Below, piece after piece: positions 1 through 50,312 of a DNA stretch of 50,312 nt; within the stretch, counting starts at the first letter, position 1, and the number at the start of each line of letters is the position of its first letter. The stretch comes from an uncultured bacterium (lineage in GTDB: Bacteria > Auribacterota > Erginobacteria > Erginobacterales > Erginobacteraceae). Location of the stretch: the NCBI GenBank assembly GCA_964465735.1, contig CAYXKT010000003.1, positions 1-50,312 of the forward strand, written 5' to 3'. The notes under the pieces were generated by a model. That model did not search any database and was not told the DNA's origin. It saw only the letters and a list, made by a program, of their open reading frames with translations. A program made the position numbers and the translations under genes.

Positions 1-2181
1 GGTGTTGATACGTTCCAGGGCGGCGGCGAGGTTTTGTCGTTGCTCGGGGTCTTTGGCGAGGGCGAGGGCGGATTCCAGGTGGGGACGGGCGGAATCGGGG
101 TCGAAGAGACGGTTGAGGTAGAGGAAGCCGAGGTTGTAGTGGGCGATGTAACTCTCTTCCAGTTCCAGCGATCGTTGGTAAGCCGATACCGCCTCGGGGT
201 ACTTCCCCTGGAACTGGCGGACGGTGCCCAGATTGGTGTGGTGGCGGAAGTCGTCATCCTGCAATTTCAGCCCGGCGGCGATGAACCGCTCCGCCGCCTC
301 GTACTCCCGCCGGTCGGCCAGGAGTCCCCCCAGCGCGAAGTAAGCGGGGGCAAATCCGGGGTCCTTCTTCAGGGTCCGGTAGTAGAGTTGCATCGCCTCC
401 GGGAAACGCCCGGCTTGCTCCAGTTGCTGCCCCCGGGCGAAGAGCCCATCAGGAGAGGAGGGATCCCCCGCGATTTTTCTTCCCAAAAGAGCTTCCGCCT
501 TTTCTTCCTGGCCGTCCCGGCGGTAGAGAGCGGCGAGTTTTGCCTCCCCTGCCGGATCGGATGGGAAGAGGGTCAGGGCGGTCTCCAGCAGTTCGGCGGC
601 TTGACCGTATTCTCCCCGGGCCTCCTTGAGTGCGGAGAGTTCCCGGTAAACGGCCTGGAGGCGGATCTTCCTTTCCGCCCCGGCCTCTCCGGCCCGGGCA
701 ATGGCTTCATCGTAATAGCGCTGGGCCAACCGGGGGTAATCCCGGGCGTCATAGGTAAAACCGGCTTTGAGGAGAAGGGAAGGGGAGTCGGGGGAACGCT
801 CCAGCAGTCCCTGGTAGATTTCAAAGGCCTCCTGGTGGTTGCCGAGTATCCCCATCACGTCGGCGATCTTCTCCCGGATGATCGGCTGTCCGGGGAGCAT
901 CTTCTCCGCCGCCTCCAGATCGGCCAGTCCCCCGGGCACCTCCCCGGCCCGGACCCGGGCTGTGCCCAGGTTAAAAAGGATCAGGGGATCGGGGGCGGAG
1001 CGGGAGGCCGTCGTCCTCCAGAGAGTGTAATTGTCCCGCCAGGCCGGTTGCCGGTTGAGCGTCAGGACGATAAAACCAACCATCGCCGCCCCGAGAAGGA
1101 CCATCCGGACTTTCTTGCCCTTCCGTCCCGGCCTGAAAAATAACTCCCCCATCATCCAGGCGAAGCCGGGGAGGGCGAAGTAGAGGTACTTCTCGGCGAT
1201 AATCCGGTTCAGGGGGTAGATATTGGAGACGGGGAGTAAAGCGATTGCCAGCCAGAGGACGCCCGGCCGGAACCGTCGGCTCCGTTTCCAGAAGAGAGAG
1301 AGCAGGATAGCCAGCCCGGCCAGCACCGCCAGTTGAAACGCCAGTGCCGGAGGGGAGGGGAGGGGTGCTGAGGCCAGCGGGTGGTGGGGGGAAAGGCTGA
1401 CCGGGAAAAGGAGGAGGCGGAGATAGGTGAGGAGGATCGAGGGTGCCTTGAGCAGAATCTGGGGGTAGGTGAGAAGCAGAGAGAAGCGGCCGGCACCGGC
1501 CGGAGCCGGGAGGAGAAAAAACCGGAAACAGAAAAAGGCTCCGGCCAGTAAAAATGCGGCAATGGTTATCCCCCGCCACCGATGTCCGGCCGGGGGGGCT
1601 TCTTCCCCCGCGGCCACTACCAACCAGAGCAGGGGAAGGACGAGAAAACTCTCCTTGGAGAGCACCGCCGCCGCCAGGCAGGCCAGGGCGAGTATAGCGT
1701 TCCCGGACCGGCCGAGGCGGACAAAGCGGATCCCCGCCAGGAAGAAGAGGAGGGAGAAGAGGGTCCCCAGAAGTTCCGCCCGGGAACTGAGATAGATCAC
1801 CGGCTCGGTGGCGATGGGGTGAAGAAGAAAGATCAACCCGGCGGCCGCCCGGGCCGGGAAGGCGATCCGGCGCGCTTTCAGAAAAAGGAAGAGAGAGACC
1901 GCGCAGAGTCCGTGGAGGAGGATTGAGGTCAGATGATAGCCGAGAGGGTTAAGGCCCCAGAATCGGTAATCGAGGTGGTAGGAGAGCGAGCGGAGCGGCC
2001 GGTAGTAGGAGAAGGAAGGCCGGAGAAAGTAACCAGGGATCTGTCCAGGTGATCTCAGCGCGGGGTCGCCGACGATGACAAACTCGTCGTCAAAGACAAA
2101 CCCGCTCCCCAGGGAGAGAGCGTAGAGCAAAACCGCTCCGACCAGGAGGAAGAGGGAGAAGAAGAGATCCGCTTTTCTCAT
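1..2181 (-). CDS. Polytopic GT-C-type glycosyltransferase (PMT/TMTC-like) with C-terminal TPR domain; C-terminus cut by window edge
   Basis: Absent from the ORF track because no stop lies inside the window. ATG at 2181-2179 is open in frame to base 1 (727 codons). Translation starts MRKADLFFSLFLLVGAVLLYALSLGSGFVFDDEFVIVGDPALRS: a TM helix plus the FVFDD motif typical of PMT_2/TMTC-like enzymes. About 10 hydrophobic segments follow, then a TPR-like tail (PAYFALGGLLADRREYEAAERFIAAGLKLQ ... HYNLGFLYLN). The + strand ORFs 34..1143, 1469..1795 and 1582..1926 are antisense shadows. Confidence 0.7.
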   Translation of the reverse strand, partial: MRKADLFFSLFLLVGAVLLYALSLGSGFVFDDEFVIVGDPALRSPGQIPGYFLRPSFSYYRPLRSLSYHLDYRFWGLNPLGYHLTSILLHGLCAVSLFLFLKARRIAFPARAAAGLIFLLHPIATEPVIYLSSRAELLGTLFSLLFFLAGIRFVRLGRSGNAILALACLAAAVLSKESFLVLPLLWLVVAAGEEAPPAGHRWRGITIAAFLLAGAFFCFRFFLLPAPAGAGRFSLLLTYPQILLKAPSILLTYLRLLLFPVSLSPHHPLASAPLPSPPALAFQLAVLAGLAILLSLFWKRSRRFRPGVLWLAIALLPVSNIYPLNRIIAEKYLYFALPGFAWMMGELFFRPGRKGKKVRMVLLGAAMVGFIVLTLNRQPAWRDNYTLWRTTASRSAPDPLILFNLGTARVRAGEVPGGLADLEAAEKMLPGQPIIREKIADVMGILGNHQEAFEIYQGLLERSPDSPSLLLKAGFTYDARDYPRLAQRYYDEAIARAGEAGAERKIRLQAVYRELSALKEARGEYGQAAELLETALTLFPSDPAGEAKLAALYRRDGQEEKAEALLGRKIAGDPSSPDGLFARGQQLEQAGRFPEAMQLYYRTLKKDPGFAPAYFALGGLLADRREYEAAERFIAAGLKLQDDDFRHHTNLGTVRQFQGKYPEAVSAYQRSLELEESYIAHYNLGFLYLNRLFDPDSARPHLESALALAKDPEQRQNLAAALERINT

Positions 2182-2251
2182 ACCCCGATCATACATTGCG
2201 CCGGCCGGAGAGAGAATGAGAAAACTGATCAAGGTCGGGAGCCCGCCGGAT

Positions 2252-4711
2252 TCAGCGCGAAATCGGGAGGTCGCCCGTCATCCCGAAATACACCCGGCTC
2301 GAATCCGGAAGCGCCCAGAGTCCGGCGGATTCCCGGAAGACGGCGATCCCGTCACTCTTCGCATCCCCATCATAGTCTCCGGGGACCGGGTAGTCGCCTC
2401 CGGCACCGAAGTAAGCTCGGGTCAACCCCTGGACTGCCCAGAGTCCGGCGGATTCCCGAAAGACGGCTGGTTTCCAACTGCCTTCACCATCGTAATCACC
2501 GGGAACCGGGATATCGTTGAGGCCCCCGAAGTAAGCTCGGGTCACTTCTCGGACCGCCCAGAGGCCGGCGGTTTCCCGGAAGAGGGCAATCTCCCGCTTC
2601 GCGTAGTTTGAGTAATACCCGGGGACCGGGATATCGGAACCGCCGCCAAAATAGGCTCGGGTTAACCCCTGGACCGCCCAGAGTCCGGAGGAGGGTCGGA
2701 AGACGGCCGGGACCCAGGTTCTGTCGCCGTTGTAATCTCCCGGGACCGGTTCATCGCCGACACCGCCGAAGTAGATCCGATCCCCGCCGCGGATTGCCCA
2801 GAGGCTGGAGGTGGCGCGGAAGATAGCGATCTCAGTAGTTCCGTCGCCGTTGTAGTCGCCGGGGGCCGGGATATCGGTAGCAACGCCGAAGTAAGCCCGG
2901 GTCAGTCCCCGGATCGCCCAGAGGCCGGCGGAAGGCCGATAGACAGCGATATCCGAAGTCCTGTCGCCGGTGTAATCGTAAATCCAGGGTAACACCGGAC
3001 TCGTTGGAGAGGGATAAGGGGAGGGGGGCAGGGTGACCGAGGCGGTCGGTGTTTTTCTGGGGGTCGAAGTTTTCGCGGGTTGCGGCGAAGCCGTCGGGCG
3101 CGGAGTGAGCGAAGCGGTTGGGGTCGAGGTCGGAGTTAGAGTTACGGACGGGGTGGAGGTCGGCAGAGGAGTCTTGTAACCTTTCGGCGTCAGAGTAGCG
3201 CTGGGGATCGGTGTGGCGGAAGGCGGTGGCGTAGTCGGGGGAGTCGGAACCGGGGTCGGGGTGTTGCCGACAATAAATTTACCGGTTACGCTATATTCAT
3301 CTCCGGCCGGTTGGGGTGGATTGCCGATGCCCGGGCCGGCGATTACCCGGAAATTTACATTTGCACTCAAATCAATATCGTGATGCCCATCCCAGATAAA
3401 TGTCTGCGGCGAGCCGCCGATACCGGTAGTCAGATTGGTTTTTTTGCCCTGGTCGGGACCGGTGGTGGGGCCGCCTTTCTCGGTAGCATTCAAATATTCT
3501 GAAAATAATCCTTTGAACTGATGCCGGGCCACCGCCAGGGTCTGGTTGTTCCAGGAGTACAGCCGGTAATTAATGTTCACATATCCTCTTTTCTGGTTGG
3601 GGGGGGTATCCAATTCAACGGAGACAGGGCCTTTTCGGATGCCTCCGCCCAGTTGACGCTTCCCCTCCGGGGAACCGGTCATTCCGCTTCGGAGGAAGAA
3701 ATAACTGGAGCCGAGGCGGACCGAGTCGAGACGGCCGTTGGCGGCTTCGTTCCAGTAACCGGTTTCGGCGTGAAGGGAGCCGATTCCATTGATCGGCTCC
3801 TCCCGGAAGCTCCAGTTCCAGCCGTCGGTTGAGTACCAGGAGGCGATTGATTGGTCGTCCTGGTTCGAAGTCCAGAACATCCAGCCCTGACGCACCCCAG
3901 AATAGTAAACCTCTTCGAAGGTATTGAGATAGTCTGGAGTGGTGTGGTTAAAGAACGCGATGGTCTTTTCCACGGACTGCCCGGGGTAACGGGACTGGCA
4001 GTTCCAGTCGGAGGCGAAAAGGGACCAGGCGAGGCCGTTACTGGAGAGGAACAGTTCGTAGTAGTAGGGTTCGTCGTCCAGTCCGCTCTGCAGGTACATC
4101 AGGTAGCGGTTGTCCATCGGGGCGGCGGTCAAGAGTTCGGTTGAACCGCGGGGCCGGTAGAGGACTTTGGGGCGGGAAAGGACCCGGTAGGTGTCGGTCT
4201 TCCAGCTCGACGGACAGTAATCACTCTCGGTGAAGGCCAGCCAGTTGACCCCGTCTGTAGATTCGGCGTACTGGAAGTTTTCTCCGGGAGAGGTGCCGGT
4301 GTTGGCGTACCAGAGTTTGAAACGAACATTCCCGGCTTGCTTGTCCCAGGCGGTCTCGGCGGGAGGAAACCCGTCGGGATCGGCGGCTACCGTATGGTCG
4401 CCCATCGGATCGACAGTGAGCCCGCTTATAGAGATCGGATCCCCGCCCTGGAGATACTCCCAGTTCTCCCCGTCGCTGGAGTAGGCCGAGAGGTAAGACT
4501 CGGTATCCGTGCTCCGGAAGAAAGTGACAAACCGGTTCCCGTCCCAGACGGTGGCGCTCTCATAGGCCTCGCGCCCGGCCAGGGCATTGATCGCCGGTTC
4601 CGACCCCGGTGACCAGTCGGTATAGTTGAAATCTGTCCAGAAAGACTGGGCGGAGAGGGGAAGAAGAAGGAAAGCGGCAAGAATTGAAGTTATGGGGAAG
4701 ATACTCTTCAT
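2252..4711 (-). CDS. Secreted multidomain protein: BNR/Asp-box propeller-like N-domain, long Pro/Thr/Ser linker, six C-terminal FG-GAP/VCBS-like repeats
   Basis: 819-aa ORF with signal peptide MKSIFPITSILAAFLLLPLSAQS. Asp-box-like SxDGxxW motifs are present (SSDGENW, STDGVNW, SSNGLAW, STDGWNW). A ~95-aa linker runs TPTPVPTPPTTPPPSATP...PSPYPSPTSP. Six ~38-aa repeats follow, of the type GDYDGDGxxxxAVFRxSxGLWAVxGLTRAYFGGxxDIPVP. Confidence 0.85.
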   Translation of the reverse strand: MKSIFPITSILAAFLLLPLSAQSFWTDFNYTDWSPGSEPAINALAGREAYESATVWDGNRFVTFFRSTDTESYLSAYSSDGENWEYLQGGDPISISGLTVDPMGDHTVAADPDGFPPAETAWDKQAGNVRFKLWYANTGTSPGENFQYAESTDGVNWLAFTESDYCPSSWKTDTYRVLSRPKVLYRPRGSTELLTAAPMDNRYLMYLQSGLDDEPYYYELFLSSNGLAWSLFASDWNCQSRYPGQSVEKTIAFFNHTTPDYLNTFEEVYYSGVRQGWMFWTSNQDDQSIASWYSTDGWNWSFREEPINGIGSLHAETGYWNEAANGRLDSVRLGSSYFFLRSGMTGSPEGKRQLGGGIRKGPVSVELDTPPNQKRGYVNINYRLYSWNNQTLAVARHQFKGLFSEYLNATEKGGPTTGPDQGKKTNLTTGIGGSPQTFIWDGHHDIDLSANVNFRVIAGPGIGNPPQPAGDEYSVTGKFIVGNTPTPVPTPPTTPPPSATPIPSATLTPKGYKTPLPTSTPSVTLTPTSTPTASLTPRPTASPQPAKTSTPRKTPTASVTLPPSPYPSPTSPVLPWIYDYTGDRTSDIAVYRPSAGLWAIRGLTRAYFGVATDIPAPGDYNGDGTTEIAIFRATSSLWAIRGGDRIYFGGVGDEPVPGDYNGDRTWVPAVFRPSSGLWAVQGLTRAYFGGGSDIPVPGYYSNYAKREIALFRETAGLWAVREVTRAYFGGLNDIPVPGDYDGEGSWKPAVFRESAGLWAVQGLTRAYFGAGGDYPVPGDYDGDAKSDGIAVFRESAGLWALPDSSRVYFGMTGDLPISR

Positions 4712-4728
4712 AACTTGTACTGTGGAAA

Positions 4729-4795
4729 GTTAGCAGTCAGCAGTCCGCCGTTCGTTTTTCGCGGTTCTGCTCACTGCTCGTTGCTTACTGCTAAC
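4729..4795. repeat. Intergenic imperfect hairpin built from CAGTNAG-type heptamers (possible terminator of the upstream minus-strand gene)
   Basis: The arm gttagcagtcagca (4729..4742) pairs with tgcttactgctaac (4782..4795) with one mismatch. The motif matches the heptamer arrays at 35231..35258 and 35620..35641. Confidence 0.4.
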
Positions 4796-4799
4796 CGAC

Positions 4800-6221
4800 T
4801 TATCGGCTTACCGGCCGATCGCCGGCCCGGCCGAAGTAAACCCGGCTGAACTCGCGGATCGCCCAGAGTCCGGACTCTGGCCGGAAGATCCCGATCTCGG
4901 CCAACCCCTCTTCCCGGTAATCTCCCGCGACCGGGATATCGAGGTTTTGCCCGAAGTACATCCTGGTCTCTCCCCGGAAAGCCCAGAGGCCATTGTCCTG
5001 GCGGAAGATCCCGAAATTGGTCGTCCCGTCGCCAGTATAATCAACCGGTATGACTCGATCTCCCTCCCGTCCGTAGTAGAAGCGGGTCAGGTCTCGGATT
5101 GCCCAGAGGTTGGAAGAGGGCCGGAAGATGCCGGATTCGGAACGACGGTCCCCGGTATAGTCGGCCGGGATCAGTACATCTCCCTCCTGTCCGTAATAGA
5201 AGCGGGTCAGGTCTCGGATTGCCCAGAGTCCGGTAGCCGGCCGGAAGATCGCCAGGGCCGTGGTTCCGTATCCGAAATAGTCGGCGGGGATCGGGATATC
5301 GCCGTCCTGGCCGAAGTAAGCCCGCCCCCGGTCGCGGAAAGCCCAGAGACCGGATTCGGGTCGGAAGATCGCTACAGCCGTGGTCCCATCCCCGAAATAG
5401 TCGCCGGGGATCGGGATATCATCTTCCTGGCCGAAGAAAATCCGGCTCATCCCTTGCATCGCCCAGAGGCTGTTCTCCGGCCGATAGACGGCGATATCAT
5501 CGATCCCGTCGCCGTCGAAGTCGCTTCCGTCCATCACCAGGTAGTAGGCGGTCGGACGAGGCGAAGGGGTGGCGGTCGGAATTGGCGTTCTGGCCGGCGT
5601 CAGGGTGGCGGTCGGGATCGGCGGCTTAACAGTCGGTTCAGGGGTTGGGGTTGTCGGCGGTGGGGTGGGGGTGGCCGAACAGGTCGGGGTGGGTTCACCG
5701 TTGACTCGCTTGTCGGTTTGGAGCAAGCCGTAACGGTTGACCGGGAAGCTGCGCTGGCTCTGGGGCCGGATGATCTCGTTGGTGTCGCCGTAATAGGTGG
5801 ATTCGGCCAAAGTCGGACGGTTGAAGATCCGGACGTAGATGAAGGTATCGAGCGGGCGGTCCATATTGAAACAGAAGACCCCGGAACGGGACCAATCCCA
5901 GGGCGTGCCCCAGCCGATCGCCGTCTCGGTGATGAGGAAATCGTCCCCGGTCGGAGTGCCGTCAAGAGGATTGGGAGGTGAAATTTCTTGGTCGGGGCCG
6001 GCGTCGATGATCTGGACCAGGGCCCCGGCTTCTCCACCCCCCGGCTGGGCGGGGTTGGCCCCGGGGAGGAGATGGTGATGTTCGTCCGTGAGCGGAACGC
6101 TGGAATCGTTCCAGACCAGGAACGGTTCGTAGAGTCCCTGGGCAAAGAGGATCCCGGAGGCGATCGGGAGAAAAGCTAACCCGAGGACAGTGAGGGCAAT
6201 AATTATGGTTTGCCTCTTCAT
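4800..6221 (-). CDS. Secreted protein: ~170-aa N-domain (paralogous to the PEP-CTERM protein upstream), Pro/Thr linker, six FG-GAP/VCBS-like repeats
   Basis: 473-aa ORF with signal/TM segment MKRQTIIIALTVLGLAFLPIASGILFAQG. The linker is EPTPTCSATPTPPPTTPTPEPTVKPPIPTATLTPARTPIPTATPSPRPT. Six repeats follow, of the type GDYxGDGTTxxAIFRPxSGLWAIRDLTRFYYGQEGDxxIP. Its ATG overlaps the stop of 6218..6829 (ATGA). Confidence 0.85.
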   Translation of the reverse strand: MKRQTIIIALTVLGLAFLPIASGILFAQGLYEPFLVWNDSSVPLTDEHHHLLPGANPAQPGGGEAGALVQIIDAGPDQEISPPNPLDGTPTGDDFLITETAIGWGTPWDWSRSGVFCFNMDRPLDTFIYVRIFNRPTLAESTYYGDTNEIIRPQSQRSFPVNRYGLLQTDKRVNGEPTPTCSATPTPPPTTPTPEPTVKPPIPTATLTPARTPIPTATPSPRPTAYYLVMDGSDFDGDGIDDIAVYRPENSLWAMQGMSRIFFGQEDDIPIPGDYFGDGTTAVAIFRPESGLWAFRDRGRAYFGQDGDIPIPADYFGYGTTALAIFRPATGLWAIRDLTRFYYGQEGDVLIPADYTGDRRSESGIFRPSSNLWAIRDLTRFYYGREGDRVIPVDYTGDGTTNFGIFRQDNGLWAFRGETRMYFGQNLDIPVAGDYREEGLAEIGIFRPESGLWAIREFSRVYFGRAGDRPVSR

Positions 6222-6829
6222 ACCGTTTTAGACCCGCTGCCGGTGGTTTCCGTTGCCTCCGCTCTCTCTTTCTTCTTCTTCCGGAAGATAAAGGCGGCCA
6301 GCGCCAGGCCAGGAAAAAGTGTCAGCCAGGTCGCCGGCTCGGGGATGATCATAAAGGGGTACTCGGTCCAGAGGTAGAGGCCTCCGGCGGTAATGTCCCA
6401 GATATCGAGTCGGAAGAAGTCGGAGAGGGTGTGGAGCGGGGTCTGCCCGTAGTAGGTGACCTGGGGCCAAGTGGGGGCGTTGAAGAATCGAACATAGACG
6501 TACTTCCCCAGCAGCGAGGAATCGTATTGATACATTTCAAGAAAACTACCCGTGTTTATTGTGGCGTTGGTCCCGATGGCGGTGGTCTCCCAGAGGACGT
6601 CCCCACCGGTTGGCCGTCCGTTATAGACGCTGGGCGGGCTGGGCCAGCCCGGGCTGTTAGTGAAGACAAGTTGGATGATGCTGCCGTCTTCCAGCAGGGT
6701 CATATTCTCGTCCATCAACCCGACCCGGTTTAGATAGATCAGGTTTACGACGTAAGCCCGGGCCCCTCCGGGAAGTCCGGTGGCCAGCAACAGGGCCAGA
6801 GTAAAGATGATGAGTGTTGTCCTTTTCAT
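6218..6829 (-). CDS. Small secreted protein with C-terminal PEP-CTERM-type sorting signal
   Basis: 203 aa with signal peptide MKRTTLIIFTLALLLATGLPGGARA. The C-terminus reads IIPEPATWLTLFPGLALAAFIFRKKKK: a PEP motif, a hydrophobic helix and a basic cluster, followed by a 16-aa tail. The N-domain shares blocks with the 473-aa protein: GRPTGGDVLWETTAIG vs GTPTGDDFLITETAIG, and KYVYVRFFNAPTWPQVTYYGQT vs TFIYVRIFNRPTLAESTYYGDT. Confidence 0.8.
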   Translation of the reverse strand: MKRTTLIIFTLALLLATGLPGGARAYVVNLIYLNRVGLMDENMTLLEDGSIIQLVFTNSPGWPSPPSVYNGRPTGGDVLWETTAIGTNATINTGSFLEMYQYDSSLLGKYVYVRFFNAPTWPQVTYYGQTPLHTLSDFFRLDIWDITAGGLYLWTEYPFMIIPEPATWLTLFPGLALAAFIFRKKKKERAEATETTGSGSKTV

Positions 6830-6862
6830 TCTCTAATGTCGGCTGAACTCCGGTTTGCTAGT

Positions 6863-8599
6863 TTACTCTTCATATTTCAGGTAGGTTTTGATCTCTTTGG
6901 CTCCGCTGTTCTGGTAGGGAACAGCGAAGGCGAAGGTACTGGAATTCCAGGCCACTGGTTCGTCGGGGTTCCAGTACTGCATCACTACCGCCGGCGAACC
7001 GGGGGAGAAGGTCAATTCGTTGCCGACCAAATCTCCCCATAATTCGATCGGGACGAAATACTTCCACTGGCCGGCAGCGGTGTGGTCCTGGTAGATTACT
7101 ACTACCGGTTCGTTGCTTTTCCCTCCGATTGTCGATAGGTCGCGGTCATAAAAGACCAGCCAGTCGCTTTCCATAGCAACCAAAAAATGACTGCTCGGGT
7201 TAACCGAGCCGGCCAGATCGGGGAAGTTGACCTGGTTGAAGCGGCGGTCAACCGGGAAGTTGTAGTTGAGAAAAGTTACCTTGCTGTGGTCTTCCCAGCC
7301 GGGATCGTCAGGTGTCACCGTCTGCCCGTTCCAGGTCCGGTGGTGGATCTGATGGAAGTAGCTGTCCATCTTCAGGGCGGCCCCGGCATAAAAGGTGAGG
7401 GCGGGGAAAGGGGATTCGGGGGCGACCGGGGAGACCAGGCGGAAGCCGTCACTGCCGGTGATGGTCCGGGAGGAGGGACCGCTATCTTCTTGCTTCTTCC
7501 AGCCAATTCCGCTTTCCCGTAGGTAGTCAATGGTGAAGGAACCCGTCTGGGCCTGCCAGAGGTTGAACTTGGTTGCCTGGGCCGCAGTGGAACCGGCCGG
7601 GAAGAAGGCGGTCCCCAGGGCGTAGTCGAGCACGCCTCCGCTCCCGGGGACGTCCCCGGCCAACCCCATCATTATCTGGGTCTCCCCGGCGGGGATGTCC
7701 CGCCGTTGGATCATCATCACTTCTTTGGCCAGGGTACTGGCCAGGCGGAAGCTGCCCATCTCGGTATAGTAGCGCCAGGTCCCGGCCGCCTCGGCCGTCG
7801 GCTCCCCTTCCAGGTAGGTTCCGGCGATCGCCAGCCGGTAAAACCGGATATCTCCATCCTCCAGGCTGGTCAGGGTGGTCTCGGTGAAGTAGTTGAAATT
7901 GCCGGTCCGCAACAGATCGGTAGCGTTGGGGTGGAGTTGCCAGGTCCCGGTCAGGTTGAACCAGTTGGCGCTGGGGAATTGTCCGCCGACTTGAGAGGCC
8001 CGCGACCAATCGGCGTAGAGGATGTCAAAGGCCAGCGAGCGAACATAGTCGGGGTACTCGGATTCGAAACCCTGGATCGAGATGGTCGGGTTGCGCCAGA
8101 TCAGGAGCGGCTGGCCGGCGGAATTTCCGACCCGGATGTCGGTAAACTGGAAAAAGGAGGTCTCATCGGTGGGATCGGTCCGAGCCAGGAACTCCTGGAT
8201 ATTCGTGAATCCGTCACCTTCCCAGTCGTGGATGGCGTCCATTGGATTATAGTCCCACATCGTATGGACATTGAAGCCGGAATCAGTCCAACTGGCGAAC
8301 TGCTCCTCGTAAGCGGTGGGCATCCCATCCTTATCCCGGTCCTTGTCCCACCAGACCGGGAGGTTGATGGTGTAAGCCCAGCCCGCTCCGGAATGTCTGC
8401 CGGACCCCGGCCAGGCCCCGATCGGGGAAGGTTGGCCGAGTGTGTCCCAGGTGTCGAAGCTTACACTCTTCTTGTACTTCCCCATTGCGCTGAATTCAGA
8501 ACTGGTGAGGAGAAAACTGGTGCTCTCCATCTTGGGAAAAGCCCCCAGGACGGGAGATGCGGTCAGAAACAGGACGAAAATTGTCCAGGTGGTTTTCAT
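6863..8599 (-). CDS. Secreted hypothetical protein with acidic Ca-binding-like DxDxDG / TDPTD motif
   Basis: 578 aa with signal peptide MKTTWTIFVLFLTASPVLGA. It carries WDKDRDKDGMPTAYEE and WEGDGFTNIQEFLARTDPTDETS motifs of the thrombospondin-type-3/dockerin-like kind. No further family was recognised. Confidence 0.7.
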   Translation of the reverse strand: MKTTWTIFVLFLTASPVLGAFPKMESTSFLLTSSEFSAMGKYKKSVSFDTWDTLGQPSPIGAWPGSGRHSGAGWAYTINLPVWWDKDRDKDGMPTAYEEQFASWTDSGFNVHTMWDYNPMDAIHDWEGDGFTNIQEFLARTDPTDETSFFQFTDIRVGNSAGQPLLIWRNPTISIQGFESEYPDYVRSLAFDILYADWSRASQVGGQFPSANWFNLTGTWQLHPNATDLLRTGNFNYFTETTLTSLEDGDIRFYRLAIAGTYLEGEPTAEAAGTWRYYTEMGSFRLASTLAKEVMMIQRRDIPAGETQIMMGLAGDVPGSGGVLDYALGTAFFPAGSTAAQATKFNLWQAQTGSFTIDYLRESGIGWKKQEDSGPSSRTITGSDGFRLVSPVAPESPFPALTFYAGAALKMDSYFHQIHHRTWNGQTVTPDDPGWEDHSKVTFLNYNFPVDRRFNQVNFPDLAGSVNPSSHFLVAMESDWLVFYDRDLSTIGGKSNEPVVVIYQDHTAAGQWKYFVPIELWGDLVGNELTFSPGSPAVVMQYWNPDEPVAWNSSTFAFAVPYQNSGAKEIKTYLKYEE

Positions 8600-8709
8600 T
8601 GCTTCAAATTTCTTAGTTTGCTCTTGCTTCAGTTCCTGGCCAGCCCACTGAGTACACGTATTAACACTGATTATAATTACGACTACCCCAACTCCGTGGT
8701 CCGAGGTGT

Positions 8710-8943
8710 TTAAGTAGCCGCTTCCAGTACCTTGATTCTATCTTCGTGGTCTTTCAGATTGGTACTTAATTTATTATCTGCTTCTTCGATTTTTCTTTGG
8801 TTGATCTCGATTGCTTCGCGGTTGGTCTCGACTTTCCGGTCAACTTGCGCGATAGTCGCTCGGTTTTTAGTGATCTCCTCCCGGTTCTTGCCTATCTCCT
8901 CCCGATTCCGGTCAATCTTTCCGGAGAGGGTCTGGGCAATCAT
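8710..8943 (-). CDS. Small coiled-coil protein (may be the 3' remnant of a longer stop-interrupted gene, see findings)
   Basis: 77-aa ORF rich in heptad-like repeats: DRNREEIGKNREEITKNRATIAQVDRKVETNREAIEINQRKIEEADNKL. The same frame continues upstream through an in-frame TGA (8979-8977) and TAA (9084-9082) to an ATG at 9096. Confidence 0.5.
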   Translation of the reverse strand: MIAQTLSGKIDRNREEIGKNREEITKNRATIAQVDRKVETNREAIEINQRKIEEADNKLSTNLKDHEDRIKVLEAAT

Positions 8944-9365
8944 ATCCAGCTTGAGATTTGTCTCCCGGTTCAGTTCTCAGGCTTCTTCCCGGGTTTGTTT
9001 GATCTCACTGCGCAATCCCTGATGTCCCTCCAGAACCAGGTCGATCTTGCCATTCAGATGTTCCAAGAGAATTTCGAATCTTTACCTTTCTTTCATATTA
9101 TTTGTTCCGGCGGAAAAATGTCAATTGGTGTAATACTGTAGCTCTTTAAAAAGGGATAGGACGTTACCAATTTATTGCTTTTCCGCGTTAAAAATCCCAG
9201 CCGGATTATAATTGGGAATGGATATTAGCTCATATTTTAAATATAAATATTTCCTTGAGGATAAAACTGGCGCTTGCCATTGTTGGGAAAGCACCCTGGA
9301 TGGAGAAAGTGGTCAGGAGCAGGTGTCCGATAATTGTTTGGTAGCTTTTCATCACTATAGATTAA

Positions 9366-10559
9366 TTACCAGATCGAGAACATCTGTCTCCCCTGTAGTA
9401 TCGGCGTAACCGAAGGAGTCGGGGTAATTGACGGAGTCGGCGTGGCCGAGGGGGTGGGCGACGGGGTAACCGACGGGGTCGGGGTTATCAAGGGAGAGGG
9501 AGTGGCCGAGGGCTTGGGCGACGGGGTCGGCGTCAGGAAGCGACAGATTGAAACGTCGTCGAAAGCCAGGTTTCCGGAGGACTTGGTGTAGGTGAACTGG
9601 AATTGGATGCTGGCCGGCCGAACCGCCAGAGGGCCGAAATTGGTCCCGGTGGTCGGGAGCGGGACCATATTGGTCACCGTGGACCAGGCTGTGCCGTCGG
9701 AACTTTCCTCGACCAGAAATGAACTGGTGATGTCCGTACTCTGGCCCTTGAGCCAGAAGTAGATATCCTCAGGAGCCGCGATCTCCGGGGTCTTTACTCG
9801 GGCGTTGTTTTGATCAAATTTGAGAGAGGGTGACTGACGGCCGAAATTGCCCGACGTGGTGTAATTATCGGTAATCCCGGTGAAAGTCCAGCCGGTAGGG
9901 ACGGTCCAGTCCGCGGCAAGAAAATCATCAAACCCCTCGGGAAAATCCGGAGCGGGTCGGCAGTTCGGCCAGCCCAATGGGGCGGGGATCTCGCCCAGCC
10001 AGGCGGCACCGATCAAAAACTTCGGGGTTCCGGTGCTACGCTGGGCGCTCAGCCGGATTCCTCCTAAATCCCCGGTCCCGATTGAAAAGCTCTCGGAGAT
10101 CTGGATCCAACCCGATTCCTCTTTGTAGTCGGTAAAACTCGCCGACTGGTAGCTGCCGTTGACAGGATTGGCGATGCGCAACGAGACCCGGATATAATTG
10201 GTCGCGGTGACGTCAAGGGCCTTGATCCAGACCTGGGCGTGATAGGTCCCGGCGGCGGTTATCTTCACCCCGGGGTCCGAGGTCAGTGTGTAGGTGGTTC
10301 CGATCGGTGCCCACTGAGCGGAGTAATTCCCGACCAGGGAGTCCGAGTTGCGGGTGATGTGGCTGGCGGTCCCGGATTTGATCCAATTGTGGAGGTCGTC
10401 AGCGCTCGTTCCGCTCCCGTCCCAGGTTTCGAAGTTCCAGTTCCGGCCGACTAACAAGTTCTCTTCGGCCCCCGCCCGTCCGATGGCACCGAAACAGAGC
10501 AGCAGCAATCCCAGCGCCAGTACCCGTGGCGGCCAAACTAAATGTTGGTTTATTCTCAT
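9366..10559 (-). CDS. Secreted protein with CBM/galactose-binding-like beta-sandwich domains and C-terminal Pro/Thr/Ser repeat tail
   Basis: 397 aa with signal peptide ([18 protein letters not shown]). The N-terminal NWNFETWDG...W pattern resembles CBM4/9-type modules. The tail is [44 protein letters not shown]. The domain call is pattern-based only. Confidence 0.6.
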
Positions 10560-10581
10560 TGGATCGCGCAGTTGGCCGGGT

Positions 10582-13500
10582 TTAAGGAGTAATTACCTGC
10601 AGGGTGACCAGAAGTCCGGCACCCGGGGTGGTGGAGCCGATCTGGTCGATGTTAACGTAGATCCGCTGCCCGAAACCAATCTTGTATTTGGCAGGGGCAA
10701 TGTTGGTGGTGGTGGCCGCCTGGTTCCCGGTTTGGCCCAGGTTAAGCTGTCCAGCTCCGGCGATCAGGTCGTCGGAGGCTCCGCCGATGCCGATCGCCAG
10801 AAGGGCGTCAGTTCCGTTGGCAGCGGTCTCCAACTGGCCGGTGGCTCGGACCACGTAACCCTCGGCCATCTGCCAGGTGGCCAAACCCATAAAGTTATCG
10901 CCGGCGGCGATATCACCCTGCTGATAGAAATTAACCTGTCGGAGCATCTCCGGGCTTCCGGTCTGAAGGTAAGCGTCATAGGAAGCGGTCATCGGCGCCC
11001 CGGCCAGTGTGACCGTCCCCGCAGAATAGGCGGTTACCATCCCGTAGCTCCAGGTGCCCGGGCTGTCGGCATAGCGGATCGGCGTTCCGACCTTGAAGGC
11101 CGCCTGGTTGGCAGCGTCGTTGGTGACCGTGAATGTCGCGTCGCTGGTCCGGGTAAAGTCGCGGTAGGCCCACCGAGTGAGCTGTTCACCAGCCCAGTGT
11201 AGGTCACCGGCGACATTGTAGAGCCGGTCGGTGGTGGTGGCCGGGGCCGAGGTCTGTTCCAACCAGGTCCGACCAGCCACGCTCAAGACCTCGGCGGGGG
11301 CGGTGGTCCCGATCCCCACCTTCCCGTCGTTGGTTACAGTCAGGCGGGCGTCGGTCTTGGAGACGTTGGTGCTGCCTGCGCTATTCTCGGTGGCCAGATG
11401 GATGGACCCCCGGCCATAACTTGCCGTCCGTTCGAAGATCACCGCCCCTTTTCGGTTAAGGTTGCCGGCGGAGTGGATTCGGAAGTTGAGGCCGGTGACA
11501 TCTCCTTCTGTGGTGGTGGGGCTTTCCAGGTTAAGGGGGACGGTGTTGGCCGCGCTGAGATCGAGGTAGTTCCTCGGAAGGCTGGTGCCGATCCCGAGAT
11601 AACCCCCGTCCTTCTGGAGGATCAGGTTGCGGGCGGTCCCATCGTCATCAACATCGAGATAGGCATAGCGGCTGGCGGCGGTGGCGTGGGTTCCCAGGCC
11701 CAGCCGGAGCTGGAGTGGGCTGACTCCGGTGCTGGCCACTCGGAAGACGTCTTCGGAGGCGGTGGTCGATTTGGGATTGGTTCCCCGGACGTCCAGGCGC
11801 AGGTCGGGGACCTGGGTGCCGATCCCCAGTCGCTTGTTTGTGCTATCCCAGAAGAAGTTGTCGTCTCCGCCCAGTGAGGTGGCTGAGGACCAGAAGGTGG
11901 CCTGACCAGTGGCCCCGGACCCAAAGAGTCCGGTACCGGTCAGGGTGATCCAGCGGGCACCGTCACTGTATTTGAGGGATTTGTCGGCGGTGTTGAAGAA
12001 GAGTCCCCCTGCGGTACCGACGGCCGGATCAGCACCGGTCCCAACTAAGAGGAAGACTCCGGTGTCGCGCATCGAGAAGAACCGTTTACCTAAGAGTGTG
12101 AAGTCGATGTTGCCGTTGGAAGCCTGGTAGATACCGGTGTTGGACTCGCCTCCCAGGGAGATGATCGGGTTGGTGTTGGAGCCGTTGCCGTTCAGGATGA
12201 AATGGCCGGTGGCGTCGAAGGTCGCCCGCAAGTTTCCACTGGTAGTAACGCCGATCGCGTTGTTGCCGCTACGGTAGAAACCGGTGTCATTATCTCCGTC
12301 CCAGGTAAGTGCCGGTGCGGCTGCCGATCCATCAGTATCCAGGGCTACGATGTCGGCGGTTATATTGGTGAACTCAGCGGAGGAGGGGACGGTAGCCCCG
12401 ATCAGGGTCCCGTCGATATTCCCGCCGTTAATGTCGGCGGTGGCGATAGTGCCGGTGCCGGCGACGTAAAGGTCTTTCCACCGGGCACCGCTGCTGCCCA
12501 GGTCCCGGGTGTTATCTGCGTCCGGGATAAGGCCGGCGGCGATGCCTGTGATGTTGCTGAGATCTCGGAGAGCGAAGTCGCCCGCGCCCCCGGCCGAACC
12601 GGTCAGGGCGATCCAGTCGGTTCCGTTATAGTACATCAGGGATTTGGTGGTAGAACTGGCGTAGAGCATCCCGGCCGATGTGGCGGCGGGGTTGAAGGTG
12701 GCGCCGGCAATCGGGGTCAGGTAAAGGTGGGCGGCGTCTCCGGTGGCGGGGGGGTCGATATGGAGGACCGGCTGGGGAAAAGTGGTGTTGCCGACCCGGA
12801 AAGTGACCAGCGGATTGGCCTGGCTGACGGTGTTGTTGGAGTAAACGGTTAATCCCCCGAAGTTGTTTCCGGTATTGAGGATGTGGAGTGCGCCGCCTTC
12901 AGCTTGAGTGATCCCGCTATCGGAGTTGCCGGACTGAGTGATCATAATCGCCGGCTTGCCGGTGGCATTAGTGAACTGGGCTGCTTTCCCCGTTCCCGCC
13001 TGGCGGACATAGAGGGCGTTCCCCCCGGCCGACGGACGGCTCTGGTAAACCTGGAGCGCCGCTCCGGTGGTGAGGGCGTCCGAACTCGCGGTGATATTGA
13101 CGACGTTGCCCTGCACGGCGGTGGACGACCGGATATAAACGCCGTCGCCCCCGGTGTTGCTGGCGTGGACTCCCAGGGCCCGCCCGGGGGAGGTCCGTTC
13201 AATCAGGACCGCTTCGTTGTTCTCGCCGCCGCTGCCTCCGGAATGAGAGATGACCAGGGCCCGTCCGGTGTTGGCGGTGAAAGTCACCAGGTCGTATTTG
13301 GTGTTGGCGGCGGTCGAGGAGACGTCGAGAGCGGTCCCGGTGGTCAGGTTGTTGGCCACGATCTGGAGAGCCTCGCCGTCGGTCGCGGTGGAGGCCAGGG
13401 TGACCTTATCGCTGGCGGCGTTATAAGCAAGAGCTGCTTCCTCGGAGAGGAGGCCGTCGGCGCCGGTCCAGACCAGGTGCCCGGGCGTAAGACCGGTGGC

Positions 13501-16500
13501 CACGGTCCCCGCGGTCAGGTTGGTGAAAGCCCCGGCAGCGGCGGTGGTTACACCGATCGGAGGCGGGGCGGCGAAGACACCGGCCAGGTTGGAGGGGACT
13601 ATCGCCTTGTCGGTAGCGGTGCCGGTCACCGCCTCGGCATTGGTAGCGATCTCGATCACGCCGATGTCTGTCTCCGTTGCGCTGATACCGGAGACCGTGA
13701 GTGTTCCAGCCCCGACAGTAGAGGTGATACCGTTACTGGTGCCAACTGCAGCGATGGCCGGAGCGGCACCGGTGGATCCGATGATCAGTTGTCCGTCGGT
13801 CATAGCCGCCAGGTCGTCCAAGGTGGATTCATTGGTCCAGTACGCCATCGTATTCGCGGTGCCGGCACCGTTCAACCCCGCTCCGATCGGGAGACCGTCC
13901 ACATAGGTCTTGACCGCTTGCTCGGTGGGGACAGCGGCGTCGCTGTTCCCGGCCAGAGTCCCGTCGATCGAGAACTCGTTGATCGTTGCCCCGGAAGCGA
14001 GATGGGCGGTGGCGGCGCTCAGGCCGGTGAAAGTCGCGTTGACGGCGGTGAGCCGGTTGTTGGTGTCGTCATATTCAAAACCCGCCTGGCCGCTGATCTG
14101 AGAACTCTCGGTCCAGTAAGCTACCTGAGGTGAAGACCCGGTCCCCACCACCGTCCCGTCGCCGCTGCCGCCTTCCCCCGGGAGCGCCTGCCACTCGGTT
14201 CCGTTGTTGTAATAGAGCGTTCCGTCGATATTGACGTAAAAAGCTCCGGTATAGGTGTTCCAGGTGCCGCCAGGAGCGGGTTCGTTGGCCATTGGCACCA
14301 GGTGCAGGGGGGCCGCCGTCCCGGAGTTGGCTTGGAGCCTGAGTATCGGCTGCCGGTTAAAGGAGCTTCCCCCTCGGAACCAGACCAGAGGGGCGGCCGC
14401 CGACTGGTTACTGAAGGCGGTGATGGCACTGCCGAAGGCACCGGTGCCGGCATAGATATGGAGTGCCCCGCCGGCGCCGGCGGCGGACCCTGGTGATGAA
14501 TCCCCGGTCGAGGCGGTCTGGTTAATCCTGATAGCGCTGCGCTCTCCACCCTGCTCGATATTTACGGCGTACTGATCGGCCGCGCTCTGCTCAACCCGCA
14601 GGGCCGGACGGGTCGCAGTCTCCTTGACCTCGAGCCGGGCGGCGGGGGCACCAAGCGTGTTGATCCCCATTAGCTGGTTGGCGTTGATCCGGAAAGCCTC
14701 CGTGCCACCGGTGGAGATGGCGATGTTGTCAGCCGCCGGCTTCCAGATCCCGGTATCGTTATCGCCCTGGAAGGTTATCAGTGGAGTGGCGGCACTGCTG
14801 GAGGTATCGATGATCCGCATCCGTTCAGTGTTGCCGGTATAAAAATTGATCGTTCCGGCGGCGGGAGAGGTAATGTAAGTGCTGGCGGCGGTGCCCCAGT
14901 ACAATTTCTGGCCGCCGCCCGAGCCTACCTGGAGATCGTTCCAGGTCGCGACCTTGGTACCGGGGTAGACCCGCAGTTCCCGGTTGGGGGACCAGGTGCT
15001 GCCATCGCTGGCGTAGAGGGTGTCATTCGCCTGATCGGGCTCGGGGATTGAGCCCTCGCCGGAGGCGATCGGCTTCCACGATGATCCGTCGTGATACATA
15101 AAGGTGTCGGACTGGTTATTGAAGTACAATCCTCCCTTGGCGGCTGATCCCGGTTCGGCGTCAAGGGGTTGGAAACGGGTTTGACCGTTCGCTCGTATCG
15201 AGAAACGCAGGTTCCCGGCGGTGGTGAAACCGATTGTATTGGCGATCGGACGGTACATACCGGTACCAGGATCGGTGGCCCAGGTGATGATCGGGGATCC
15301 AGCCGATCCTGAGGAGTTAAGGGCGACGATTCCGGCGGTCAGGCCGGTGAAGGTCGCGTTGTCGGCGGTGAGCAGTTTGGTGGCGGCGTCATATTCAAAA
15401 CCCGCCTGGCCGCTGATCTGGGAATCCTGGGTCCAGTAGGCTACCTGAGGTGAAGACCCGGTCCCCACCACCGTTCCGTCGCCGCTGCCCCCGCTGTCGG
15501 AGTCTCCGGTCAGGGCGATCCAGTCGGTCCCGTTATAGTAATGGAGGGACCCGTCGGTCTTGACGTAAAACTCTCCGGCCAGGGAGGTGCCCGCTGGCGC
15601 TGCCTGCGGAACCAGATGAAGCGGGTTAGCCCCCGTGGTCCTTCCCTCCAAACGCAATACCGGTTGTCCGGAGAAAGGCGCCATCACCTTGAGCCAGGCC
15701 AGGGCCGACTGGGGCGCGGTCTGGGTGGAGTAGGCGGTAAGGGCGGGTCCGGTATTGCCCGAGTTCTGGATGTGGATGGCTCCGCCGCCGGTCTGGGAAC
15801 TGAGCGCGGCTTCGGTGCTACGATTGGCTTGTACCCAGATCGCCGACTTGCCGGTGGCACCGGCCGCGAGCGTGAACCGGGCGGCTTCCCCGGCCCCGTC
15901 CTGCTGGACAAAGAGGGCTTTGCCCAGGCCGCTGGAGTGATCCTGCTCGATCGTCAGGGCAGAACCGCCGGCGGTCAGGCCGGGGGAGTTGGCCTTGATC
16001 ATCATCGTCTGGCCGGAGGTGATGGAGGTGGATTCGACCCAGACCCCGCTACCGGTGGGGTTGTTGGAACGGACCTGGAGGGCCCGACCCGTCGCGCCAC
16101 GTTCGATGTAAACCATCGCGTCGCCGGTCGCCCCGGCCGAATTCGAGGTGACTTCCAAAGCGCGCCCCGAGGTCAGAGAATCAGCCGTGATCTCAACTGC
16201 GGTGGTAGTGGTCGCCCCGGAAGCTACGGTCAGTTTGTCGTTGGCGGTATTCCAGGTGAAGGCCGAATCGCCCCCGAAGTTGCCGCCGTCGTTGAATTGA
16301 ATCTCGGTGTCGCTTCCGGCTACGCCGTCCACGCCGGCGACGGCGTCATCCACGTACTCCCTGACCGCCTGTTCGGTCGGGATCTTGACATTCCCCCCGG
16401 CCAGCGTCGTGTCGGTCGAGAACTCTGTTATCGTCGCCCCGGCGCCCAGATAGGCGGTGGATGCGGTCAGGTTGGTGAAAGCCCCGGCAGCGGCGGTGGT

Positions 16501-19500
16501 TACACCGATCGGAGGCGGGGCGGCGAAGACACCGGCCAGGTTGGAGGGGACTATCGCCTTGTCGGTAGCGGTGCCGGTCACCGCCTCGGCATTGGTAGCG
16601 ATCTCGATCACGCCGATGTCTGTCTCCGTTGCGCTGATACCGGAGACCGTGAGTGTTCCAGCCCCGACAGTAGAGGTGATACCGTTACTGGTGCCAACTG
16701 CAGCGATGGCCGGAGCGGCACCGGTGGATCCGATGATCAGTTGTCCGTCGGTCATAGCCGCCAGGTCGTCCAAGGTGGATTCATTGGTCCAGTACGCCAT
16801 CGTATTCGCGGTGCCGGCACCGTTCAACCCCGCTCCGATCGGGAGACCGTCCACATAGGTCTTGACCGCTTGCTCGGTGGGGACAGCGGCGTCGCTGTTC
16901 CCGGCCAGAGTCCCGTCGATCGAGAACTCGTTGATCGTTGCCCCGGAAGCGAGATGGGCGGTGGCGGCGCTCAGGCCGGTGAAAGTCGCGTTGACGGCGG
17001 TGAGCCGGTTGTTGGTGTCGTCATATTCAAAACCCGCCTGGCCGCTGATCTGAGAACTCTCGGTCCAGTAAGCTACCTGAGGTGAAGACCCGGTCCCCAC
17101 CACCGTCCCGTCGCCGCTGCCGCCTTCCCCCGGGAGCGCCTGCCACTCGGTTCCGTTGTTGTAATAGAGCGTTCCGTCGATATTGACGTAAAAAGCTCCG
17201 GTATAGGTGTTCCAGGTGCCGCCAGGAGCGGGTTCGTTGGCCATTGGCACCAGGTGCAGGGGGGCCGCCGTCCCGGAGTTGGCTTGGAGCCTGAGTATCG
17301 GCTGCCGGTTAAAGGAGCTTCCCCCTCGGAACCAGACCAGAGGGGCGGCCGCCGACTGGTTACTGAAGGCGGTGATGGCACTGCCGAAGGCACCGGTGCC
17401 GGCATAGATATGGAGTGCCCCGCCGGCGCCGGCGGCGGACCCTGGTGATGAATCCCCGGTCGAGGCGGTCTGGTTAATCCTGATAGCGCTGCGCTCTCCA
17501 CCCTGCTCGATATTTACGGCGTACTGATCGGCCGCGCTCTGCTCAACCCGCAGGGCCGGACGGGTCGCAGTCTCCTTGACCTCGAGCCGGGCGGCGGGGG
17601 CACCAAGCGTGTTGATCCCCATTAGCTGGTTGGCGTTGATCCGGAAAGCCTCCGTGCCACCGGTGGAGATGGCGATGTTGTCAGCCGCCGGCTTCCAGAT
17701 CCCGGTATCGTTATCGCCCTGGAAGGTTATCAGTGGAGTGGCGGCACTGCTGGAGGTATCGATGATCCGCATCCGTTCAGTGTTGCCGGTATAAAAATTG
17801 ATCGTTCCGGCGGCGGGAGAGGTAATGTAAGTGCTGGCGGCGGTGCCCCAGTACAATTTCTGGCCGCCGCCCGAGCCTACCTGGAGATCGTTCCAGGTCG
17901 CGACCTTGGTACCGGGGTAGACCCGCAGTTCCCGGTTGGGGGACCAGGTGCTGCCATCGCTGGCGTAGAGGGTGTCATTCGCCTGATCGGGCTTGGGGAT
18001 CGAGCCCTCGCCGGAGGCGATCGGCTTCCACCCGTTGTGATAGTACATAAAGGTCCCGGTCTGAGCGTTGAAGTAGAGATCGCCGGATCTCGAGACCCCG
18101 GAAGATGGGGCTGTTCCCAGGGGCCGGAAGCGGATGTGGCCTTGTCCCCGAATTGAGAACATATCGGTCTGGCTACCCGCGAAGGAAATGTGATTATATG
18201 TCGAGTCAGCGTAGACCCCGAGATGGCTCTGATTGCCGAAGGAGACCGCGGGTACGGACCGTGTCCCCTGGGCGGCTATCCGCAACCGACGGTCGGGAGT
18301 TAAGGTCATCATCTGGGCTCCGCCGGTATAAAATTCCAGAGTATCCTGGTCGGGGCCCTGGATGTAAGTATTGGTGTCGCCGTAGAAGAACATTTTCTGC
18401 CGGATGCGGATATCCTTCTGGACGGTGGCGGTCCCGTCGGCCGAGATCAGAAAACCCGTGGTGGCGACCCAGGTGGTGCCGTCGGAGCCGCGGAGCGTAC
18501 AATCGGCCCCGATCGGGTTCATAATGCTCCCGGTTCCCGAGGCGATCGGGTGCCAGGTGGAGCCCTTAAAATACATAAAGGTGTTTTCGGTGTTGTTATA
18601 ATGAAGATCACCGGTTCTCGAGACCCCGACCGTCGGGGCCGTTCCCAGCGGCCGGAAGCGGACGTGGCCTTGTCCCCGGATCGAGAACATATCGGTCTGG
18701 CTACCCGCGAAGGAAATGTGATTATATGTTGAGTTGGCGTAGATCCCGAGATGACTCTGGTCACTGAAGGAAATTGCGGGCACCTCCTTAGTCCCCCCGA
18801 AGGTCATCCGTAACCGATGGTCGGGGGATAAGGTCATCGTCTGGGCTCCGCCGGTATAAAATTCCAGCGTATCCTGGTCGGGGCCCTGGATGTAAGTATT
18901 TGTATCGCCGTAGAAGAACATTTTCTGCCGGATGCGGATATCCTTCTGGACGGTGGCGGTCCCGTCAGCCGAGATCAGAAACCCTGTGGTGGCGACCCAG
19001 GTGGTGCCGTCGGAACCCCGGAGCGTGGAGTCGGCGCCCAGCGGATCCATAATGCTTCCGGTCCCCGAGGCCACCGGGTGCCAGGTGGCGCCTTTGAAGT
19101 ACATCAGGCTCTCCTGGTCGGTGTCGTAATAGAAATCGCCGTCCATACCGGAGGCCGGCTGGGGGATCGGGATGAAGCGGATCGCCCCGGTGGAACGGAC
19201 CGTGAACCGTCGGCTGGACTGGGTGGAGAAGTCGATCTGATCCGGCCCCGCCTTGAAAATCCCGGTGCCCCCATCCTCGGGGTTAAAGGAGATCAGAGGG
19301 CTGCCGGCCGATCCGTAAACCGACCGGGAAAAGAGGAGCCGAGAGGCCCCGGTCAGCTGGACGAAATCTCCCTCGTTTTGCGGGATGATGGTGGTACCCA
19401 CCCGGGTCCAGGGGGAGGTGGCGGAACTATCCTCCAGAGCGACCCATTGGCTGCCGTCCCAGTACTTGAATTTATTATCGCTGTTATCATAAGCGAAATA

Positions 19501-20076
19501 GCCCGCGTCGGGGGCGTCCGGGAGCGTTCCGGGGGTGACGCGGAAGTATGAACTGTCAATTACCGGCCGGGTCAGGGTCGGGTCAGTCAGGGTTTTATTG
19601 GTGATGATCTGGACATCGGTCACCCCGACAAAGGCGCTCTCCGGACTCTCCAGACCGTCAAGAAGGTCGGCGTTGACCGCGAAGGGGACGGTGAGGATCT
19701 CCTGGACGGGGGCGAGAGTCTCAAAGTAGGTCCCGTCAGTGGAGAAGGCCACCTGGAGGTAATAACTGTCTTGCCCCGTGAAGATTGAAGAAGGGAGATC
19801 AGCAGTGTCTCGGCCGAGGATGACGTTGTAGATACCTTCTACGCAAGTGGTTTCGGCATTTTCCGGACCCCAGTAAACATTGGTCATCGCCTCGTCACCG
19901 ATCCAGAACTTAAATGTCGAGTCTCCGGAATAACCGATATCACCTTCCTCGATTCGGCCCTGAAAGTTGATAGCCGGTTTGTCGTAGGGGTGGGGGAGAT
20001 TCTGACCCCAGGCGGGCAAGGCGATGAGTGCGACCAAGGTCGCGGTGAGAATAATCGGGAAGCTCGAAATTTTCAT
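10582..20076 (-). CDS. Giant (~3,160 aa) secreted surface fibre/adhesin-like protein with phage-tail-fibre-like repeat modules
   Basis: The track ORF is 10582..20103. The preferred start is the ATG at 20076, with GGAGG 6 nt upstream (cctcc at 20083..20087), giving [25 protein letters not shown]. Recurrent motifs are xMYYxGxxWxxLxG, [41 protein letters not shown] and (V/L)GIGTxxPxxxLxVxG, all typical of tail-fibre or Chlorovirus-glycoprotein-repeat-like proteins. It contains large internal repeats, listed separately. Confidence 0.85.
13511..15041. repeat. Copy A of a perfect 1,531-bp direct repeat inside the giant gene
   Basis: Matches 16463..17993 at an offset of exactly 2,952 bp (984 codons, in frame). 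The boundaries were read base by base, with the first mismatch at 15042/17994, and similarity with 2 mismatches continues to 15079/18031. The nested track ORFs 13910..14101, 14121..14549, 14255..14455, 14302..14496 and 14624..14842 have translations identical to their +2952 partners. Confidence 0.9.
16463..17993. repeat. Copy B of the perfect 1,531-bp direct repeat inside the giant gene
   Basis: See copy A. The repeat encodes ~510 identical residues (…[27 protein letters not shown] ... [19 protein letters not shown]). Confidence 0.9.
18004..19059. repeat. Two diverged in-frame tandem units of 528 bp (176 aa) in the N-terminal part of the giant gene
   Basis: The block [73 protein letters not shown] occurs twice. 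The landmark cataatgct(t/c)cc lies at 19048 and 18520, and the antisense ORFs 18932..19129 and 18404..18601 are offset by 528. Confidence 0.8.
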
Positions 20077-20461
20077 AGTTTTCCTCCGGGTAAAGGAGAA
20101 CATTTAAAGTGTCGTAAAAGAAATGATTATAGACAGATTAACTTACTCTATAACCATAACACAGAGAGAAGATATGTCAATGCGCGCAACTCTATAATAT
20201 TTATTTTTCTTCTCGGGAATAGTTTTTCTTATCTCGAGAGTTACTATAGCATATTCCGTGCCAGCATTAAAATATAATGAGAAAAATTCGAGTATATGGG
20301 TTGACAGGGAGAAAGCTTATGAACAAGAAGCCCTTGGCGGGCAAGATATGTCCCGTTACACGGCAATATATTCTGTGATAGCTGGTACTGTTCGGGTAAA
20401 GTTGAGTTATCCAGAGCTTGGATGATTTATACGGCATCACTTTTCCAACTCGGTGAAAATA

Positions 20462-21100
20462 TCAGTCGGGAAGTGGGGGATTGAGGATTCCGTGATATAT
20501 CGAGGTCAGATCCTGATCTCCGGTTTGATCGATTTCGCTTATTCGTTCCTGAATGGCGGGAAAACAACTGGGGTTGATCCCGAGGGCTTTCTGGTAATAA
20601 GCGGCCGCTTCCCGGTGGCGGTTCAGTTTTCGGAGCCGATCGCCGGCTCGGAGGTAGGCCGGGGCGAAATGAGGCAGGAGGCGGAGGGATTCCTGGAACG
20701 AAGTCAGGGCTTCGCGATCCTTTCCCAGTTGAGAGAGGGCGATCCCCAGGTTGTAGCGGGCTTCCCAGTAGTGAGGATTTAATCTGATCGCCTGTCCGTA
20801 ACGGGCAATTGCCTGGTCATAGCTGTCCTCTTCCGAGAGAGCGACCCCCAGGTTGTTATAAGAAAGAGCGTAATCCGGCTTGAGGCGAATCGCCTCCCGG
20901 TACTGTACGATCGCTTCCCTCCGCCGGCCGGTTTCACCCAGTTCGAGTCCGTAATTGTAATAGCCGCGGGCGTGTTCGGGACGGAGAAGGGTAACTTCAT
21001 ACCAGAGCGCGATCGAGTCGCTGTAAATCCGGTTCCATTGCCGGGCCAGGTGTCCGAGGAAAAGAGCGGAGGATAAGGTCAGACTCTCGGATATCGTCAT
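20462..21100 (-). CDS. TPR-repeat protein (C-terminal part of a deleted TMTC-like gene)
   Basis: 212 aa with 4-5 TPR units (YYNYGLELGETGRRREAIVQYREAIRLKPDYALSYNNLGVAL..., HYWEARYNLGIALSQLGKDREAL...). The N-terminal ALFLGHLARQWNRIYSDSIALWYE resembles the segment that links the last TM helix to the TPR domain in the gene at 1..2181. Confidence 0.7.
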   Translation of the reverse strand: MTISESLTLSSALFLGHLARQWNRIYSDSIALWYEVTLLRPEHARGYYNYGLELGETGRRREAIVQYREAIRLKPDYALSYNNLGVALSEEDSYDQAIARYGQAIRLNPHYWEARYNLGIALSQLGKDREALTSFQESLRLLPHFAPAYLRAGDRLRKLNRHREAAAYYQKALGINPSCFPAIQERISEIDQTGDQDLTSIYHGILNPPLPD

Positions 21101-21209
21101 AGACGAACTCTCCCCGGAAGATGTTGCCGTAGGCCAGGATACCCGCCGCGATCAGGATCAGTCCGGCGGCGGCGACCCGCCGCCGATCATTTCCCGGCGG
21201 TAACTTCAT
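20997..21209 (-). pseudogene. N-terminal remnant of a PMT/TMTC-like GT-C gene
   Basis: The 70-aa ORF MKLPPGNDRRRVAAAGLILIAAGILAYGNIFRGEFVYDDI has a TM helix plus the FVYDD motif, as in the gene at 1..2181. It then leaves the frame and overlaps the TPR ORF by 104 nt in another frame. The whole polytopic core is missing. Confidence 0.5.
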
Positions 21210-24200
21210 TGCCCTCTTTTCTCCTCGACCGGATCAGGCCTGCCGCCAGGCCGGCGGCGGTAATCAGCAGCCCGGCCAGGGCCAGCCGGTAAGACCAGCG
21301 GACCGGAGGGGAGAGGTAGGAGATTTCCAGCATCCGCTCTCGGTCCGCTCCGAGGACGGGGACAGCGAAAAAGGGTCCGTTGGCCGGAAGGATCGGAAGG
21401 TTCTTCCCCTCCAGGGAGGCTCGCAGGAGGTTGGTATGGAGCCGGTTAACGATCAGGTAGCCGGGGGATTCGGTATAAAACCGGACCTGGAACCGGTTGG
21501 GGTTCTCCCCGGTGATTAGCTTGGCCCGGTCGAGGGGCGAGGGTCGGCCCGGGGGAAGAAGCGCCGCCGATTCTTCCTCCAGCAGTACCAGTTTCCCTTC
21601 GAGGACCTCTTTCCGTTCGATGATTGTAGTTCCCCATCTCCGGGGATCACCCAGCATTGAAATTACCTCGGCCCGGTGGGCGATGAAGGTGGGGGGGAGG
21701 GCGGAGATCTCCCAGATATCGACTTTGCCGGAGTAAATCTTGATCATCAGCCTTGCGGCTGACCGGCTGCTGCGGTCAAGAGCCCCGGGGGGGGAGAGGA
21801 TATAGCGGGTGCCGGCCAGGCGGAAGAAGGGGAAACTCCGTTCAAAGGCCCGGACCTGGGCGGATTGAGAACTGCCGTAGGGGGTGCCCTGGCTGTGAGT
21901 GATCGGGTTGTCGCCGGTGTACCAGAGCGAGTAACTGGAGTTGGAGGGGACGACCTGGAGGAACTGTTCAAGAAAGAACTGATAGGCGGCCGGGTTCATC
22001 GAGACGCAGCCGCGCAGATCAACCAGTCCGTGGGCGGAGGCGAAGTTAGGGGCCAGTACCCGGCCGACCCCGGTCAGGGCGTAAGGTTGGCGTTCCTGGA
22101 GAAAGCGGACGAAAGCAAGGGGTTCCCGGGGAGAGGACTGCCGGGAGAGGCGGGGAGAAGAGACGGAGTCGATAATCAGGAAAGCGGCGCCGGAAAGTAC
22201 CAGGCCGGCTCCCATCAGGAACGGACGTTTTCTCCGCCAAAAGACCGCGAAAATAACGACCGCGGCGGCGATGGCGAAAGGGATCTTGTCGATCAACAGG
22301 AGTTTATCGAAGTGGTTGCGGGGGATGTAGATCGCCAGTTCCGCCCAGACCGGGAAAAGGAAGAGCCAGCCCATCCCGGTCCCCGCTCCCTCTCCTCGGG
22401 CCCGGAGGCAGAGCCAGGAGAAAAAGGCCACAATGAGGACGGCGAAATAAAAATGGAGCCGGAGCATCTCATCGGCCTGGGGAGAGAAGAATCCGGAGGT
22501 GAAGAAGAGCGCGGCCAGCCCGGCCAGTAAAATAGCGGAGAGAACTGGAAGGATGACTCGCCGGGTTCGCGTATTTGGCGGGAGAAGGAGAAAACCGGCC
22601 AGGTCGAGGACGAAGATCGCCCACCAGATATTCGGCAAGGGGCCCGGGGGGAGGATGGCCCAGCCTCCGGCCAGGGCCAGGGGGATGGCAACCGCGACGG
22701 CGGCGACCGTCCCAAAATTGGCCGGTGAGGCGGCGATGATGAAAAGACCGGCCAGGGCTGCCAGCAATATCGGGGCGGCCAGGAGATAAGCCCCGATCGG
22801 TTCGGGGAGTGGAAAGTGATAATGCCTCTCGGGAAACCAGCGGAGGGCGACGGCTCCCGCCGCGGAGAGCAGGCCGATAACCTCGAACTGCCGATGTCGG
22901 AACGCCTTCCGGCATTTCTGGAAGGTGGAGGAGAGATATCGGCGTAGAGGGGCAGAGATTAAACGATAGATAAGGTAGAGGACTCCGGCCAGAGAGAAGC
23001 AGAGGAGACCATTGGAGAAGACATATCCCCGCAGCTGGGCCTTCTTCCAGAGCTCTCCCGCCTGCCACCAGAAGACGGCGGAGAGGATCAGGCCAAGGAG
23101 GAGCAATCCGGAGATGACCAAGGGATTGGTCAGGAAGGCGCTTGCCCGTCGGTGGGGTGTGGTTCCGGCCGCCGGCCGGAAAGGTTCGGCTTTGTCCAGG
23201 AGATTATCGAGACCGAGGGCGGCGAGGACGGCGAGGGCGAAACTCCAGGAAGCCGCCGCCCAGCGGGGTGACCAGGTCTGGTCGAAGAAGGGGAGGAGGC
23301 CGAGCAGCTGGGCCGGGGACCAGCCGAGATTTTTGGCCAGGACAAAGAGGAAGTAAGATCCGAAGACCATCACCTCCCGCCGGTTCCTCCGTGTCCGGCG
23401 GCCGGCGGCACCGGCCAGGATCAGCAGCCCGAGCCCGAAATAACCCCCAACCCAGTCCCAGAGCAGGTTGATCGTCCGGTAGGACCAGGGCCAGGGGGTC
23501 TGGCGGAGACGGGGAAAGAAGGTGAAGAGAAAATTGGCGACCGTCATCGGGGATTGCAGTCCCAGTTCGCCGCCCGGAGGATGATAGGTCCAGGCTTCCT
23601 CGTGAAAGAGAAGGAAGAGAACGAACTGAGGGGCGGCGATCAAAGCGCTCAAGACGATCGCCCCCAGGCTGGAAAAGAAGGCCGGGTTTTTCCGTCCGGG
23701 GGGGAGGGAGAAGAGACGGGTCAGGCCATAGACCAGGGCCAGCAGGAGGACGTAGAGCTGGATCTCCGGCTGGCTGGCGGTATGGACCAGCGCTAACGCC
23801 AAAGCCAGCCAGCAGGTTCGTCCGAGGTTGGGTCGGTCGAAGAAGGCCCGGACCGCCCAGAGCAGAATCGGCACCGTCATCGCCACGTTGGAGACTTCTT
23901 CGTGGTTGGAGTAGATGACCATAATCGACCCCAACCCGAATCCCACCGCTCCGAGCAGAGCCGCCACCCGGGTTTGGCAGAGCGGTCGAAGGAAGAGGTA
24001 GGTGAAGGCCCCGGCCAGGACCAGTCTCAGGAGGATAAAGAAGTCGTAACCGGCCGGGAGAAAGAGGTTTTCAATTATCTGATAGGGTGAGAAGATCCGG
24101 TGGCAGTACTGGCCGGCCAGGGGGATCCCCAGGTTCTGATCGGGCATTACCAGGGGGATATGCCCCGCCTTCAGTGCCCGGCCGATCGCCAGGTTGACCG

Positions 24201-24429
24201 GCCACTCCAGGTAGGCCGGGTTGGCGAGGTCGACGTGCCAGCCGTGACGGCCGTCGGCGTTCCCGGCAATATCGGAATAGCCGGTGGTCGACTGGATCTC
24301 GCGCTGGGGGATCAGCAGGACCGGGTTAAGCGATCGGCGAAGAAAGGTCACGTTCCCGTAGGCCAGCGCGACCAAAACTACGACCAGGGTCAGGGGGAAG
24401 AGAAGAGACAGTTTTTGGCTGAATTTCAT
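21187..24429 (-). CDS. Very large polytopic membrane protein, YfhO-like GT-C family candidate
   Basis: 1,080 aa with more than 20 hydrophobic segments. The N-terminal region (LANPAYLEWPVNLAIGRALKAGHIPLVMPDQNLGIPL) and the C-terminal soluble domain (…FQVRFYTESPGYLIVNRLHTNLLRASLEGKNLPILPANGPFFAVPVLGADRERMLEISYLSP) follow the pattern I associate with YfhO-family proteins. Not HMM-verified. Confidence 0.6.
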   Translation of the reverse strand: MKFSQKLSLLFPLTLVVVLVALAYGNVTFLRRSLNPVLLIPQREIQSTTGYSDIAGNADGRHGWHVDLANPAYLEWPVNLAIGRALKAGHIPLVMPDQNLGIPLAGQYCHRIFSPYQIIENLFLPAGYDFFILLRLVLAGAFTYLFLRPLCQTRVAALLGAVGFGLGSIMVIYSNHEEVSNVAMTVPILLWAVRAFFDRPNLGRTCWLALALALVHTASQPEIQLYVLLLALVYGLTRLFSLPPGRKNPAFFSSLGAIVLSALIAAPQFVLFLLFHEEAWTYHPPGGELGLQSPMTVANFLFTFFPRLRQTPWPWSYRTINLLWDWVGGYFGLGLLILAGAAGRRTRRNRREVMVFGSYFLFVLAKNLGWSPAQLLGLLPFFDQTWSPRWAAASWSFALAVLAALGLDNLLDKAEPFRPAAGTTPHRRASAFLTNPLVISGLLLLGLILSAVFWWQAGELWKKAQLRGYVFSNGLLCFSLAGVLYLIYRLISAPLRRYLSSTFQKCRKAFRHRQFEVIGLLSAAGAVALRWFPERHYHFPLPEPIGAYLLAAPILLAALAGLFIIAASPANFGTVAAVAVAIPLALAGGWAILPPGPLPNIWWAIFVLDLAGFLLLPPNTRTRRVILPVLSAILLAGLAALFFTSGFFSPQADEMLRLHFYFAVLIVAFFSWLCLRARGEGAGTGMGWLFLFPVWAELAIYIPRNHFDKLLLIDKIPFAIAAAVVIFAVFWRRKRPFLMGAGLVLSGAAFLIIDSVSSPRLSRQSSPREPLAFVRFLQERQPYALTGVGRVLAPNFASAHGLVDLRGCVSMNPAAYQFFLEQFLQVVPSNSSYSLWYTGDNPITHSQGTPYGSSQSAQVRAFERSFPFFRLAGTRYILSPPGALDRSSRSAARLMIKIYSGKVDIWEISALPPTFIAHRAEVISMLGDPRRWGTTIIERKEVLEGKLVLLEEESAALLPPGRPSPLDRAKLITGENPNRFQVRFYTESPGYLIVNRLHTNLLRASLEGKNLPILPANGPFFAVPVLGADRERMLEISYLSPPVRWSYRLALAGLLITAAGLAAGLIRSRRKEGNEVTAGK

Positions 24430-24475
24430 TAGCCCAATTGAGGACGTTCTCCAGATTATTTCCCCTCTGGTCCGG

Positions 24476-26923
24476 TTATTTTCCGGCCTCCGCCACTCGA
24501 TATAATTCCAATCCCCCCAGAGAGTAGAAAGCGCTGCTGGTTTCGTGGCCGTCCACGATCAGGAGACGATAATAACGATAGGGGGTTTGGTTTGTAAAGA
24601 GCCATCCGTTCCATTGAGCGGGGAGGGGCGCCTGGTCCTGGATTATGGCTGACAGGTCCCCCCAGGTTTCTCCATCCTCGCTGCCCTGAATGACGGCGGT
24701 CCGGAACGATTGACGGGGGATGTCCTCTCGGGGCAGGGTCCGGATGAAGTTGATCGCCTCGGCTCGTCCCGGACCGAGATCGATCATCACCCAGGCCGGC
24801 CGGCCGATTTTGTCCTCGTCAATGTGCCAGTATTTATCTGGGCCGGGTTGAAAAAGTGATTCCGGCGGTCGATCCGGGATCCGCGAACTGGCAGTTAGTT
24901 CGCCGGGGGGGGCGAAAAGGTTGCCGGTGAGGAGGCGGACGGGGATCGATGCAGGTTCCGATAACTTTCCAAGATCCAGCCCGGTCAGCCGGAGGAGAAA
25001 GCTGACGATCGCGGCGGCGATCTCTTCTTCCGTCTCCGGTTCCGGAAAGCGGTGATAGAGGCGTCGGGAGGGATCCGGGAGTTCGGCCGGACGCCCCCGG
25101 GGGAGGCGGTCGAGAATCTCCTGAAAGCGGTCTCGGGAGATATATTCCACTTCTCCCGGTTTCAGCGGTTGGAGGAGGTTGTAGATGGTATAGCCCGATC
25201 CCTGCTCAATGATCTCATACCGGGCGGAGAGCCAGTCGTCGTAAAAAGGGGCGAAACGGGGGTGTTCGGGGTGTTGGGGTGAGAAGAAGAGGGTTGGCTT
25301 CGAGGAAATCTCATAGCTGGGGTTGACCAGGTAGCGTCTGTGGCTGAACATCAAGGCCGGGTGGCGCCCGGCCATCCAGCCGGCGGGGACCCCGGTCTGG
25401 GCGGAGACCACGGTCGGGATGGCGCTGGTCACAAAGTGGGCTTCCCGGCATTTCCGGAGAGTTGAGATCCCGGGGTATTCCTCAAACGGCCGATGGCGGG
25501 AGATCCTCCCGGCGACCAACCCCCCGATGAGGGCGGCGGCCAGCAGACCACCGATGATCTTCCCGAAAATTCCCTTCCCGAGTATGAGATTATTAAAGAC
25601 TCCGGCCAGGACCGTTCCAAAGAGAAAAGCGGCGAAGGGGCCAAAGAGGAGGGCGGTGGAACCCCACTGATGGTCGGCGGTGTGCTGGACGAAGACGACG
25701 AACCAAAAGACGGAAGCCACGAAAAAGAGGAGAAGCGCCCGCCGGATCTTCTTCCTCCCCGGCCCCCCGTCCGGGAGCAGATAACGGCCGAAAATAACCG
25801 CCCCGGCCAGGGTCGGACCCCAGCCCCAGCCGAAGAAACCTTCCAGGTGGCAGTAAAAATTCTTCCAGAAGGAAGTCAGGCTGTAACTGCCGTGGAGGAG
25901 GGTCTGCTCTTCCCACATCAAAATCGGCGCCCGGCGGTAGATCTCCATCAGCGGGGTGATCCCCAGACCGGTCCGGTGGAGTAAAGATTCGGCCTTGTCG
26001 AGGATCCAGAAATCCGCCCCCACTGCCAGCATCACGCAGAACTGGTGAAGCAGGACCGCCGCCGCCCCCGCGCCCAGCAGCAGCCCGATCCGGGACCAGG
26101 GGACTTTCCGCAGTTTGAGCAGTTTGGTTCCGATGAAGAAGAGAGCGACGAAGGGAACATACTCGTAGTTTGAGTAACAGAGGAGGAAGAAAAAGACCGC
26201 GGCCAGGGCCGTGAATACCCGGGTGCGGTCTGGACTCTCCCCGCCGGTTCCGTCATTGCGAGGCCGTAAGGCCGAAACAATATTCACTTCACCGGAGATT
26301 GCTTTGTCTCCCTCACTTTGTTCGGGGTCCTCGCAATGACCTTGGGGACGGCTGTCGGCGGATCGGAGGAAGAAATAGATCGCCATAAAAGCGAAGGCCC
26401 ACTGGTGGTTGATGAAGAGGTTATCGCCCCAGGCGATATAAACCGGGTTGAAGATATAGACCGCTAGCGAAAAGACCGCTGCCCGGGGATTGGCCAGCTG
26501 CTTGACCAGCAGGTAAAAGAACCAGGCCGCCAGCAGATTCCAGAGGATGGCCATTATCCGCTGCTGGGAGATGTCCTCCAGTCCCAGCCGGTAGTAAACC
26601 CCGCTCAGGATCTCGGAGAGGGGAGGGTTGTGGGTGTACCAGAGCGGGTAGGCCTCCTCCGGACCGGTGGCGTACTCGGCGAGAAGATACTCCCGAAAGA
26701 ACCCCCGCTGGGCAAAGTTCCGTCCCGGGACGTACTGGTTGGCGTCGAGGTAGGGGTCCCCCTGGGAGAAGGACTTGTAAAAGGGGAACCGCCACCAGAC
26801 CATAAAGAGCAGTACACCCAGAACCGCCACCAACCCCAGCGCGGCCCAGTCGAATTTAGAAAATCGCGTCCTCAATATTGCCAACCCCAAACTTCCCCAA
26901 TATGGACAAGCAGATATACGCAA
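24476..26923 (-). CDS. Polytopic GT-C-like membrane protein with C-terminal F5/8 type C (discoidin)-like domain
   Basis: 815 aa with ~12 hydrophobic segments. The C-terminal ~140 aa (24479..24901) read LTASSRIPDRPPESLFQPGPDKYWHI...GRPAWVMIDLG...LPREDIPRQSFRTAVIQGSEDGETW...YRYYRLLIVDGHE, a discoidin-like pattern. The gene contains an in-frame hairpin-repeat insertion at 26252..26340. Confidence 0.7.
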   Translation of the reverse strand: MRISACPYWGSLGLAILRTRFSKFDWAALGLVAVLGVLLFMVWWRFPFYKSFSQGDPYLDANQYVPGRNFAQRGFFREYLLAEYATGPEEAYPLWYTHNPPLSEILSGVYYRLGLEDISQQRIMAILWNLLAAWFFYLLVKQLANPRAAVFSLAVYIFNPVYIAWGDNLFINHQWAFAFMAIYFFLRSADSRPQGHCEDPEQSEGDKAISGEVNIVSALRPRNDGTGGESPDRTRVFTALAAVFFFLLCYSNYEYVPFVALFFIGTKLLKLRKVPWSRIGLLLGAGAAAVLLHQFCVMLAVGADFWILDKAESLLHRTGLGITPLMEIYRRAPILMWEEQTLLHGSYSLTSFWKNFYCHLEGFFGWGWGPTLAGAVIFGRYLLPDGGPGRKKIRRALLLFFVASVFWFVVFVQHTADHQWGSTALLFGPFAAFLFGTVLAGVFNNLILGKGIFGKIIGGLLAAALIGGLVAGRISRHRPFEEYPGISTLRKCREAHFVTSAIPTVVSAQTGVPAGWMAGRHPALMFSHRRYLVNPSYEISSKPTLFFSPQHPEHPRFAPFYDDWLSARYEIIEQGSGYTIYNLLQPLKPGEVEYISRDRFQEILDRLPRGRPAELPDPSRRLYHRFPEPETEEEIAAAIVSFLLRLTGLDLGKLSEPASIPVRLLTGNLFAPPGELTASSRIPDRPPESLFQPGPDKYWHIDEDKIGRPAWVMIDLGPGRAEAINFIRTLPREDIPRQSFRTAVIQGSEDGETWGDLSAIIQDQAPLPAQWNGWLFTNQTPYRYYRLLIVDGHETSSAFYSLGGLELYRVAEAGK
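26252..26340. repeat. CATTGCGAGG-type palindromic hairpin element inserted in frame within the CDS
   Basis: The termini gtcattgcgagg (26252..26263) and cctcgcaatgac (26329..26340) are perfect inverted repeats. The interior resembles the copy at 48050..48128 (agtga…gaCaaagcaatctc). It is translated as GHCEDPEQSEGDKAISGEVNIVSALRPRNDG in a loop of the 815-aa protein. Confidence 0.75.
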
Positions 26924-26979
26924 CCTATTCTATCAAGCGGTGACCCGGGAGCAAAACATATTCCTGGTGTGAAGCTTGA

Positions 26980-27173
26980 TTGACATCGAACGTTTAGATG
27001 TTACCTAAATTGAGCGATTCTATGCGGCGAACTGCACCAATCTTTTGCGTCCGAACGGATATTGAAAATCCTCGCCATATCTCCTGGATATGGCTGCGGT
27101 TTTCGCAACCCGTCGGCCAGCAAAATCTTAGCACATTTCATCCGCAATAATCGCTCAACTTAGGTGTTAATAT
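26980..27173 (+). promoter_or_regulatory. Putative sigma70-type vapBC promoter split by the MITE insertion
   Basis: TTGACA lies at 26980..26985 and TAATAT at 27168..27173. Removing the MITE and one TSD copy restores TTGACA-16 nt-TAATAT. Confidence 0.4.
27004..27164. mobile_element. 161-bp MITE, copy 1
   Basis: The terminal inverted repeats are cctaaattgagcgatt and aatcgctcaacttagg (16 nt, 1 mismatch). It is flanked by the 5-bp direct duplication TGTTA (26999..27003 and 27165..27169). The interior is an imperfect palindrome with the central hairpin ccatatc-tcct-gg-gatatgg region. It is near-identical to copies 2 and 3. Confidence 0.9.
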
Positions 27174-27187
27174 ACAGTCAAATATAC

Positions 27188-27204
27188 GAATGCATAATGC
27201 ATTC
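27188..27204. promoter_or_regulatory. Perfect 8-1-8 palindrome between the -10 and the RBS of vapB (candidate antitoxin operator)
   Basis: The sequence gaatgcat-a-atgcattc is followed directly by the RBS aaggagag and the vapB ATG at 27221. Confidence 0.45.
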
Positions 27205-27220
27205 AAGGAGAGGGCGAATT

Positions 27221-27451
27221 ATGAAAGTTATAACTGTCCGAAGCGTTGCCGATGATACCTATCTGGCGCTCAAGCGCTGGGCGAAGATCAATCGCCGCAG
27301 CCTCCAGGAGCAGGTGAAGTGTATCCTGGAGCGCGAGGTTCAACTGGTCGAGAAAAGCCCCGAACTGCAATGCCGGGACTGGAGAACCCGACTGCGGGAT
27401 CGGGACTGGGGTGATATTACGGCGGATATCCGCCGGGAGCGTGATCGATGA
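27221..27451 (+). CDS. vapB: Ribbon-helix-helix antitoxin (VapB/FitA-like)
   Basis: The start is moved from the track ORF (27164) to the ATG at 27221, which has the RBS aaggagag upstream. The product MKVITVRSVADDTYLALKRWAKINRRSLQEQVKCILEREV has an RHH/Arc-like N-terminus. The stop overlaps the vapC start (ATGA). Confidence 0.75.
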   Translation: MKVITVRSVADDTYLALKRWAKINRRSLQEQVKCILEREVQLVEKSPELQCRDWRTRLRDRDWGDITADIRRERDR

Positions 27452-27852
27452 TCGTGGTCATCGATACTTCGGCTCTGCTTCGGCTATTTATCCCCGATGG
27501 TCCGATACCGGCCGGCCTGACCCGGGCCCTCCGGGAGGCGGAGCGGGGAGAGGGCGCTCTGCTGGCCCCGGAATTAATCCAGCCCGAAGCGGCTCAGGCC
27601 CTGCGCAAGAAACACCGGGAAGGGATTTTGTCCCGGGAGGAGATGGAGGAATTACTGGAGTGTATTCTCTCGCTCCCGATCAAGCTTTTCGGGCACCGGG
27701 CGCTGATCCGGCGAGCCTCCGCGCTGGCCCGGGAAGACAAGCTGACCGTTTATGACTCGCTCTTTCTGGCTCTGGCCGAGGCAAAAAACGCCCGGTTGTT
27801 AACCGCCGATCGCGCTCTGGCAAAAGCGGCGGAAAAACTGGAGTTGTTTTGA
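27448..27852 (+). CDS. vapC: PIN-domain toxin (VapC-like ribonuclease)
   Basis: 134 aa. MIVVIDTSALL carries the first acidic residue, followed by TVYDSLFLALAE and ARLLTADRAL motifs in the typical PIN arrangement. It is coupled to an upstream small antitoxin gene. Confidence 0.8.
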   Translation: MIVVIDTSALLRLFIPDGPIPAGLTRALREAERGEGALLAPELIQPEAAQALRKKHREGILSREEMEELLECILSLPIKLFGHRALIRRASALAREDKLTVYDSLFLALAEAKNARLLTADRALAKAAEKLELF

Positions 27853-27876
27853 ATTATATTTCCGCGACGGAATAAA

Positions 27877-28464
27877 TCATTCAAAGAAAGCCAGTCCGGC
27901 CATCGAATAAAAATCCCCTCCCTCGTGGCCGTCGGTGATCAGCAGCTTATAATAGCGGAAAGCCCGGTCATTGTTAAAATCCCACTTCCACCAATTGGCC
28001 CGTCGGGGAGTTCCCCAGAGGATTACCGTGGCGATGCTGTTCCAGTTTTCCCCGTCATCACTGCCGAGAAGTTCGGCGGTCCGGAAGAACTGGCGGGGAA
28101 TATCTTCCCGGGGGAGCGCGGCCAGGGACCGGACGGAATATTCATTTCCGGCTCCAAAATCCGCCAGGACCCAGGCCGGTTCGCCGACCTGGTCCAGGGC
28201 AATATGCCAGAAAGACTGGGGATTGCCGTCGCTCAGGCGGTCCGGGGACTGATTATTCTGATTGCGGGAAGAGGCGGAAAGCCTAACCCCCGGTTGGTTG
28301 AGCAGGTTGCCGGAGAGATCGATCTCCGCCACTTCCAGGGGCGCTATCCGCTCGGCTCCGAATTCAAGGATATTGACCCGGATCAGCATCTGGATGATGA
28401 TAGCCAGCAGGATCAATCCGAATACAACCAACGCGACTTTCTCTTTTTTACTGAACTTTTCCAT
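27877..28464 (-). CDS. Membrane-anchored F5/8 type C (discoidin)-like domain protein
   Basis: 195 aa with the N-terminal TM helix VALVVFGLILLAIIIQMLI. The rest is paralogous to the C-terminus of the 815-aa protein, sharing LxASSR, WHI, GxPAWV, LPREDIPRQ, GSxDGExW and RYYxLLIxDGHE. Confidence 0.75.
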   Translation of the reverse strand: MEKFSKKEKVALVVFGLILLAIIIQMLIRVNILEFGAERIAPLEVAEIDLSGNLLNQPGVRLSASSRNQNNQSPDRLSDGNPQSFWHIALDQVGEPAWVLADFGAGNEYSVRSLAALPREDIPRQFFRTAELLGSDDGENWNSIATVILWGTPRRANWWKWDFNNDRAFRYYKLLITDGHEGGDFYSMAGLAFFE

Positions 28465-28524
28465 CTTAAGAATTCTCCCTCAAGAGGTTTTAGGCGATAT
28501 TAACTATCTCCCAATTCATTTAAA

Positions 28525-28685
28525 CCTAAATTGAGCGATTCTATGCGGCGAACTGCACCAATCTTTTGCGTCCGAACGGATATTGAAAATCCTCGCCATA
28601 TCTCCTGGATATGGCTGCGGTTTTCGCAACCCGTCGGCCAGCAAAATCTTAGCACGTTTCATCCGCAATAATCGCTCAACTTAGG
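28525..28685. mobile_element. 161-bp MITE, copy 2
   Basis: It has the same orientation and length as copy 1. It is flanked by the 5-bp duplication TTAAA (28520..28524 and 28686..28690). Confidence 0.9.
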
Positions 28686-28741
28686 TTAAATATTGTAACA
28701 TTTTAGCTCAATAAAAGTCTCTACTGTTTTATCAGCTTGGA

Positions 28742-28849
28742 ATTGTAATTGCGAGGAGCCGAAGGCGACGGAGAAATCTCCAGGTTGAGATTGTTTATCC
28801 GTCTTCCGTCTGCAGCCGGATCCGCGAAAACCCGGATCGTAATGACAAT
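28742..28849. repeat. Degenerate CATTGCGAGG-type hairpin element
   Basis: The left arm is attgtaattgcgaggagccgaaggcgacggagaaatctc. The right arm ends in cgtaatgacaat and carries an internal insertion. It is related to the copies at 26252 and 48050. Confidence 0.5.
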
Positions 28850-28991
28850 CAATAACGCATTTAGAAGGCTAAAGTGTTACACAACATTTTCTTTAGACTG
28901 TTGGCTTCCGGTATAGCCGAAAAATGAACAAACCTGAAAATAGGTCTGTCATTTTATCATCGATCGGGATGATCCTTCACTCTTGCCGGGG

Positions 28992-30527
28992 TTATTTTAA
29001 AAGCGCGGTGATGAACTTGTAGAGAGGGACCGGTTCCACCGACTCCCGGTTGCAGACGATCCGGACCGCCAGGGCCCCGACGGCGTTGCCGACCAACCCG
29101 ATTATATCCATCGGGTAACCGGCGGCGACGCAAGCCGAGGTGACCGCCAGATAAGCATCTCCGGCGCCGATCCGGTCCACTACTTCCTTGGAGAGGACCG
29201 GGGCTTGGTAAAAACCGCTTTGAGGCTGGTAGCCCAGGGAGCCGTTATGTCCCCGGGTGACAGTTACCCGCTGGCAGTTCATTTTCTCCGAGAGCTGGAG
29301 AATCATTTCCTCGAGGTTGCCGTATTTGTCGCTTAAAGCCAGGCGGATCTCCGGCTCGTCGATACAGATATAATCGGCCCTCGGGTACTTGGTGATCAGG
29401 TTAAAGCCGGTATTCGCGCTGTTGGTCTGGGTGTTGACGGAGAGGAAACGGGAATTCTCGCAGAGGGTTTCTACGATCTCCTTCCCGATGAAGCCGTTGC
29501 CGAAATCGGAAGCGAGCACCAGGTCGTACTGGGAGCAGACTTTCGCCAGGTGGTTACATACTTTCGTCGTGATCTCCTCCGGTGGATTTTGAGCGTTGAA
29601 GAAACAGATTTCGAACATCTTAGAGAGAAAGGCGGGATCGACGTAGCGGCGCTTGGTGATGGTGGGAGCGTCGTCGCGGTAGAAGAAGTTGGGGGTGATG
29701 TTGGACTTAAGCTTGGACCGGATGAAATGCTCCTGGGTATTCTCCTGGCCCAGCAAGGTGATCAGATCGACCTGATCACAGAAACCGGCGATATGGTTGG
29801 CGGTGGCCAGGACCCCGCCGGCAAAGGATTCCTGGTTGATGTAGCCGGCGGTGATCACCGTCTCCTTCCAGGCCTTTCCCAACGGGTGACAGTAATGATA
29901 CTCATCGATGATCGTGTCGCCGATCACCAGGACCTTGAGCTTTTTCAGGTCCTTCATCATTTCAATGATCCGGTCGGCGGAGTATTTCTTCCGAAATTCC
30001 TTCAGGAAGTGGTCGGCTTCTTCGTGATAGACGTTGAAGTGAACGTTGAGCAGTTCAGTGGAGCTGAAGGAGACTTCGTCGGTGAAGTGGATCCGGCCTC
30101 CGCCTGCCTTGACCGCTTCTTCCTCCTTGGAGATCTCTCCGGTCAGGTCCCGGGACCGGTCGGCGTAGTCGCTGCCCTTGGCATAGACGTCGGGCTGGAG
30201 ATATTTTAAAGTCTCGACCGCGGTCGGCCACTTGTTGATTGCCACGTAGTCAATGGTTTCGATCTCGGCTAAGGTCTCGGCCCGGAGCCGTTGGTTGAAG
30301 ACCGGTCGTCCGGGGCCTTTTCCGACATAGCGGTCCTCGGTTAGGGTGACCGCCAAAAGATCTCCTTCCCGCCGGGCGGCGGCGAAGTGCTTGAAATGTC
30401 CGGGGTGGAGGAGGTCGAAGACGCCGTGGCAGAGGACGACCTTCTTCCCCTTTTTTTTCAGCCCGGCGATGATCTTTGCCAGTTCGTCAATAGTCTTGAT
30501 CTTGTCGGATGGTTTAACTGTGCTCAT
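28992..30527 (-). CDS. Bifunctional nucleotidyltransferase (cytidylyl/adenylyl-transferase-like) / PfkB-family sugar kinase; RfaE/HldE-like but with swapped domain order
   Basis: 511 aa. The N-terminal KKVVLCHGVFDLLHPGHFKHFAAARREGDLLAVTLTED carries the HxGH nucleotidyltransferase motif. The C-terminal half carries the PfkB signature DRIGAGDAYLAVTSACVAAG. Confidence 0.75.
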   Translation of the reverse strand: MSTVKPSDKIKTIDELAKIIAGLKKKGKKVVLCHGVFDLLHPGHFKHFAAARREGDLLAVTLTEDRYVGKGPGRPVFNQRLRAETLAEIETIDYVAINKWPTAVETLKYLQPDVYAKGSDYADRSRDLTGEISKEEEAVKAGGGRIHFTDEVSFSSTELLNVHFNVYHEEADHFLKEFRKKYSADRIIEMMKDLKKLKVLVIGDTIIDEYHYCHPLGKAWKETVITAGYINQESFAGGVLATANHIAGFCDQVDLITLLGQENTQEHFIRSKLKSNITPNFFYRDDAPTITKRRYVDPAFLSKMFEICFFNAQNPPEEITTKVCNHLAKVCSQYDLVLASDFGNGFIGKEIVETLCENSRFLSVNTQTNSANTGFNLITKYPRADYICIDEPEIRLALSDKYGNLEEMILQLSEKMNCQRVTVTRGHNGSLGYQPQSGFYQAPVLSKEVVDRIGAGDAYLAVTSACVAAGYPMDIIGLVGNAVGALAVRIVCNRESVEPVPLYKFITALLK

Positions 30528-30655
30528 TAGTTAGTTCTCCTTGTTATTGTGGGGATAAACACAGAAGTAGGTTTATTTGTTCCTCACTCCGTTCGGGTTC
30601 CCCGCTGTGATAAGGATGTTGATCTGTCCGAATTCCTTGCAATGACTCGGAGGGC

Positions 30656-31651
30656 TTAGCCCAGGAATTTGAACCAATCCTTGGTGGCGTCGGCGATGGT
30701 CTCGGGGGTCCAGACCGGGGCCTGGCGCCAGTAGTCGATATTGTCGAGCAGGATCTTGACCCCTTCCTCGATGGTAATTTTCGGTTTCCAGCCCAACAGC
30801 CGATGGATTTTCGAGATGTCCCCGTGCGTACAATCGGGTTCGCCGGGCCGCTTGGGGATATGGATCGATTCTCCCCCCAGCAGTTCGACCAACCGGTTGA
30901 CCGAGACCGGGTCTCCGCCGGCTACGTTCATTACCTCTCCGGAAAGATCGGAGTCGGCGGCGGCCAGGCAGGCATCGACCACGTCGGTGACGAAGGTAAA
31001 GTCCCGGGTCTGGGTTCCGTCGCCGACCACGGTGAAGGGGTGGGAGGCCAGTTTCTGGGCGAGGAAGATCCCGAAGACCGCGCCGTAAGTCCCCGAGGTA
31101 CGGGAACGGGGTCCGTAAACATTGAAGAAACGCAGCGAGACCGCCGGCAGGCCGTAAACCTGCTCCCAATGTAGGACATACTGCTCACCAACGTACTTGG
31201 TCAGGGCGTAGGGATACTGGGGCCGGGCGGGGGCGGTTTCCGGGGTCGGGTAGAGATCGGGGATGCCGTAACAGGAAGAGGAGGCGGCGTAAACCAACCG
31301 CTTTACCCCGGCGGCCCGGGCGGCTTCCAGGACGGAGATCGTCCCGTCAACATTGGAACGATGGTAGGCGAAGGGCTGTTGGATCGAGGGGACGATGTCG
31401 GCCAGCGCGGCGATATGAAAGACCTGTTCCACCCCGGTAAAGAGGGGGGCGATGGCGGGATAATCAGAGATATCGACCCGGTGAAATTCGATTTTTTCGC
31501 TGCCGGGGAGCAGTTTGAGATTTTCCTTCCTGCCGGTGGAGAGGTTGTCGAGGACGATCACTCGATCGCCCCTTTTCAGCAGTGCCTCGGCCAGGTGGCT
31601 GCCGATAAATCCGGCTCCCCCGGTGACCAGGGATTTCCTCGGTGTAGTCAT
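30656..31651 (-). CDS. NAD-dependent nucleotide-sugar epimerase/dehydratase (extended SDR)
   Basis: 331 aa with the Rossmann motif VTGGAGFIGSHL, the catalytic YxxxK (YALTKYVGE) and the typical GalE/UXS-like layout. Confidence 0.85.
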   Translation of the reverse strand: MTTPRKSLVTGGAGFIGSHLAEALLKRGDRVIVLDNLSTGRKENLKLLPGSEKIEFHRVDISDYPAIAPLFTGVEQVFHIAALADIVPSIQQPFAYHRSNVDGTISVLEAARAAGVKRLVYAASSSCYGIPDLYPTPETAPARPQYPYALTKYVGEQYVLHWEQVYGLPAVSLRFFNVYGPRSRTSGTYGAVFGIFLAQKLASHPFTVVGDGTQTRDFTFVTDVVDACLAAADSDLSGEVMNVAGGDPVSVNRLVELLGGESIHIPKRPGEPDCTHGDISKIHRLLGWKPKITIEEGVKILLDNIDYWRQAPVWTPETIADATKDWFKFLG

Positions 31652-33378
31652 TGGTTTTTCCTTCTCTCCGGGTTGGGTCTGATCTCTGGAAACGAATCCT
31701 TGGTAATGATCCAGATTGCTTCTTCTCTCTGGAGGGTGAATTTATCCATCTCGCGGGCGGGGAAGAACCATTGGAAATTCCCCTCCATAAAGCGGGCCAT
31801 ATTGCGGTTCCAGCCCGGCGCGGGAATTCGGTCAGGCACCTCGGGCGCGATGTAAAGCCGATTTGCCTGGTTGATCGTCCCCGTGGCCAGCTCCCCGCGG
31901 ATATTATTCAGCATTACCGCCAGAGGCCGCAAGCGCTCTTCTAAGATATCAATCTGCTGATAACCGGCAAGTAGATTAAAGACCAGAACCGGGGTCAGGA
32001 TCAAGGTGATTATTAGTTTTCCCCGAAACCGGGGCTGGATGAGGATGGTGATTACAGCCGGGATGATCAGGGCCAGAAGGGCGTTGGGGATATACTGGTA
32101 GCGGAACTGGGTCAGGGGGTAGAGGGCCCGGTTGGTTGTCAGCCGGGCAGTGGCGACGGTGAAGAAATTGGTCAGATAGAGAAAAAAGCAGAAAGAGAGA
32201 AGCGCGATGAGGCGGCGCTGTCTTTTCCGGATTAGCCACCAGGCCCCCAGGAGCAAAAGGAAGAGAATCGCTCCTCCGGAAAAGGTCGCGACGGCCTCCA
32301 ATCGGTTGCCCAGAGAGAGGAGCCAGCCACCCAGATTCATATTGTCATCGAAAAAAACCGGTCGGGCAAGTTGGGGCCAGAGGGCGACCGCGACTCCGTT
32401 GTAAGCCAGGTTGAAAAAGACCAGGAGCACCCCTGCTCCCAGCTCTCCGGCGCTGGGAGCGGGCAGGGCCCCGGTCGACCCCCGGTGAAGCGCCCAGACC
32501 CCCAGGTAAAGAATATAAATCAGCAGTATAGCGGTGTCTCTCCATTGGAAGTATGGCCGGGGTGGGACAGCGAGGGTGAAGGGGAGGATGAAGATCGCCA
32601 CCGGCCAGAGCGCAAAAACCTCGGAAGTGAACATCCCGAGAAGAAAGAGGGCCCCGACCGGCAGCAGGAGGATCGTTCGCCGGTTCCTGAGATAGCCGAT
32701 ATAGATAATGTACCCGAGGAGGAAAGAGCAGAAACCGAGGATGATGAAGAGCTGGAAGGTCCAGGTCAGGATATCGGAGTGGGAATAGTGAAAGGCGAAG
32801 ACGGCTAAAAAGATGGCGGTCAGGGTCCGGCCGAGCGAGAGTCGGACCGCCAGCAGGTAGAGCAGCAGGATGCTCAGGCAGTAGCCGGCGAAATTGGTGA
32901 TATGGTTCCAGGTAAAGTCGGGGCTGAAAAGATGATGCTGAAGGTAGGGGACAAGGTGGGAGAGGGGACGGTAGGTCCCGTGTTTCCAGAGATCGAATGT
33001 CAGGACACCCTGCCAGGCCGGGGGCGGTGAGGAGGATTCCAACTGTTGGAAGACATAGAAGGCCGACCAGTAATCGCTTCGGGGTGGATTATAAAAGGTC
33101 GGCCGGTAAAGGAGAAAGAGTCCGGCGAAGAGAAGACAGAAGAAGGCCGTCATTTTCCCAGGCGTCCAGATCTTTCCCCGGAATTTCTTTTGGGGACGGT
33201 TGTTCGGGATCGGAGCGGGCATAGTGCCAGGATAATAACAGGAGGAAAAATCAACGGCAAACAAATTAGGGCGGATTATAATTGAAAAGCCGGATGGATT
33301 CGTGTAATTTATTCTTTTCCTGTGATTGATTGTCAAGGGGCGGCCGGGGTTGATCTTCCGGATTGCCTCCCAATCCAT
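31648..33378 (-). CDS. Polytopic membrane protein, GT-C/ArnT-like fold suspected
   Basis: 576-aa ORF with at least 11 hydrophobic segments. Its stop overlaps the epimerase start (ATGA). The start is ambiguous: an internal ATG at 33222 (MPAPIPNNRPQKKF...) would avoid overlap with the divergent transketolase gene. Confidence 0.6.
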   Translation of the reverse strand: MDWEAIRKINPGRPLTINHRKRINYTNPSGFSIIIRPNLFAVDFSSCYYPGTMPAPIPNNRPQKKFRGKIWTPGKMTAFFCLLFAGLFLLYRPTFYNPPRSDYWSAFYVFQQLESSSPPPAWQGVLTFDLWKHGTYRPLSHLVPYLQHHLFSPDFTWNHITNFAGYCLSILLLYLLAVRLSLGRTLTAIFLAVFAFHYSHSDILTWTFQLFIILGFCSFLLGYIIYIGYLRNRRTILLLPVGALFLLGMFTSEVFALWPVAIFILPFTLAVPPRPYFQWRDTAILLIYILYLGVWALHRGSTGALPAPSAGELGAGVLLVFFNLAYNGVAVALWPQLARPVFFDDNMNLGGWLLSLGNRLEAVATFSGGAILFLLLLGAWWLIRKRQRRLIALLSFCFFLYLTNFFTVATARLTTNRALYPLTQFRYQYIPNALLALIIPAVITILIQPRFRGKLIITLILTPVLVFNLLAGYQQIDILEERLRPLAVMLNNIRGELATGTINQANRLYIAPEVPDRIPAPGWNRNMARFMEGNFQWFFPAREMDKFTLQREEAIWIITKDSFPEIRPNPERRKNQ

Positions 33379-34191
33379 AAATCAGCGAGCTTGAAAAGCG
33401 TGAATACAGAGAAGATCAGCCGGGAGATCAGGCAGCGACTGGTGCGGATGCACCAGAAAGGGTCTCACTTCGGCTCGGCGATGTCGATTGTTGATATCCT
33501 GACTGTACTCTACTTCCGCGTGATGAATATTGACTCTCCGGACGACCCCGGCCGAGACCGGTTCATTCTCTCCAAAGGTCACGCCGCCTCCGCCTGGTAC
33601 GCCACTTTGGCTCGGAAAGGATTTTTCGATGAGAAACTTCTCGATACCTATCTCAAAGACGGCGGCCAGCTCTACGGCCATCCGGTTCGCTGCGGAGTCC
33701 CCGGGGTGGAGGCTTCGACCGGTTCGCTCGGCCACGGGATCAATATTGGATCCGGGATGGCTCTGGCCGGGAAGAACGATGGGAAAGATTATCGGGTTTA
33801 TGTTCTGATGGGGGATGGGGAGATCCAGGAGGGCAGTGTCTGGGAGGGGGCGATCCTGGCCGCCCGGCTGAAACTCGATAACCTGGTGGTGATCGTCGAT
33901 GCCAACAACCTCCAGGGTTTCGACCGGGTGGAGAATATCCAGCCGATCCGGACCTTCAAGAAAAAGTGGGAGGCCTTCGAGTGGGGGGCGCGTGAGGTGG
34001 ATGGCCACGATCACGACCAACTGGAGAGGGCTTTGCGCGAGGCACCCTTCGTCCCCGGCGCACCCTCGGTGGTGATCGCCCGGACGACCAAGTGCAAGGG
34101 AGTGAAGGAGATGGAGGATTGTTTTGAGTCCCACTATCTCTCGGTGCCGAAGGATAAGGTAGAGTGTTACTGCCGGGGACTGGAGGAGTGA
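33322..34191 (+). CDS. Transketolase, N-terminal (thiamine-diphosphate-binding) subunit
   Basis: GSHFGSAMSIVDILTVLYF, ILSKGHAASAWYA, GSLGHGINIGSGMALA and VLMGDGEIQEGSVWE are classic transketolase N-terminal motifs. The track start at 33322 is a GTG. TTG 33391 or GTG 33400 are more likely starts judging by the usual N-terminal length. Confidence 0.85.
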   Translation: MIDCQGAAGVDLPDCLPIHKSASLKSVNTEKISREIRQRLVRMHQKGSHFGSAMSIVDILTVLYFRVMNIDSPDDPGRDRFILSKGHAASAWYATLARKGFFDEKLLDTYLKDGGQLYGHPVRCGVPGVEASTGSLGHGINIGSGMALAGKNDGKDYRVYVLMGDGEIQEGSVWEGAILAARLKLDNLVVIVDANNLQGFDRVENIQPIRTFKKKWEAFEWGAREVDGHDHDQLERALREAPFVPGAPSVVIARTTKCKGVKEMEDCFESHYLSVPKDKVECYCRGLEE

Positions 34192-34193
34192 GA

Positions 34194-34307
34194 GTAATCG
34201 GTAACCAGTGGACCAGGTACCGATTACCGATTACTGATCACCGATTACCGATCACCGATTACTGATTACTGATTACTGATTACTGATTACCGAATACTGG
34301 TTACCGA
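34194..34307. repeat. Heptamer tandem array (Y)GATTAC x12 with inverted units at its 5' side
   Basis: Twelve contiguous 7-mers fill 34221..34304 (cgattac, tgattac, variants tgatcac/cgaatac/tggttac). They are preceded by the inverted units gtaatcg gtaacca. The array fills the whole spacer between the two transketolase subunit genes. Confidence 0.9.
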
Positions 34308-34308
34308 A

Positions 34309-35241
34309 ATGAGACAGGCATTCATAAACACACTGATGGAGTTGGCCGAACGGGACGACTCCATCTATCTCCTGACCGGGGACGCCGGTTTTACGATCCT
34401 GGAGCGGTTCCGGGACCGCTTCCCGGGTCGTTACTACAACGTGGGGATCGCCGAGGCGGCGATGATCGGCCTGGCCGCCGGGTTGGCGATGTCCGGGAAG
34501 ACCGTCTTTGTCTATTCGATCGTCCCCTTCGTCACGATGCGCTGCTTTGAGCAGGTCCGAATCGACCTCTGCTATCAGAACCTTCCGGTCAAGCTGGTCG
34601 GGGTGGGGCAGGGAGTCACCTACGGGACCGCCGGGGCCACCCACCACGCCATCGAGGATATCGCCGTGATGCGGGCCTTGCCCAATATGACCGTGATCTG
34701 CCCGGGGGGGCCGATCGAGACCAAAAAAGCCGTTGCCGCCTCTCTCGATCTTACCGGCCCCTGCTATATCCGACTGGGGAAGTCCGGCGAACCGACAGTC
34801 CACAAGAGTGAGGATATCGATTTCGCGATCGGTCGGGGGATCAGGGTTCGGAAAGGGGAGGGGGTAGCCCTGGTCGCCACCAGCAATATGGTCCCGACCG
34901 CGGTCGCCACCGCCGAATTACTGGAGAAGGAAGGCTGGAAGCCGGAAGTAATCAGTATGCATACGGTAAAGCCGATCGACCGGGAACTGCTGGCTGAGAC
35001 TGCCCGACGCTGCCCGCTGATCGCCACCCTGGAAGAACACAATCTGATCGGTGGTCTGGGTTCGGCGGTGGCGGAAGTGATCCTGGCGGATAATCTCCAC
35101 GCCCGGTTGATCACCTTCGGGATCCCCGATACTTACGCCCCGGTAGCCGGAAGCCAGGAGTATCTGCGGGAGTTGTTTGGCTTAACACCGTCCCAGATTG
35201 AGGCGGTAATCAGGGGAGAATTAGAGGATAGTAAGCAGTGA
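34309..35241 (+). CDS. Transketolase, C-terminal (pyrimidine-binding plus C-terminal domain) subunit
   Basis: 310 aa. GDAGFTILERF..., GIAEAAMIGLAAGLAMSGK and YGTAGATHHAIEDIAVMRALPNM match the transketolase/DXS pyrimidine-binding domain layout. Confidence 0.85.
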   Translation: MRQAFINTLMELAERDDSIYLLTGDAGFTILERFRDRFPGRYYNVGIAEAAMIGLAAGLAMSGKTVFVYSIVPFVTMRCFEQVRIDLCYQNLPVKLVGVGQGVTYGTAGATHHAIEDIAVMRALPNMTVICPGGPIETKKAVAASLDLTGPCYIRLGKSGEPTVHKSEDIDFAIGRGIRVRKGEGVALVATSNMVPTAVATAELLEKEGWKPEVISMHTVKPIDRELLAETARRCPLIATLEEHNLIGGLGSAVAEVILADNLHARLITFGIPDTYAPVAGSQEYLRELFGLTPSQIEAVIRGELEDSKQ

Positions 35242-35641
35242 ACAGTGAGCAGTAAGGGTCCCGTCCTGATATATGTTGTCACTGATAGAGTACTTCCCCC
35301 CGGGGTTTATCCCCGGGGAATGAAAGTTCCATAAGCTAATCAAAATAAAAAAAACTAAAACGGCCCCGGCCGGTTTGCCTGTCCGCCGTAGCTTTAGCGT
35401 AGGTGGATCCGGCAGGGGAGAAAGTTCTGAGTTGCTCTGATGTGATAGCTATGAACTGATTCACCCGCGGCGCAAGGCCGCGGGGGTCTGTTGCGTTTAT
35501 GTCAAACCGGTAGCTTATGAACTGATTCACCTACCGGATAAACCGGTAGGGGTCTTAATATGGCAACGTTTCATCTATTAAAAAGTGACAACTTTAAATC
35601 AGGACTGGACACTGGGAAACTGCTAACTGCTCACTGCTTAC
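35231..35641. repeat. 411-bp intergenic foldback element with ~55-nt terminal inverted repeats and three box-plus-hairpin units
   Basis: The left end is gtaagcagtgaacagtgagcagtaagggtcccgtcctgatatatgttgtcac. The reverse complement of the right end is gtaagcagtgagcagttagcag...gtgtccagtcctgatttaaagttgtcac. Internal units lie at 35297..35337 (inverted), 35447..35484 and 35512..35550. Confidence 0.8.
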
Positions 35642-35690
35642 TTTCTCGGGGACCCATAAATACAATCGAACCATCGGATAATCCGCGGAA

Positions 35691-36824
35691 ATGAAACACA
35701 ACCACAAATACCTTGCCCTCCGCCGCTACTGGAACCGGGGACGGACCCTGGCCCATATCCTGGCAATCAAGGCGTTTCGTAAAAAGCGCTATCCCTTCTA
35801 CGTCAACCTGGTCATCAACAGTCGGTGCAACCTGAAGTGCGCCTACTGCTTCGGGAGCTACTCCAACCGGCAGACACCGGACTGGGCTTACGAGGATCTG
35901 GTCAAGTTGATCGACGACCTTTACGACCGGGGGACCAGGTACATTTTGGTCCAGGGCGGGGAACCGATGCTGCATAACGATCTGGGAAAGATATTTCGCT
36001 ATATCGACAGCAAGGGGATCGTCACTGCCCTGGTCACCAATGGCCAGTTCCCCGACCGGATCCGCCAGACCCCGGAGATTGCCCTGCTCGACAACATCTG
36101 CTTTTCCCTCGACGGGAATCGGGAGGGTAACGACCGGGTCCGGGGAAAGGGGACCTTCGACAAGGTTCTGGAATCGATCCAGGTGGTGAAAGAGGTCCAT
36201 AAGACCCCGATTCGGATCAATTCGACCATCACCAAGTACACGGTTGATGATGTTGATTTTATGGCCGAGTTTATGCGGAAGAATAACATCGAGTGGGGGA
36301 TCAACTTTCTCTTTAAGGGGGACGAGCGGTTGGGGGAAGAGGACCTGGCCCCGGACGATGCCGCGATTGTCCGCTACCAGGAGAAGTTCATCGATTACAT
36401 CAAGCGCGGCTACCCGATCTTCTCCACCACCAAGATCCTCCGTTACACATTAAGCTGGCCGGTGCCCTATTCGAGAAAGTTTCTCGGCAAGGAAGAATCG
36501 CTGCGACTGCTGGGGAAGAAGGCGATCGAGTGTCAGTATGGCAACTACGAGATCGTGATTGACGAGGATGGCCGACTCTATCCCTGCCAGGGGATGCAGG
36601 GGATGTTCGACGGAAAGAATCTCAAGGAAGTCGGTTTCGATGAGGCTTTTAAGCATCTGGAGACCAAGCCTTGCTATACCTGTTACCTGGTCTCAATGAT
36701 CAACACCTCGGCGATGATCAACTGGGACCTGAACGTGATCGGGGAGACGGTGGCCGGGACCTTCCGGAGCCGGCTACTGAAAAAAACAAAAGCGGGAGTA
36801 CCAAAAGCGGGAGTGATTGAGTGA
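35691..36824 (+). CDS. Radical SAM enzyme with SPASM/twitch-like C-terminal Cys motif (paralog group, rSAM-1)
   Basis: 377 aa with CNLKCAYC (CxxxCxxC), GGEPMLH, VTNG and SLDGNREGNDRVRGKGTF. The C-terminal part reads CQYGNYEIVIDEDGRLYPCQ...CYTCY. Confidence 0.85.
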   Translation: MKHNHKYLALRRYWNRGRTLAHILAIKAFRKKRYPFYVNLVINSRCNLKCAYCFGSYSNRQTPDWAYEDLVKLIDDLYDRGTRYILVQGGEPMLHNDLGKIFRYIDSKGIVTALVTNGQFPDRIRQTPEIALLDNICFSLDGNREGNDRVRGKGTFDKVLESIQVVKEVHKTPIRINSTITKYTVDDVDFMAEFMRKNNIEWGINFLFKGDERLGEEDLAPDDAAIVRYQEKFIDYIKRGYPIFSTTKILRYTLSWPVPYSRKFLGKEESLRLLGKKAIECQYGNYEIVIDEDGRLYPCQGMQGMFDGKNLKEVGFDEAFKHLETKPCYTCYLVSMINTSAMINWDLNVIGETVAGTFRSRLLKKTKAGVPKAGVIE

Positions 36825-36896
36825 TGGAGTGATGGAGTGATGGAGTGATGGAGTGGTGGTGATTAACCCAGTACTCCATTTCTCCAATACTCCAGG
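36811..36896. repeat. Octamer array GAGTGATG x6 plus inverted partner forming a hairpin
   Basis: The array at 36811..36858 reads gagtgatt gagtgatg x4 gagtggtg and overlaps the last codons and the TGA stop (36822..36824) of rSAM-1. The partner cagtactccatttctccaatactcca lies at 36869..36896. Confidence 0.85.
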
Positions 36897-36927
36897 TCAA
36901 GAGAACGCTTAATAATGGTCACCTGAT

Positions 36928-37752
36928 ATGGTCGCTCAAGCCGACAACGTCGACCTCTCCATCATTATGCCCGCTCTCAACGAGGAGGAAAATATCGCCT
37001 CCGCGATTGAGCATACGCTGGCCGCCTTTTCCGCTCACGATTTGAATGGTGAGATTATCGTGGTCAATGACGGCTCCACTGATCGCACCCCGCAGCTTGT
37101 TGAAGAGATTGCCGGGCGAGACGGAAGGGGAAATATCCGGATGGTCCACCATCGAACTCCCCAGGGTTTGGGAGTGGCATTTCGCGATGGTGTGAAGGAA
37201 GCGGCAGGCAAGGTGGTCGCTTTTATGCCCGGCGACGACGAGAATGACCCGGGGGAGATTATGCGTTACTTCTGGCTGCTCACCCAGGTGGATATGGTGG
37301 TCCCCTTTGTCTATAACAAGGAAGTTCGGCCGAAGATCCGGACCTGGATCTCCAAAGTATTTCGGATGATCGTCAACGTCAGCTTCGCGGTCAACTTCAA
37401 CTATACCAATGGCACCGTTCTCTATCGCCGGGAAATCTTGGCCAGCGCTCTCAACCGCTCCGCCGGATTCTTTTTTCAGACCGAGAACGTGGTGAGGGCG
37501 GTCTGGAGCGGCTACCTCTTCGCCGAGGTGCCCTACCGGTTGGCGGTCCGCGCCGGTGGGGAGTCAAAGGCCATCTCCTTGAAGTCGTTGAGCCAGGTGA
37601 TGGGCGACTACCTGGCCCTGGTCCGGGAGATTTATTTCTCCCCGGAGAAAAAAGCCGGGCGGCAACCTGTCCCCGGCACTGTCTCCGAAATCCGTCGCCA
37701 CGAGACCATCCAGAGCGGCCTCGCCAAACCGGGTAAATACAGCCGGGAATAA
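36928..37752 (+). CDS. Family-2 glycosyltransferase, polyprenyl-phosphate sugar synthase type (DPM1/ArnC/GtrB-like)
   Basis: 274 aa with LSIIMPALNEEENI, IIVVNDGSTDRT, a FMPGDDENDP acidic motif, and length and layout typical of the family. Confidence 0.8.
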   Translation: MVAQADNVDLSIIMPALNEEENIASAIEHTLAAFSAHDLNGEIIVVNDGSTDRTPQLVEEIAGRDGRGNIRMVHHRTPQGLGVAFRDGVKEAAGKVVAFMPGDDENDPGEIMRYFWLLTQVDMVVPFVYNKEVRPKIRTWISKVFRMIVNVSFAVNFNYTNGTVLYRREILASALNRSAGFFFQTENVVRAVWSGYLFAEVPYRLAVRAGGESKAISLKSLSQVMGDYLALVREIYFSPEKKAGRQPVPGTVSEIRRHETIQSGLAKPGKYSRE

Positions 37753-37833
37753 TTACGGGATAACCGGATAGTTTTTTTAGACAAGATAACAGGATCTCCA
37801 GGATGAAGCTTCTAAAGGGATGCTTTATCTAAA

Positions 37834-37994
37834 CCTAAATTGAGCGATTCTATGCGGCGAACTGCACCAATCTTTTGAGTCCGAACGGATATTGAAAATC
37901 CTCGCCATATCTCCTGGATATGGCTGCGGTTTTCGCAACCCGTCGGCCAGCAAAATCTTAGCACGTTTCATCCGCAATAATCGCTCAAATTAGG
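37834..37994. mobile_element. 161-bp MITE, copy 3
   Basis: It has the same orientation and length as copies 1 and 2. It is flanked by the 5-bp duplication CTAAA (37829..37833 and 37995..37999). Confidence 0.9.
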
Positions 37995-38017
37995 CTAAAG
38001 GTTATTTTCGTTGATTG

Positions 38018-38403
38018 ATGAAATACGAGGAGTTGACGAAAAAAGTTATTGGATGTGCTTACCGGGTATATAACCGGATGGGATTCGGGTTTTTGTAAAG
38101 TGTCTATGAAAGATGTTTAGCATTGGAATTAAGAAACCCGGGATACAATTCGAGGAGCAGAAAAAAATCGAGGTATTTTATGGTGGGGAATTGGTGGGAG
38201 ATCTCGTGGCTGACCTCGTCATTGCAGATGCTGTAATTGTTGAATTAAAATCCGCTCGAACCATCAGTAAGGCTCACGAAGTCCAGTTAGTCAACTATCC
38301 GGCAGCAAGGTAAAAGTCGGTAGGACTACTTGTCAACTTTGCGGAAAACGAAGTCCAAATTAAAAAAAAGTTAAAAGATCCTCAGCCAAGACCTATTCCA
38401 TAA
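38018..38403 (+). pseudogene. GxxExxY-family (PD-(D/E)XK-like) small protein gene, inactivated
   Basis: The frame reads MKYEELTKKVIGCAYRVYNRMGFGFL-TAA-SVYERCLALEL. The TAA at 38096..38098 replaces the E of the eponymous GxxExxY motif. A 1-nt frameshift in the cccggg run (38137..38142) leads to ...GIQFEEQKKIEVFYGGELVGDLVADLVIADAVIVELKSA...QLVNY. A second in-frame TAA (38311..38313) precedes ...VGLLVNF. The track ORF 38113..38313 is the middle fragment. Confidence 0.75.
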
Positions 38404-38507
38404 ATTTAGGCTTGCGATCCCATTACCATCCATTCTGCAATACCCTAAACAACAATCCAGCAAATCCTGTTATCCCGTCTAAAATCAACCCAGAAGATCT
38501 CATCAAA

Positions 38508-39629
38508 ATGGAAAAAGAGAAGAGTCAAAAACTGGTCCTCGATGGACACAAGCTGGCCTGGCATAAGGATCGGGTGGAAGCCTGGCTGGCCGGGGAGCGG
38601 ATCGCCCCGATCACCATCGACTGTGCCCTGACCCGGCGCTGTACTTACAGCTGCGTCTACTGCTACAGCAAGCTCCAGATTCACGACGAGCAGAAGATGA
38701 CCCGGGACGTCATCTTCCGCTTCCTTGACGATGCCGCCGAGATCGGGGTCAAGGCAGTCAGTCTCGTCTCAGACGGAGAGTCAACCTGCTCCCCCCATCT
38801 CGAGGACGCGATCGTCAGAGGGAAGGCCAATGGGTTGGATATGGCCCTGGGGACCAACGGCTACCTGCTGAAGCTCGAACGGCTGGAGGAGATCCTCCCC
38901 GCCCTGACCTATCTCCGTTTTAACATCTCCGCCGGGGAGCGGGACGCTTACGCGAAAGTGATGGGCTGCCAACCGGAGGCCTACGACCGGGTCTTGAAGA
39001 TCGTCCGAGAGTGTGTCCGGATCAAGCGGGAGAAGGGGTTGGCTGTAACTATCGGCCTGCAGATGGTCCTCCTCCCCGAGTTCGCCGATCAGGTTGTCCC
39101 TCTATCCAAATTGGGGAAGGAACTGGGCGTCGATTACACCGTGATCAAACATTGCTCCGATGATGAACTTCACACCCTGGGGGTCGATTACTCAAAGTAT
39201 TTTAGTTTGGGCGATATTCTCCAAGAGGCCGAGAGTTATTCCACCGGAGATTATCTGGTTAAGGCCAAGTGGTCGAAGATTATGTCCGGTGGGGAACGCA
39301 AGTACTCCCGCTGTTATGGGGCTCCCTTTATGCCTCAGTTCTCCGGTTCCGGCCTGGTCGCCCCCTGCGGGATGCTCTTCAACAGTCGCTACCAGGATAA
39401 GTTCCACATCGGGAGTATCATCGACACCCCCTTCAAGGAGATCTGGCAGAGCGACCGTTACTGGGAGGTGATGGATCTTCTTGCCTCGGATAAATTCGAT
39501 GCCCGCACCGACTGCGCCTGCCTCTGTCTCCAGCACAAGATCAATGAATATCTCTGGGATCTGAAGGAGGGAGTTATCGCCTTGGGCGAACCCTCGGGAG
39601 AACCCCCGGATCACATTAATTTCATTTAA
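38508..39629 (+). CDS. Radical SAM enzyme, distinct family with Cys-rich C-terminus (rSAM-2)
   Basis: The track ORF starts at 38412. The preferred ATG is at 38508 (MEKEKSQKLVLDGHKLAWHKDRVEAWLAGERIAPITIDCALTRRCTYSCVYC). The CxxxCxxC motif is present. The C-terminal cysteines read RCYGAPF...APCGMLF...DCACLCLQHK. Confidence 0.8.
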   Translation: MEKEKSQKLVLDGHKLAWHKDRVEAWLAGERIAPITIDCALTRRCTYSCVYCYSKLQIHDEQKMTRDVIFRFLDDAAEIGVKAVSLVSDGESTCSPHLEDAIVRGKANGLDMALGTNGYLLKLERLEEILPALTYLRFNISAGERDAYAKVMGCQPEAYDRVLKIVRECVRIKREKGLAVTIGLQMVLLPEFADQVVPLSKLGKELGVDYTVIKHCSDDELHTLGVDYSKYFSLGDILQEAESYSTGDYLVKAKWSKIMSGGERKYSRCYGAPFMPQFSGSGLVAPCGMLFNSRYQDKFHIGSIIDTPFKEIWQSDRYWEVMDLLASDKFDARTDCACLCLQHKINEYLWDLKEGVIALGEPSGEPPDHINFI

Positions 39630-39638
39630 ACACAGTAT

Positions 39639-40120
39639 TCGGTAATCGGTGATGTATGTCAAAAGCTAAAGGGATTTGCGCGTTTATCGGATCTCCCAAC
39701 AGCTGGCCAGGGATATTTTTGAACTGATTAAGGATTATCCGAAAGAAGAGAAATATTCGCTTACGTCTCAAGTCCGCCGGTCCTCCCGTTCTATTGGGGC
39801 CCAAATCGCCGAGGCTTGGGCCAAGCGGTGATACCCGGCGCATTTTATCCGCCAGCTGACCGATTCCGATGGCGAGCAGCAGGAAACCCGGCATTGGATA
39901 GATGTCTCGCTGGATGGCGGGTATATAAATATAGACCAGCATCGGCCGTTGATGGATCAGTGTCGGGGCACAGGAAGAATGATCAGCGTTATGATAAGCA
40001 AATCCCCCCAGTTTTGCGGGAAGTCCGTGAAGGAAGATAGCGCCTGGTATCAGATCGAGGAAATTGAAGAGAGTTGATCCCCAGTTAAACCCAGCGAAGA
40101 TCCTGTTCACCGATTACCGA
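39639..40120. other. Inverted-repeat-bracketed spacer cassette carrying a four-helix-bundle pseudogene
   Basis: tcggtaatcggtga (39639..39652) and tcaccgattaccga (40107..40120) form a perfect 14-nt inverted repeat. Both arms are made of the GATTACC heptamer motif. Confidence 0.75.
39652..40077 (+). pseudogene. Four-helix-bundle protein gene (23S rRNA intervening-sequence protein family), inactivated
   Basis: The frame reads MYVKS-TAA(39667..39669)-RDLRVYRISQQLARDIFELIKDYPKEEKYSLTSQVRRSSRSIGAQIAEAWAKR-TGA(39829..39831)-YPAHFIRQLTDSDGEQQETRHWIDVSLDGGYI.... The motif pattern fP.eE.y.LtsQ.rRa..SI..NIAEg is typical of the family. Confidence 0.75.
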
Positions 40121-40125
40121 TCACA

Positions 40126-41187
40126 ATGCGCTTAAGTCTCACATATAAACGGGCGAAGATGCTCGCCACTCTCGCCTTCAGCCACCTCCTCTATAAGCGG
40201 CGGCCGCTCAATGTTTACCTGGCGGTCACCAATCGCTGCAACCTTAATTGTTACTATTGCTATGGCGATTACCCGGATCGCCGGAACTGGCGGGAGTTCA
40301 GCACGGAAGAGCTTTTAAAACTCTTTGATGACCTGGCGGCTCGGGGGACCTGTCTCCTCCAGCTTCAGGGGGGGGAACCGCTTTTGCGCAAGGATATCGG
40401 AGTCTTAATCGATGGGGTCCGGAAAAACGGGATGATCTGCGATATGATCACCAACGGGGTCCTGGTCGAAAAGAAGTTTGACCAGGTGAAGAAACTTGAC
40501 TCCATCTGTATCAGTCTTGATGGGAGAAAGGAGCTCAACGACCGGAATCGGGGAGAGGGGACCTTCGAGCCGATTATGCGGGCGATCGAACTTTGCACTG
40601 CCAACAAGATCGCCACTCGGATCAACGCCGTCCTCACCGACCAGACCGAGCCGGAAGATCTGCGGTTTCTCGCCGAGACAGCGGAGCGGACCGGGTCTCT
40701 TCTGAATTTCTCCCTTTCCTTCCAGTATGAATCCCTGAAAGAGGCAGGACCCGCTCACCATCTTGATATTACCGATGAACAGGTTCGCAATCTTATAAAC
40801 CAGATTATCCAACTCCAGTCCGAGGGTTATCCCATCCAGTTCAGCCAGATGGCCCACGACCTCGCCCTTCAGTGGCCGTTTACTTATCAGAAAAGAATGG
40901 CTCGAGCGGAAGAGGTCCCTGCGCATTACCGTTATCCGAAGTGTTTTCATTCGGATTATGTCGTCTTTATCGATGGCGACGGCAGTGTTTATCCCTGCTG
41001 CAACTTCTGGGGGAAACCGAAGTGGAATATCCGGGAAGACGGATTGGACGCCTCTTTGGCCGGCGTGGATCGGGAGGGCTGTGAAGCTTGCTACATTCTC
41101 TCCTATCTCGACCGGAACCTGATCTTCGGGATGCGGCCCCGGACGCTTTGCCATTACGCCGTCCGCGCGTTGAAGGAATTATTGTGA
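40126..41187 (+). CDS. Radical SAM enzyme with SPASM/twitch-like C-terminus (rSAM-3)
   Basis: 353 aa with CNLNCYYC, GGEPLLR, ITNG and SLDGRKELNDRNRGEGTF. The C-terminal part reads CFHSDYVVFIDGDGSVYPCC...CEACY. Confidence 0.85.
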   Translation: MRLSLTYKRAKMLATLAFSHLLYKRRPLNVYLAVTNRCNLNCYYCYGDYPDRRNWREFSTEELLKLFDDLAARGTCLLQLQGGEPLLRKDIGVLIDGVRKNGMICDMITNGVLVEKKFDQVKKLDSICISLDGRKELNDRNRGEGTFEPIMRAIELCTANKIATRINAVLTDQTEPEDLRFLAETAERTGSLLNFSLSFQYESLKEAGPAHHLDITDEQVRNLINQIIQLQSEGYPIQFSQMAHDLALQWPFTYQKRMARAEEVPAHYRYPKCFHSDYVVFIDGDGSVYPCCNFWGKPKWNIREDGLDASLAGVDREGCEACYILSYLDRNLIFGMRPRTLCHYAVRALKELL

Positions 41188-42266
41188 ACCGGGTTCTCCT
41201 CGGTGTCAGGATTGCCTCCTCCCGCTTGCTGGGGAGTAGGATCCCCTTTTTTGTCCAGCTGGTTCCGACCTCGCGGTGCAATCTCAATTGCCGATATTGC
41301 TTTGGAGAGTTTCACGAGCGGGAGGGGGAGCACTTCTCCCTGGAGAAGATCGGGCGGGTTATTGACGGGTTGGCGGGGCTGGGGACCCGGTTCATCCTTC
41401 TCACCGGCGGTGAGCCGATGATGCACCCGGAGATATCGGAGATTATTCGGAAGATCTCTGATCATCGGATCGAAATCATCCTGGGGACCAACGGCCTGCA
41501 GGTAGCGGAGCGGATCGAGGAACTGTCGCCGGTGAAGACGTTCAGTATCAGCCTCGACGGTCCCCGGGAGCATCACGATTACTACCGGGGAGCGGGTTCA
41601 TATGACACGGCGATGAAAGCGATCCAGGCGGCCCGGAACCGGGGGAAGGGTGTGCAGATCCAATTCACGATGACGAAAGACCTGGTGAAATCTTTCGAGT
41701 ATATCCGGTCGGTGGCCGGAGAACTGGGTTGTTTTATCGGGATCAATATTCTCCGGCCTCAGCGGCAGGCTGAAGGGGGGATGAAAAACCCGGATGAATC
41801 AACGGAGCAGGAGATTGATCTTTTTCTTGATTACCTGATCGAAACTCGTCCTCCGGAACTCCCCTATCCGCGTTCCCTGCTGAAGCGGTTGAAATCCTGG
41901 CCCTATGATTATGGCCGGGATGTCATTATCCGCCAGGAGGATCTCCGGGGATACGATGCCATCCGCTGTTCGGCGGGGAGGTTTATGATCGCCATCGACA
42001 ACCGGGGGAACATCTACCCCTGCGCCAAGTGGTTTTATACTCGTCCTCTGGAGAATTGTGGTGACGGGGATATCGCTCGAGCCTGGCGGGATCTGCCGGC
42101 GGTCCAGTGCGCGGCCTGTCTCGACCCGGGCTTCAACCTTCTCAACGATACGCTCAGGTTCAACCCCGCCTCCCTGCTGGGTCTGCTCCGGAATTTTACC
42201 AGGGAAAAGAAAGGAAGAAATAACCAGGAAGGACACGAAGAGGAGACAAAGCAAATGCCGGAGTAA
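41184..42266 (+). CDS. Radical SAM enzyme with SPASM/twitch-like C-terminus (rSAM-4)
   Basis: The track ORF starts at 41088. The preferred GTG at 41184 overlaps the rSAM-3 stop (GTGA). Motifs are CNLNCRYC, GGEPMMH, GTNG and SLDGPREHHDYYRGAGSY. The C-terminal part reads CSAGRFMIAIDNRGNIYPCA...CAACL. Confidence 0.8.
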   Translation: MNRVLLGVRIASSRLLGSRIPFFVQLVPTSRCNLNCRYCFGEFHEREGEHFSLEKIGRVIDGLAGLGTRFILLTGGEPMMHPEISEIIRKISDHRIEIILGTNGLQVAERIEELSPVKTFSISLDGPREHHDYYRGAGSYDTAMKAIQAARNRGKGVQIQFTMTKDLVKSFEYIRSVAGELGCFIGINILRPQRQAEGGMKNPDESTEQEIDLFLDYLIETRPPELPYPRSLLKRLKSWPYDYGRDVIIRQEDLRGYDAIRCSAGRFMIAIDNRGNIYPCAKWFYTRPLENCGDGDIARAWRDLPAVQCAACLDPGFNLLNDTLRFNPASLLGLLRNFTREKKGRNNQEGHEEETKQMPE

Positions 42267-42357
42267 TGTAGTATTGGAGTGATGGAGTAATGAGACTTGA
42301 GCCCGGGTTTAATATGTTCGGTTTCCCAACACTGCAGTACTTTCACACTCCATCATC
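42261..42357. repeat. Octamer array GAGTRATG x4 plus distal inverted partner
   Basis: The array gagtaatg tagtattg gagtgatg gagtaatg (42261..42292) overlaps the TAA stop of rSAM-4 (42264..42266). The partner cactccatcatcc lies at 42345..42357. Confidence 0.75.
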
Positions 42358-42374
42358 CGGAAAGTCTTTATATT

Positions 42375-43685
42375 ATGCCCTATCCCAGGTTTAAAATCAG
42401 TATGCCGCTGGGGGAAGTAGCCCGCTCCCTGCTCAGTCTTTTCAGGCGGGGGGACCCTCAGGATCCGGAGAATTTCGCGGAGGCGTTCCGGCGGTTCGGC
42501 GGCTATGACCAGGTGCTCCTGACCGGTTCAGGCCGGGCCGGTTTTCGCCTGTTTTTGGAATGCGCCGGTTTCCCACCCGGATCTGAGATCATTTTTCCCG
42601 CCTATACATTTCACGTGATGCCGGCGGTGGCCGCCGAGTGCGGACTGCGGCCGGTCTTCGCCGATGTTGACCCTGCGACCTGGAACATTTCGCCGGAGTC
42701 GATCCGGGCGCGGCTTACCGAGCGGACCCGGGCGATTGTTCCCACCCATCTCTTTGGTGTCCCCGCCCCGATGGAGGAGATCTCTGCCATCGCCGGCGAG
42801 AGGGGTCTGATGGTGATCGCGGATTGCGCCCACGCCCTGGGGGCTCGTTATCGGGGAAAACCGGTGGGAACAATCGGCGACGCCGCTCTTTTTACCTTTG
42901 CGATGAGTAAGAATCTGCCCTGTTGGGGGGGAGGAGCTGTGGTTACTTGTGACCGCGCTCTGGCGGAGCGGATGCGGGAACGGATTGAAAGCAGTAATCT
43001 CCTTTCGGCCGCGGTGATCATCCGCCGACAGCTTTCCAATCTTCCCGGCATTCTCGGCACCCAATCCGCGATCTTTCCCTGGACGCTCTACCCGGCGCTG
43101 AGGGTCGCGGATTACCTGGAGAGCGATTTCTTTGATCGGCCGTTTGTTGAAGCAGTGACCGGTAATCAGTTATCGGTAGTCGATGATCGGTCCTTGGGGG
43201 ACGGGGCAGCCGCGGCCGGCCAGAAATCCCGGGTGGCCGGGATTTCGCCCTTTCAGGCCGCCGTGGGTCTGCGCCAGCTTAATCGTTTACCTAACTGGCT
43301 GGAAAGGCAGGCCGTCAACGCTCGCTATCTCCGCGGGCGGTTGGAAGTCTGTCCCGGCCTCCAGCTCCAGAAAGAACCGTCGGGCACCCGGTCCTCGTTT
43401 CTCTATGTCCGGGCCCGGGCCGAGGAGCCGGACCGGATCCGGAAGCGATTGCTCCGGCGAGGGATCGACACCAAGCCGGACGATATGCGCGACTGTTCCG
43501 CACTGAGCATCTTTCCTCCCGGTCCGCCCTGCCCGGTGGCCGGGAGTTTGGGGGAGCGCTGTATCGAACTGCCCTGCAGTCCGTTCTATTCCCAGCGGCA
43601 GATGAAGAGAATCGCCGATCGAATTCTCCTCGCCCTCTCCTCAGCGCGGACGGTTAACGATCCGGACCACCGGCCGGTTAAATGA
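42375..43685 (+). CDS. DegT/DnrJ/EryC1/StrS-family PLP-dependent sugar aminotransferase
   Basis: The track ORF starts at 42297. The preferred ATG is at 42375 (MPYPRFKISMPLG). Motifs are LLTGSGRAGFRLFLE, PAYTFHVMPAVAAECG, VPTHLFGVPAPMEEI, ADCAHALGARYRGKPVG and FTFAMSKNL (candidate PLP lysine). Confidence 0.8.
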   Translation: MPYPRFKISMPLGEVARSLLSLFRRGDPQDPENFAEAFRRFGGYDQVLLTGSGRAGFRLFLECAGFPPGSEIIFPAYTFHVMPAVAAECGLRPVFADVDPATWNISPESIRARLTERTRAIVPTHLFGVPAPMEEISAIAGERGLMVIADCAHALGARYRGKPVGTIGDAALFTFAMSKNLPCWGGGAVVTCDRALAERMRERIESSNLLSAAVIIRRQLSNLPGILGTQSAIFPWTLYPALRVADYLESDFFDRPFVEAVTGNQLSVVDDRSLGDGAAAAGQKSRVAGISPFQAAVGLRQLNRLPNWLERQAVNARYLRGRLEVCPGLQLQKEPSGTRSSFLYVRARAEEPDRIRKRLLRRGIDTKPDDMRDCSALSIFPPGPPCPVAGSLGERCIELPCSPFYSQRQMKRIADRILLALSSARTVNDPDHRPVK

Positions 43686-45181
43686 GCCAGAACACTTCCG
43701 ACCAGAGATTTTCGGAGTTGCTCAACGACGGGGAGCGCTATGGCCTGCGGGTGCTCTTCCTGCACAAGGCGGAGTCGGCGGAGATCAGCCACGAACCGGT
43801 CTTGCCGACCGGGATCGCCATCCTCGCCGCCCTCTGCCGGCGCAAACAAATCCCCGTCCGCTGTCTCGATTACTCAGTGATCCCCTACGACCCTGAACGG
43901 TTACGGAAAATCGTCCGGGAAGAGAAGATTAATGTGGTCGGGCTATCGGCCACCACTCAGGCGATCCCCTGGGCGTACCGCGCCATCCGCGATCTCCAGT
44001 CGATCAAGGCAAATCCCGTGATCCTGATCGGCGGTCCCCACGTCACCGTCCTCTACAAAGAGGCGATCGCCAACGGGGCGGATATCGTGGTCAGGAACGA
44101 AGGGGAACTGACCTTTCTGGAGTTGCTGCCGGTTCTGGACAGTCCCGCTCCGCGGAAACTGGGCGACAGATTGGCGGCGGTGAAGGGGATCGCCTATCGG
44201 AACTCGGCTGGAGAGATCGCTGTCAATCCCCCTAACGATAGGCTCCGGGATCTCGACCTGATCCCGTTCCCCGATCGGGACAGTTTTGAATTCCCGGAGA
44301 AGTATCATATGGCGGTCCGGATCGTGCGGGGCAACAGCTTCGCTATCCTGGGAACCCGGGGCTGTTCGGGACACTGTTTTTTCTGCTCCCGGGCGGTCTT
44401 TGGGAATACGATCTCCGCCCGCTCGGCGGAGAATATGGTGGAAGAGATCTGTCTGGTTAAGGAACGGTACCCGAAGATCACCCAGTTCGAGTTCTTGGAC
44501 GACTATCTTCTCTTCGATCTCGAGCGGATGAACCGGTTTTGCGATCTTTTGATCGAGCGGCAGCTGGGGTTGTACTGGTCGGCGGGAAACACCCGGGTGG
44601 ATAATATCGATCGGAGAACTTTAGAGAAGATGAAGGCTGCCGGTTGCTTCAAGGTTAATTTCGGCATCGAGGCCGGGACCGACAAGATTCTGAAGTCGAT
44701 CAACAAGGAGATCACGGTGGACGAGGCGAGGCGGGCGGTGGAAGTTGCGAAAGCAGCCGGTCTCTACGTCGGAGTCTTCTTTATCCTCGGCCATCATCGG
44801 GAGACGGTCGCCGATATTGAGCGGACGATCTCTCTGGCCCGGTCTTTGAAAGCTGATGCCGTCCAGTTCACCATCAACACCCCCTGGCCGGGGACGGCAA
44901 TGCATACATACCTGGATCGGAGAGGCCTGTTGCTTTCCAAGGAATGGGCCGACTACCAGTACTTTCAGAAACCGGTTTTCCGGACCGAGCACCTGACACC
45001 TCTGCTCCTTCAAAAGCTGCTGCGCCGGGCATACCTCAGTTATTATCTCGATCCGGCGCTTTACCTCCGGCATTTGCTGAATCTGCTCAAACGCCGGCAA
45101 TTCTATCTGTACTTTACGACGCTCTCCCTGATACTCTCCAACCTGTTTCAACGGTCGCCGCGTCGGAGAAAGGGAAAATGA
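43682..45181 (+). CDS. B12-binding-domain (class B) radical SAM enzyme (rSAM-5)
   Basis: 499 aa. The N-terminal Rossmann-like cobalamin-binding layout reads VVGLSATTQAIPWAYRAIRDL...VILIGGPHVT. It is followed by RGCSGHCFFC (CxxxCxxC). The start overlaps the aminotransferase stop (ATGA). Confidence 0.8.
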   Translation: MSQNTSDQRFSELLNDGERYGLRVLFLHKAESAEISHEPVLPTGIAILAALCRRKQIPVRCLDYSVIPYDPERLRKIVREEKINVVGLSATTQAIPWAYRAIRDLQSIKANPVILIGGPHVTVLYKEAIANGADIVVRNEGELTFLELLPVLDSPAPRKLGDRLAAVKGIAYRNSAGEIAVNPPNDRLRDLDLIPFPDRDSFEFPEKYHMAVRIVRGNSFAILGTRGCSGHCFFCSRAVFGNTISARSAENMVEEICLVKERYPKITQFEFLDDYLLFDLERMNRFCDLLIERQLGLYWSAGNTRVDNIDRRTLEKMKAAGCFKVNFGIEAGTDKILKSINKEITVDEARRAVEVAKAAGLYVGVFFILGHHRETVADIERTISLARSLKADAVQFTINTPWPGTAMHTYLDRRGLLLSKEWADYQYFQKPVFRTEHLTPLLLQKLLRRAYLSYYLDPALYLRHLLNLLKRRQFYLYFTTLSLILSNLFQRSPRRRKGK

Positions 45182-46230
45182 AAATAAACGATCTGGCATA
45201 TTTTGGCTGGTCGATCCTGAAGATGCATCTCAATCAGGGTAGCCGCATCCCGTTGAGCGTTCACGTCGGGTTGACCAATCGCTGCAACAATCGGTGCCGG
45301 TACTGCAATTTCCAGGCTCTTCCCCAGAAGGACACCTGGACCACGGAGGCTTTACTCCGCGTCCTGGAAGAGATGAAGAAGGCCGGGACACGTCGGGTCC
45401 AGTTGACCGGCGGCGAACCGATGCTCCGGCGGGATCTGGGAGAGGTGGTGGCCCGGGCCAAAGCTTTAGGGATGTTTGTCGGCGTCTCGACCAACGGCTA
45501 TGAAGTACCCGGCCGCCTGGACGAACTCCGGCCGGCCGACCTCGTCCAGATCTCCTACGATGGCCCCCCCGAAATCCACGGCTATCTGCGGGGAGAGAGG
45601 AGCGTTGCCGAAACGGCGGCGGCGATCGACGCCCTTTTGGTCAATGGGATACCGGTCTGGACCAATACGGTGCTCACCTCCGCCAATGCCGGGTACGTCG
45701 AAGAGATCGTGGAATACGCCGGGCGAAGGGGGATGGTGGCTAATTTTGTTTTGCTTGATTATTTCCTCCAGCCCGAAGAGCACTTTCATCCGGCATTAAA
45801 AGATATCCAGGACCTGGTGTTAAAGAGGGAAGAACGGCGCCAGGTCCTCTCCCGGCTGATCGAGTTGAAGAGGGCCGGCCGGCCGGTGGCCGGTTCGATA
45901 CCCTACTTTAAAAACGCTCTGGATTGGCCCTATGACGATCGGACCACCAGCCCCGAATCGTCGCCGCTGTACCGTTGTTGGTTTGGGAGGGCAGTGGCCC
46001 ACCTGGAAGCCGACGGGAAACTCTACGCCTGCGGGATGGGCGTGGGGAGAGTGCCGGGAATCGACGTGCGGGAGGTCGGATTCGAACAGGCCTGGCAACA
46101 ACTCAAGCCGCTGCCGGATTGTCAATCCTGTACGATGGCTTGCGGGGTGGAGGCGAATCTACTTTTTTCTTTGAATATTGGCAGCATACTGAATTGGATC
46201 AAGCAGTTGGCGGGGTCGAAGGCAAGCTGA
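45178..46230 (+). CDS. Radical SAM enzyme with SPASM/twitch-like C-terminus (rSAM-6)
   Basis: The track ORF starts at 44944. The preferred ATG at 45178 overlaps the rSAM-5 stop (ATGA). Motifs are CNNRCRYC, GGEPMLR, STNG and SYDGPPEIHGYLRGERS. The C-terminal part reads CWFGRAVAHLEADGKLYACG...CQSCTMAC. Confidence 0.8.
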   Translation: MKINDLAYFGWSILKMHLNQGSRIPLSVHVGLTNRCNNRCRYCNFQALPQKDTWTTEALLRVLEEMKKAGTRRVQLTGGEPMLRRDLGEVVARAKALGMFVGVSTNGYEVPGRLDELRPADLVQISYDGPPEIHGYLRGERSVAETAAAIDALLVNGIPVWTNTVLTSANAGYVEEIVEYAGRRGMVANFVLLDYFLQPEEHFHPALKDIQDLVLKREERRQVLSRLIELKRAGRPVAGSIPYFKNALDWPYDDRTTSPESSPLYRCWFGRAVAHLEADGKLYACGMGVGRVPGIDVREVGFEQAWQQLKPLPDCQSCTMACGVEANLLFSLNIGSILNWIKQLAGSKAS

Positions 46231-46309
46231 AACGACGGAGAGAAATTCAAGAATTGAGTTGTAGTATGTCAGTCAATAAAATAAAGATAGAAGTATTTCC
46301 TGATTTTCG

Positions 46310-47902
46310 ATGAAGAAACCCTGGGTTATCCATCCGTTCTTGATGGCGCTCTTCCCCGGTCTTTTTTTTGTTACATATAATATCGGGGAGATAACCTTGA
46401 GTCGGGTTGACGCGATCGGCAGCTTGGTTATCCTGCCGCTGTTGTCTGCGCTGTTCTGGCTGACCCTGAGCTGGATAGTGAAAAATCGGCAAAAAGCCGG
46501 GTTGTTGGTTTCACTTTTCTTGTTCGTAATCTTTTCATACTATCCGGTTTACGATACCCTGCTGCGTATTTTTCGATATGAAGTTGACTATAGCAAAATA
46601 CTCAATGATGTCGTTCTCTCGCGGATACTTCTCTCCGGCAGCCTGATAATAATGGCCGGTTTGAGCTGGCGGATAATCAAAACCCGGAAATCTCTCGCGG
46701 ATGTCACCAGGGTTATCAACGTTTTCGCGGCCGGCCTGGTGGGGATTTCCCTGGTTCAATTGGGGGTCTATCTATATCAAAATTATCCGGCACTGAGAAG
46801 CGACGACCGGCTGGGATTGATCGTTGAAGAGGGGATTGTTAGGGGCGGCATTGAAAGTAGCGCGGGGCGCCGACTTCCCGATATCTATTATATTGTTCCC
46901 GACCGCTACGCCGGCGATAAATCGCTGAAAGAATTTTTCGGTTTCGATAACTTCGAGTTTATTGAATATTTGCGCAAAAAGGGATTCTATGTGGCCGCCG
47001 ACAGTTACGCGAATTATCCGAAAACATCCTGGTCGCTGGCCGCGACTTTGAATTATGAATACCTCGATGACTTAAGCGGTTTGTATCCGAAGGGGGTCAT
47101 AGATTTAAAGCCGTTGCATAAGAGAATTAAATATCATAAAGCGGGAAATTTCCTGCGGGCTAATGGTTATAAGTATATTCATTTCGGGTCGGGGGATGTG
47201 GAAAGGACGAATCGAAGTCCGATGGCCGATCAGAATATCGCCTACGCCTCGGCGACCAACTTAGTGGTGTCTTTGTATGAAGTATCGATCTTCTACCATA
47301 TCGCCCAATTATTTGGCTGGGAATATGATACCCGCCTCATCCATCGGAAAAGGATATTGTTCACTTTTGAAAAATTAGCGGAAATGCCTGACCTGGACAG
47401 AGATCAGCCAAAATTTATCTTTGCTCATCTGCTTTTTCCCCATCCGCCTTATGTATTTGACCGGAACGGCGATCGTCCAGCCCCGGATCAGTCAAGGGAT
47501 GAAAGGGAGAAATATATCTCCCAGTTGAAGCATTCCAACCAAAAGTTCAGGGAGCTTATTGATCAGTTGTTGATGAAATCTCCGGTACCCCCGATCATTA
47601 TTCTTCAAGCCGATGAAGGTCCCTTGCCGGACCGGTTTCAAAGCGACGAAAGAAATTTTGATTGGCGCTTGGCCAGCGGAGCCGAACTGCGGGAGAAGTT
47701 CGAGATCTTGAATGCATACTATTTGCCCGGCTTCGATTACAATCTTTTATATCCAGGGATAACGCCGATAAATACCTTCCGCCTGATATTTAACCATTAC
47801 TTTAACGCCGGATATGAATTATTGCCGGATAAGAACTACACGTTTGAAAAAATATTATACCCTTATGAATTTATCGAAGTGACGGAGCGGCTAAATGAAT
47901 AA
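46310..47902 (+). CDS. Membrane-anchored alkaline-phosphatase-superfamily protein (LtaS/EptA/sulfatase-like transferase)
   Basis: 530 aa with ~5 N-terminal TM helices. The soluble domain has PDIYYIVPDRYAG, NYPKTSWSLAATLN (candidate Thr nucleophile), FIFAHLLFPHPPYVF and ILQADEGP. There is no C/S-x-P-x-R formylglycine motif. Confidence 0.6.
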   Translation: MKKPWVIHPFLMALFPGLFFVTYNIGEITLSRVDAIGSLVILPLLSALFWLTLSWIVKNRQKAGLLVSLFLFVIFSYYPVYDTLLRIFRYEVDYSKILNDVVLSRILLSGSLIIMAGLSWRIIKTRKSLADVTRVINVFAAGLVGISLVQLGVYLYQNYPALRSDDRLGLIVEEGIVRGGIESSAGRRLPDIYYIVPDRYAGDKSLKEFFGFDNFEFIEYLRKKGFYVAADSYANYPKTSWSLAATLNYEYLDDLSGLYPKGVIDLKPLHKRIKYHKAGNFLRANGYKYIHFGSGDVERTNRSPMADQNIAYASATNLVVSLYEVSIFYHIAQLFGWEYDTRLIHRKRILFTFEKLAEMPDLDRDQPKFIFAHLLFPHPPYVFDRNGDRPAPDQSRDEREKYISQLKHSNQKFRELIDQLLMKSPVPPIIILQADEGPLPDRFQSDERNFDWRLASGAELREKFEILNAYYLPGFDYNLLYPGITPINTFRLIFNHYFNAGYELLPDKNYTFEKILYPYEFIEVTERLNE

Positions 47903-48011
47903 TTCGGGTCAGCGGTTTTCAGATAAGCCCCGGAATGCCATTGCAACTCCAAAATAGTGAAGCAATCTATTTTTATTCAGAATAACATCTTAACCGGAAC
48001 GCTGAGATTAC

Positions 48012-48159
48012 TTAGTGTCTGAACGAAAACCTCAAGTCACATAGAATCTGTCATTGCGAGGAACGAAGTGACGAAGCAATCTCATCACAAAACAAACAGA
48101 TTGCTTCGTCGTCCCTCCTCGCAATGACCTGGTTTTTGGGGTTTCCGTTCAGACACTAA
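48012..48159. repeat. 148-bp nested foldback containing a CATTGCGAGG-type hairpin element
   Basis: The outer inverted repeat is ttagtgtctgaacgaaaacc (48012..48031) with ggtttccgttcagacactaa (48140..48159), 1 mismatch. The inner repeat is gtcattgcgagg (48050..48061) with cctcgcaatgac (48117..48128), and gacgaagcaatct pairs with agattgcttcgtc. It may act as an intergenic terminator. Confidence 0.8.
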
Positions 48160-48230
48160 TTAGCCTGTTCAGAGTGATAGCGGAGGATCTCACCCGCATC
48201 CCCAGGATCGGGTTATGGATTTGGATATGA

Positions 48231-50183
48231 ATGGACCGAGTGTATAAAATCTTGAATAAATTTATACAGTTCGCCACCAGCAGCATACCGTTTATTACCG
48301 GCTTGCTGCTGTTGTTTCTGGCTGTATTATCATTTCTCTATCCTGGTTATTTTACCTGGCCTTTTAACTCCATTGCCTACCTTCCAGGAGGAGCAATCGG
48401 TATCATTGCCGGTTTAATTCTCTTATTCATCGTTTCGTGCCGATACCGACAACTGGCAGTCTGGCAGCCTGGCCAATGGGGCGAAAATCTTTTGCTACTG
48501 ACAGTATTATTGATCTTTATTGCGATTGTCGCGCTGGGTTCTGTTTGGGCTCCCTGGCTGGAGGGAGATGGTAACGTGGACCCTTCGGAGGCGTATGGAC
48601 CGTTAAGACTGCGAAATCACTTTATCCAATCGATTCAAATATTCCAGCCATCCAAAGGGGAACTTGAGATAGCTCCGTTGGCCTGGAAGTTGGCGGGGTT
48701 AATTTACATCGGGGGCGTTGTTTATTTTGTCAAAAGAATGGACTTCCGATTTTGGGACAGGTTAATGGCGCTGACCTTCTTCGCTTTCTTCCCTTCATCT
48801 GTTGGATTCATCGGTTATATTGATTCCTATGCGATTTCCTATATTTGTGTATCTGGTTTTTTAGCCGCTGCCTATATAGCGGCTCAGAAACGTTCGTGGT
48901 TATTCGGTTTCCTTTCTGTGGAATTCTTTATTCTTTCACTGTTTGCCCATCGCCTATCAATTATTAGTTTGATCTATCCGACGATTTATTTGATTGCCCT
49001 TCTATTGAATCGGTTTAATCTAAAGGATAATTACCGGGTCATCACATTTTTCATTGTTATGGCAATAACTTTAATTGCCGGTTTAGGATACGCAATAAAA
49101 GGAGACCCAGTTATATCTTGCTCGTTTTTTGGAGAATGGTTTTTGGGAGTATCTAAAACTGACGGAGTGATTTTAACTCTCTGGCATCCGCTCTTAACTA
49201 TGTTATCTGTTTTGCTACCCACGGTCTTTGTAATAATCCTCATCATAATCAATAAGAAAAGGCGGAACTGTATTATAAGTGATATTTATGCTGCTACGGC
49301 ATTTTGGGGTTCGATAACGATATTTCTAACCTATTACTTGGTACAGTTAGTTAATCCAATAGTTATTTTTGGAATCCTCGATTTTCTCCCGATTGCTGGA
49401 TGTGTGGCTGGCCTTTTTGCAGTACCGACCTATATCCTGGTCAGGTCTTGCTTGAAAAAATATATGTATTGTGTTGTTGTAATATGTTGTTTTATGACAA
49501 TCCCGAATATTATTTTGCATCGAAAACCACTGATAGCGAAAAAGTTAACTAATTGTCTGAACTCGGAGCGTTCTATATTCTGGATAGGGGGGTCCCCACA
49601 TTTCGTCATTGGCACGCGTTTCGCCGTGCACGCCGAAAAAGATCCCCAGTATATTCCATACGCGTATGAAATATTAAAGAAGGGGGCGGAAAATAAAGGT
49701 TTTTACAGGACTTTCGCTCCTGCAAATATGTACCGGCTGATATTGACTCAATATGCATCCGGTGATGTTGAGTCGGCCCGGAAAAATATTCGGAGTTTGT
49801 TAGTGAACTGGCCTCGTGCCGCTGCTTTTATGGTCGCAGCTTCTCGGGAGAGGTTTTATCACCAATTTTGCTACGAGGTAAATGCGAATATTCAAAATAC
49901 CAGTGAACAATTGCTGCTGGAAACTGGTGACCCGATTTATGAATCGGTTTATGATATTTGTAGAGAATACTCGGGGCCCCGCTCGGAGTCTTTCGACGAA
50001 GCCGGATACCCCTTTCGTAATATATTGGTTTTAATCTCTGACACTATACCGCCGACGTTAATTAACATTAGTCGGGAAAATATCGAAATTGGAGAGAGAA
50101 TATTATCGGAAATGGGAATGACTGATTTGATCAATGAATCAACCAAAACTGATTTATTGTCACTATTGAGATGCAACGAGTAA
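48231..50183 (+). CDS. Polytopic membrane protein with C-terminal soluble domain, function unknown (lower-GC block)
   Basis: 650-aa ORF with ~12 hydrophobic segments. Its codon composition is visibly AT-richer than the genes to its left. No motif was recognised. Confidence 0.6.
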   Translation: MDRVYKILNKFIQFATSSIPFITGLLLLFLAVLSFLYPGYFTWPFNSIAYLPGGAIGIIAGLILLFIVSCRYRQLAVWQPGQWGENLLLLTVLLIFIAIVALGSVWAPWLEGDGNVDPSEAYGPLRLRNHFIQSIQIFQPSKGELEIAPLAWKLAGLIYIGGVVYFVKRMDFRFWDRLMALTFFAFFPSSVGFIGYIDSYAISYICVSGFLAAAYIAAQKRSWLFGFLSVEFFILSLFAHRLSIISLIYPTIYLIALLLNRFNLKDNYRVITFFIVMAITLIAGLGYAIKGDPVISCSFFGEWFLGVSKTDGVILTLWHPLLTMLSVLLPTVFVIILIIINKKRRNCIISDIYAATAFWGSITIFLTYYLVQLVNPIVIFGILDFLPIAGCVAGLFAVPTYILVRSCLKKYMYCVVVICCFMTIPNIILHRKPLIAKKLTNCLNSERSIFWIGGSPHFVIGTRFAVHAEKDPQYIPYAYEILKKGAENKGFYRTFAPANMYRLILTQYASGDVESARKNIRSLLVNWPRAAAFMVAASRERFYHQFCYEVNANIQNTSEQLLLETGDPIYESVYDICREYSGPRSESFDEAGYPFRNILVLISDTIPPTLINISRENIEIGERILSEMGMTDLINESTKTDLLSLLRCNE

Positions 50184-50222
50184 GTTAGTTAATACCTGAA
50201 TTTTGCCCGCCAAACCGGGGGG

Positions 50223-50312
50223 AGGTGGCAAAGTAGCACAGACGTTCCTGTCTGTGGAGGCTTGGCCACAGGCAAGAATGCCTGTGCTACTATGCCCGCC
50301 GGTCAGCCACCT
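50223..50312. repeat. Long imperfect hairpin (GCCTGTGCTAC-type element) reaching the window end
   Basis: The arms are gtagcacagacgttcctgtctgtgg (50233..50257) and ccacaggcaagaatgcctgtgctac (50266..50290), matching at 21 of 25 positions. An outer pair joins aggtggc (50223..50229) with gccacct (50306..50312). Confidence 0.6.

What the first reader, a model, noticed from the sequence alone, without database searches (positions are those of the whole stretch)
13511..17993. Perfect 1,531-bp in-frame direct repeat, 2,952 bp apart, within one giant gene
Seen: 13511..15041 equals 16463..17993. This was checked base by base at both boundaries and at sampled interior lines, and by identical translations of five nested track ORFs. 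Near-identity continues for 38 more bases.

The intervening 1.4 kb and the segment after copy A encode only distantly related versions of the same module.

Zero divergence over 1.5 kb contrasts with the ~10-15 percent divergence of the neighbouring 528-bp tandem units.

Inference: three explanations are possible.
- A very recent segmental duplication.
- Ongoing gene conversion that homogenises one module of a surface fibre. That would also make the gene prone to recombinational length variation.
- An assembly artefact of a repeat collapse or expansion.
Basis: seen in the sequence. Interest (0 to 1): 0.65.

Follow-up and report, generated by a model that had tools for sequence, protein, structure and literature searches.

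The report
Duplicated module cassette in giant fibre gene
A 1.5-kb stretch occurs twice, letter for letter and in frame, inside a 3,173-residue secreted, phage-tail-fibre-like surface protein gene of an uncultured bacterium; it looks like a recent copy-and-paste of a three-module cassette, a familiar way for such fibres to change length, but perfect identity and copy number cannot be trusted from this short-read assembly.

Summary
Window 13511-15041 equals 16463-17993 (0 differences in 1531 bp). The offset is 2952 bp, or 984 codons. Both copies lie in one minus-strand ORF (10582-20103, 3173 aa).

The gene encodes a signal-peptide-bearing mosaic of phage tail-fibre modules. It has positional orthologues in related genomes, with a conserved N-terminal domain and mostly a conserved C-terminal tip. 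Their shafts range from 618 to 3173 aa.

The two copies sit in register inside an old super-repeat of about 984 aa. Its flanks are only 30-55% identical in protein and are saturated at third codon positions. This rules out a simple recent tandem duplication. It favours non-reciprocal copying (a gene-conversion-like event) of a cassette bounded by two connector motifs that recur through the protein.

Independent per-run Logan contigs end exactly k-1 bases inside the repeat. They confirm two different continuations at its downstream end, so a pure mis-threading artefact is unlikely.

Exact identity of the interior, the other two junctions and the number of repeat units therefore remain unverified.

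This is a new member of a known kind, of modest interest.

The parts
10582..20103 (-). Giant fibre gene, 3173 aa. Order of parts: signal peptide, conserved N-terminal domain, mosaic shaft of tail-fibre-type modules, C-terminal tip.
   Evidence: ORF list and translation. PHROG tail-fibre families: phrog_28766 at 3e-16, phrog_18345 at 6e-15, phrog_972 at 2e-10. No significant Pfam or PDB sequence hit.
19318..20103 (-). N-terminal 262 aa: Sec-type signal peptide ([25 protein letters not shown], read by eye) followed by a conserved domain, presumably the cell-proximal anchor.
   Evidence: 40-78% identical to the N-termini of positional orthologues in 10 related genomes. Only a weak sub-threshold match to NCBIfam Bdello_MAT_N: 18.4 bits against a cut-off of 60.
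18259..19314 (-). Two 176-aa (528-bp) tandem units, U1 and U2, about 85% identical in DNA. A third, more diverged unit runs into repeat copy R1.
   Evidence: family D3; 74-88% aa identity.
16463..17993 (-). R1, the gene-proximal copy of the 1531-bp cassette (aa 704-1214). Contents: second half of a U-type unit, an Ala-rich H module, a YYNG..W hairpin motif, a [13 protein letters not shown] module, a [11 protein letters not shown] module and an [10 protein letters not shown] module.
15042..16462 (-). Spacer M (aa 1215-1687), a unique sequence built of diverged versions of the same module types. It holds a 160-nt stretch that is 91% identical to R (15333-15492) and two exact shared words of 34-35 nt.
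   Evidence: Logan contigs L018 and L019 equal window 16492..15445.
13511..15041 (-). R2, the gene-distal copy of the cassette (aa 1688-2198), identical to R1.
   Evidence: Logan contig L011 starts at 13540, exactly 30 nt inside R2, and runs into the C-flank.
15042..15079 (-). 38-nt near-identical extension, paired with 17994-18031. It encodes the connector motif [11 protein letters not shown] and has 2 mismatches.
13511..13531 (-). Downstream edge of the cassette. It encodes the connector motif FTNLTA, which recurs as FTGLSA, FTGLTA and FTNITA at other module joints. The same motif lies at 16463-16483.
10585..11283 (-). C-terminal tip (aa 2941-3173), an all-beta domain that ends in the conserved sequence VTLQVITP.
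   Evidence: AF2 with a 7-sequence alignment gave pLDDT 72. Foldseek found 54 viral hits at E<=1e-3, mostly C-terminal domains of phage tail fibres and minor tail proteins, and only weak jelly-roll hits in the PDB. Conserved in the orthologues of G009, G013, G011 and G002.

Best explanation
The repeat is a real two-copy feature of the gene. The gene encodes a cell-encoded, Sec-secreted surface fibre built from phage tail-fibre-type modules.

The shaft contains an old super-repeat of about 984 aa (roughly aa 606-1590 and 1590-2570). Within it, the first half of one period has recently been overwritten by the first half of the other. This half is a three-module cassette bounded upstream by the connector [11 protein letters not shown] and downstream by the connector F-T-N-L-T-A. 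The overwriting was non-reciprocal copying, either gene conversion or template switching at the connectors.

The result is two in-frame copies at or near 100% identity. Homologous recombination between them could delete or amplify the 984-codon R-M unit in frame and so change fibre length.

Shown:
- the identity in the assembly;
- the in-frame register;
- the old, diverged, collinear flanks;
- the two continuations at the downstream end of R in independent per-run assemblies;
- the orthologue family, with conserved N-terminal domains, mostly conserved C-terminal tips, and shaft lengths of 618-3173 aa.

Inferred:
- the copying mechanism and its direction;
- that the interior of R is truly identical in both copies;
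- that there are exactly two copies;
- surface display, trimeric structure and an adhesive or receptor-binding role of the tip.
For: (a) There are 0 differences in 1531 bp at an offset of 2952 bp, or 984 codons.

(b) Aligning aa 521-1606 with aa 1506-2599 gives a collinear match. The flanks on both sides show 6-20 identical residues per 30 and third-codon identity of about 30-63% (mostly 35-45%). The central 511 aa are 100% identical. The block therefore sits in an old duplication, and the rest of the period did not take part.

(c) In a tree of H-type modules from 7 genomes, copies do not cluster by genome. R groups with a G006 module (96/94 support), the M copy with another G006 module, and the C-flank copy with a G009 module. 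The module types are old, and R1=R2 is an exceptional recent event.

(d) Both edges coincide with motifs that recur at other module joints of the same protein.

(e) Independent assemblies agree. A k=31 graph of the genome predicts where unitigs must break. Logan contigs from single runs match those predictions to the base:
- L011 = 13540..5199 (SRR11702755);
- L012 = 21807..18937 (SRR11702754);
- L018 and L019 = 16492..15445 (SRR11702771 plus one more sample, and SRR11702754).
The downstream end of R is therefore followed by M in some reads and by the C-flank in others.

(f) The gene has positional orthologues in conserved synteny: GT-C 815, GT-C 1080, TPR, fibre, 397-aa-like, 578, PEP-CTERM 203, FG-GAP. 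Their lengths are 618, 831, 1269, 1551, 2022, at least 2364, and 3173 aa. Module gain and loss is therefore how this family evolves.

(g) Relatives also carry internal super-repeats 1.4-2.1 kb apart, but at only 71-82% DNA identity.
Against:
- The genome is a fragmented, scaffolded draft of 231 contigs with N50 18 kb and 100-N gaps. From this I infer a short-read assembly. Such an assembler can pass a 1.5-kb repeat only by threading a loop. It would merge isolated differences between the copies, so '0 differences' may overstate the identity and 'two copies' may understate the number.
- The other long repeat of this genome (C26, 824 bp) also has all its differences within 108 nt of its edges. 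That pattern fits real conversion tracts and assembler collapse equally well.
- The two upstream junctions of R (N-flank|R and M|R) were not confirmed independently.
- Flanks at about 50% DNA identity could not support RecA-type conversion today. Either the replaced segment was much more similar than the flanks, or a mechanism based on microhomology must be assumed.
Confidence: 0.58

Rival explanations
1. The copies are real but not identical. R1 and R2 differ at scattered sites (for example 0.5-3%), and the short-read graph assembler merged these into one consensus. The event would then be older than it looks, and 'perfect identity' would be an assembly product.
For: The draft is fragmented and scaffolded, which I take to mean short reads. 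In both long repeats of the genome, every retained difference lies close to an edge, where it is linked to unique flank: C3 at 1 and 8 nt, C26 within 108 nt. Look-ups of the R-internal contigs predicted from the genome found nothing.
Against: My test for a genome-wide collapse signature had no power: 4 isolated mismatches observed against 3.5 expected after shuffling. The failed look-ups are explained by an apparent floor of about 1 kb in the index. All four predicted contigs under 1 kb were absent and all three of at least 1 kb were present. Even in this reading the block is at least about 97% identical against flanks of about 50%, so the biological conclusion changes little.
Confidence: 0.22
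2. Assembly mis-threading. Each genome has only one R. The R-M-R path is a chimera of strains or of paralogous genes joined through a shared repeat.
For: The genome comes from a metagenome in which near-identical strains coexist. L011 differs from the window at 13 of 8342 positions. The M|R and N|R junctions are seen only in this assembly.
Against: The R|M junction is present in per-run Logan contigs from at least 3 samples, and the R|C-flank junction in another. No other contig of the genome carries R or M. M ends in 38 nt that are near-identical to the N-flank, carry M-specific variants and run straight into R; I infer that reads must have spanned this. Any molecule that contains M is flanked by R sequence on both sides in the graph. 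M's module order continues the collinear super-repeat, which a chance chimera would not do.
Confidence: 0.1
3. The R-M unit is present in more than two copies or in variable numbers, giving N-(R-M)n-R-C with a mix of n in the population. The fibre would then be length-variable in the manner of Periscope Proteins, and the assembly shows only the minimal traversal of the loop.
For: The loop topology leaves n undetermined. A 1.5-kb direct repeat is an efficient substrate for RecA-dependent deletion and amplification (established knowledge). Every product is in frame, because the offset is 984 codons. Orthologue lengths vary five-fold.
Against: There is no direct evidence and depth could not be measured. 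Only two copies are seen, and they are not tandem domains.
Confidence: 0.1

Closest known systems
Periscope Proteins: variable-length bacterial surface stalk proteins with highly identical DNA repeats (Whelan et al. 2021, PMC8201768)
   Same: It is a large secreted surface protein whose gene carries long repeats of very high DNA identity. Such identity is proposed to allow intragenic recombination and hence length change, and the paper stresses that long reads are needed to count the repeats. A distal functional domain sits on a long stalk.
   Different: Periscope stalks are tandem arrays of one folded domain, with many copies. Here there are two copies of a 511-aa multi-module cassette separated by a 473-aa unique spacer. 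The shaft is of the tail-fibre type (I presume it is trimeric). Length variation is seen only between species, not between strains.
Mosaic adhesive trimer (MAT) fibres of Bdellovibrio bacteriovorus (Caulton et al. 2024, PMC10769870)
   Same: These are cell-encoded, secreted, phage-tail-fibre-like fibres. They have an invariable N-terminal domain, a mosaic shaft and variable C-terminal tips displayed on the cell surface. The present family likewise has a conserved N-terminal domain, a variable shaft and a tip similar to phage fibre tips.
   Different: The N-terminal domain matches the MAT_N model only weakly, over 37 residues (18.4 bits against a cut-off of 60). There is no S74 domain. The protein is much longer. 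There is usually a single copy per genome rather than about 21 paralogues. The host lineage is different (reported as Auribacterota by earlier notes, which I did not verify).
Mosaic phage tail fibre genes such as T4 gp34/gp37-type long fibres
   Same: It shares sequence modules with PHROG tail-fibre families, including a proximal-subunit family, and its tip fold resembles phage fibre C-termini. The modular shaft has recurring connector motifs at which exchange appears to occur.
   Different: It carries a signal peptide. It is not in a phage or tailocin context. Instead it sits in a cellular glycosyltransferase and secreted-protein locus that is conserved in at least 6 related genomes.

Membership tests
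Periscope Proteins | Stalk made of a tandem array of highly identical repeats of one folded domain | tested here: not met
   There are two copies only. They are not adjacent (a 1421-bp spacer lies between them), and each is a multi-module cassette. The adjacent 528-bp units are only 85% identical.
Periscope Proteins | High DNA identity between repeats | tested here: met
   1531 of 1531 bases are identical in the assembly. This is subject to the assembly caveat.
Periscope Proteins | Repeat-number (length) variation between strains of a species | not testable with these tools
Between species and genera the orthologues range from 618 to 3173 aa.
MAT fibre superfamily (Bdellovibrio) | Conserved MAT N-terminal domain (NCBIfam NF053851) | tested here: not met
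   18.4 bits against a cut-off of 60; only profile positions 109-145 match.
MAT fibre superfamily (Bdellovibrio) | Intertwined trimeric beta-prism shaft | tested here: inconclusive
   A single-sequence AF2 model of R had pLDDT 34, was all-beta and is unusable. No trimer prediction was possible.
MAT fibre superfamily (Bdellovibrio) | Variable C-terminal binding tip, with or without an S74 chaperone | tested here: inconclusive
   The tip model has pLDDT 72 and resembles phage fibre C-termini. No S74 domain was found. Binding was not tested.
Phage tail fibre (as a virion component) | Sequence homology to tail fibre modules | tested here: met
   PHROG tail-fibre families match at E from 3e-16 to 2e-10.
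Phage tail fibre (as a virion component) | Encoded within a phage, prophage or tailocin structural module | tested here: not met
   The neighbours are GT-C glycosyltransferases, a TPR protein, and FG-GAP and PEP-CTERM secreted proteins. This neighbourhood is conserved in related genomes. The protein has a signal peptide.
Gene-conversion tract between intragenic paralogues | Block of (near-)identity in register between collinear, anciently diverged flanks | tested here: met
   the tract is 100% identical; the flanks are 20-67% identical in protein per 30-residue window, with third-position identity mostly 35-45%.
Gene-conversion tract between intragenic paralogues | Phylogenetic discordance: converted copies cluster together while neighbouring paralogous modules cluster with other genomes' modules | tested here: met
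   based on one module type and 17 sequences. Support is 96/94 for R with G006a_15123; the other groupings have about 85% support.
Gene-conversion tract between intragenic paralogues | Both copies verified as separate and identical in the underlying molecules | not testable with these tools
Only two of the four junctions were confirmed in independent contigs.

The most novel reading that the evidence does not exclude
The fibre is a length-switching surface organelle of an uncultured PVC-group bacterium. The two identical cassettes would be kept identical by selection, because recombination between them adds or removes a 984-residue R-M unit in frame (about 50 nm on the T4 gp34 yardstick, from memory). 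This would give a population mix of short, medium and long tail-fibre-type adhesins. It would be an interspersed-repeat, trimeric-fibre counterpart of Periscope Proteins.
Probability: 0.15. Interest if true: 0.55.

Novelty: new member of a known kind. Interest (0 to 1): 0.3.

Why it matters
The finding shows, at single-event resolution, how a cell-encoded tail-fibre-like adhesin family grows its shaft. Whole multi-module cassettes are copied between connector motifs, and orthologues range five-fold in length.

If the copies are truly identical, the gene is primed for in-frame length variation of about 1000 residues. That would alter how far the tip domain projects from the cell.

In practice it flags a place where this draft genome may misreport both sequence and copy number. 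It also names three public runs in which this could be settled.

Tried and rejected
- Read evidence: the look-up of sequencing runs and read laying with run ids learnt from Logan contigs were both closed. I measured no depth or phasing.
- Exact look-ups of predicted Logan contigs for whole R, whole M, R part a, R part b, M part a, the N|R junction and the window-allele C-flank all found nothing. Every predicted contig under 1 kb failed and every one of at least 1 kb succeeded, so the index probably has a floor of about 1 kb. I drew no conclusion from these failures.
- The listing of cluster members: none of the sequences is in that collection.
- I thought the genome showed a k=55 bulge-collapse signature, because almost no mismatch between repeat copies has at least 56 identical bases on both sides. 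A shuffle control gave the same count (4 observed against 3.5 expected; only 8 repeat pairs are informative). The test has no power and I dropped the claim.
- Simple tandem duplication is rejected.
- General concerted evolution of all module copies within a genome is rejected by the module tree.
- I found no close relatives of the whole gene in GTDB species genomes or in JGI metagenome contigs. There is therefore no strain comparison.
- Annotation of the gene: no significant hit in Pfam, NCBIfam or the PDB by sequence. The single-sequence AF2 model of R was useless.
- The plus-strand ORFs inside the gene (12883-14133, 15541-17085 and others) have no family hit and are taken as shadow ORFs of a GC-rich gene. 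Rfam found nothing.
- Taxon name: I did not establish it. 'Auribacterota' comes from earlier notes only.


Full report
OBSERVATION

Window 13511-15041 and 16463-17993 are identical at all 1531 positions, and the exact match stops at both ends (family D2). The offset is 2952 bp, or 984 codons.

Both copies lie in one ORF on the minus strand, 10582-20103, which encodes 3173 aa. The copies encode aa 704-1214 and aa 1688-2198.

Beyond 15041/17993 another 38 bases differ at only two sites: 15042 (E/K) and 15049 (synonymous). After that the sequences diverge abruptly with an indel. The other edge is abrupt.

The neighbouring 528-bp units are 85% identical. This is the longest high-identity repeat in the whole genome. 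Tandem Repeats Finder reports nothing here, because the copies are not adjacent and the 528-bp period exceeds the 500-bp limit.

WHAT THE GENE IS

The product starts with a Sec-type signal peptide. It has no significant Pfam, NCBIfam or PDB sequence match. It does match PHROG tail-fibre families: phrog_28766 at 3e-16, phrog_18345 at 6e-15, and phrog_972, 'tail fiber protein proximal subunit', at 2e-10. Its short conserved motifs are shared with proteins that carry Mtd_N, S74, collagen or DUF2793 domains.

The last 474 aa have 7600 relatives among 1.84 billion representative proteins. Many of them are giants of up to 7185 aa with numerous matched stretches.

The C-terminal 233 aa, modelled with a 7-sequence alignment, gave pLDDT 72 and an all-beta fold. 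Foldseek found 54 viral hits at E<=1e-3, mostly C-terminal domains of phage tail fibres, minor tail proteins and collagen-type fibres. The PDB gave only weak jelly-roll hits.

The gene is not in a phage context. Its neighbours are two GT-C glycosyltransferases, a TPR protein, a 397-aa secreted protein, a 578-aa protein, a PEP-CTERM protein and FG-GAP proteins. This order is conserved in related genomes.

In those genomes the positional orthologue keeps the N-terminal 262 aa at 40-78% identity. In most it also keeps the C-terminal tip ending in VTLQV(I/V)TP. Total length, however, is 618, 831, 1269, 1551, 2022, at least 2364 and 3173 aa.

This is therefore a cell-encoded fibre family with conserved N-terminal domains, mostly conserved C-terminal tips and a very plastic shaft. 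It works like the MAT fibres of Bdellovibrio (PMC10769870). It fails that family's defining N-domain model, at 18.4 bits against a cut-off of 60.

ANATOMY OF THE REPEAT

In gene orientation the order is:
- N-flank (aa 1-703);
- R1 (aa 704-1214);
- M (aa 1215-1687);
- R2 (aa 1688-2198);
- C-flank (aa 2199-3173).

A global alignment of aa 521-1606 with aa 1506-2599 is collinear throughout. Before the tract, identity is 6-15 residues per 30. The window that contains the boundary reaches 28 of 30. Seventeen windows are 30 of 30. After the tract, identity falls to 10-20 per 30, with shifting offsets. Third-codon identity in the flanks is about 30-63%, mostly 35-45%, which is near saturation.

So there is an old super-repeat of about 984 aa. 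Only its first half is identical between the two periods. A recent tandem duplication of a 2952-bp unit would have made the whole period identical, so that reading is rejected.

A tree of the Ala-rich 'H' module from seven genomes shows that copies do not cluster by genome:
- R groups with one G006 module (96/94 support);
- the M copy groups with another G006 module;
- the C-flank copy groups with a G009 module.

The module types therefore predate the split of these lineages. There is no general concerted evolution, and R1=R2 is an exceptional recent event. Relatives also have internal super-repeats 1.4-2.1 kb apart, but at only 71-82% DNA identity.

Both edges of R fall at motifs that recur at other module joints in the protein:
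- upstream, W-x-P-[IV]-A-S-G-x-G-S-I, which follows every 'YYNG..W' hairpin;
- downstream, F-T-x-[LI]-[ST]-A, which is followed elsewhere by P-type, U-type or S-type modules.

R is thus a cassette of about three modules between two universal connectors.

IS IT AN ASSEMBLY ARTEFACT?

The genome is a 2.83-Mb draft of 231 contigs with N50 18 kb and twenty 100-N gaps. From this I infer a short-read, scaffolded metagenome assembly. Such an assembly can contain a 1.5-kb exact repeat twice in one contig only by threading the loop N-R-M-R-C.

As a substitute I built the k=31 graph of the genome and predicted where unitigs must break. I then fetched Logan contigs, which are assembled run by run with a different program.

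Three of these contigs match the predictions to the base:
- L011 (SRR11702755) is window 13540..5199. It starts exactly 30 nt (k-1) inside R2 and runs into the C-flank.
- L012 (SRR11702754) is 21807..18937.
- L018 and L019 (SRR11702771 plus one more sample, and SRR11702754) are 16492..15445. That is 30 nt of R1 followed by M, with 1 and 0 mismatches respectively.

The downstream end of R therefore has two different continuations in reads from several runs. This is not a product of the genome assembler's path choice.

The upstream junctions (N|R and M|R) could not be confirmed. All predicted contigs shorter than 1 kb (221, 405, 586 and 917 nt) were absent from the index, while all of at least 1 kb were present. 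I take this as a length floor in the index, not as evidence. No other contig of the genome carries R or M.

What remains open:
- whether the interior of R is truly identical in both copies, because a graph assembler merges isolated differences that it cannot link to unique flank;
- how many R-M units there are.

The second long repeat of the genome lies in C26 (824 bp at 99.4%, inside a 1027-aa ORF). All its differences are also within 108 nt of its edges, and its interior 707 nt are exact. This fits both real conversion tracts and assembler collapse.

I tested for a genome-wide collapse signature and found an apparent cut-off at 55 nt. A shuffle control gave the same numbers, so I withdrew that argument.

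MECHANISM

Best reading (0.58): a recent non-reciprocal copy of the cassette from one period of the old super-repeat onto the other. The route was either gene conversion, if the replaced segment was still similar enough, or template switching at the connector motifs.

The two mismatches at the upstream edge could be the patchy end of a conversion tract or the remnant of an older, longer one.

The consequence is inferred from established knowledge of RecA-dependent recombination between direct repeats. The two copies can recombine to delete the R-M unit, giving 2189 aa, or to amplify it, and every product stays in frame. This is the logic proposed for Periscope Proteins (PMC8201768). Those, however, are tandem arrays of one domain, which this is not.

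RIVALS

- The copies are real but diverged, and the assembler homogenised them (0.22).
- Strict mis-threading, with one copy per genome (0.10).
- A higher or variable number of units (0.10).

VERDICT

Conversion-like copying is favoured, simple duplication is rejected, and a strict artefact is unlikely but exactness is unverifiable.

This is a new member of a known kind: high-identity intragenic repeats in large surface fibres, and mosaic tail-fibre evolution. Interest is modest at 0.3.

The taxon (Auribacterota) comes from earlier notes of this scan, and I did not check it.

Noticed in passing
Genome contig C26:18403-21483 (not in the window): A 1027-aa ORF with a signal-like N-terminus carries a second long internal repeat. 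Positions 18522-19344 match 19427-20250 over 824 bp at 99.4%. The interior 707 nt are exact, and all differences lie within 108 nt of the edges.
   Followed up: partly
window 8563-8995: Nine of the 13 differences between the window and Logan contig L011 (SRR11702755, 8342 nt) fall in this 430-bp stretch. It is a local hot spot of between-sample variation.
   Followed up: no
window 2252-26923, with loci L020-L027: The gene order GT-C 815, GT-C 1080, TPR, fibre, 397-aa-like protein, 578-aa protein, PEP-CTERM 203 and FG-GAP proteins is conserved across related genomes of the family and order. The fibre varies from 618 to 3173 aa. Pfam recognises nothing in any of the fibres.
   Followed up: partly
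L024:7825-11631 (G008:C31): The G008 orthologue (1269 aa) keeps the N-terminal domain but ends in a different C-terminus (…AWQIVGTAREPFADDAGLIEIMVGK) instead of VTLQVITP. This looks like a tip swap, as described for MAT fibres. Pfam finds no S74 domain.
   Followed up: partly
window 9366-10559 (-): A 397-aa secreted protein lies immediately downstream of the fibre gene, after a 22-nt gap. It has a Pro/Thr/Ser-rich tail. Its aa 208-340 domain recurs next to the fibre gene in G008, G009, G011 and G013, so it may be a partner or accessory protein. It matches no family.
   Followed up: partly
Many genome contigs, e.g. C80:12161-12335, C98:10387-10561, C40:19783-19957, C8:9069-9243: Numerous dispersed copies of a 174-175-nt element are exactly identical. 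They are probably the MITE noted earlier in this window.
   Followed up: no
G021 and G037 (same phylum, other families): The fibre N-terminal domain occurs in 3-6 copies per genome on proteins of 305-1596 aa. This suggests multi-paralogue fibre repertoires in some lineages, closer to the Bdellovibrio MAT situation.
   Followed up: no

Follow-up and report, generated by a model that had tools for sequence, protein, structure and literature searches.

The locus described here, a cluster of 13 listed genes at 28992-47902 of the window (the whole 50,312-nucleotide stretch that was analysed) from an uncultivated anaerobic bacterium of the phylum Auribacterota, is real and conserved. Its product is most likely an unusual amino sugar, made with the participation of six radical enzymes and attached at the cell surface by way of a lipid carrier. 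With moderate confidence, we read the locus as a cell-envelope glycosylation pathway, in which an Arn-like lipid-carrier route is combined with anaerobic radical tailoring. This agrees with the original prediction of a glycosylation locus; overall, we find that interpretation partly supported.

All 13 listed ORFs were found in the sequence (Table 1), and their domains were confirmed by Pfam, except for a 576-aa membrane protein, which had no match, and the sulfatase-like protein, which scored just under the cut-off. The predicted ORFs thus exist, but some of their starts need correcting. The 576-aa protein probably starts at M53 (33222), giving 524 aa, because its homologues are about 520 aa long; the transketolase N-terminal subunit probably starts near 33391/33400 and not at 33322, because its orthologues begin there; and gene callers let DegT, with 427 aa, begin at 42402. 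The three genes from 28992 to 33378 are encoded on the minus strand and diverge from the transketolase operon. The proposed start-stop overlaps GTGA/ATGA of rSAM-3/4, aminotransferase/rSAM-5 and rSAM-5/6 proved real by sequence check (at 41184, 43682 and 45178), and a fourth overlap, ATGA on the minus strand, joins the SDR gene to the 576-aa GT-C gene upstream. The operon is broken by spacers of 450-750 bp, in which decayed PDDEXK_3 and 23S-IVP genes lie. The true locus reaches past the listed genes, to the PMT_2/discoidin GT-C gene.

Table 1. Genes of the locus, with positions in the window and the matches on which the assignments are based.
Feature	Position	Strand	Basis
PMT_2 (ArnT/PMT-type) GT-C with C-terminal F5/8 type C (discoidin) domain	24476..26923	-	Pfam
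Small membrane-anchored protein with F5/8 type C domain	27877..28464	-	F5_F8_type_C 49.5 bits
HldE-like bifunctional enzyme, reversed domain order	28992..30527	-	CTP_transf_like + PfkB (Pfam)
Extended SDR, NDP-sugar epimerase/dehydratase type	30656..31651	-	Pfam Epimerase 208.9 bits; Epimerase/GDP_Man_Dehyd
Polytopic membrane protein, rare GT-C-fold family	31648..33378	-	Fold match; no Pfam or NCBIfam model
Split transketolase N-terminal (ThDP-binding) subunit	33322..34191	+	Transketolase_N 125.5 bits
Split transketolase C-terminal (Pyr plus C) subunit, altered acceptor site	34309..35241	+	Transket_pyr + Transketolase_C
rSAM-1, C-terminal 4-Cys auxiliary-cluster (twitch-like) motif	35691..36824	+	Radical_SAM 68.6 bits
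GT2, polyprenyl-phosphate sugar synthase type (DPMS/ArnC-like)	36928..37752	+	Glycos_transf_2 88.1 bits
rSAM-2, radical SAM/SPASM, in cross-phylum core	38508..39629	+	Radical_SAM 60 bits, SPASM 27.9 bits
rSAM-3, twitch-type; the cassette marker with the widest conservation	40126..41187	+	Radical_SAM 82.2 bits
rSAM-4, twitch-type paralogue	41184..42266	+	Radical_SAM 89.5 bits; GTGA overlap with rSAM-3
DegT-family PLP aminotransferase, internal insertion	42375..43685	+	DegT_DnrJ_EryC1 219 bits
rSAM-5, B12-binding (class B) radical SAM	43682..45181	+	B12-binding 73.7 bits, Radical_SAM 75.5 bits
rSAM-6, twitch-type paralogue	45178..46230	+	Radical_SAM 90.2 bits; ATGA overlap with rSAM-5
Membrane-anchored alkaline-phosphatase-superfamily (possibly sulfatase/LtaS/EptA-like) protein	46310..47902	+	Pfam Sulfatase, sub-cut-off

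The clustering of these genes is not due to chance, because the same gene order is found in independent contigs. The related loci all come from metagenomes. The Auribacterota contig L014 keeps the whole 13-gene layout and Ca. Euphemobacter frigidus (L007) most of it, with identities of 53-89%; in L009, an SDR and PMT_2/F5_8C GT-Cs come after the rSAM2-3-4/DegT/rSAM5-6 block. A lack of co-occurrence of the radical-SAM genes with sugar genes in related genomes would have refuted the original prediction; radical-SAM, sugar and glycosyltransferase genes do occur together, in related genomes and in distant ones as well. In Omnitrophota (L011) and Patescibacteria (L012), a SPASM radical-SAM enzyme, GT2, aminotransferase, B12-rSAM and PMT_2 occur together with an rSAM-3 orthologue (47-50% identity) and two 576-aa-protein homologues; the genes in L012 have 4 nt overlaps. 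Locus L096 contains an rSAM-3 orthologue, an aminotransferase, a B12-rSAM and one PMT_2, with neither GT2 nor SPASM rSAM seen there. An Oligoflexia operon (L095), consisting of a SPASM rSAM, a reversed HldE-like fusion (510 aa, same architecture) and a GT2 (44% identical), has three rSAM genes as neighbours, one of them rSAM-3-like and one of the B12 type. Parts of the cassette are also present in Dependentiae and Kuenenia, and an archaeal homologue directly follows AglB/STT3, with GT2, PMT_2 and B12-rSAM close by. As a control, we used 31 loci of 10 kb or more that surround generic relatives of the rSAMs; none of these (0/31) has the GT2, a GT-C or the nucleotidyltransferase-PfkB fusion.

The six Radical_SAM matches scored 60-90 bits each (Pfam cut-off, 29.5 bits), and each of the six CxxxCxxC strings quoted in the original prediction is present. 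The enzymes rSAM-1, -3, -4 and -6 are paralogues. In the rSAM-3 family, C38/42/45, C273, C291 and C322 are invariant and C319 is nearly so; rSAM-1 has cysteines 46/50/53 plus 281, 299, 328 and 331, and rSAM-6 has 36/40/43 plus 267, 285, 315, 318 and 322. BlsE, a radical-SAM enzyme of sugar-nucleoside chemistry, is the nearest relative in sequence of rSAM-1, -3 and -4 (in the PDB, 4e-12 for rSAM-1 and 5.5e-15 for rSAM-4) and the nearest in predicted structure to rSAM-3 (AF2 model, pLDDT 92.8; top Foldseek match, E 2e-15, TM 0.65-0.69). The nearest PDB relatives of rSAM-6 are SkfB and AbmM (8wm2); DesII, AbmM, SpeY and viperins are also among the rSAM matches. In structure, the RiPP maturases SuiB and SkfB come nearly as close to rSAM-3 as does BlsE. 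The readings as a cluster for a RiPP, a cofactor or an antibiotic were rejected: no plausible precursor peptide ORF was found at the locus, the rSAM-3 model has an N-terminal helix alone and no RRE domain, no RRE domain is among the Pfam matches of the other rSAMs, and no characterised pathway was matched. We read the radical enzymes as part of a glycosylation locus.

Identities to the Auribacterota orthologues are high for rSAM-1 (87-89%; L007, L014), rSAM-2 (85%; L007, L009, L014), rSAM-4 (71-78%; L007, L009, L014) and rSAM-6 (74-80%; L006, L007, L009). Orthologues of rSAM-2 are 27-30% identical in L011, L012 and L095, and they adjoin a GT2 in every case, in these three and in L007, L009 and L014. 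Homologues of rSAM-3 are found at 41-50% identity in Omnitrophota, Patescibacteria and Dependentiae, at 36-37% in Oligoflexia and Kuenenia, and at 31% in archaea. As judged from sequence, rSAM-5 is closest to HpnJ and BchE (NCBIfam, 168 and 163 bits, both below cut-off) and to AprD4 (6fd2, its closest solved relative, 4.6e-19), and not to methylases; HpnJ and BchE are non-methylating families. Consequently, the C-alkylation suggested earlier is one option within the broader claim of a radical-tailored sugar. Orthologues of rSAM-5 above 60% identity occur in just about 10 clusters, the next relative being 35% identical.

In the aminotransferase, the DegT_DnrJ_EryC1 match comes in two stretches, FAMSK contains the catalytic Lys, and the nearest NCBIfam model is DesI (146 bits vs a cut-off of 650); the protein is 62-65% identical to orthologues in L006, L007 and L009. 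In CPR and Omnitrophota, a class III omega-transaminase, closest to PigE and putrescine aminotransferase, occupies its slot; therefore, the amination step is conserved, whereas the enzyme is not.

The GT2 is soluble, without a TM helix. Its top PDB match is the Pyrococcus dolichol-P-mannose synthase 5mlz (5e-12, residues 8-215; only 49 bits), then ArnC and GtrB, in line with the predicted ArnC/DPM1-like type; GT2 glycosyltransferases have other roles too. Its orthologues in Oligoflexia (44% identity) and in Omnitrophota and Patescibacteria (30-31%) each adjoin a SPASM rSAM. Because the 576-aa protein matched neither a Pfam nor an NCBIfam model, its predicted GT-C nature was shown by fold. Significant Foldseek matches of its AF2 model (pLDDT 89, pTM 0.90) were exclusively GT-C (STT3, AglB, Pmt4, DPY19, PglB, ALG3/9, AftB), a match that is weak, though significant (E about 1e-3, TM 0.36-0.43). 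The family, in which D77, D150 and R85-P86 are invariant, is rare (116 representatives at E<=1e-30 among 1.84 billion), its members are present in the cassettes of L007, L014, L011 and L012, and some relatives have TPR arrays fused on, a feature of TMTC-type protein O-glycosyltransferases. The second GT-C scored 30.2 bits for PMT_2 and 32 bits for F5_F8_type_C; this architecture is found downstream of rSAM-6 and an SDR in L006, L007 and L009, and the small F5/8 type C protein resembles the C-terminal ends of these GT-Cs, at 38-46% identity.

The protein predicted as LtaS/sulfatase is membrane-anchored, but its Pfam Sulfatase score (24.2 bits) is just under the cut-off of 25, and neither NCBIfam nor the PDB gave a sequence match. 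The assignment as sulfatase/LtaS/EptA-like is weak; inspection by eye showed a hydrophobic segment at the N-terminus and the motifs IVPDRY, KTSWS and HPPY. The gene is also present on contigs L001-L003, near-identical copies of the locus.

The predicted nucleotidyltransferase-PfkB fusion has both domains (45.7 bits for CTP_transf_like, with an HxGH motif, and 74.7 bits for PfkB sugar kinase, with a GAGD motif) and is better described as HldE-like; its nucleotidyltransferase is N-terminal and its kinase C-terminal, opposite to the order in HldE. Its top NCBIfam models, rfaE_dom_I (100 bits) and rfaE_dom_II (96 bits), are below cut-off, as are GalE (175), TviC (170), RmlB (155) and HldD (109 bits) for the SDR. 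The L014 counterparts are 80% (fusion) and 82% (SDR) identical. Partners of the GmhA and GmhB types are absent from the window. The split transketolase was confirmed by its domains, including the GDG...N and His motifs of the N-terminal subunit (78-80% identity to L007 and L014) and a match of the C-terminal subunit to the Carboxydothermus split transketolase 6yaj (223 bits), but its sequence indicates that it is not an ordinary one. In its acceptor site, GEDG is changed to GTAG (Ala in place of D469 of E. coli TK) and Lys stands at the equivalent of R520; both changes are kept in L007 and L014. Acceptor specificity of transketolase is governed by D469 and R520 (PMC7661550, PMC5073344).

No characterised pathway was matched in the NCBIfam search. 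Since no enzyme of the locus reached any curated cut-off, all substrate assignments are by analogy, and every chemical step of the following scheme, with the order of steps, the reaction of each rSAM and the acceptor, is put forward as a proposal. The variant transketolase and the HldE-like enzyme would make a non-standard, possibly higher-carbon, sugar phosphate and activate it as an NDP-sugar, which the SDR may epimerise or dehydrate; GT2 would load the sugar on polyprenyl phosphate. The five SPASM/twitch rSAMs would oxidise, epimerise or dehydrate unactivated sugar carbons, at least one forming a carbonyl that the aminotransferase would convert to an amine, with BtrN/BtrS as a model for such oxidation followed by amination; the B12-rSAM may methylate or rearrange the sugar. 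Tailoring could take place while the sugar is nucleotide-bound or after its loading on the lipid; nucleotide sugars are the usual DegT substrates, which counts against the lipid-linked stage. Finally, the two GT-Cs would pass the product on to an acceptor at the surface, plausibly a protein, and the alkaline-phosphatase-family membrane protein may provide a phospho substituent. No GtrA- or ArnE/F-type flippase was found in the window.

In the Arn and GtrAB systems, cytoplasmic activation of a sugar is followed by its loading on polyprenyl phosphate by a GT2, and a GT-C then carries out the transfer outside the membrane. No characterised pathway is like the present cluster, for which the same three-part lipid-carrier logic is proposed, with the addition of a block of anaerobic radical chemistry.

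All open reading frames of the original prediction are present, and the domains ascribed to them were borne out by profile searches. With Pfam, the nucleotidyltransferase (NT)-PfkB fusion resolves into a cytidylyltransferase-fold nucleotidyltransferase and a PfkB kinase, the SDR is of the extended type, the transketolase is encoded by two genes (TK-N and TK-C), and the GT2 domain was found. The six radical SAM genes (rSAM-1 to rSAM-6) obtained 60-90 bits with the Radical_SAM model, compared to the Pfam gathering score of 29.5, and all six CxxxCxxC strings can be read in the sequence, as can the three GTGA/ATGA overlaps. A fourth overlap (ATGA), on the minus strand, joins the SDR to the upstream 576-aa gene. 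The gene listing requires a correction of strand: the NT-PfkB fusion, the SDR and the 576-aa gene lie on the minus strand and run in the opposite direction to the adjoining, divergent transketolase-to-rSAM-6 operon. The 576-aa protein probably starts at M53 (33222), because its homologues are about 520 aa long; the true start of TK-N is probably near 33391-33400, and gene callers place the start of the DegT aminotransferase at 42402. The LtaS/sulfatase call is weak, since the Pfam Sulfatase score of 24.2 bits is under the cut-off of 25 and the protein has no match in NCBIfam or in a PDB sequence search; candidate Asp198 and Thr239 motifs were recognized by eye only. We considered that one of the rSAMs might mature this sulfatase-like protein in the manner of an anSME, and dropped this reading because, judged by eye, the nucleophile position holds Thr and not the Cys/Ser-x-P-x-R arrangement, and because no rSAM has the full anSME-type SPASM motif. 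A weak Radical_SAM match in the NT-PfkB protein (20 bits, below the cut-off) was dismissed as spurious. Rfam and tRNA scans of the window found nothing, and the promoter/terminator scan was uninformative because its counts equalled those of shuffled sequence.

Features of the window and of compared loci (L007, L009, L097), with positions on the respective contig
Feature	Contig	Positions	Strand
Upstream run of secreted/surface proteins	window	2252-20103	-
1080-aa polytopic membrane protein	window	21187-24429	-
PMT_2/discoidin GT-C	window	24476-26923	
FitA-like RHH antitoxin and PIN-domain toxin, overlapping genes	window	27164-27852	+
NT-PfkB fusion	window	28992-30527	-
SDR	window	30656-31651	-
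576-aa polytopic membrane protein	window	31648-33378	-
TK-N	window	33322-34191	+
Tandem repeat of 7-mer TACCGAT, 12.9 copies	window	34218-34307	
TK-C	window	34309-35241	+
rSAM-1 to rSAM-6	window	35691-46230	+
Repeat of 8-mer GGAGTGAT after rSAM-1, 6.2 copies	window	36810-36859	
GT2	window	36928-37752	+
Frameshifted PDDEXK_3 and 23S rRNA-IVP remnants	window	38015-38313 and 39676-40110	
Repeat of 8-mer GGAGTGAT after rSAM-4, 4.1 copies	window	42260-42292	
DegT aminotransferase	window	42375-43685	+
Sulfatase-like protein	window	46310-47902	+
650-aa polytopic membrane protein	window	48231-50183	+
Second SPASM rSAM, GT2 and B12-rSAM set	L007	13785-17211	-
Intact IVP genes	L009	2196-2678 and 8991-9440	
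AglB/STT3 and adjoining rSAM-3 homologue	L097	7342-11002	

The spacers of the operon have features of their own. The 7-mer repeat occupies the spacer between the two transketolase genes, and the spacer between TK-C and rSAM-1 is flanked by related inverted repeat copies, e.g., CAGTGAGCAGT and ACTGCTCACTG. The spacers at about 37.8-38.4 and 39.6-40.1 kb contain the PDDEXK_3 (GxxExxY-type) and IVP (four-helix-bundle) remnants. The corresponding spacers of a compared contig, L009, harbor intact IVP genes, which suggests repeated insertion of small genes at the same sites.

Among the radical SAM enzymes, rSAM-1, -3, -4 and -6 are paralogues with 25-35% identity. These four and rSAM-2 have a C-X17-C pair followed by CxxC or CxCxC, which suffices for one auxiliary cluster, so that all five possess the C-terminal auxiliary [4Fe-4S] cysteine set of the SPASM/twitch subclass; in the rSAM-3 family, three of these cysteines (C273, C291, C322) never vary and a fourth, C319, hardly does. 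Only rSAM-2 exceeds the cut-off of the Pfam SPASM model, and the NCBIfam cut-offs are reached by none of the rSAMs. The best solved sequence relative of rSAM-1, -3 and -4 is BlsE, a sugar-nucleoside enzyme; rSAM-6 is nearest to SkfB and AbmM. The structural model of rSAM-3 (pLDDT 92.8) also has BlsE as its best match (E 2e-15, TM 0.65-0.69), followed by SuiB, SkfB, anSME, PqqE, MoaA, DesII, viperins, AbmM and SpeY. Peptide maturases are nearly as close to rSAM-3 as sugar enzymes, and the fold alone therefore leaves the substrate unsettled.

If the locus served RiPP synthesis or peptide modification of another type, a ribosomal peptide or surface protein would be matured by the SPASM/twitch rSAMs together with a B12-rSAM C-methyltransferase of the kind known from proteusins, and then glycosylated by the products of the sugar genes. 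StsB, WgkB, PapB, SuiB and SkfB are indeed among the rSAM matches, and ApyD (132 bits) is among those of rSAM-5; the peptide-maturase scores, however, are all far below cut-off. No RRE was seen in the rSAM-3 model, which has just one basic, hydrophobic N-terminal helix ahead of the core, or in a Pfam scan of the other rSAMs; such N-terminal helices are shared by rSAM-1, -3, -4 and -6. The operon spacers contain no RiPP precursor-like ORF, their small ORFs being the decayed PDDEXK_3/IVP genes, there is neither a protease nor an export ABC transporter, and the conserved partners of the rSAMs are a GT2, an aminotransferase and GT-Cs. We rejected the peptide reading because there is no precursor and no RRE domain, and we regard it as very improbable.

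The transferases associated with the rSAM genes suggest a lipid carrier. The best PDB match of the GT2 is the Pyrococcus dolichol-phosphate mannose synthase 5mlz (5e-12, residues 8-215, the catalytic domain), followed by three ArnC structures (residues 10-227) and GtrB, all with modest scores, and the protein has no TM helices. With this reservation, its relatives fit a putative polyprenyl-phosphate sugar synthase. For the 576-aa protein, "GT-C-like" found no backing in Pfam or NCBIfam, where there are no matches, and was upheld by the predicted fold. All homologues in a set of 5.8 billion proteins are "hypothetical" and have no Pfam domains; a profile search of 1.84 billion representatives put the family at 116 members at E<=1e-30 and 183 at E<=1e-10. 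The family profile retrieved nothing from the PDB, including any solved GT-C, and has no detectable sequence match to the PMT, PMT_2 or TMTC DUF1736 models; only fold comparison worked. The AlphaFold model (pLDDT 89, pTM 0.90) gave probability-1.0 Foldseek matches to GT-Cs exclusively, namely STT3, AglB, PglB, Pmt4, DPY19, ALG3, ALG9 and AftB, at a distance (TM 0.36-0.43, E ~1e-3). In the family, loop D77, D150 and the R85-P86 pair are invariant, and D50 is nearly so. Its modeled fold places the 576-aa protein among the GT-Cs, in a family for which neither Pfam nor NCBIfam has a model.

In several members of this family the C-terminus is extended by a long TPR array, and LamG or discoidin domains occur in more distant members. 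The combination of GT-C and TPR is the architecture of TMTC protein O-mannosyltransferases, a hint by analogy that the acceptor may be a protein. Further similarities to TMTC/PMT enzymes are the GT-C fold itself, a YRPL-type loop motif, the invariant loop aspartates and the discoidin domain on the neighboring PMT_2 GT-C, which lies in the window beyond the locus as originally delimited. In contrast to TMTC/PMT enzymes, there is no sequence match, TM scores to solved GT-Cs are about 0.4 at most, and the copy in the window has no TPR array. A similar mixture holds for Arn and for GtrAB/PpgS-Rv3779: as in these systems, an SDR and a DegT enzyme would modify a sugar, polyprenyl phosphate is expected to be charged with a sugar by a DPMS/ArnC-like GT2, and a PMT_2-type GT-C is expected to transfer it outside the membrane. 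Unlike Arn/GtrAB, the window has no ArnA formyltransferase/decarboxylase, ArnD, ArnE/F flippase or GtrA (searches of the window for a formyltransferase, a deformylase and a small flippase ORF found none), its GT2 is without TM helices, and it adds six rSAMs, a variant transketolase, an HldE-like activator and a second GT-C family without a Pfam model. The Arn equivalog scores (ArnC 48 vs. 529 bits, ArnB 118 vs. 631 bits) place the window genes outside the Arn families.

Conservation was assessed by computation throughout, on related loci that are all metagenomic, with manual inspection of some ten contexts. Among named organisms, Candidatus Erginobacter occultus (78%, membrane protein) and Ca. 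Euphemobacter frigidus come closest; both belong to the Auribacterota, a phylum of the PVC group. In Ca. Euphemobacter frigidus (L007) the order is GT-C (divergent), TK-N, TK-C, rSAM-1, GT2, rSAM-2, -3, -4, DegT, rSAM-5 and -6, at 58-87% identity, and rSAM-6 is followed by an SDR, another SPASM rSAM, a GT2, a second B12-rSAM and PMT_2/discoidin GT-Cs. The second SPASM rSAM, GT2 and B12-rSAM set thus adjoins the cluster, in addition to the six orthologues, giving eight rSAM genes in about 15 kb; the genes of this extra set are only 20-29% identical to those of the window. A 130-kb metagenome contig (L014) has kept the divergent trio (NT-kinase 80%, SDR 82%, GT-C 53%), as well as the operon up to the end of the locus. 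L009 has rSAM-2, -3, -4, DegT, rSAM-5 and -6, then an SDR, two PMT_2/discoidin GT-Cs and a sulfatase. In L006 we found only DegT, rSAM-5, rSAM-6, an SDR and a PMT_2/discoidin GT-C, and this block is therefore separable.

Full-length homologues of rSAM-3 occur in Omnitrophota, Patescibacteria and Dependentiae (41-50% identity), in Oligoflexia and Kuenenia (36-37%), and in archaea (31%). One Omnitrophota and one Patescibacteria locus (L011 and L012) share a cassette of a SPASM rSAM (30% to rSAM-2), a GT2 (30-31%) and an rSAM-3 orthologue (47-50%), next a class III aminotransferase, a B12-rSAM and two homologues of the 576-aa protein (32-34%; one TPR-fused), with PMT_2 GT-Cs nearby; in the Patescibacteria locus the rSAM, aminotransferase and B12-rSAM genes share 4-nt overlaps. 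A further locus (L096) has an rSAM-3 orthologue, a class III aminotransferase and a B12-rSAM, then unknown membrane proteins, a TPR protein and PMT_2. In Oligoflexia (L095), one operon encodes a SPASM rSAM, a 510-aa reversed NT-PfkB fusion and a GT2 (44% to that of the window); its neighbors are an SDR gene and three rSAM genes, of which one is rSAM-3-like and one a B12-rSAM. A ThDP enzyme and a class I aminotransferase in Oligoflexia were considered as non-orthologous replacements of the transketolase and DegT and set aside: the ThDP enzyme resembles ordinary acetolactate synthase, and both may therefore be housekeeping neighbors.

In Dependentiae, four rSAM-3 paralogues and a B12-rSAM lie next to a GT9 fragment. 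In Ca. Kuenenia (L013, GCA_039794105.1), a glycan locus with six or seven rSAM genes, one of them rSAM-3-like, also contains GT1, GT2, GT4, a nucleotidyltransferase and SDRs; two or three of these rSAMs have a B12-binding domain, and one rSAM gene is apparently split over two ORFs. The S-layer O-glycan of Kuenenia is reported to be unusually heavily methylated, at positions deduced from mass alone and with no genes given (PMC5088730), and a connection of this rSAM locus to the methylated glycan is possible. In an archaeal MAG (L097, GCA_018656555.1), the 31% rSAM-3 homologue begins one base past the end of AglB/STT3, and an SDR, GT2s, another rSAM, PMT_2, a B12-rSAM and GT4 genes are also present, suggesting radical SAM tailoring inside an archaeal N-glycosylation cluster. 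Beyond the Auribacterota, rSAM-5 finds its nearest relative (35% identity) in Margulisiibacteriota (L010, GCA_042562385.1), in an rSAM-rich cluster of glycan type where five B12-binding rSAM genes are interleaved with GT2s, methyltransferases and an asparagine-synthase homologue.

The control set comprised 31 loci of at least 10 kb centered on generic rSAM relatives (25-40% identity); it came from a metagenome scan with the rSAM-3 alignment, which fell back on generic rSAM motifs and captured mostly unrelated rSAMs. Relatives of the GT2, of either GT-C or of the NT-kinase were found in none of these 31 loci, and a B12-rSAM was found in 3. Of 10 contexts from different phyla, 7-8 have DPMS/ArnC-like GT2 and GT-C genes together with the rSAM core, compared to 0/31 in the controls. 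The co-occurrence of rSAM genes with sugar and glycosyltransferase genes, as the original prediction had it, thus recurs in related and distant genomes, and for this reason we consider the association to be real.

The position between a twitch rSAM and the B12-rSAM is occupied by different aminotransferases in different lineages. In Auribacterota it is filled by the DegT enzyme (DegT_DnrJ_EryC1 219 bits vs. a cut-off of 19.8, with the catalytic Lys170 in FAMSK), which belongs to that family and reaches no NCBIfam equivalog cut-off. The same slot is filled in Omnitrophota and Patescibacteria by a class III omega-transaminase, the nearest relatives of which are PigE and putrescine aminotransferase. 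That one fixed slot is taken by non-orthologous enzymes speaks for carbonyl amination as a conserved step, and the omega-transaminase suggests that the substrate may be something other than a nucleotide sugar. Pairing of an rSAM dehydrogenase with an aminotransferase is an anaerobic logic exemplified by BtrN/BtrS, and the twitch rSAM next to an aminotransferase would fit such a pairing by analogy.

The enzymes that would build and activate the sugar depart from their known counterparts. TK-C matches the biochemically characterized split transketolase of Carboxydothermus hydrogenoformans (6yaj/6yak) at 223 bits, with the same two-subunit architecture; ThDP and donor-site motifs are intact, and equivalents of EcTK R358 and H473 are present. 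Unlike the C. hydrogenoformans enzyme, all three locus-linked transketolase orthologues have GTAG for GEDG (EcTK D469 to Ala) and Lys for the R520 equivalent, and the gene lies inside an rSAM operon. In Ca. Euphemobacter frigidus TK-C overlaps rSAM-1, and the transketolase is therefore part of that operon. The D469 and R520 positions govern acceptor specificity, and engineered changes shift it away from phosphorylated 2-hydroxy aldoses (PMC7661550, PMC5073344). The probable acceptor of the C2 ketol unit transferred by this transketolase is an unusual aldehyde, which would amount to chain extension or branching. The two domains of the NT-PfkB fusion have HldE domains as by far their closest family, but fall outside HldE itself, since the scores are below the equivalog cut-offs (PRK11316 151/521, rfaE_dom_I 100/345, rfaE_dom_II 96/181 bits) and the domain order is reversed; the Oligoflexia copy is likewise HldE-nearest, below cut-off and reversed. 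The SDR obtained 109 bits with the ADP-heptose epimerase model and 84 bits with HpnA.

Kinase/nucleotidyltransferase pairs combined with a C-C enzyme build and activate C7/C8 sugars in the ADP-heptose and GDP-octose pathways. The window shares with the HldE/ADP-heptose and lincosamide GDP-octose (LmbR-N-P-K-O, LmbS) pathways a PfkB-type kinase with a cytidylyltransferase-fold nucleotidyltransferase, a pentose-phosphate-type C-C enzyme, an SDR and a DegT enzyme; it differs from them in the reversed domain order and in a transketolase, altered in its acceptor site, that replaces the transaldolase. These similarities sustain the strongest rival explanation, a purely cytoplasmic NDP-sugar pathway (of the ADP-/NDP-heptose type or for another higher sugar), the product of which would be used by Leloir glycosyltransferases for LPS or capsule, the GT-C genes being separate. 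The HldE likeness of both NT-PfkB domains and the epimerase match of the SDR agree with it, as does the Dependentiae locus, where the GT9 fragment adjoining four twitch rSAMs and the B12-rSAM is a heptosyltransferase fragment and no GT2 or GT-C is in view; DegT enzymes, BlsE, DesII, viperin and AbmM all use nucleoside-linked substrates. However, the GT2 and GT-C genes associate with the rSAM core at the frequency stated for the ten contexts and at zero in the controls, the Patescibacteria (CPR) and Omnitrophota cassettes have the omega-transaminase and no nucleotide-sugar enzymes, and the transketolase is devoid of the Asp required for normal 2-hydroxy-aldose acceptors. In addition, unlike the ADP-heptose pathway, the window has neither a GmhA-type isomerase nor a GmhB-type phosphatase (among ORFs >=150 aa, ORFs >=80 aa from 20 kb, and Pfam-scanned ORFs). 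We consider the cytoplasmic pathway rather unlikely.

The chemistry of rSAM-5 bears on two further alternatives. This protein has the domains of class B (B12-binding 73.7 bits, Radical_SAM 75.5 bits). Its best NCBIfam matches are the non-methylating families HpnJ and BchE, at 168 and 163 bits, and among solved structures it is closest to AprD4, a diol dehydratase; with methylase models it obtained 50-102 bits against cut-offs of 360-700, outside the characterized methylase families. These scores favor HpnJ, BchE and AprD4 over methylases, so that C-alkylation would be just one outcome among several.

The hopanoid side-chain pathway combines a GT2, a B12-rSAM and an aminotransferase, and in hopanoid- or calditol-type pathways such enzymes work on a lipid-linked sugar. 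On this model, the GT2 would glycosylate a membrane lipid, the B12-rSAM would turn the sugar ring into a carbocycle by contraction or rearrangement, as HpnJ and Cds do, the other rSAMs and the aminotransferase would decorate it, and the end-product would be a lipid rather than a donor. The window resembles HpnH/HpnJ and the archaeal calditol synthase in that HpnJ is the best family of rSAM-5 and HpnH (86 bits) that of rSAM-4; the SDR matches HpnA as well, and the N-terminal helices of rSAM-1, -3, -4 and -6 could sit on a membrane. Conversely, the HpnJ and HpnH scores are well below the cut-offs of 577.6 and 225 bits, the HpnH score of rSAM-4 is no better than those with many unrelated rSAM families, and the hosts include small-genome Patescibacteria and Dependentiae. 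Squalene-hopene cyclase, HpnG and HpnK are missing from the window, and, unlike in the hopanoid system, several GT-C transferases are co-conserved, which implies that the lipid-linked sugar has a donor role. Membership in the hopanoid pathway was rejected because scores are far below cut-off and partner genes are absent; the broader glycolipid head-group pathway appears distinctly improbable.

The closest solved relatives, by sequence and structure, are antibiotic sugar rSAMs (BlsE, DesII, BtrN/SpeY, AprD4, AbmM and GenK), with BlsE corresponding to rSAM-1, -3 and -4, AprD4 to rSAM-5 and AbmM to rSAM-6. An aminoglycoside- or aminocyclitol-like secondary metabolite cluster, with oxidation-amination of the BtrN/BtrS type, deoxygenation of the AprD4 type and methylation of the GenK type, would account for these relatives, including SpeY and DesII among the structural neighbors of rSAM-3, and for the DegT-family aminotransferase. 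Identities to the antibiotic rSAMs are only about 16-21%, however, and all equivalog scores are far below cut-off; a sugar-phosphate cyclase (DOIS, EEVS), a resistance gene and an exporter are all missing, and the cluster is surrounded by genes for surface proteins and GT-Cs. Its conservation extends to CPR and Dependentiae, lineages with small genomes, and to the vicinity of archaeal AglB, and, unlike actinomycete antibiotic clusters, it represents a conserved cell-envelope locus of uncultivated anaerobes with up to six rSAMs per pathway. We hold an antibiotic product to be highly doubtful; both the peptide and the aminoglycoside explanations are unlikely, being in conflict with the envelope context and the taxonomic spread.

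The analysis established the gene content, the folds, the start-stop overlaps and the shared conservation; from these we infer, as the most likely mechanism, that a tailored sugar reaches the cell surface by way of a lipid carrier. The variant transketolase would make or alter a sugar phosphate, which the HldE-like enzyme would phosphorylate and nucleotidylate, with the SDR adjusting the product; the GT2 would load the sugar onto polyprenyl phosphate. The twitch/SPASM rSAMs would oxidize, epimerize or dehydrate unactivated positions, one of them creating a carbonyl for the aminotransferase to aminate, and the B12-rSAM would methylate or rearrange the sugar. After flipping, the 576-aa GT-C and the PMT_2/discoidin GT-C would pass the sugar to a surface acceptor, and the alkaline-phosphatase-family (sulfatase-like) protein may add a phospho group. 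Tailoring at the nucleotide-sugar stage is favored by the DegT enzyme and by the closest solved rSAMs, which act on nucleoside-linked substrates. Tailoring at the lipid-linked stage is favored by the omega-transaminase of CPR and Omnitrophota, by their cassettes without nucleotide-sugar enzymes, and by the N-terminal helices of the rSAMs.

A farther-reaching proposal is that sugar tailoring on a lipid carrier would be a widespread, so far unrecognized process among strict anaerobes of the bacterial and archaeal "dark matter", including Auribacterota, Omnitrophota and Patescibacteria. A sugar linked to polyprenyl phosphate would be converted by paralogous twitch rSAMs, a B12-rSAM and an exchangeable aminotransferase to an amino sugar that either has a rearranged ring or, owing to the acceptor-altered transketolase, a chain extended to C8 or longer, and the new TMTC-like GT-C family would attach this sugar to surface proteins. 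We put forward this proposal tentatively, as a minor possibility.

Between the PMT_2 GT-C and a small discoidin protein lie the overlapping antitoxin and toxin genes. The 1080-aa membrane protein has a single, faint family match (YfhO, E 0.05) and a YfhO-like topology, with a soluble domain and then a final TM helix at the C-terminus; it may be a further lipid-carrier-dependent glycosyltransferase. Its region has an unusually strong AT skew (0.315). The upstream run includes a 3173-aa Ala/Gly/Thr-rich surface protein with internal repeats and no Pfam domain, and several other proteins with long Pro/Thr/Ser linkers, two of which also have FG-GAP-like repeats. It is plausible, if speculative, that the linker proteins and the 3173-aa protein are O-glycosylation targets of the neighboring GT-Cs. 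Right after the sulfatase-like gene, the 650-aa membrane protein has a C-terminal soluble domain and no Pfam or NCBIfam matches. The GC content is 0.43-0.46 at 46-50 kb, compared to 0.51-0.60 in the rest of the flagged locus.

Glycosylation through a lipid carrier with a GT2 and a GT-C is already known, and so is rSAM tailoring of sugars. Outside antibiotic pathways, radical SAM chemistry on sugars is, to our knowledge, hardly known. Searches of curated NCBIfam families, solved structures and open-access papers yielded no already characterized pathway for the locus and no match to the gene combination or to the number of rSAMs per pathway; the same sources hold no counterpart of the acceptor-altered transketolase or of the reversed HldE-like fusion. 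The model-less GT-C family, and the distribution of the system over several uncultivated phyla, were matched in none of NCBIfam, solved structures and open-access papers. The Auribacterota genome paper mentions cobalamin transporters only and not the cluster.

If the proposed tailoring pathway is true, rSAM sugar chemistry would be a routine step of envelope glycan synthesis in anaerobic uncultivated phyla, and the locus would supply at least six unassigned enzymes. It would also supply a rare GT-C family without a Pfam or NCBIfam model, whose architecture hints at protein glycosylation, and a natural transketolase with an acceptor-site change of the type introduced by protein engineers. With the conserved core as a guide, thousands of genes now entered as "radical SAM protein" or "hypothetical protein" could be annotated in the genomes of CPR, Omnitrophota and PVC bacteria, and the locus may explain unusual modified sugars on the surfaces of these bacteria.

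Follow-up and report, generated by a model that had tools for sequence, protein, structure and literature searches.

Four paralogous radical-SAM genes in a 50,312-nucleotide stretch of DNA (the window) from an uncultured bacterium of the Erginobacteraceae lie within a surface-sugar synthesis and attachment cassette found repeatedly in several uncultured phyla, and the four enzymes therefore likely act on a sugar. We propose, at a probability of roughly 60% and reading the individual steps from gene context, that rSAM-1, -3, -4 and -6 are radical-SAM enzymes for small molecules, each bearing a single auxiliary cluster, and that they tailor a nucleotide- or polyprenyl-phosphate-linked sugar for anaerobic surface glycosylation. 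Sugar remodelling rather than peptide modification is their most likely role, and a sugar pathway cassette would explain why a gene for a peptide substrate is not visible.

Table 1. Features of the locus, with positions in the window.
Feature	Position	Strand	Description
PMT_2-type GT-C glycosyltransferase	24476..26923	-	C-terminal F5/8 type C (discoidin) domain
Nucleotide-sugar supply genes	28992..31651	-	Two genes (next two lines)
Fused adenylyl/cytidylyltransferase-pfkB kinase	28992-30527	-	HldE-related, domain order swapped
NAD epimerase/dehydratase	30656-31651	-	
Membrane protein	31648..33222	-	524 aa; modelled GT-C fold; without Pfam match
Split transketolase	33322..35241	+	N-terminal subunit 33322-34191; C-terminal subunit 34309-35241
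rSAM-1	35691..36824	+	377 aa; twitch-like paralog; Pfam Radical_SAM 68.6 bits
Small GT2 glycosyltransferase	36928..37752	+	274 aa; Pfam Glycos_transf_2 88 bits
rSAM-2	38412..39629	+	More distant SPASM-like radical-SAM; Pfam Radical_SAM and SPASM (27.9 bits, above cut-off)
rSAM-3	40126..41187	+	353 aa; twitch-like paralog
rSAM-4	41184..42266	+	360 aa; twitch-like paralog; GTG start overlaps rSAM-3 stop
DegT/DnrJ/EryC1-type PLP sugar aminotransferase	42297..43685	+	Pfam PF01041 218.6 bits
rSAM-5	43682..45181	+	B12-binding radical-SAM enzyme; Pfam B12-binding and Radical_SAM
rSAM-6	45178..46230	+	350 aa; twitch-like paralog; ATG overlaps B12-rSAM stop (ATGA)
Membrane protein	46310..47902	+	Weak sulfatase/alkaline-phosphatase-type domain; Pfam Sulfatase 24.2 bits (cut-off 25 bits)

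The locus carries six radical-SAM genes in total, namely the four paralogs, rSAM-2 and rSAM-5 (Table 1). The ORFs of the four paralogs were confirmed where the initial annotation had placed them, and pairwise BLASTP aligned them almost end to end (300–350 residues) at 25–33% identity. Because the E values are so low (1e-32 to 3e-53), this similarity reflects homology and not chance, and the four are true paralogs. The shared motifs listed earlier likewise proved to be invariant alignment columns (RCN..C.YC, GGEP, TNG, S.DG and RG), with CX3CX2C, GGEP, TNG and SxDG..RG present in each protein. Exactly four C-terminal cysteines are conserved per paralog, arranged as CX12GX4C plus one CX2C; rSAM-1, for instance, has cysteines at 46/50/53 and then at 281, 299, 328 and 331. 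The CX2CX5CX3C block of a full SPASM domain occurs in none of the four, so "twitch-like" is the better label. Judged by sequence, the pattern fits one auxiliary cluster rather than a full SPASM domain. Pfam Radical_SAM and Fer4_12 matched all four paralogs, and SPASM appeared below threshold in rSAM-3 only. Since CX3CX2C begins at residue 32–46, the proteins have no space for an N-terminal RRE domain. At 50% identity the family falls into about 975 clusters; with the paralogs reaching no curated family cut-off, it is by its sequence matches uncharacterised.

The paralogs lie in a translationally coupled operon with the split transketolase, the small GT2, the DegT aminotransferase, the B12-binding and SPASM-like radical-SAM enzymes and GT-C-type membrane proteins. 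Four-base overlaps join rSAM-3 to rSAM-4, and couple rSAM-5 translationally to both the DegT gene and rSAM-6, while 30 bases separate rSAM-4 from the DegT gene. Directly upstream of rSAM-1 are the transketolase genes (Pfam Transketolase_N, Transket_pyr and Transketolase_C). For rSAM-2, the ATG at 38508 (373 aa) is the probable true start, given that the homolog in a closely related locus (L010) has 375 aa. The small GT2 resembles polyprenyl-phosphate sugar synthases through weak NCBIfam matches to PgfS, ArnC, dolichyl-phosphate hexose transferase, AglJ and PpgS, all under their cut-offs. On the other strand, homologs of ~520 aa suggest a start at 33222 for the 524-aa membrane protein, though its ORF extends to 33378. 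Its AF2 model (pLDDT 88.5) is predicted to be a GT-C-fold glycosyltransferase: the best 20 Foldseek matches were all GT-C proteins (STT3, AglB, Pmt4, PglB, DPY19), with weak scores (E 6e-4, TM about 0.4). The PMT_2-type protein scored 30.2 bits for PMT_2 and 32 bits for F5_F8_type_C, and the fused kinase/nucleotidyltransferase reached 151 bits for HldE (cut-off 521 bits), with rfaE domains I and II also below cut-off.

Examination of homolog neighbourhoods, which the initial annotation had recommended, revealed a surface-glycosylation cassette and not a short precursor gene. In Omnitrophota and Patescibacteria (loci L003, L007, L011, L012 and L014) the order is a SPASM-type radical-SAM gene (~30% identical to rSAM-2 and directly upstream of the GT2 gene), GT2, rSAM-3 ortholog, aminotransferase, B12-rSAM and two homologs of the 524-aa protein (32–34% identical), mostly with GH5 and PMT_2 genes in front; PMT_2 proteins flank the cassette in L003, L007, L011 and L089. 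The GT2 adjoining rSAM-3 orthologs in other phyla has ~230 aa. Among the paralogs, rSAM-3 has the broadest orthology (44–50% identity in Omnitrophota, Patescibacteria and Dependentiae), and in 11 of the 14 loci with an rSAM-3 relative of at least 44% identity an aminotransferase gene follows it directly or within ~3.6 kb downstream, with a class-III aminotransferase occupying the DegT position in orthologous cassettes. Orthologs of rSAM-4 are 48–87% identical. The close relatives L008–L010 show the order TK_N, TK_C, rSAM-1 (80–88% identical and equivalently placed), GT2, rSAM-2, rSAM-3 and rSAM-4, then a YfhO-like GT-C, DegT, rSAM-6 (61–65% identical), an epimerase and a further DegT.

Comparable gene sets were found in Planctomycetota and Dependentiae, and in the Kuenenia (L001) and groundwater (L089) loci family members sit among genes for GT1/GT2/GT4, NTP_transferase, epimerases, SDRs, PMT_2 and a split transketolase. 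The combination of a split transketolase and a family radical-SAM gene is repeated in L015, L018, L025, L028, L030, L088, L089 and L090, and most loci of the family also contain a B12-rSAM gene. In one protein, P0226, an adh_short SDR and a family radical-SAM domain are fused, and its locus also encodes an NTP_transferase, an epimerase, TK_C, GT2, a B12-rSAM and a methyltransferase that carries a domain of the C-methyltransferase type (PF08484). The cassette is absent around two orthologs: in L013 the gene is isolated, next to a PAP2 gene, and in the Dependentiae locus L006 a GT9 fragment is all that accompanies the radical-SAM genes.

Here, neither fold nor sequence similarity distinguishes enzymes that act on sugars from those that act on peptides. 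The AF2 model of rSAM-3 (pLDDT 89.2) found BlsE as its best PDB fold match (7vob; E 7e-16, TM 0.66/0.71, 348 columns aligned), with MoaA, DesII, AbmM and SpeY also listed. Against PDB sequences, a four-paralog profile ranked SkfB first and BlsE second (82 bits), and a profile of rSAM-3 orthologs matched MoaA best. Across these fold and sequence comparisons, SkfB, SuiB, anSME and PqqE score almost as high as BlsE. The earlier remark calling substrates other than peptides unusual for enzymes of this architecture was overstated: BtrN, SpeY, BlsE, DesII, MoaA, HpnH and GDGT-MAS are well-known twitch or partial-SPASM radical-SAM enzymes with carbohydrate or other small-molecule substrates, and GDGT-MAS too is among the matches obtained here.

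BtrN, a 2-deoxy-scyllo-inosamine dehydrogenase, and SpeY are radical-SAM dehydrogenases of the twitch type from aminoglycoside/aminocyclitol pathways; their substrates are carbohydrate-like, and a paired PLP aminotransferase uses the carbonyl that these enzymes produce. Like the paralogs, they combine a radical-SAM core with a short C-terminal domain bearing four cysteines for one auxiliary cluster (CX12GX4C...CX2C is the single-cluster twitch arrangement of BtrN), and both turned up in the fold and sequence matches. However, their paralog-profile scores are very low (BtrN 21 bits, SpeY 34 bits; SpeY TM about 0.35) and they belong to antibiotic clusters, whereas the paralogs sit in a surface-glycosylation setting (GT2/GT-C). 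A dehydrogenase role for the paralogs would be by analogy. BlsE, the cytosylglucuronate decarboxylase of the blasticidin S pathway, has a sugar-nucleoside substrate and a C..G..Y.C hairpin that aligns with the paralogs, but identity is only 20% and the pathway context differs. Its model TIGR04466 was outside the best 25 NCBIfam matches listed for each of the four paralogs and gave only 18.8 bits with rSAM-2.

An alternative that we regard as unlikely is that the paralogs act on a lipid, either a polyprenyl carrier or the tail or head group of a membrane lipid, after the model of HpnH (adenosyl transfer to hopene), GDGT-MAS/Tes (C–C coupling of lipid tails), or HpnJ/calditol-type ring contraction of a lipid-bound sugar. 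GDGT-MAS aligns to the paralog profile over nearly its full length, C-terminal hairpin included, and the neighbouring GT2 and GT-C enzymes use lipid-linked substrates. HpnH, HpnI, HpnO and HpnJ form the hopanoid side-chain synthesis set, and their classes (radical SAM, GT2, aminotransferase and B12-radical SAM) are all paralleled in the operon; moreover, HpnH is the best NCBIfam match of rSAM-4 (86 bits) and HpnJ that of rSAM-5 (168 bits, near full length). Yet both scores are far below cut-off (225 and 578 bits), neither the window nor the loci examined showed a squalene-hopene cyclase or lipid-synthesis gene, and the Patescibacteria and Omnitrophota cassette loci show no hopanoid genes. Nucleotide-sugar genes, SDRs, transketolase and the SDR fusion instead indicate sugar carbons. 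If the sugar is modified while lipid-bound, this alternative overlaps with sugar tailoring.

Less probable again is that the paralogs mature proteins or peptides encoded elsewhere, such as the upstream secreted proteins (2252–20103), the glycosyltransferases themselves or a distant RiPP precursor. Most characterised SPASM/twitch enzymes do mature peptides or proteins, and the maturases anSME, SkfB, SuiB, PqqE and StsB share with the paralogs the radical-SAM core, the opening part (CX9-15GX4C) of the SPASM motif and comparable fold and HMM scores, StsB being the top NCBIfam match of rSAM-1 and rSAM-3 (98 and 96 bits, far under its 625-bit cut-off). The paralogs, however, lack the second cysteine block and an RRE domain, and a precursor or PqqD gene is missing beside them. 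Small-ORF clustering over 87 loci and the window found no conserved small ORF near the family, while recovering PqqD-like ORFs and Gly/Cys-rich peptides in distant RiPP-type loci among L063–L082. Similarly, tblastn with PqqD-like proteins matched 12 distant loci and none of the window and L001–L062; thus neither a PqqD/RRE gene nor a conserved small ORF was found in the window or 60+ related loci. As already noted in the initial annotation, the spacers hold no precursor-like ORF. They contain only decayed fragments (of a PDDEXK_3/GxxExxY gene and of a 23S-rRNA-IVP/four-helix-bundle gene) and short tandem repeats.

Its proposal that Pro/Thr-rich secreted proteins might be the substrates found no support. 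These proteins have signal-peptide-like N-termini but are only moderately Thr/Gly-rich and lie outside the neighbourhood conserved in other phyla; should there be any connection, a role as acceptors of the GT-C glycosyltransferases is more plausible. The other option raised there, a sugar or lipid substrate, is favoured by the glycosylation context across phyla, the lack of a precursor or RRE gene and the SDR fusion. An anSME role was rightly rejected, since the sulfatase-family neighbour lacks the formylglycine motif (no C/S-x-P-x-R was found in sulfatase context). A PDB sequence search with this neighbour gave no match. A role in NirJ/AhbC/AhbD-type or MoaA-type cofactor or tetrapyrrole chemistry, with glycan genes adjacent by chance, is highly improbable: despite the MoaA match of the rSAM-3 orthologs, AhbC, NirJ, AhbD and MoaA models at 70–93 bits and the resemblance of rSAM-5 to BchE (163 bits), every score is far below cut-off (e.g. 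93 vs 650 bits), genes for heme d1, siroheme, molybdopterin or chlorophyll are absent nearby, and the association with GT2, aminotransferase and GT-C genes persists across phyla and involves translational coupling, and is thus not incidental.

Gtr, Arn, CsbB/YfhO and Pgf are examples of three-component extracytoplasmic glycosylation. Such systems, which include the C. youngae GT136 system, consist of a polyprenyl-phosphate sugar synthase, a flippase and a GT-C, and lipid-linked sugar synthase and GT-C systems with sugar-altering auxiliary enzymes are an established concept (PMC11127046). The cassette resembles them in its small GT2 near several GT-C-type membrane proteins (PMT_2, YfhO-like and the 524-aa protein), its aminotransferase (as in Arn) and its sugar-modifying auxiliary enzymes. 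It differs in its six radical-SAM enzymes, in GT2 matches below cut-off and in that no flippase gene was recognised. To our knowledge, none of the known three-component systems includes radical-SAM enzymes.

For the sugar tailoring that we favour, we infer a flow of six steps, in which the SPASM-like and B12-dependent radical-SAM enzymes would join the four paralogs. The kinase/nucleotidyltransferase and an SDR epimerase/dehydratase would supply an activated sugar, from whose carbons the twitch-like enzymes would take hydrogen, allowing oxygen-independent oxidation, epimerisation or rearrangement. By analogy with the BtrN/BtrS logic of 2-deoxystreptamine synthesis, rSAM-3 would most likely form a carbonyl, which the aminotransferase encoded next to it would turn into an amine. 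The B12-rSAM may then add a C-methyl group or rearrange the ring, and the split transketolase may transfer a two-carbon unit onto a carbonyl. Finally, the small GT2 would load the sugar onto polyprenyl phosphate, and a GT-C enzyme (PMT_2-type, the 524-aa protein, or YfhO-like in relatives) would attach it to a surface glycan or secreted protein outside the cytoplasm.

Six radical-SAM genes lie on the plus strand between positions 35691 and 46230, and four of them (rSAM-1, -3, -4 and -6) are mutual paralogs. Pairwise BLASTP aligned the four at 25–33% identity across 300–350 residues (E 1e-32 to 3e-53), bearing out the paralogy proposed in the initial annotation, and the motifs it had listed as shared (RCN..C.YC, GGEP, TNG, S.DG and RG) were invariant columns in the paralog alignment. 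Radical-SAM enzymes are marked by a CX3CX2C cluster motif, a partial TIM-barrel core and a GGE SAM-binding motif. All four paralogs belong to this superfamily by their scores against the Radical SAM model PF04055 (68.6–89.4 bits; cut-off 29.5 bits), CX3CX2C and GGEP were invariant in each, and an AlphaFold2 model of rSAM-3 (14 orthologs as input; mean pLDDT 89) displayed alternating beta/alpha elements.

Radical-SAM, GT-C and other membrane-protein genes of the window
Feature	Position	Strand	Note
Further membrane protein	21187-24429		
PMT_2-type GT-C protein	24476-26923, upstream of operon		Pfam above cut-off
rSAM-1	35691-36824	+	paralog
rSAM-2	38412-39629	+	more distant, SPASM-like
rSAM-3	40126-41187	+	paralog
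rSAM-4	41184-42266	+	paralog
B12-rSAM	43682-45181	+	B12-binding radical-SAM enzyme
rSAM-6	45178-46230	+	paralog
Further membrane protein	48231-50183		

The plus-strand operon opens with a split transketolase (TK_N and TK_C), followed by rSAM-1, a small GT2 glycosyltransferase, rSAM-2, rSAM-3, rSAM-4, a DegT aminotransferase, B12-rSAM, rSAM-6, a sulfatase-fold membrane protein and a 650-aa membrane protein. Translation units are coupled, with 4-base overlaps at rSAM-3/rSAM-4, DegT/B12-rSAM and B12-rSAM/rSAM-6. Encoded on the minus strand are an HldE-related nucleotidyltransferase-kinase fusion, an NAD epimerase/dehydratase and a membrane protein. We found only decayed gene fragments and short tandem repeats in the spacers, in agreement with the initial annotation, which had seen no precursor there. 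The operon's two largest internal spacers hold the two frameshifted pieces of a PDDEXK_3/GxxExxY-type gene (38015–38313) and a remnant of a 23S-rRNA-intervening-sequence (IVP)/four-helix-bundle gene (39676–39831), of which an intact 149-aa copy exists in a related locus (L010:17117–17566). Repeats comprise 13 copies of TACCGAT between the two transketolase genes (34218–34307), six of GGAGTGAT at the rSAM-1 3' end upstream of the GT2 gene (36810–36859) and four of GGAGTAAT directly upstream of the DegT start (42260–42292). The octamers that contain GGAG resemble a Shine-Dalgarno-like unit repeated in series; alternatively, they may be slippage-prone repeats able to vary expression. No RNA element was detected in the window with Rfam at the gathering threshold, and it contained no tRNAs.

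We then considered which auxiliary clusters the paralogs could bind. A full SPASM domain contains seven or eight cysteines (CX9-15GX4C, a gap, CX2CX5CX3C, a second gap and a final C) and two [4Fe-4S] clusters. Its truncated form, the twitch domain of the BtrN/MoaA type, consists of a Cys-flanked beta-hairpin and a downstream Cys pair that hold one auxiliary cluster. In the C-terminal part of each paralog exactly four cysteines are conserved, two in CX12GX4C and two in a CX2C some 27 residues on, and 14 orthologs share the pattern. The absence of CX2CX5CX3C from all four paralogs rules out a full SPASM domain; the Pfam SPASM model (PF13186) scored below threshold for rSAM-3 (17.7 vs 21.5 bits) and did not match rSAM-1, -4 or -6. 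In the rSAM-3 model, strands 279–282 and 287–290 lie between C273 and C291, and C319 and C322 form the downstream pair. The four-Cys pattern without CX2CX5CX3C predicts that the paralogs carry one auxiliary cluster and are twitch-like rather than SPASM enzymes.

RiPP-type radical-SAM maturases are recognized by a nearby precursor peptide gene and an RRE/PqqD-like domain, either fused or separate. Listing of intergenic small ORFs yielded no precursor for the family (the four paralogs and their relatives), and clustering of all ORFs of 20–120 aa outside long ORFs, across 87 loci and the window, gave no cluster tying together the window or any family locus, where the sole cross-locus pairs came from near-identical contigs. 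The same clustering did recover PqqD-like ORFs of ~95 aa in seven distant loci among L063–L082, whose radical-SAM genes are about 25–30% identical to rSAM-3, and Gly/Cys-rich precursor-like peptides in five (L068/L077/L080; L063/L067). Tblastn with PqqD-like proteins matched 12 distant loci and returned zero matches in the window or L001–L062. In addition, CX3CX2C starts at residue 32–46, so the N-terminal extension of about 30–45 residues leaves no space for a fused RRE domain. We rejected a RiPP maturase reading on these results, the listing, clustering and PqqD/precursor tblastn being positive only in the distant RiPP-type loci; the family-wide negatives and the lack of RRE space argue that precursor absence is a property of the family and not an oversight. 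In the distant loci themselves (Desulfobacterales, Nitrospirae, Chlorobium and others), radical-SAM genes have PqqD-like genes as neighbours, along with small ORFs rich in Gly, Cys and Asn (for example L068:12438–12710, L077:4283–4561 and L063:11072–11284) that look like uncharacterised RiPP precursor families. Anaerobic sulfatase maturases (anSME) are known by a complete SPASM domain, holding two auxiliary clusters, and by a partner sulfatase that carries a C/S-x-P-x-R motif. The neighbouring sulfatase-like protein indeed lacks this formylglycine motif, as first noted; it also fell below the Pfam cut-off and found no match in a PDB sequence search. With just four auxiliary cysteines and no sulfatase motif, the anSME reading was rejected as well.

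Gene context outside the window is the decisive evidence, and it largely resolves the puzzle posed by the initial annotation of SPASM/twitch enzymes without a peptide. In five loci from Omnitrophota and Patescibacteria (L003, L007, L011, L012 and L014), a fixed cassette comprises a SPASM-like radical-SAM gene, a ~230-aa GT2, an rSAM-3 ortholog, a class-III aminotransferase, a B12-rSAM and two homologs of the window's 524-aa membrane protein, some with TPR repeats; this block is preceded by GH5-like and PMT_2 genes in L003, L007 and L011, and followed by GDSL/TPR proteins in L003, L007, L011 and L014. The window's close relatives (L008–L010) keep the order TK_N, TK_C, rSAM-1, GT2, rSAM-2, rSAM-3, rSAM-4, and beyond it encode a YfhO-like GT-C protein, DegT, rSAM-6, an epimerase and a second DegT. 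Of the 14 loci with a relative of at least 44% identity, 11 have an aminotransferase gene immediately 3' of the rSAM-3 relative or up to ~3.6 kb downstream of it. In a Kuenenia locus (L001) and a groundwater locus (L089), family members occur with GT1/GT2/GT4, NTP_transferase, epimerase and SDR genes, together with a split transketolase, PMT_2 and several B12-rSAMs, and a split transketolase is again paired with a family radical-SAM gene in loci from Firestonebacteria, Magnetococcales, Planctomycetaceae and Omnitrophota. One relative (P0226) is itself a fusion with an adh_short SDR, and its locus also encodes NTP_transferase, epimerase/dehydratase, TK_C, GT2, B12-rSAM and a methyltransferase bearing a C-methyltransferase-type domain (PF08484). 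There are two exceptions: in L013 the ortholog stands alone beside a PAP2 gene, and in Candidatus Dependentiae (L006; GCA_017999075.1) four family paralogs and a B12-rSAM have only a GT9 heptosyltransferase fragment, with GT2 and aminotransferase absent nearby. The L006 radical-SAM cluster adjoins a CobA_CobO_BtuR (cob(I)alamin adenosyltransferase-family) gene.

In extracytoplasmic glycosylation of the three-component type, a synthase of the lipid-linked sugar works with a flippase and a GT-C transferase, and auxiliary enzymes add diversity to the sugar (PMC11127046). A GT-C transferase is encoded both in the window (PMT_2) and in related loci (YfhO-like and PMT_2). The small GT2 (274 aa; PF00535, 88 bits) matched models of ArnC, PgfS, AglJ, PpgS and Dol-P hexose transferases, all below their cut-offs, and Pfam scans of the window's larger ORFs revealed no flippase of the GtrA, MATE or EmrE-type families. 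The minus-strand membrane protein (31648–33222) had no Pfam or PDB sequence match when searched as the 576-aa ORF (31648–33378), the first 52 codons of which are probably untranslated because homologs are ~520 aa long. An AlphaFold2 model of the resulting 524-aa protein (pLDDT 88.5) resembles only GT-C glycosyltransferases, weakly: its 20 best Foldseek matches were all of this fold (STT3, AglB, Pmt4, PglB, DPY19), with E 6e-4 and TM about 0.4. Homologs, 'hypothetical' in every source, were found in L003, L005, L007, L009–L012 and L014; related loci carry two or three tandem copies, with C-terminal TPR repeats in Omnitrophota. The HldE-related protein (28992–30527, minus strand) has its adenylyl/cytidylyltransferase domain N-terminal and its pfkB kinase domain C-terminal, the reverse of E. 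coli HldE; every score was under the HldE/RfaE cut-offs, and the sugar that this protein activates may not be heptose.

Given this linkage to GT2, aminotransferase, B12-rSAM, transketolase, SDR and GT-C genes, we favor a role for the paralogs in tailoring a sugar or lipid-linked sugar, not a peptide (probability roughly 0.6). We infer that the pathway is of the three-component type and that its sugar is nucleotide-activated and/or borne on polyprenyl phosphate. In such a pathway, rSAM-3 would need neither oxygen nor NAD to oxidise a hydroxyl to the carbonyl that the neighbouring aminotransferase would turn into an amine, B12-rSAM would C-methylate or rearrange the sugar, transketolase would join a C2 unit to a carbonyl, and further oxidations or epimerisations would fall to the remaining paralogs. 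Synthesis of 2-deoxystreptamine by BtrN/BtrS follows the same logic, a carbonyl being made and then aminated. The conserved pairing of rSAM-3 ortholog and aminotransferase suggests a dehydrogenase feeding an aminotransferase, a specific step that we regard as doubtful.

Comparison with known families placed the paralogs on their own. With curated HMM scores as a proxy for a phylogeny with reference SPASM/twitch sequences, the best whole-protein NCBIfam matches (StsB, AhbC, HpnH, MoaA and PTO1314) reached 81–98 bits for the four paralogs against cut-offs of 225–650 bits, and no curated radical-SAM family, NirJ, ScmE, MftC and others included, scored at or above its cut-off for any of them. PDB sequence-profile matches covered mainly the radical-SAM core of SkfB, BlsE, MoaA, GDGT-MAS and anSME. 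The closest fold match of the rSAM-3 model was BlsE (E 7e-16; TM 0.66/0.71), a radical-SAM decarboxylase acting on a sugar nucleoside, followed by SkfB, SuiB, anSME, MoaA and PqqE, and the fold alone therefore leaves the substrate class unsettled. We likened the paralogs to the carbohydrate-directed twitch/partial-SPASM enzymes BtrN, SpeY and BlsE, but they fall outside these families, with low similarity and all curated cut-offs missed, and the chemistry proposed here is a prediction. The existence of these three enzymes also means that calling a non-peptide substrate unusual for the architecture, as was done initially, overstated the case. A minor rival, hopanoid-like reading has the paralogs act on the lipid moiety in the manner of HpnH, Tes or HpnJ; HpnH is among the best-scoring models, far under its cut-off, the recurrent partners are sugar enzymes, and we consider it unlikely. 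Protein or peptide substrates encoded elsewhere are less likely again in view of the missing RRE and precursor genes. Cofactor or tetrapyrrole chemistry, despite the sub-threshold MoaA and AhbC scores, is very improbable.

An exhaustive profile search (E ≤ 1e-30) returned 975 family representatives (50%-identity clusters), and among the best 150 nearly all matched over their full length (about 340–370 aa). The nearest relatives come from Candidatus Auribacterota/Aureabacteria/Euphemobacter and 'PVC group' MAGs, rSAM-3 orthologs at 44–50% identity from Omnitrophota, Patescibacteria and Dependentiae, and the annotation throughout is 'radical SAM protein' only. Two relatives from the representative search, P0304 (928 aa) and P0309 (663 aa), have three and two tandem radical-SAM/SPASM modules per polypeptide, respectively, which suggests that consecutive steps are fused in some lineages. 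We found no description of the family or the cassette in the literature, the Auribacterota genome paper is silent on both radical SAM and glycosylation, and we know of no polyprenyl-phosphate/GT-C glycosylation system with radical-SAM enzymes. The cassette is uncharacterised and spans phyla, with six radical-SAM genes in the window, and its chemistry is predicted.

The run of minus-strand proteins with signal-peptide-like N-termini at 2252–20103 includes FG-GAP-repeat proteins, a protein that matches PEP-CTERM at the borderline (20.6 vs a 20.7-bit cut-off) and a 3173-aa protein (Thr 11.9%, Gly 12.4%) in which Pfam detected no domain; the neighbouring GT-C glycosyltransferases may use these proteins as acceptors. 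More broadly, and tentatively, at rather less than even odds, the window may be one version of a widespread, undescribed and oxygen-independent 'radical glycan-tailoring' pathway in uncultured anaerobes of Auribacterota, Omnitrophota, Patescibacteria and some Planctomycetota, in which up to six radical-SAM enzymes, a transketolase and an aminotransferase build an unusual sugar that GT-C enzymes attach to surface proteins or glycans. The sugar would be amino, C-methylated, chain-extended or carbocyclic, and the chemistry may take place on the polyprenyl-phosphate-bound form. If true, this would be the first tie of twitch radical-SAM chemistry to three-component extracytoplasmic glycosylation and would predict sugars outside the known glycan repertoire. 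If the favored sugar-tailoring role is right, about a thousand 'radical SAM protein' clusters would become assignable to carbohydrate tailoring, not peptide maturation, correcting a common default assumption for SPASM/twitch enzymes. The rigid cassette (SPASM-rSAM, GT2, twitch-rSAM, aminotransferase, B12-rSAM, GT-C) offers a compact set for heterologous reconstitution. To our knowledge, the envelopes of Omnitrophota, Patescibacteria and Auribacterota are almost unknown; the same role would also point to ways of making amino, branched or extended surface sugars without oxygen in these uncultured, often host-dependent bacteria.

Follow-up and report, generated by a model that had tools for sequence, protein, structure and literature searches.

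The window analysed here, by which we mean the whole stretch of 50,312 nucleotides from an uncultured bacterium of the Auribacterota, contains a sugar-modification operon in which two spacers each hold a decayed small gene inside an inverted repeat: a gene of the GxxExxY family in spacer 1 and a four-helix-bundle gene in spacer 2 (Table 1). The initial annotation had reported two inverted-repeat pairs closing these spacers and a recognisable but broken gene in each. Every one of these features was recovered: the repeats are real, the three lesions claimed for the GxxExxY gene (TAA at the motif Glu, a 1-nt frameshift and a second TAA) are all present, and both stops of the four-helix-bundle gene could be located.

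Inverted-repeat scores as good as those observed were reached by 0/3000 mononucleotide shuffles of the flanks of both spacers. Spacer 1 also has an extra left copy, with 14/15 positions paired between 37755-37769 and 38464-38478. Folding with the flanks, which the initial annotation had proposed as a check, recovered both stems in the MFE structure of the whole spacers, and the folded arm-loop-arm constructs gave z = -6.0 for spacer 1 and z = -4.9 for spacer 2. The perfect stem of the four-helix-bundle cassette in the window is 14 bp only; its 14-nt arms are two units of a heptamer which is arrayed 13 times at 34218-34307, the left arm overlapping the A of the gene's ATG (39652) and the right arm region, which extends to 40123, being followed after 2 nt by the ATG (40126) of the next radical-SAM gene. 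An Rfam search of the window returned no family match and no rRNA.

The GxxExxY gene starts at ATG 38018 and has its natural stop at 38401-38403. With stops entered as X and the frameshift repaired, it matched TIGR04256 (7e-37; 126.3 bits against a cut-off of 35) and PF13366 (1.5e-36; 125.8 bits against 22). A TAA at 38096-38098 stands in place of the motif Glu (GFL-stop-SVYE, where relatives have GFLESVYE), a run of A has lost 1 nt at about 38131-38134 (TTAAG, compared to TTAAAG in the related locus L004) and a second in-frame TAA lies at 38311-38313. Lacking both an intact motif and an uninterrupted ORF, the window copy is a pseudogene of the family and not a functional member. The PD-(D/E)XK residues Glu27, Asp66 and Glu76-x-Lys78 are present in most GxxExxY relatives, as read from the alignment and the sequences.

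The four-helix-bundle gene runs from ATG 39652 to a natural stop at 40075-40077 and matched TIGR02436 (1.3e-25; 89.8 bits against a cut-off of 24) and PF05635 (23S_rRNA_IVP; 2.3e-28; 98.9 bits against 33.8), and a profile of the window copy and its relatives matched 2GSC (the S23p pentamer; 3e-22) and 2RLD (6e-16). It contains no frameshift; its ORF is interrupted by a TAA at 39667-39669 in place of Tyr (relatives: MYVKSYRDL) and by a TGA at 39829-39831 in place of Arg (relatives: AKRRYPAHF), the latter agreeing with the Arg or Lys which the initial annotation had given for this position. Within its clade the window sequence has diverged furthest: it shares 66-70% identity with L007 and L083, compared to 77% between those two. 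Such divergence fits relaxed constraint.

Two independent assemblies, which come from other samples, carry all lesions of both genes and show no indels: SRR11702770 (L001, 8 SNPs from the window) and SRR11702754 (L002, 5 SNPs from the window). The lesions are therefore not sequencing errors. Neighbouring genes end in TAA too (37750-37752 and 39627-39629), so the stops do not represent recoding.

Table 1 Positions of the repeats, genes and mobile element described in the text, numbered from the first nucleotide of the window
Feature	Position	Strand	Details
Hairpin in spacer of minus-strand operon	4735..4810	-	(CAGTAAG/CAGTGAG)n, loop, CTGCTGACTGCTAAC
MITE copy 2	27004-27164		duplication TGTTA; ~98% identical
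MITE copy 3	28525-28685		duplication TTAAA; ~98% identical
Gene-less hairpin	34198..34307	+	short left arm GTAATCGGTAACCAGTG faces 13-unit (TACCGAT)n array; z = -4.2
Third bracketed spacer	35232..35645	+	left arm 35232-35258 (CAGTGAG-type heptamers), right arm 35618-35645; arms z = -7.0
Gene-less hairpin	36810..36894	+	(GGAGTGAT)x6, loop, (AGTACTCC/AATACTCC)x3; z = -5.4
Spacer 1 arms	37775-37804 x 38455-38484		25/30 positions pair
Left arm region, GxxExxY cassette	37755..37804	+	two degenerate copies of 16-nt terminal motif: ACGGGATAACCGGAT (37755-37769) and GACAAGATAACAGGAT (37780-37795)
MITE, 161 nt	37834..37994	.	between left arm and GxxExxY gene, inside cassette
GxxExxY (PD-(D/E)XK, PDDEXK_3) pseudogene	38018..38403	+	profile match and lesions
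Right arm, GxxExxY cassette	38455..38484	+	includes ATCCTGTTATCCCGTC, reverse complement of terminal motif
Spacer 2 arms	39639-39652 x 40107-40120		14/14 positions pair
Left arm, four-helix-bundle cassette	39639..39652	+	two heptamer units TCGGTAATCGGTGA
Four-helix-bundle (23S rRNA IVS protein / S23p / Avd-like) pseudogene	39652..40077	+	profile match and stops
Right arm, four-helix-bundle cassette	40107..40123	+	TCACCGATTACCGATCA
Weak inverted pair	42260..42357	+	(GGAGTAAT)x4 with CACACTCCATCATCC; z = -1.8, not significant

Other inverted arrays in the window

Beyond the two pairs of the initial annotation, inverted-array hairpins were found in at least four further spacers of the window. The third bracketed spacer has a cargo of about 360 nt which is structured and apparently non-coding. 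Arrays of the same repeat kind as the cassette arms build gene-less hairpins in most spacers of the operon and also in relatives, and 9/156 ordinary ORFs from the Auribacterota loci and the window have inverted arrays in both flanks. As arrays also occur without a gene or beside ordinary genes, the bracket is not specific to cassettes, and the primary role of the arrays may be unrelated to the cassette genes.

Related loci

About 90 related loci show the stem-plus-gene design, which is a widespread cassette type and not a chance feature; no published description of such a hairpin-cassette type was found. Among the Auribacterota loci and the window, a flank-to-flank inverted match score of at least 14 was found for 11/11 instances of a four-helix-bundle or GxxExxY gene, compared to 9/156 other ORFs. 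Inverted arms were also present at 46 of the 60 usable independent metagenomic four-helix-bundle loci; as controls, the same flanks compared as direct repeats reached the score in 6/60 cases, and a left flank compared with the right flank of another locus did so in 37/180. The stem-plus-ORF architecture which the initial annotation had placed within an mRNA operon is thus a property of both gene families, and the further copies with the same bracket for which it had called were found both in Auribacterota relatives and in other phyla.

The two families have different arms. Those of the four-helix-bundle genes are inverted arrays of 7-8-nt tandem units (CRGTRAK-type), the unit sequence varying by locus while the two arms of each locus remain complementary. 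The GxxExxY subfamily found here has the arm octamer pair GACAGGAT-AACAGGAT, and a 16-nt arm, GACAGGATAACAGGAT, is common to GxxExxY genes of Auribacterota, Dehalococcoidia, Desulfobacteraceae and one unassigned contig, the copy upstream of the gene being in + orientation and the downstream copy in - orientation. Across the 1.6 Mb of loci compared, GACAGGATAACAGGAT was adjacent to GxxExxY genes only, barring one match with 2 mismatches. It is conserved perfectly across phyla, while identity of the GxxExxY proteins with the window copy is only about 60%, which points to putative sequence-specific recognition and not to a mere stem.

Intact ORFs were found in 53/60 four-helix-bundle relatives, and the relatives' ORFs had dN/dS values of 0.04-0.1, or saturated dS with low dN. 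These estimates show ORFs which are intact and under purifying selection, in a design kept across phyla. The cassettes are mostly oriented like their neighbours: at four-helix-bundle loci the upstream gene was co-oriented in 39/45 cases and the downstream gene in 38/49, with median gaps of about 80 nt. Mismatches between the arms, read on the sense strand, comprised 86 G-U and 67 A-C (p = 0.15) and gave no strand-specific RNA signal; with no excess of G-U over A-C, pairing of the arms could be maintained through concerted evolution or at the level of DNA.

The flank-to-flank scores of the two window copies (17.5 and 14) are the lowest of the Auribacterota copies, the others ranging from 19 to 38. 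Their arms being the weakest, the window copies appear to be decaying, and this weakness is consistent with the gene and the stem decaying jointly.

Spacer occupancy in homologous operons

Cassette presence varies between homologous operons. The four-helix-bundle gene occupies spacer 2 in L004, L007 and L011, and the GxxExxY gene occupies spacer 1 in L004, L005 and L163 and spacer 2 in L008 and L164; spacer 1 of L003 contains a toxin-antitoxin pair. L006 has empty inverted arrays. L003 and L163, with about 22 nt, correspond to the window without 39649-40101 and retain one unit of each arm, and their junctions show no direct repeat, no target-site duplication and no precise empty site. This contrast between filled and empty spacers suggests a probable deletion in the relatives rather than an insertion in the window. 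The initial annotation had proposed mobile IVS-like insertions and a comparison with operons that lack them: the IVS-like design of stem plus ORF and the varying occupancy stand, but neither a target-site duplication nor a precise empty site, as expected of a transposon, accompanies the cassettes, and the comparison itself looks like deletion.

Identity of the four-helix-bundle protein in the window was 54% to that of L004 and 70% to that of L007, while the upstream radical-SAM protein was 92% and 85% identical, respectively. Spacer 2 was also observed to be a recombination junction in L004 and L005, where identity drops from 92% and 90% in the upstream gene to only 71% in the downstream gene.

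Comparison with known systems

In the 23S rRNA intervening sequence (IVS) of Coxiella, terminal inverted repeats pair as a 28-bp stem whose loop contains an S23p ORF; there are three tandem GACAGAT heptamers, at the first of which RNase III makes its 5' cut, and the ORF is decaying and untranslated (PMC4990558). Our cassettes resemble the S23p-ORF IVSs (Coxiella burnetii helix 45; Leptospira) in having terminal inverted repeats which form a long stem enclosing the element, a PF05635 four-helix-bundle ORF in the loop which is sense to the host transcript (here on the operon strand), an ORF that tends to decay while the stem persists, and a sporadic distribution, which suggests horizontal transfer (PMC4990558). 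The GACAGAT heptamer also resembles the CAGACGA / GACAGAG and ACAGGAT units found here, with tandem heptamers at the 5' side. Unlike rRNA IVSs, which sit in a 23S or 16S rRNA helix, the cassettes have protein-coding genes of an mRNA operon on either side, there is a second cargo (GxxExxY) on the same design, and many relatives have longer, multi-unit arms. RNase III excision at the stem is demonstrated in the literature for the IVSs of Coxiella, Leptospira and Salmonella only, and would apply to the cassettes by analogy only. The initial annotation had suggested searching for copies inside 23S rRNA; this search came out negative, with 0 of 80 metagenomic loci containing any of the five 23S motifs used as the check.

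The STRR heptamers of cyanobacteria are comparable 7-nt tandem repeats confined to spacers. Geobacter metallireducens has paired intergenic sites of inverted tandem octa- or heptanucleotides (24 + 21 + 8 pairs), interpreted as binding sites of IHF/HU or of an unknown global regulator (PMC2700814). These sites (classes 1-3) are likewise opposite-strand pairs in spacers of co-oriented genes, with 3-5 tandem units of 7-9 nt (GTTGCTYN, TCTCCGTS(Y), MTYCTGA) and a variable distance between partners, as here; unlike the cassettes, they have no reported link to four-helix-bundle genes, GxxExxY genes or IVSs (PMC2700814). The TAACTGA repeats of Beggiatoaceae, cyanobacteria and Bacteroidetes, which often stop 1-2 nt short of a start codon, are also 7-nt tandem units confined to spacers and patchy across phyla, and the unit TTACTGA found here is one base from TAACTGA; however, they are nearly all direct, with one inverted case in 170 sets, whereas our arrays are inverted pairs around a gene or loop (PMC4679880).

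Integron cassettes (attC) are similar in their small ORFs, which are promoter-less and accompanied by an imperfect inverted repeat, in expression from an upstream promoter and in variable content at a fixed site, but here inverted repeats lie on both sides of the ORF instead of a single 3' attC, and the scanned neighbours of the cassette spacers included neither an integrase nor attI. The Avd protein of diversity-generating retroelements (DGRs) shares the four-helix-bundle fold family, with a weak match to bAvd PF22296 (8e-7) and one to NF033474. Identity with DGR Avd was rejected: the scores were 29.8 bits against a cut-off of 80 for NF033474 and 30 against 40 for PF22296, and the scanned neighbours included no reverse transcriptase.

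Interpretation of the cassettes

The two window loci would be best explained as decaying copies of small, apparently promoter-less cassettes which live in transcribed spacers, each cassette being one small ORF (four-helix-bundle S23p/Avd-like or GxxExxY PD-(D/E)XK nuclease-like) between inverted arms of short units. In the polycistronic RNA the arms would pair and the ORF would be looped out, and the stem, by analogy with rRNA IVSs, would be a substrate for RNase III. Cutting would separate the cistrons upstream and downstream, the cassette RNA would be released or inactivated, and the insertion could thereby be tolerated within an rRNA or an operon. For this whole explanation, taken as one statement of decaying IVS-like cassettes together with RNase III processing, we estimate a probability of roughly 55%. 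As to its parts, the window loci are very probably degenerate members of a real and conserved hairpin-cassette family which is IVS-homologous in design; on the analogy with IVSs, it is possible, if less than probable, that RNase III cleaves the mRNA stems of those family members which are intact, and it is unlikely that it still cleaves the two eroded stems of the window. As both window ORFs are dead and the arms are eroded, any remaining role would be that of an RNA stem, in processing, stability or insulation, and there may be none.

It is also conceivable, but rather unlikely, that the bracket is incidental, with the arrays being a general spacer feature that has its own role, such as binding an abundant DNA- or RNA-binding protein or acting as translation leaders directly ahead of start codons, and the pseudogenes being ordinary decaying genes between opposite arrays, with no processing and no cassette unit. 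The gene-less inverted arrays in at least four other window spacers and in relatives would fit such a situation, as would the nine ordinary ORFs in relatives with inverted arrays on both sides, but the link to two gene families is far stronger (11/11 against 9/156) and persists in unrelated genomic contexts and phyla. Arm type furthermore tracks gene family and not position, GACAGGATAACAGGAT being found beside GxxExxY only, in either spacer (spacer 2 in L008 and L164; spacer 1 in the window, L004, L005 and L163). That arrays stop 1-2 nt before start codons (34307/34309, where the 13-unit array ends 1 nt ahead of the ATG, and 40123/40126), like the TAACTGA repeats (PMC4679880), and that the paired inverted sites of Geobacter metallireducens are read as protein-binding sites (PMC2700814), would speak for an incidental bracket; the true rRNA IVS, however, shares the design of heptamers plus stem.

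We similarly doubt that the cassettes are mobile elements at the DNA level, the arms being terminal inverted repeats read by a protein and the RNA stem a by-product. The recogniser could then be the PD-(D/E)XK nuclease of GxxExxY itself, with spread via nuclease-initiated recombination or transposition. The 16-nt arm, perfect across phyla beside much more divergent proteins, would agree with this, whereas the four-helix-bundle units, which vary by locus, fit pairing better than a fixed binding site. The nuclease residues are kept in most relatives, but the GxxExxY gene of L004 has Ala at the Asp66 position and its ORF is nevertheless intact, and at about 125 aa the protein is short for a transposase. 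L172 has the cassette twice in tandem, with no gene in one copy, one cassette type occurs in different spacers of related genomes, the four-helix-bundle identities are out of step with the flanking gene, and spacer 2 lies at a recombination junction in L004 and L005, all of which would suit an element moving as DNA; against this, there are no target-site duplications or precise empty sites, and the scanned neighbours of the cassettes include no gene for a transposase, integrase or reverse transcriptase. That the stops are sequencing or assembly errors or recoded codons, and both genes expressed, might be suggested by the two in-frame stops without a frameshift in the four-helix-bundle gene, but can practically be dismissed given the identical lesions in independent assemblies, the neighbouring genes which terminate with TAA, the frameshift in the GxxExxY copy and the divergence of the four-helix-bundle copy, as under relaxed constraint.

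Returning to transcript-embedded cassettes, a wider proposal, which is tentative and on balance doubtful, would have the four-helix-bundle and GxxExxY genes carried by a single, hitherto unrecognised class of hairpin cassettes, with the 23S IVSs as its rRNA-resident minority. Any transcribed spacer might be colonised, the cassettes would be tolerated since RNase III would remove or cut their arms in the RNA, polysaccharide-type operons would be punctuated and their recombination assisted, and the GxxExxY nuclease would recognise its own GACAGGATAACAGGAT, making the GxxExxY cassettes mobile. To our knowledge, the S23p/four-helix-bundle and GxxExxY families, which comprise thousands of annotated proteins, have no established function, and the origin and function of rRNA IVSs have been unsettled for more than 30 years. 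Stem-plus-ORF units with tandem heptamers being common in mRNA spacers of many phyla, rRNA IVSs may be part of a larger family of elements. Several ideas become testable, namely that operon transcripts are cut by RNase III, that the proteins bind their own arms and that the arrays are junctions of module exchange. The cassettes also offer a candidate explanation for the paired tandem sites in Geobacter, and perhaps also for the heptamers that Beggiatoaceae and cyanobacteria carry, and for annotation they flag a class of spacer which breaks assemblies and holds pseudogenes.

A MITE inside spacer 1

Spacer 1 also contains a MITE which was absent from the initial annotation and which lies upstream of the GxxExxY start codon. 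It has 16-nt terminal inverted repeats (CCTAAATTGAGCGATT / AATCGCTCAAATTAGG), a 5-bp target-site duplication (CTAAA, at 37829-37833 and 37995-37999) and no ORF, and is one of three copies in the window, about 98% identical, whose duplications differ by copy. The cassettes are like MITEs and REP/BIME palindromes in being intergenic palindromes in operon spacers that fold in mRNA. Unlike them, the cassettes carry an ORF and are without target-site duplications, and their arms, apart from the GxxExxY 16-mer, are short-unit arrays instead of a fixed terminal inverted repeat. At the position of the MITE, L004 has an uninterrupted site.

Two bracketed pseudogenes in the spacers of a radical-SAM operon

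The architecture which we found is an IVS-type (23S rRNA intervening sequence) hairpin cassette located in the spacers of an mRNA operon, with two classes of cargo, GxxExxY and four-helix-bundle (S23p) genes, each lying between inverted arms of short tandem units. Both cassette spacers belong to a plus-strand gene cluster (33322 to ~50183) encoding a split transketolase, five radical-SAM/SPASM proteins, a GT2 glycosyltransferase, a DegT-type aminotransferase and a B12-radical-SAM protein. Both inverted repeats reported in the initial annotation were present, with scores unmatched in 3000 flank shuffles (0/3000), and each stem closed the minimum-free-energy fold of its whole spacer (arm-loop-arm constructs: z = −6.0 for spacer 1 and −4.9 for spacer 2). 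It should be noted that their arm scores (17.5 and 14) are the weakest among the Auribacterota copies (others 19–38). Rfam gave zero matches in the whole window at gathering thresholds. A promoter and terminator consensus scan of 33000–43000 gave no plus-strand promoter; its terminator-like matches were no more numerous than in shuffles, and none in the spacers was convincing as a plus-strand terminator. The scan is therefore uninformative, for or against, on polycistronic transcription.

Positions of the cassettes, lesions, MITE copies and gene-less hairpins in the window
Feature	Position	Strand	Remark
Spacer 1	37753-38507	+	between GT2 gene and radical-SAM/SPASM gene
Spacer 1 arms	37775-37804 / 38455-38484		
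GxxExxY lesion	38096-98	+	TAA replacing motif Glu
GxxExxY lesion	~38131-34	+	1-nt deletion within A-run
GxxExxY lesion	38311-13	+	TAA
Spacer 2	39630-40125	+	between radical-SAM/SPASM gene 3' of spacer 1 and next radical-SAM gene
Spacer 2 arms	39639-39652 / 40107-40120		
Four-helix-bundle lesion	39667-69	+	TAA replacing Tyr
Four-helix-bundle lesion	39829-31	+	TGA replacing Arg
MITE, 161 nt, spacer 1	37834-37994		5-bp target-site duplication CTAAA
MITE copy, ~98% identical	27004-27164		5-bp duplication TGTTA
MITE copy, ~98% identical	28525-28685		5-bp duplication TTAAA
Gene-less hairpin	34198-34307	+	z = −4.2
Gene-less bracket	35232-35258 with 35618-35645	+	encloses ~360 nt; arms z = −7.0
Gene-less hairpin	36810-36894	+	z = −5.4
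Gene-less inverted pair	42260-42357	+	weak, z = −1.8
Hairpin of same kind	~4735-4810	-	minus-strand spacer

With stops masked, the spacer-1 ORF was assigned to the GxxExxY family (126 bits on TIGR04256 and PF13366) and the spacer-2 ORF to the 23S rRNA IVS protein family (90–99 bits on TIGR02436/PF05635); the four-helix-bundle profile matches the S23p structure 2GSC. Both genes are broken as first described, the GxxExxY copy by two TAA codons (one at the motif Glu) and a 1-nt frameshift, and the four-helix-bundle copy, which is free of frameshifts, by an in-frame TAA and a TGA. Every lesion is present in L001 and L002, overlapping contigs from independent assemblies of other runs (SRR11702770 and SRR11702754) with 8 and 5 SNPs relative to the window, so the lesions are biological and sequencing error was ruled out as the source of the stops. 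Stop-codon recoding was ruled out because TAA also terminates the flanking genes. The window's gene copies are ordinary pseudogenes, and both of its cassettes are best regarded as relics.

Occupancy of the spacers in homologous operons

A search with the central radical-SAM protein found the same operon in PVC-group MAGs, the nearest being Ca. Erginobacter occultus (94% identity), with Ca. Euphemobacter frigidus at 85%; a GxxExxY homologue from this group carries the source label Candidatus Auribacterota.

Contents of the two spacers in the window and in relatives' homologous operons (L003–L011, L163 and L164)
Operon	Spacer 1	Spacer 2
Window	GxxExxY pseudogene + MITE	four-helix-bundle pseudogene
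L004	intact GxxExxY	intact four-helix-bundle gene
L005	intact GxxExxY	57 nt, gene-less
L163	intact GxxExxY	~22 nt
L003 (closest relative)	RelE/ParE-like toxin-antitoxin pair (by eye)	~22 nt
L007	inverted octamer arrays, gene-less	intact four-helix-bundle gene
L011	cassette gene absent	intact four-helix-bundle gene
L008	tandem repeats, cassette gene absent	GxxExxY fragment
L164	outside coverage	intact GxxExxY
L006	cassette gene absent	abutting inverted heptamer arrays, gene-less
L009, L010	short, cassette gene absent	short, cassette gene absent

Synteny and spacer sequences show that occupancy is variable. The 22 nt of L003 and L163 equal the window minus 39649–40101; one unit of each arm is left and the junction has no direct repeat, which looks like the result of deletions in these two relatives. 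Spacer 2 is also a point of recombination between operon modules: identity to the window is 92% (L004) and 90% (L005) for the upstream radical-SAM protein, only 71% for the downstream one and ~50% for the product of the gene after it. This explains why the four-helix-bundle protein of L004 is only 54% identical to that of the window and that of L007 70%. Neither transposition footprints nor target-site duplications were found at the cassette borders.

The toxin-antitoxin pair of L003 (5790–6585), recognised by eye from translation, stands where the window has the GxxExxY cassette; small selfish modules seem to gather in spacer 1. In Ca. Euphemobacter frigidus, spacer 1 (L008, 8610–8860) contains six tandem ~37-nt hairpin-containing units (GCGGACCTTCAGGTCCGCCAAGTCATTTTCGTAGTC).

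The bracket as a property of both gene families

Inverted arms surrounded the gene in every filled spacer. Flank-to-flank inverted scores of ≥ 14 were reached by 14 of 161 ORFs in the window and ten relatives, including 5 cassette genes; in a separate count at this score they were found at 11/11 cassette instances vs 9/156 other ORFs. Scanning metagenomes with the four-helix-bundle alignment gave 80 loci, 60 with enough flank for the arm test: 46/60 loci had inverted arms (score ≥ 14), compared with 6/60 for their own flanks in direct orientation and 37/180 for a left flank against another locus's right flank. Copies inside 23S rRNA were not found by a check for five 23S rRNA motifs, with 0/80 loci containing any of them. 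The arms are arrays of 7–8-nt units (CAGTGAT, CGGTAAT, CAGACGA, CGGAGGA and others) which vary from locus to locus while the complementarity of a locus's two arms is kept. The ORF was intact at 53/60 loci, with premature stops at ~4, and neighbours were co-oriented upstream in 39/45 cases and downstream in 38/49. Where dS was measurable, dN/dS of intact relatives' ORFs was 0.04–0.1 (most four-helix-bundle pairs were left out as dS was saturated, and window GxxExxY values were excluded), which indicates that the intact relatives are under purifying selection. The bracket is a property of the gene families.

GxxExxY homologues were fetched from four further lineages, and the arm GACAGGATAACAGGAT was common to Auribacterota, Dehalococcoidia, Desulfobacteraceae and one unassigned contig. 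Across the 1.6 Mb of DNA fetched, this 16-mer (≤ 2 mismatches) occurred only beside GxxExxY genes, bar one 2-mismatch match, and was oriented plus upstream and minus downstream. In a second subfamily (WOR-3, Nitrospirae and Deltaproteobacteria), GATTACACAGATTA/TAATCTGTGTAATC adjoin the start and stop codons. No relatives turned up when viral contigs were searched with the GxxExxY alignment. Some arm copies read ACGGGATAACAGGAT (window 37755–37795 and 38464–38479, L004, L005, L163 and L164), of which GGGATAACAGG is presumably shared with a conserved segment of 23S rRNA domain V and the I-SceI homing site; this likeness was noticed post hoc, with an estimated chance probability of ~0.01, and in the cross-phylum arm consensus the first G is replaced by A, which leaves a match of 10 nt. 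The presumed PD-(D/E)XK catalytic Asp66, kept in other relatives, is Ala in the intact GxxExxY gene of L004 (9528–9902). On a Desulfobacteraceae contig (L172, 1090–2000) the cassette is duplicated in tandem, copy 1 having both arms and no gene and copy 2 being intact.

Comparison with known systems and a possible mechanism

The Coxiella 23S IVS has the same design as the cassettes, heptamers and ORF decay included: this element of 428 nt interrupts helix 45, its loop contains a decaying S23p ORF that is not translated, and three tandem GACAGAT heptamers precede the ORF, with RNase III making its 5' cut at the first of them (Warrier et al. 2016, PMC4990558). The window's gene-less hairpins resemble the inverted pairs of tandem octa- or heptanucleotide sites, 53 in number, catalogued in spacers of Geobacter metallireducens, where binding of IHF or a global regulator was proposed (Aklujkar et al. 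2009, PMC2700814). TAACTGA direct repeats stop just before start codons (MacGregor 2015, PMC4679880), and the TTACTGA-type units here likewise abut start codons. In open-access papers and preprints we found no link of such repeats to four-helix-bundle or GxxExxY genes and no description of IVS-like cassettes in mRNA operons, including by the 16-nt arm sequence and family names.

By analogy with rRNA IVSs, the arms may pair within the polycistronic RNA and be cut by RNase III, which would divide the transcript into segments and allow the insertion to be tolerated. What the analysis shows directly is a conserved cassette anatomy, ORFs under selection in relatives, a shared orientation with the host operons, differing occupancy and stems predicted to be stable. 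Several results weigh against this mechanism or leave it open: a strand-specific wobble test (G-U vs A-C pairs of the arms) gave no significant difference, transposition footprints were absent, gene-less hairpins occur throughout this operon, the window's arms are the weakest of the Auribacterota copies, and the GxxExxY arm is conserved in sequence, which suggests recognition by a protein. The observation in the initial annotation is confirmed, and its interpretation is supported in part. The IVS-type cassette architecture in mRNA operons is directly testable.

Gene-less hairpins, MITE copies and other repeats

Other spacers contain hairpins of inverted short tandem repeats with no recognisable gene between the arms, and each 14-nt arm of spacer 2 consists of two copies of the heptamer that makes up a 13-unit array at 34218–34307. 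The cargo at 35259–35617 has several GC-rich hairpins and two TAGCTATGAACTGATTCACC copies ~60 nt apart; six-frame translation and Rfam gave no recognisable protein remnant or match, and a 50-nt stretch near its 3' end, found in the homologous spacer of L006, is the sole part shared with related loci.

The MITE has 16-nt terminal inverted repeats and a different target-site duplication at each of its three copies, and its target site in spacer 1 is uninterrupted in L004. Among the fetched related loci it was found only in L001, which overlaps the window, and was absent outside this genome. L001 and L002 both begin inside spacer 1 (L001 within the MITE), which would be expected if its repeats interrupt assembly. 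Both also terminate within the spacer before the last gene, at nested long palindromes (47990–48150), one with GTCATTGCGAGGAACGAAGTGACGAAGCAATCT and its complement. Between two MITE copies (27222–27852) lies a small two-gene pair whose ORFs by eye resemble a ribbon-helix-helix-type antitoxin and a PIN/VapC toxin, in this order. A 120-nt tandem repeat is present in three copies (76–80% matches) inside a minus-strand gene at 5058–5444, and a giant minus-strand ORF of 3173 aa occupies 10582–20103.
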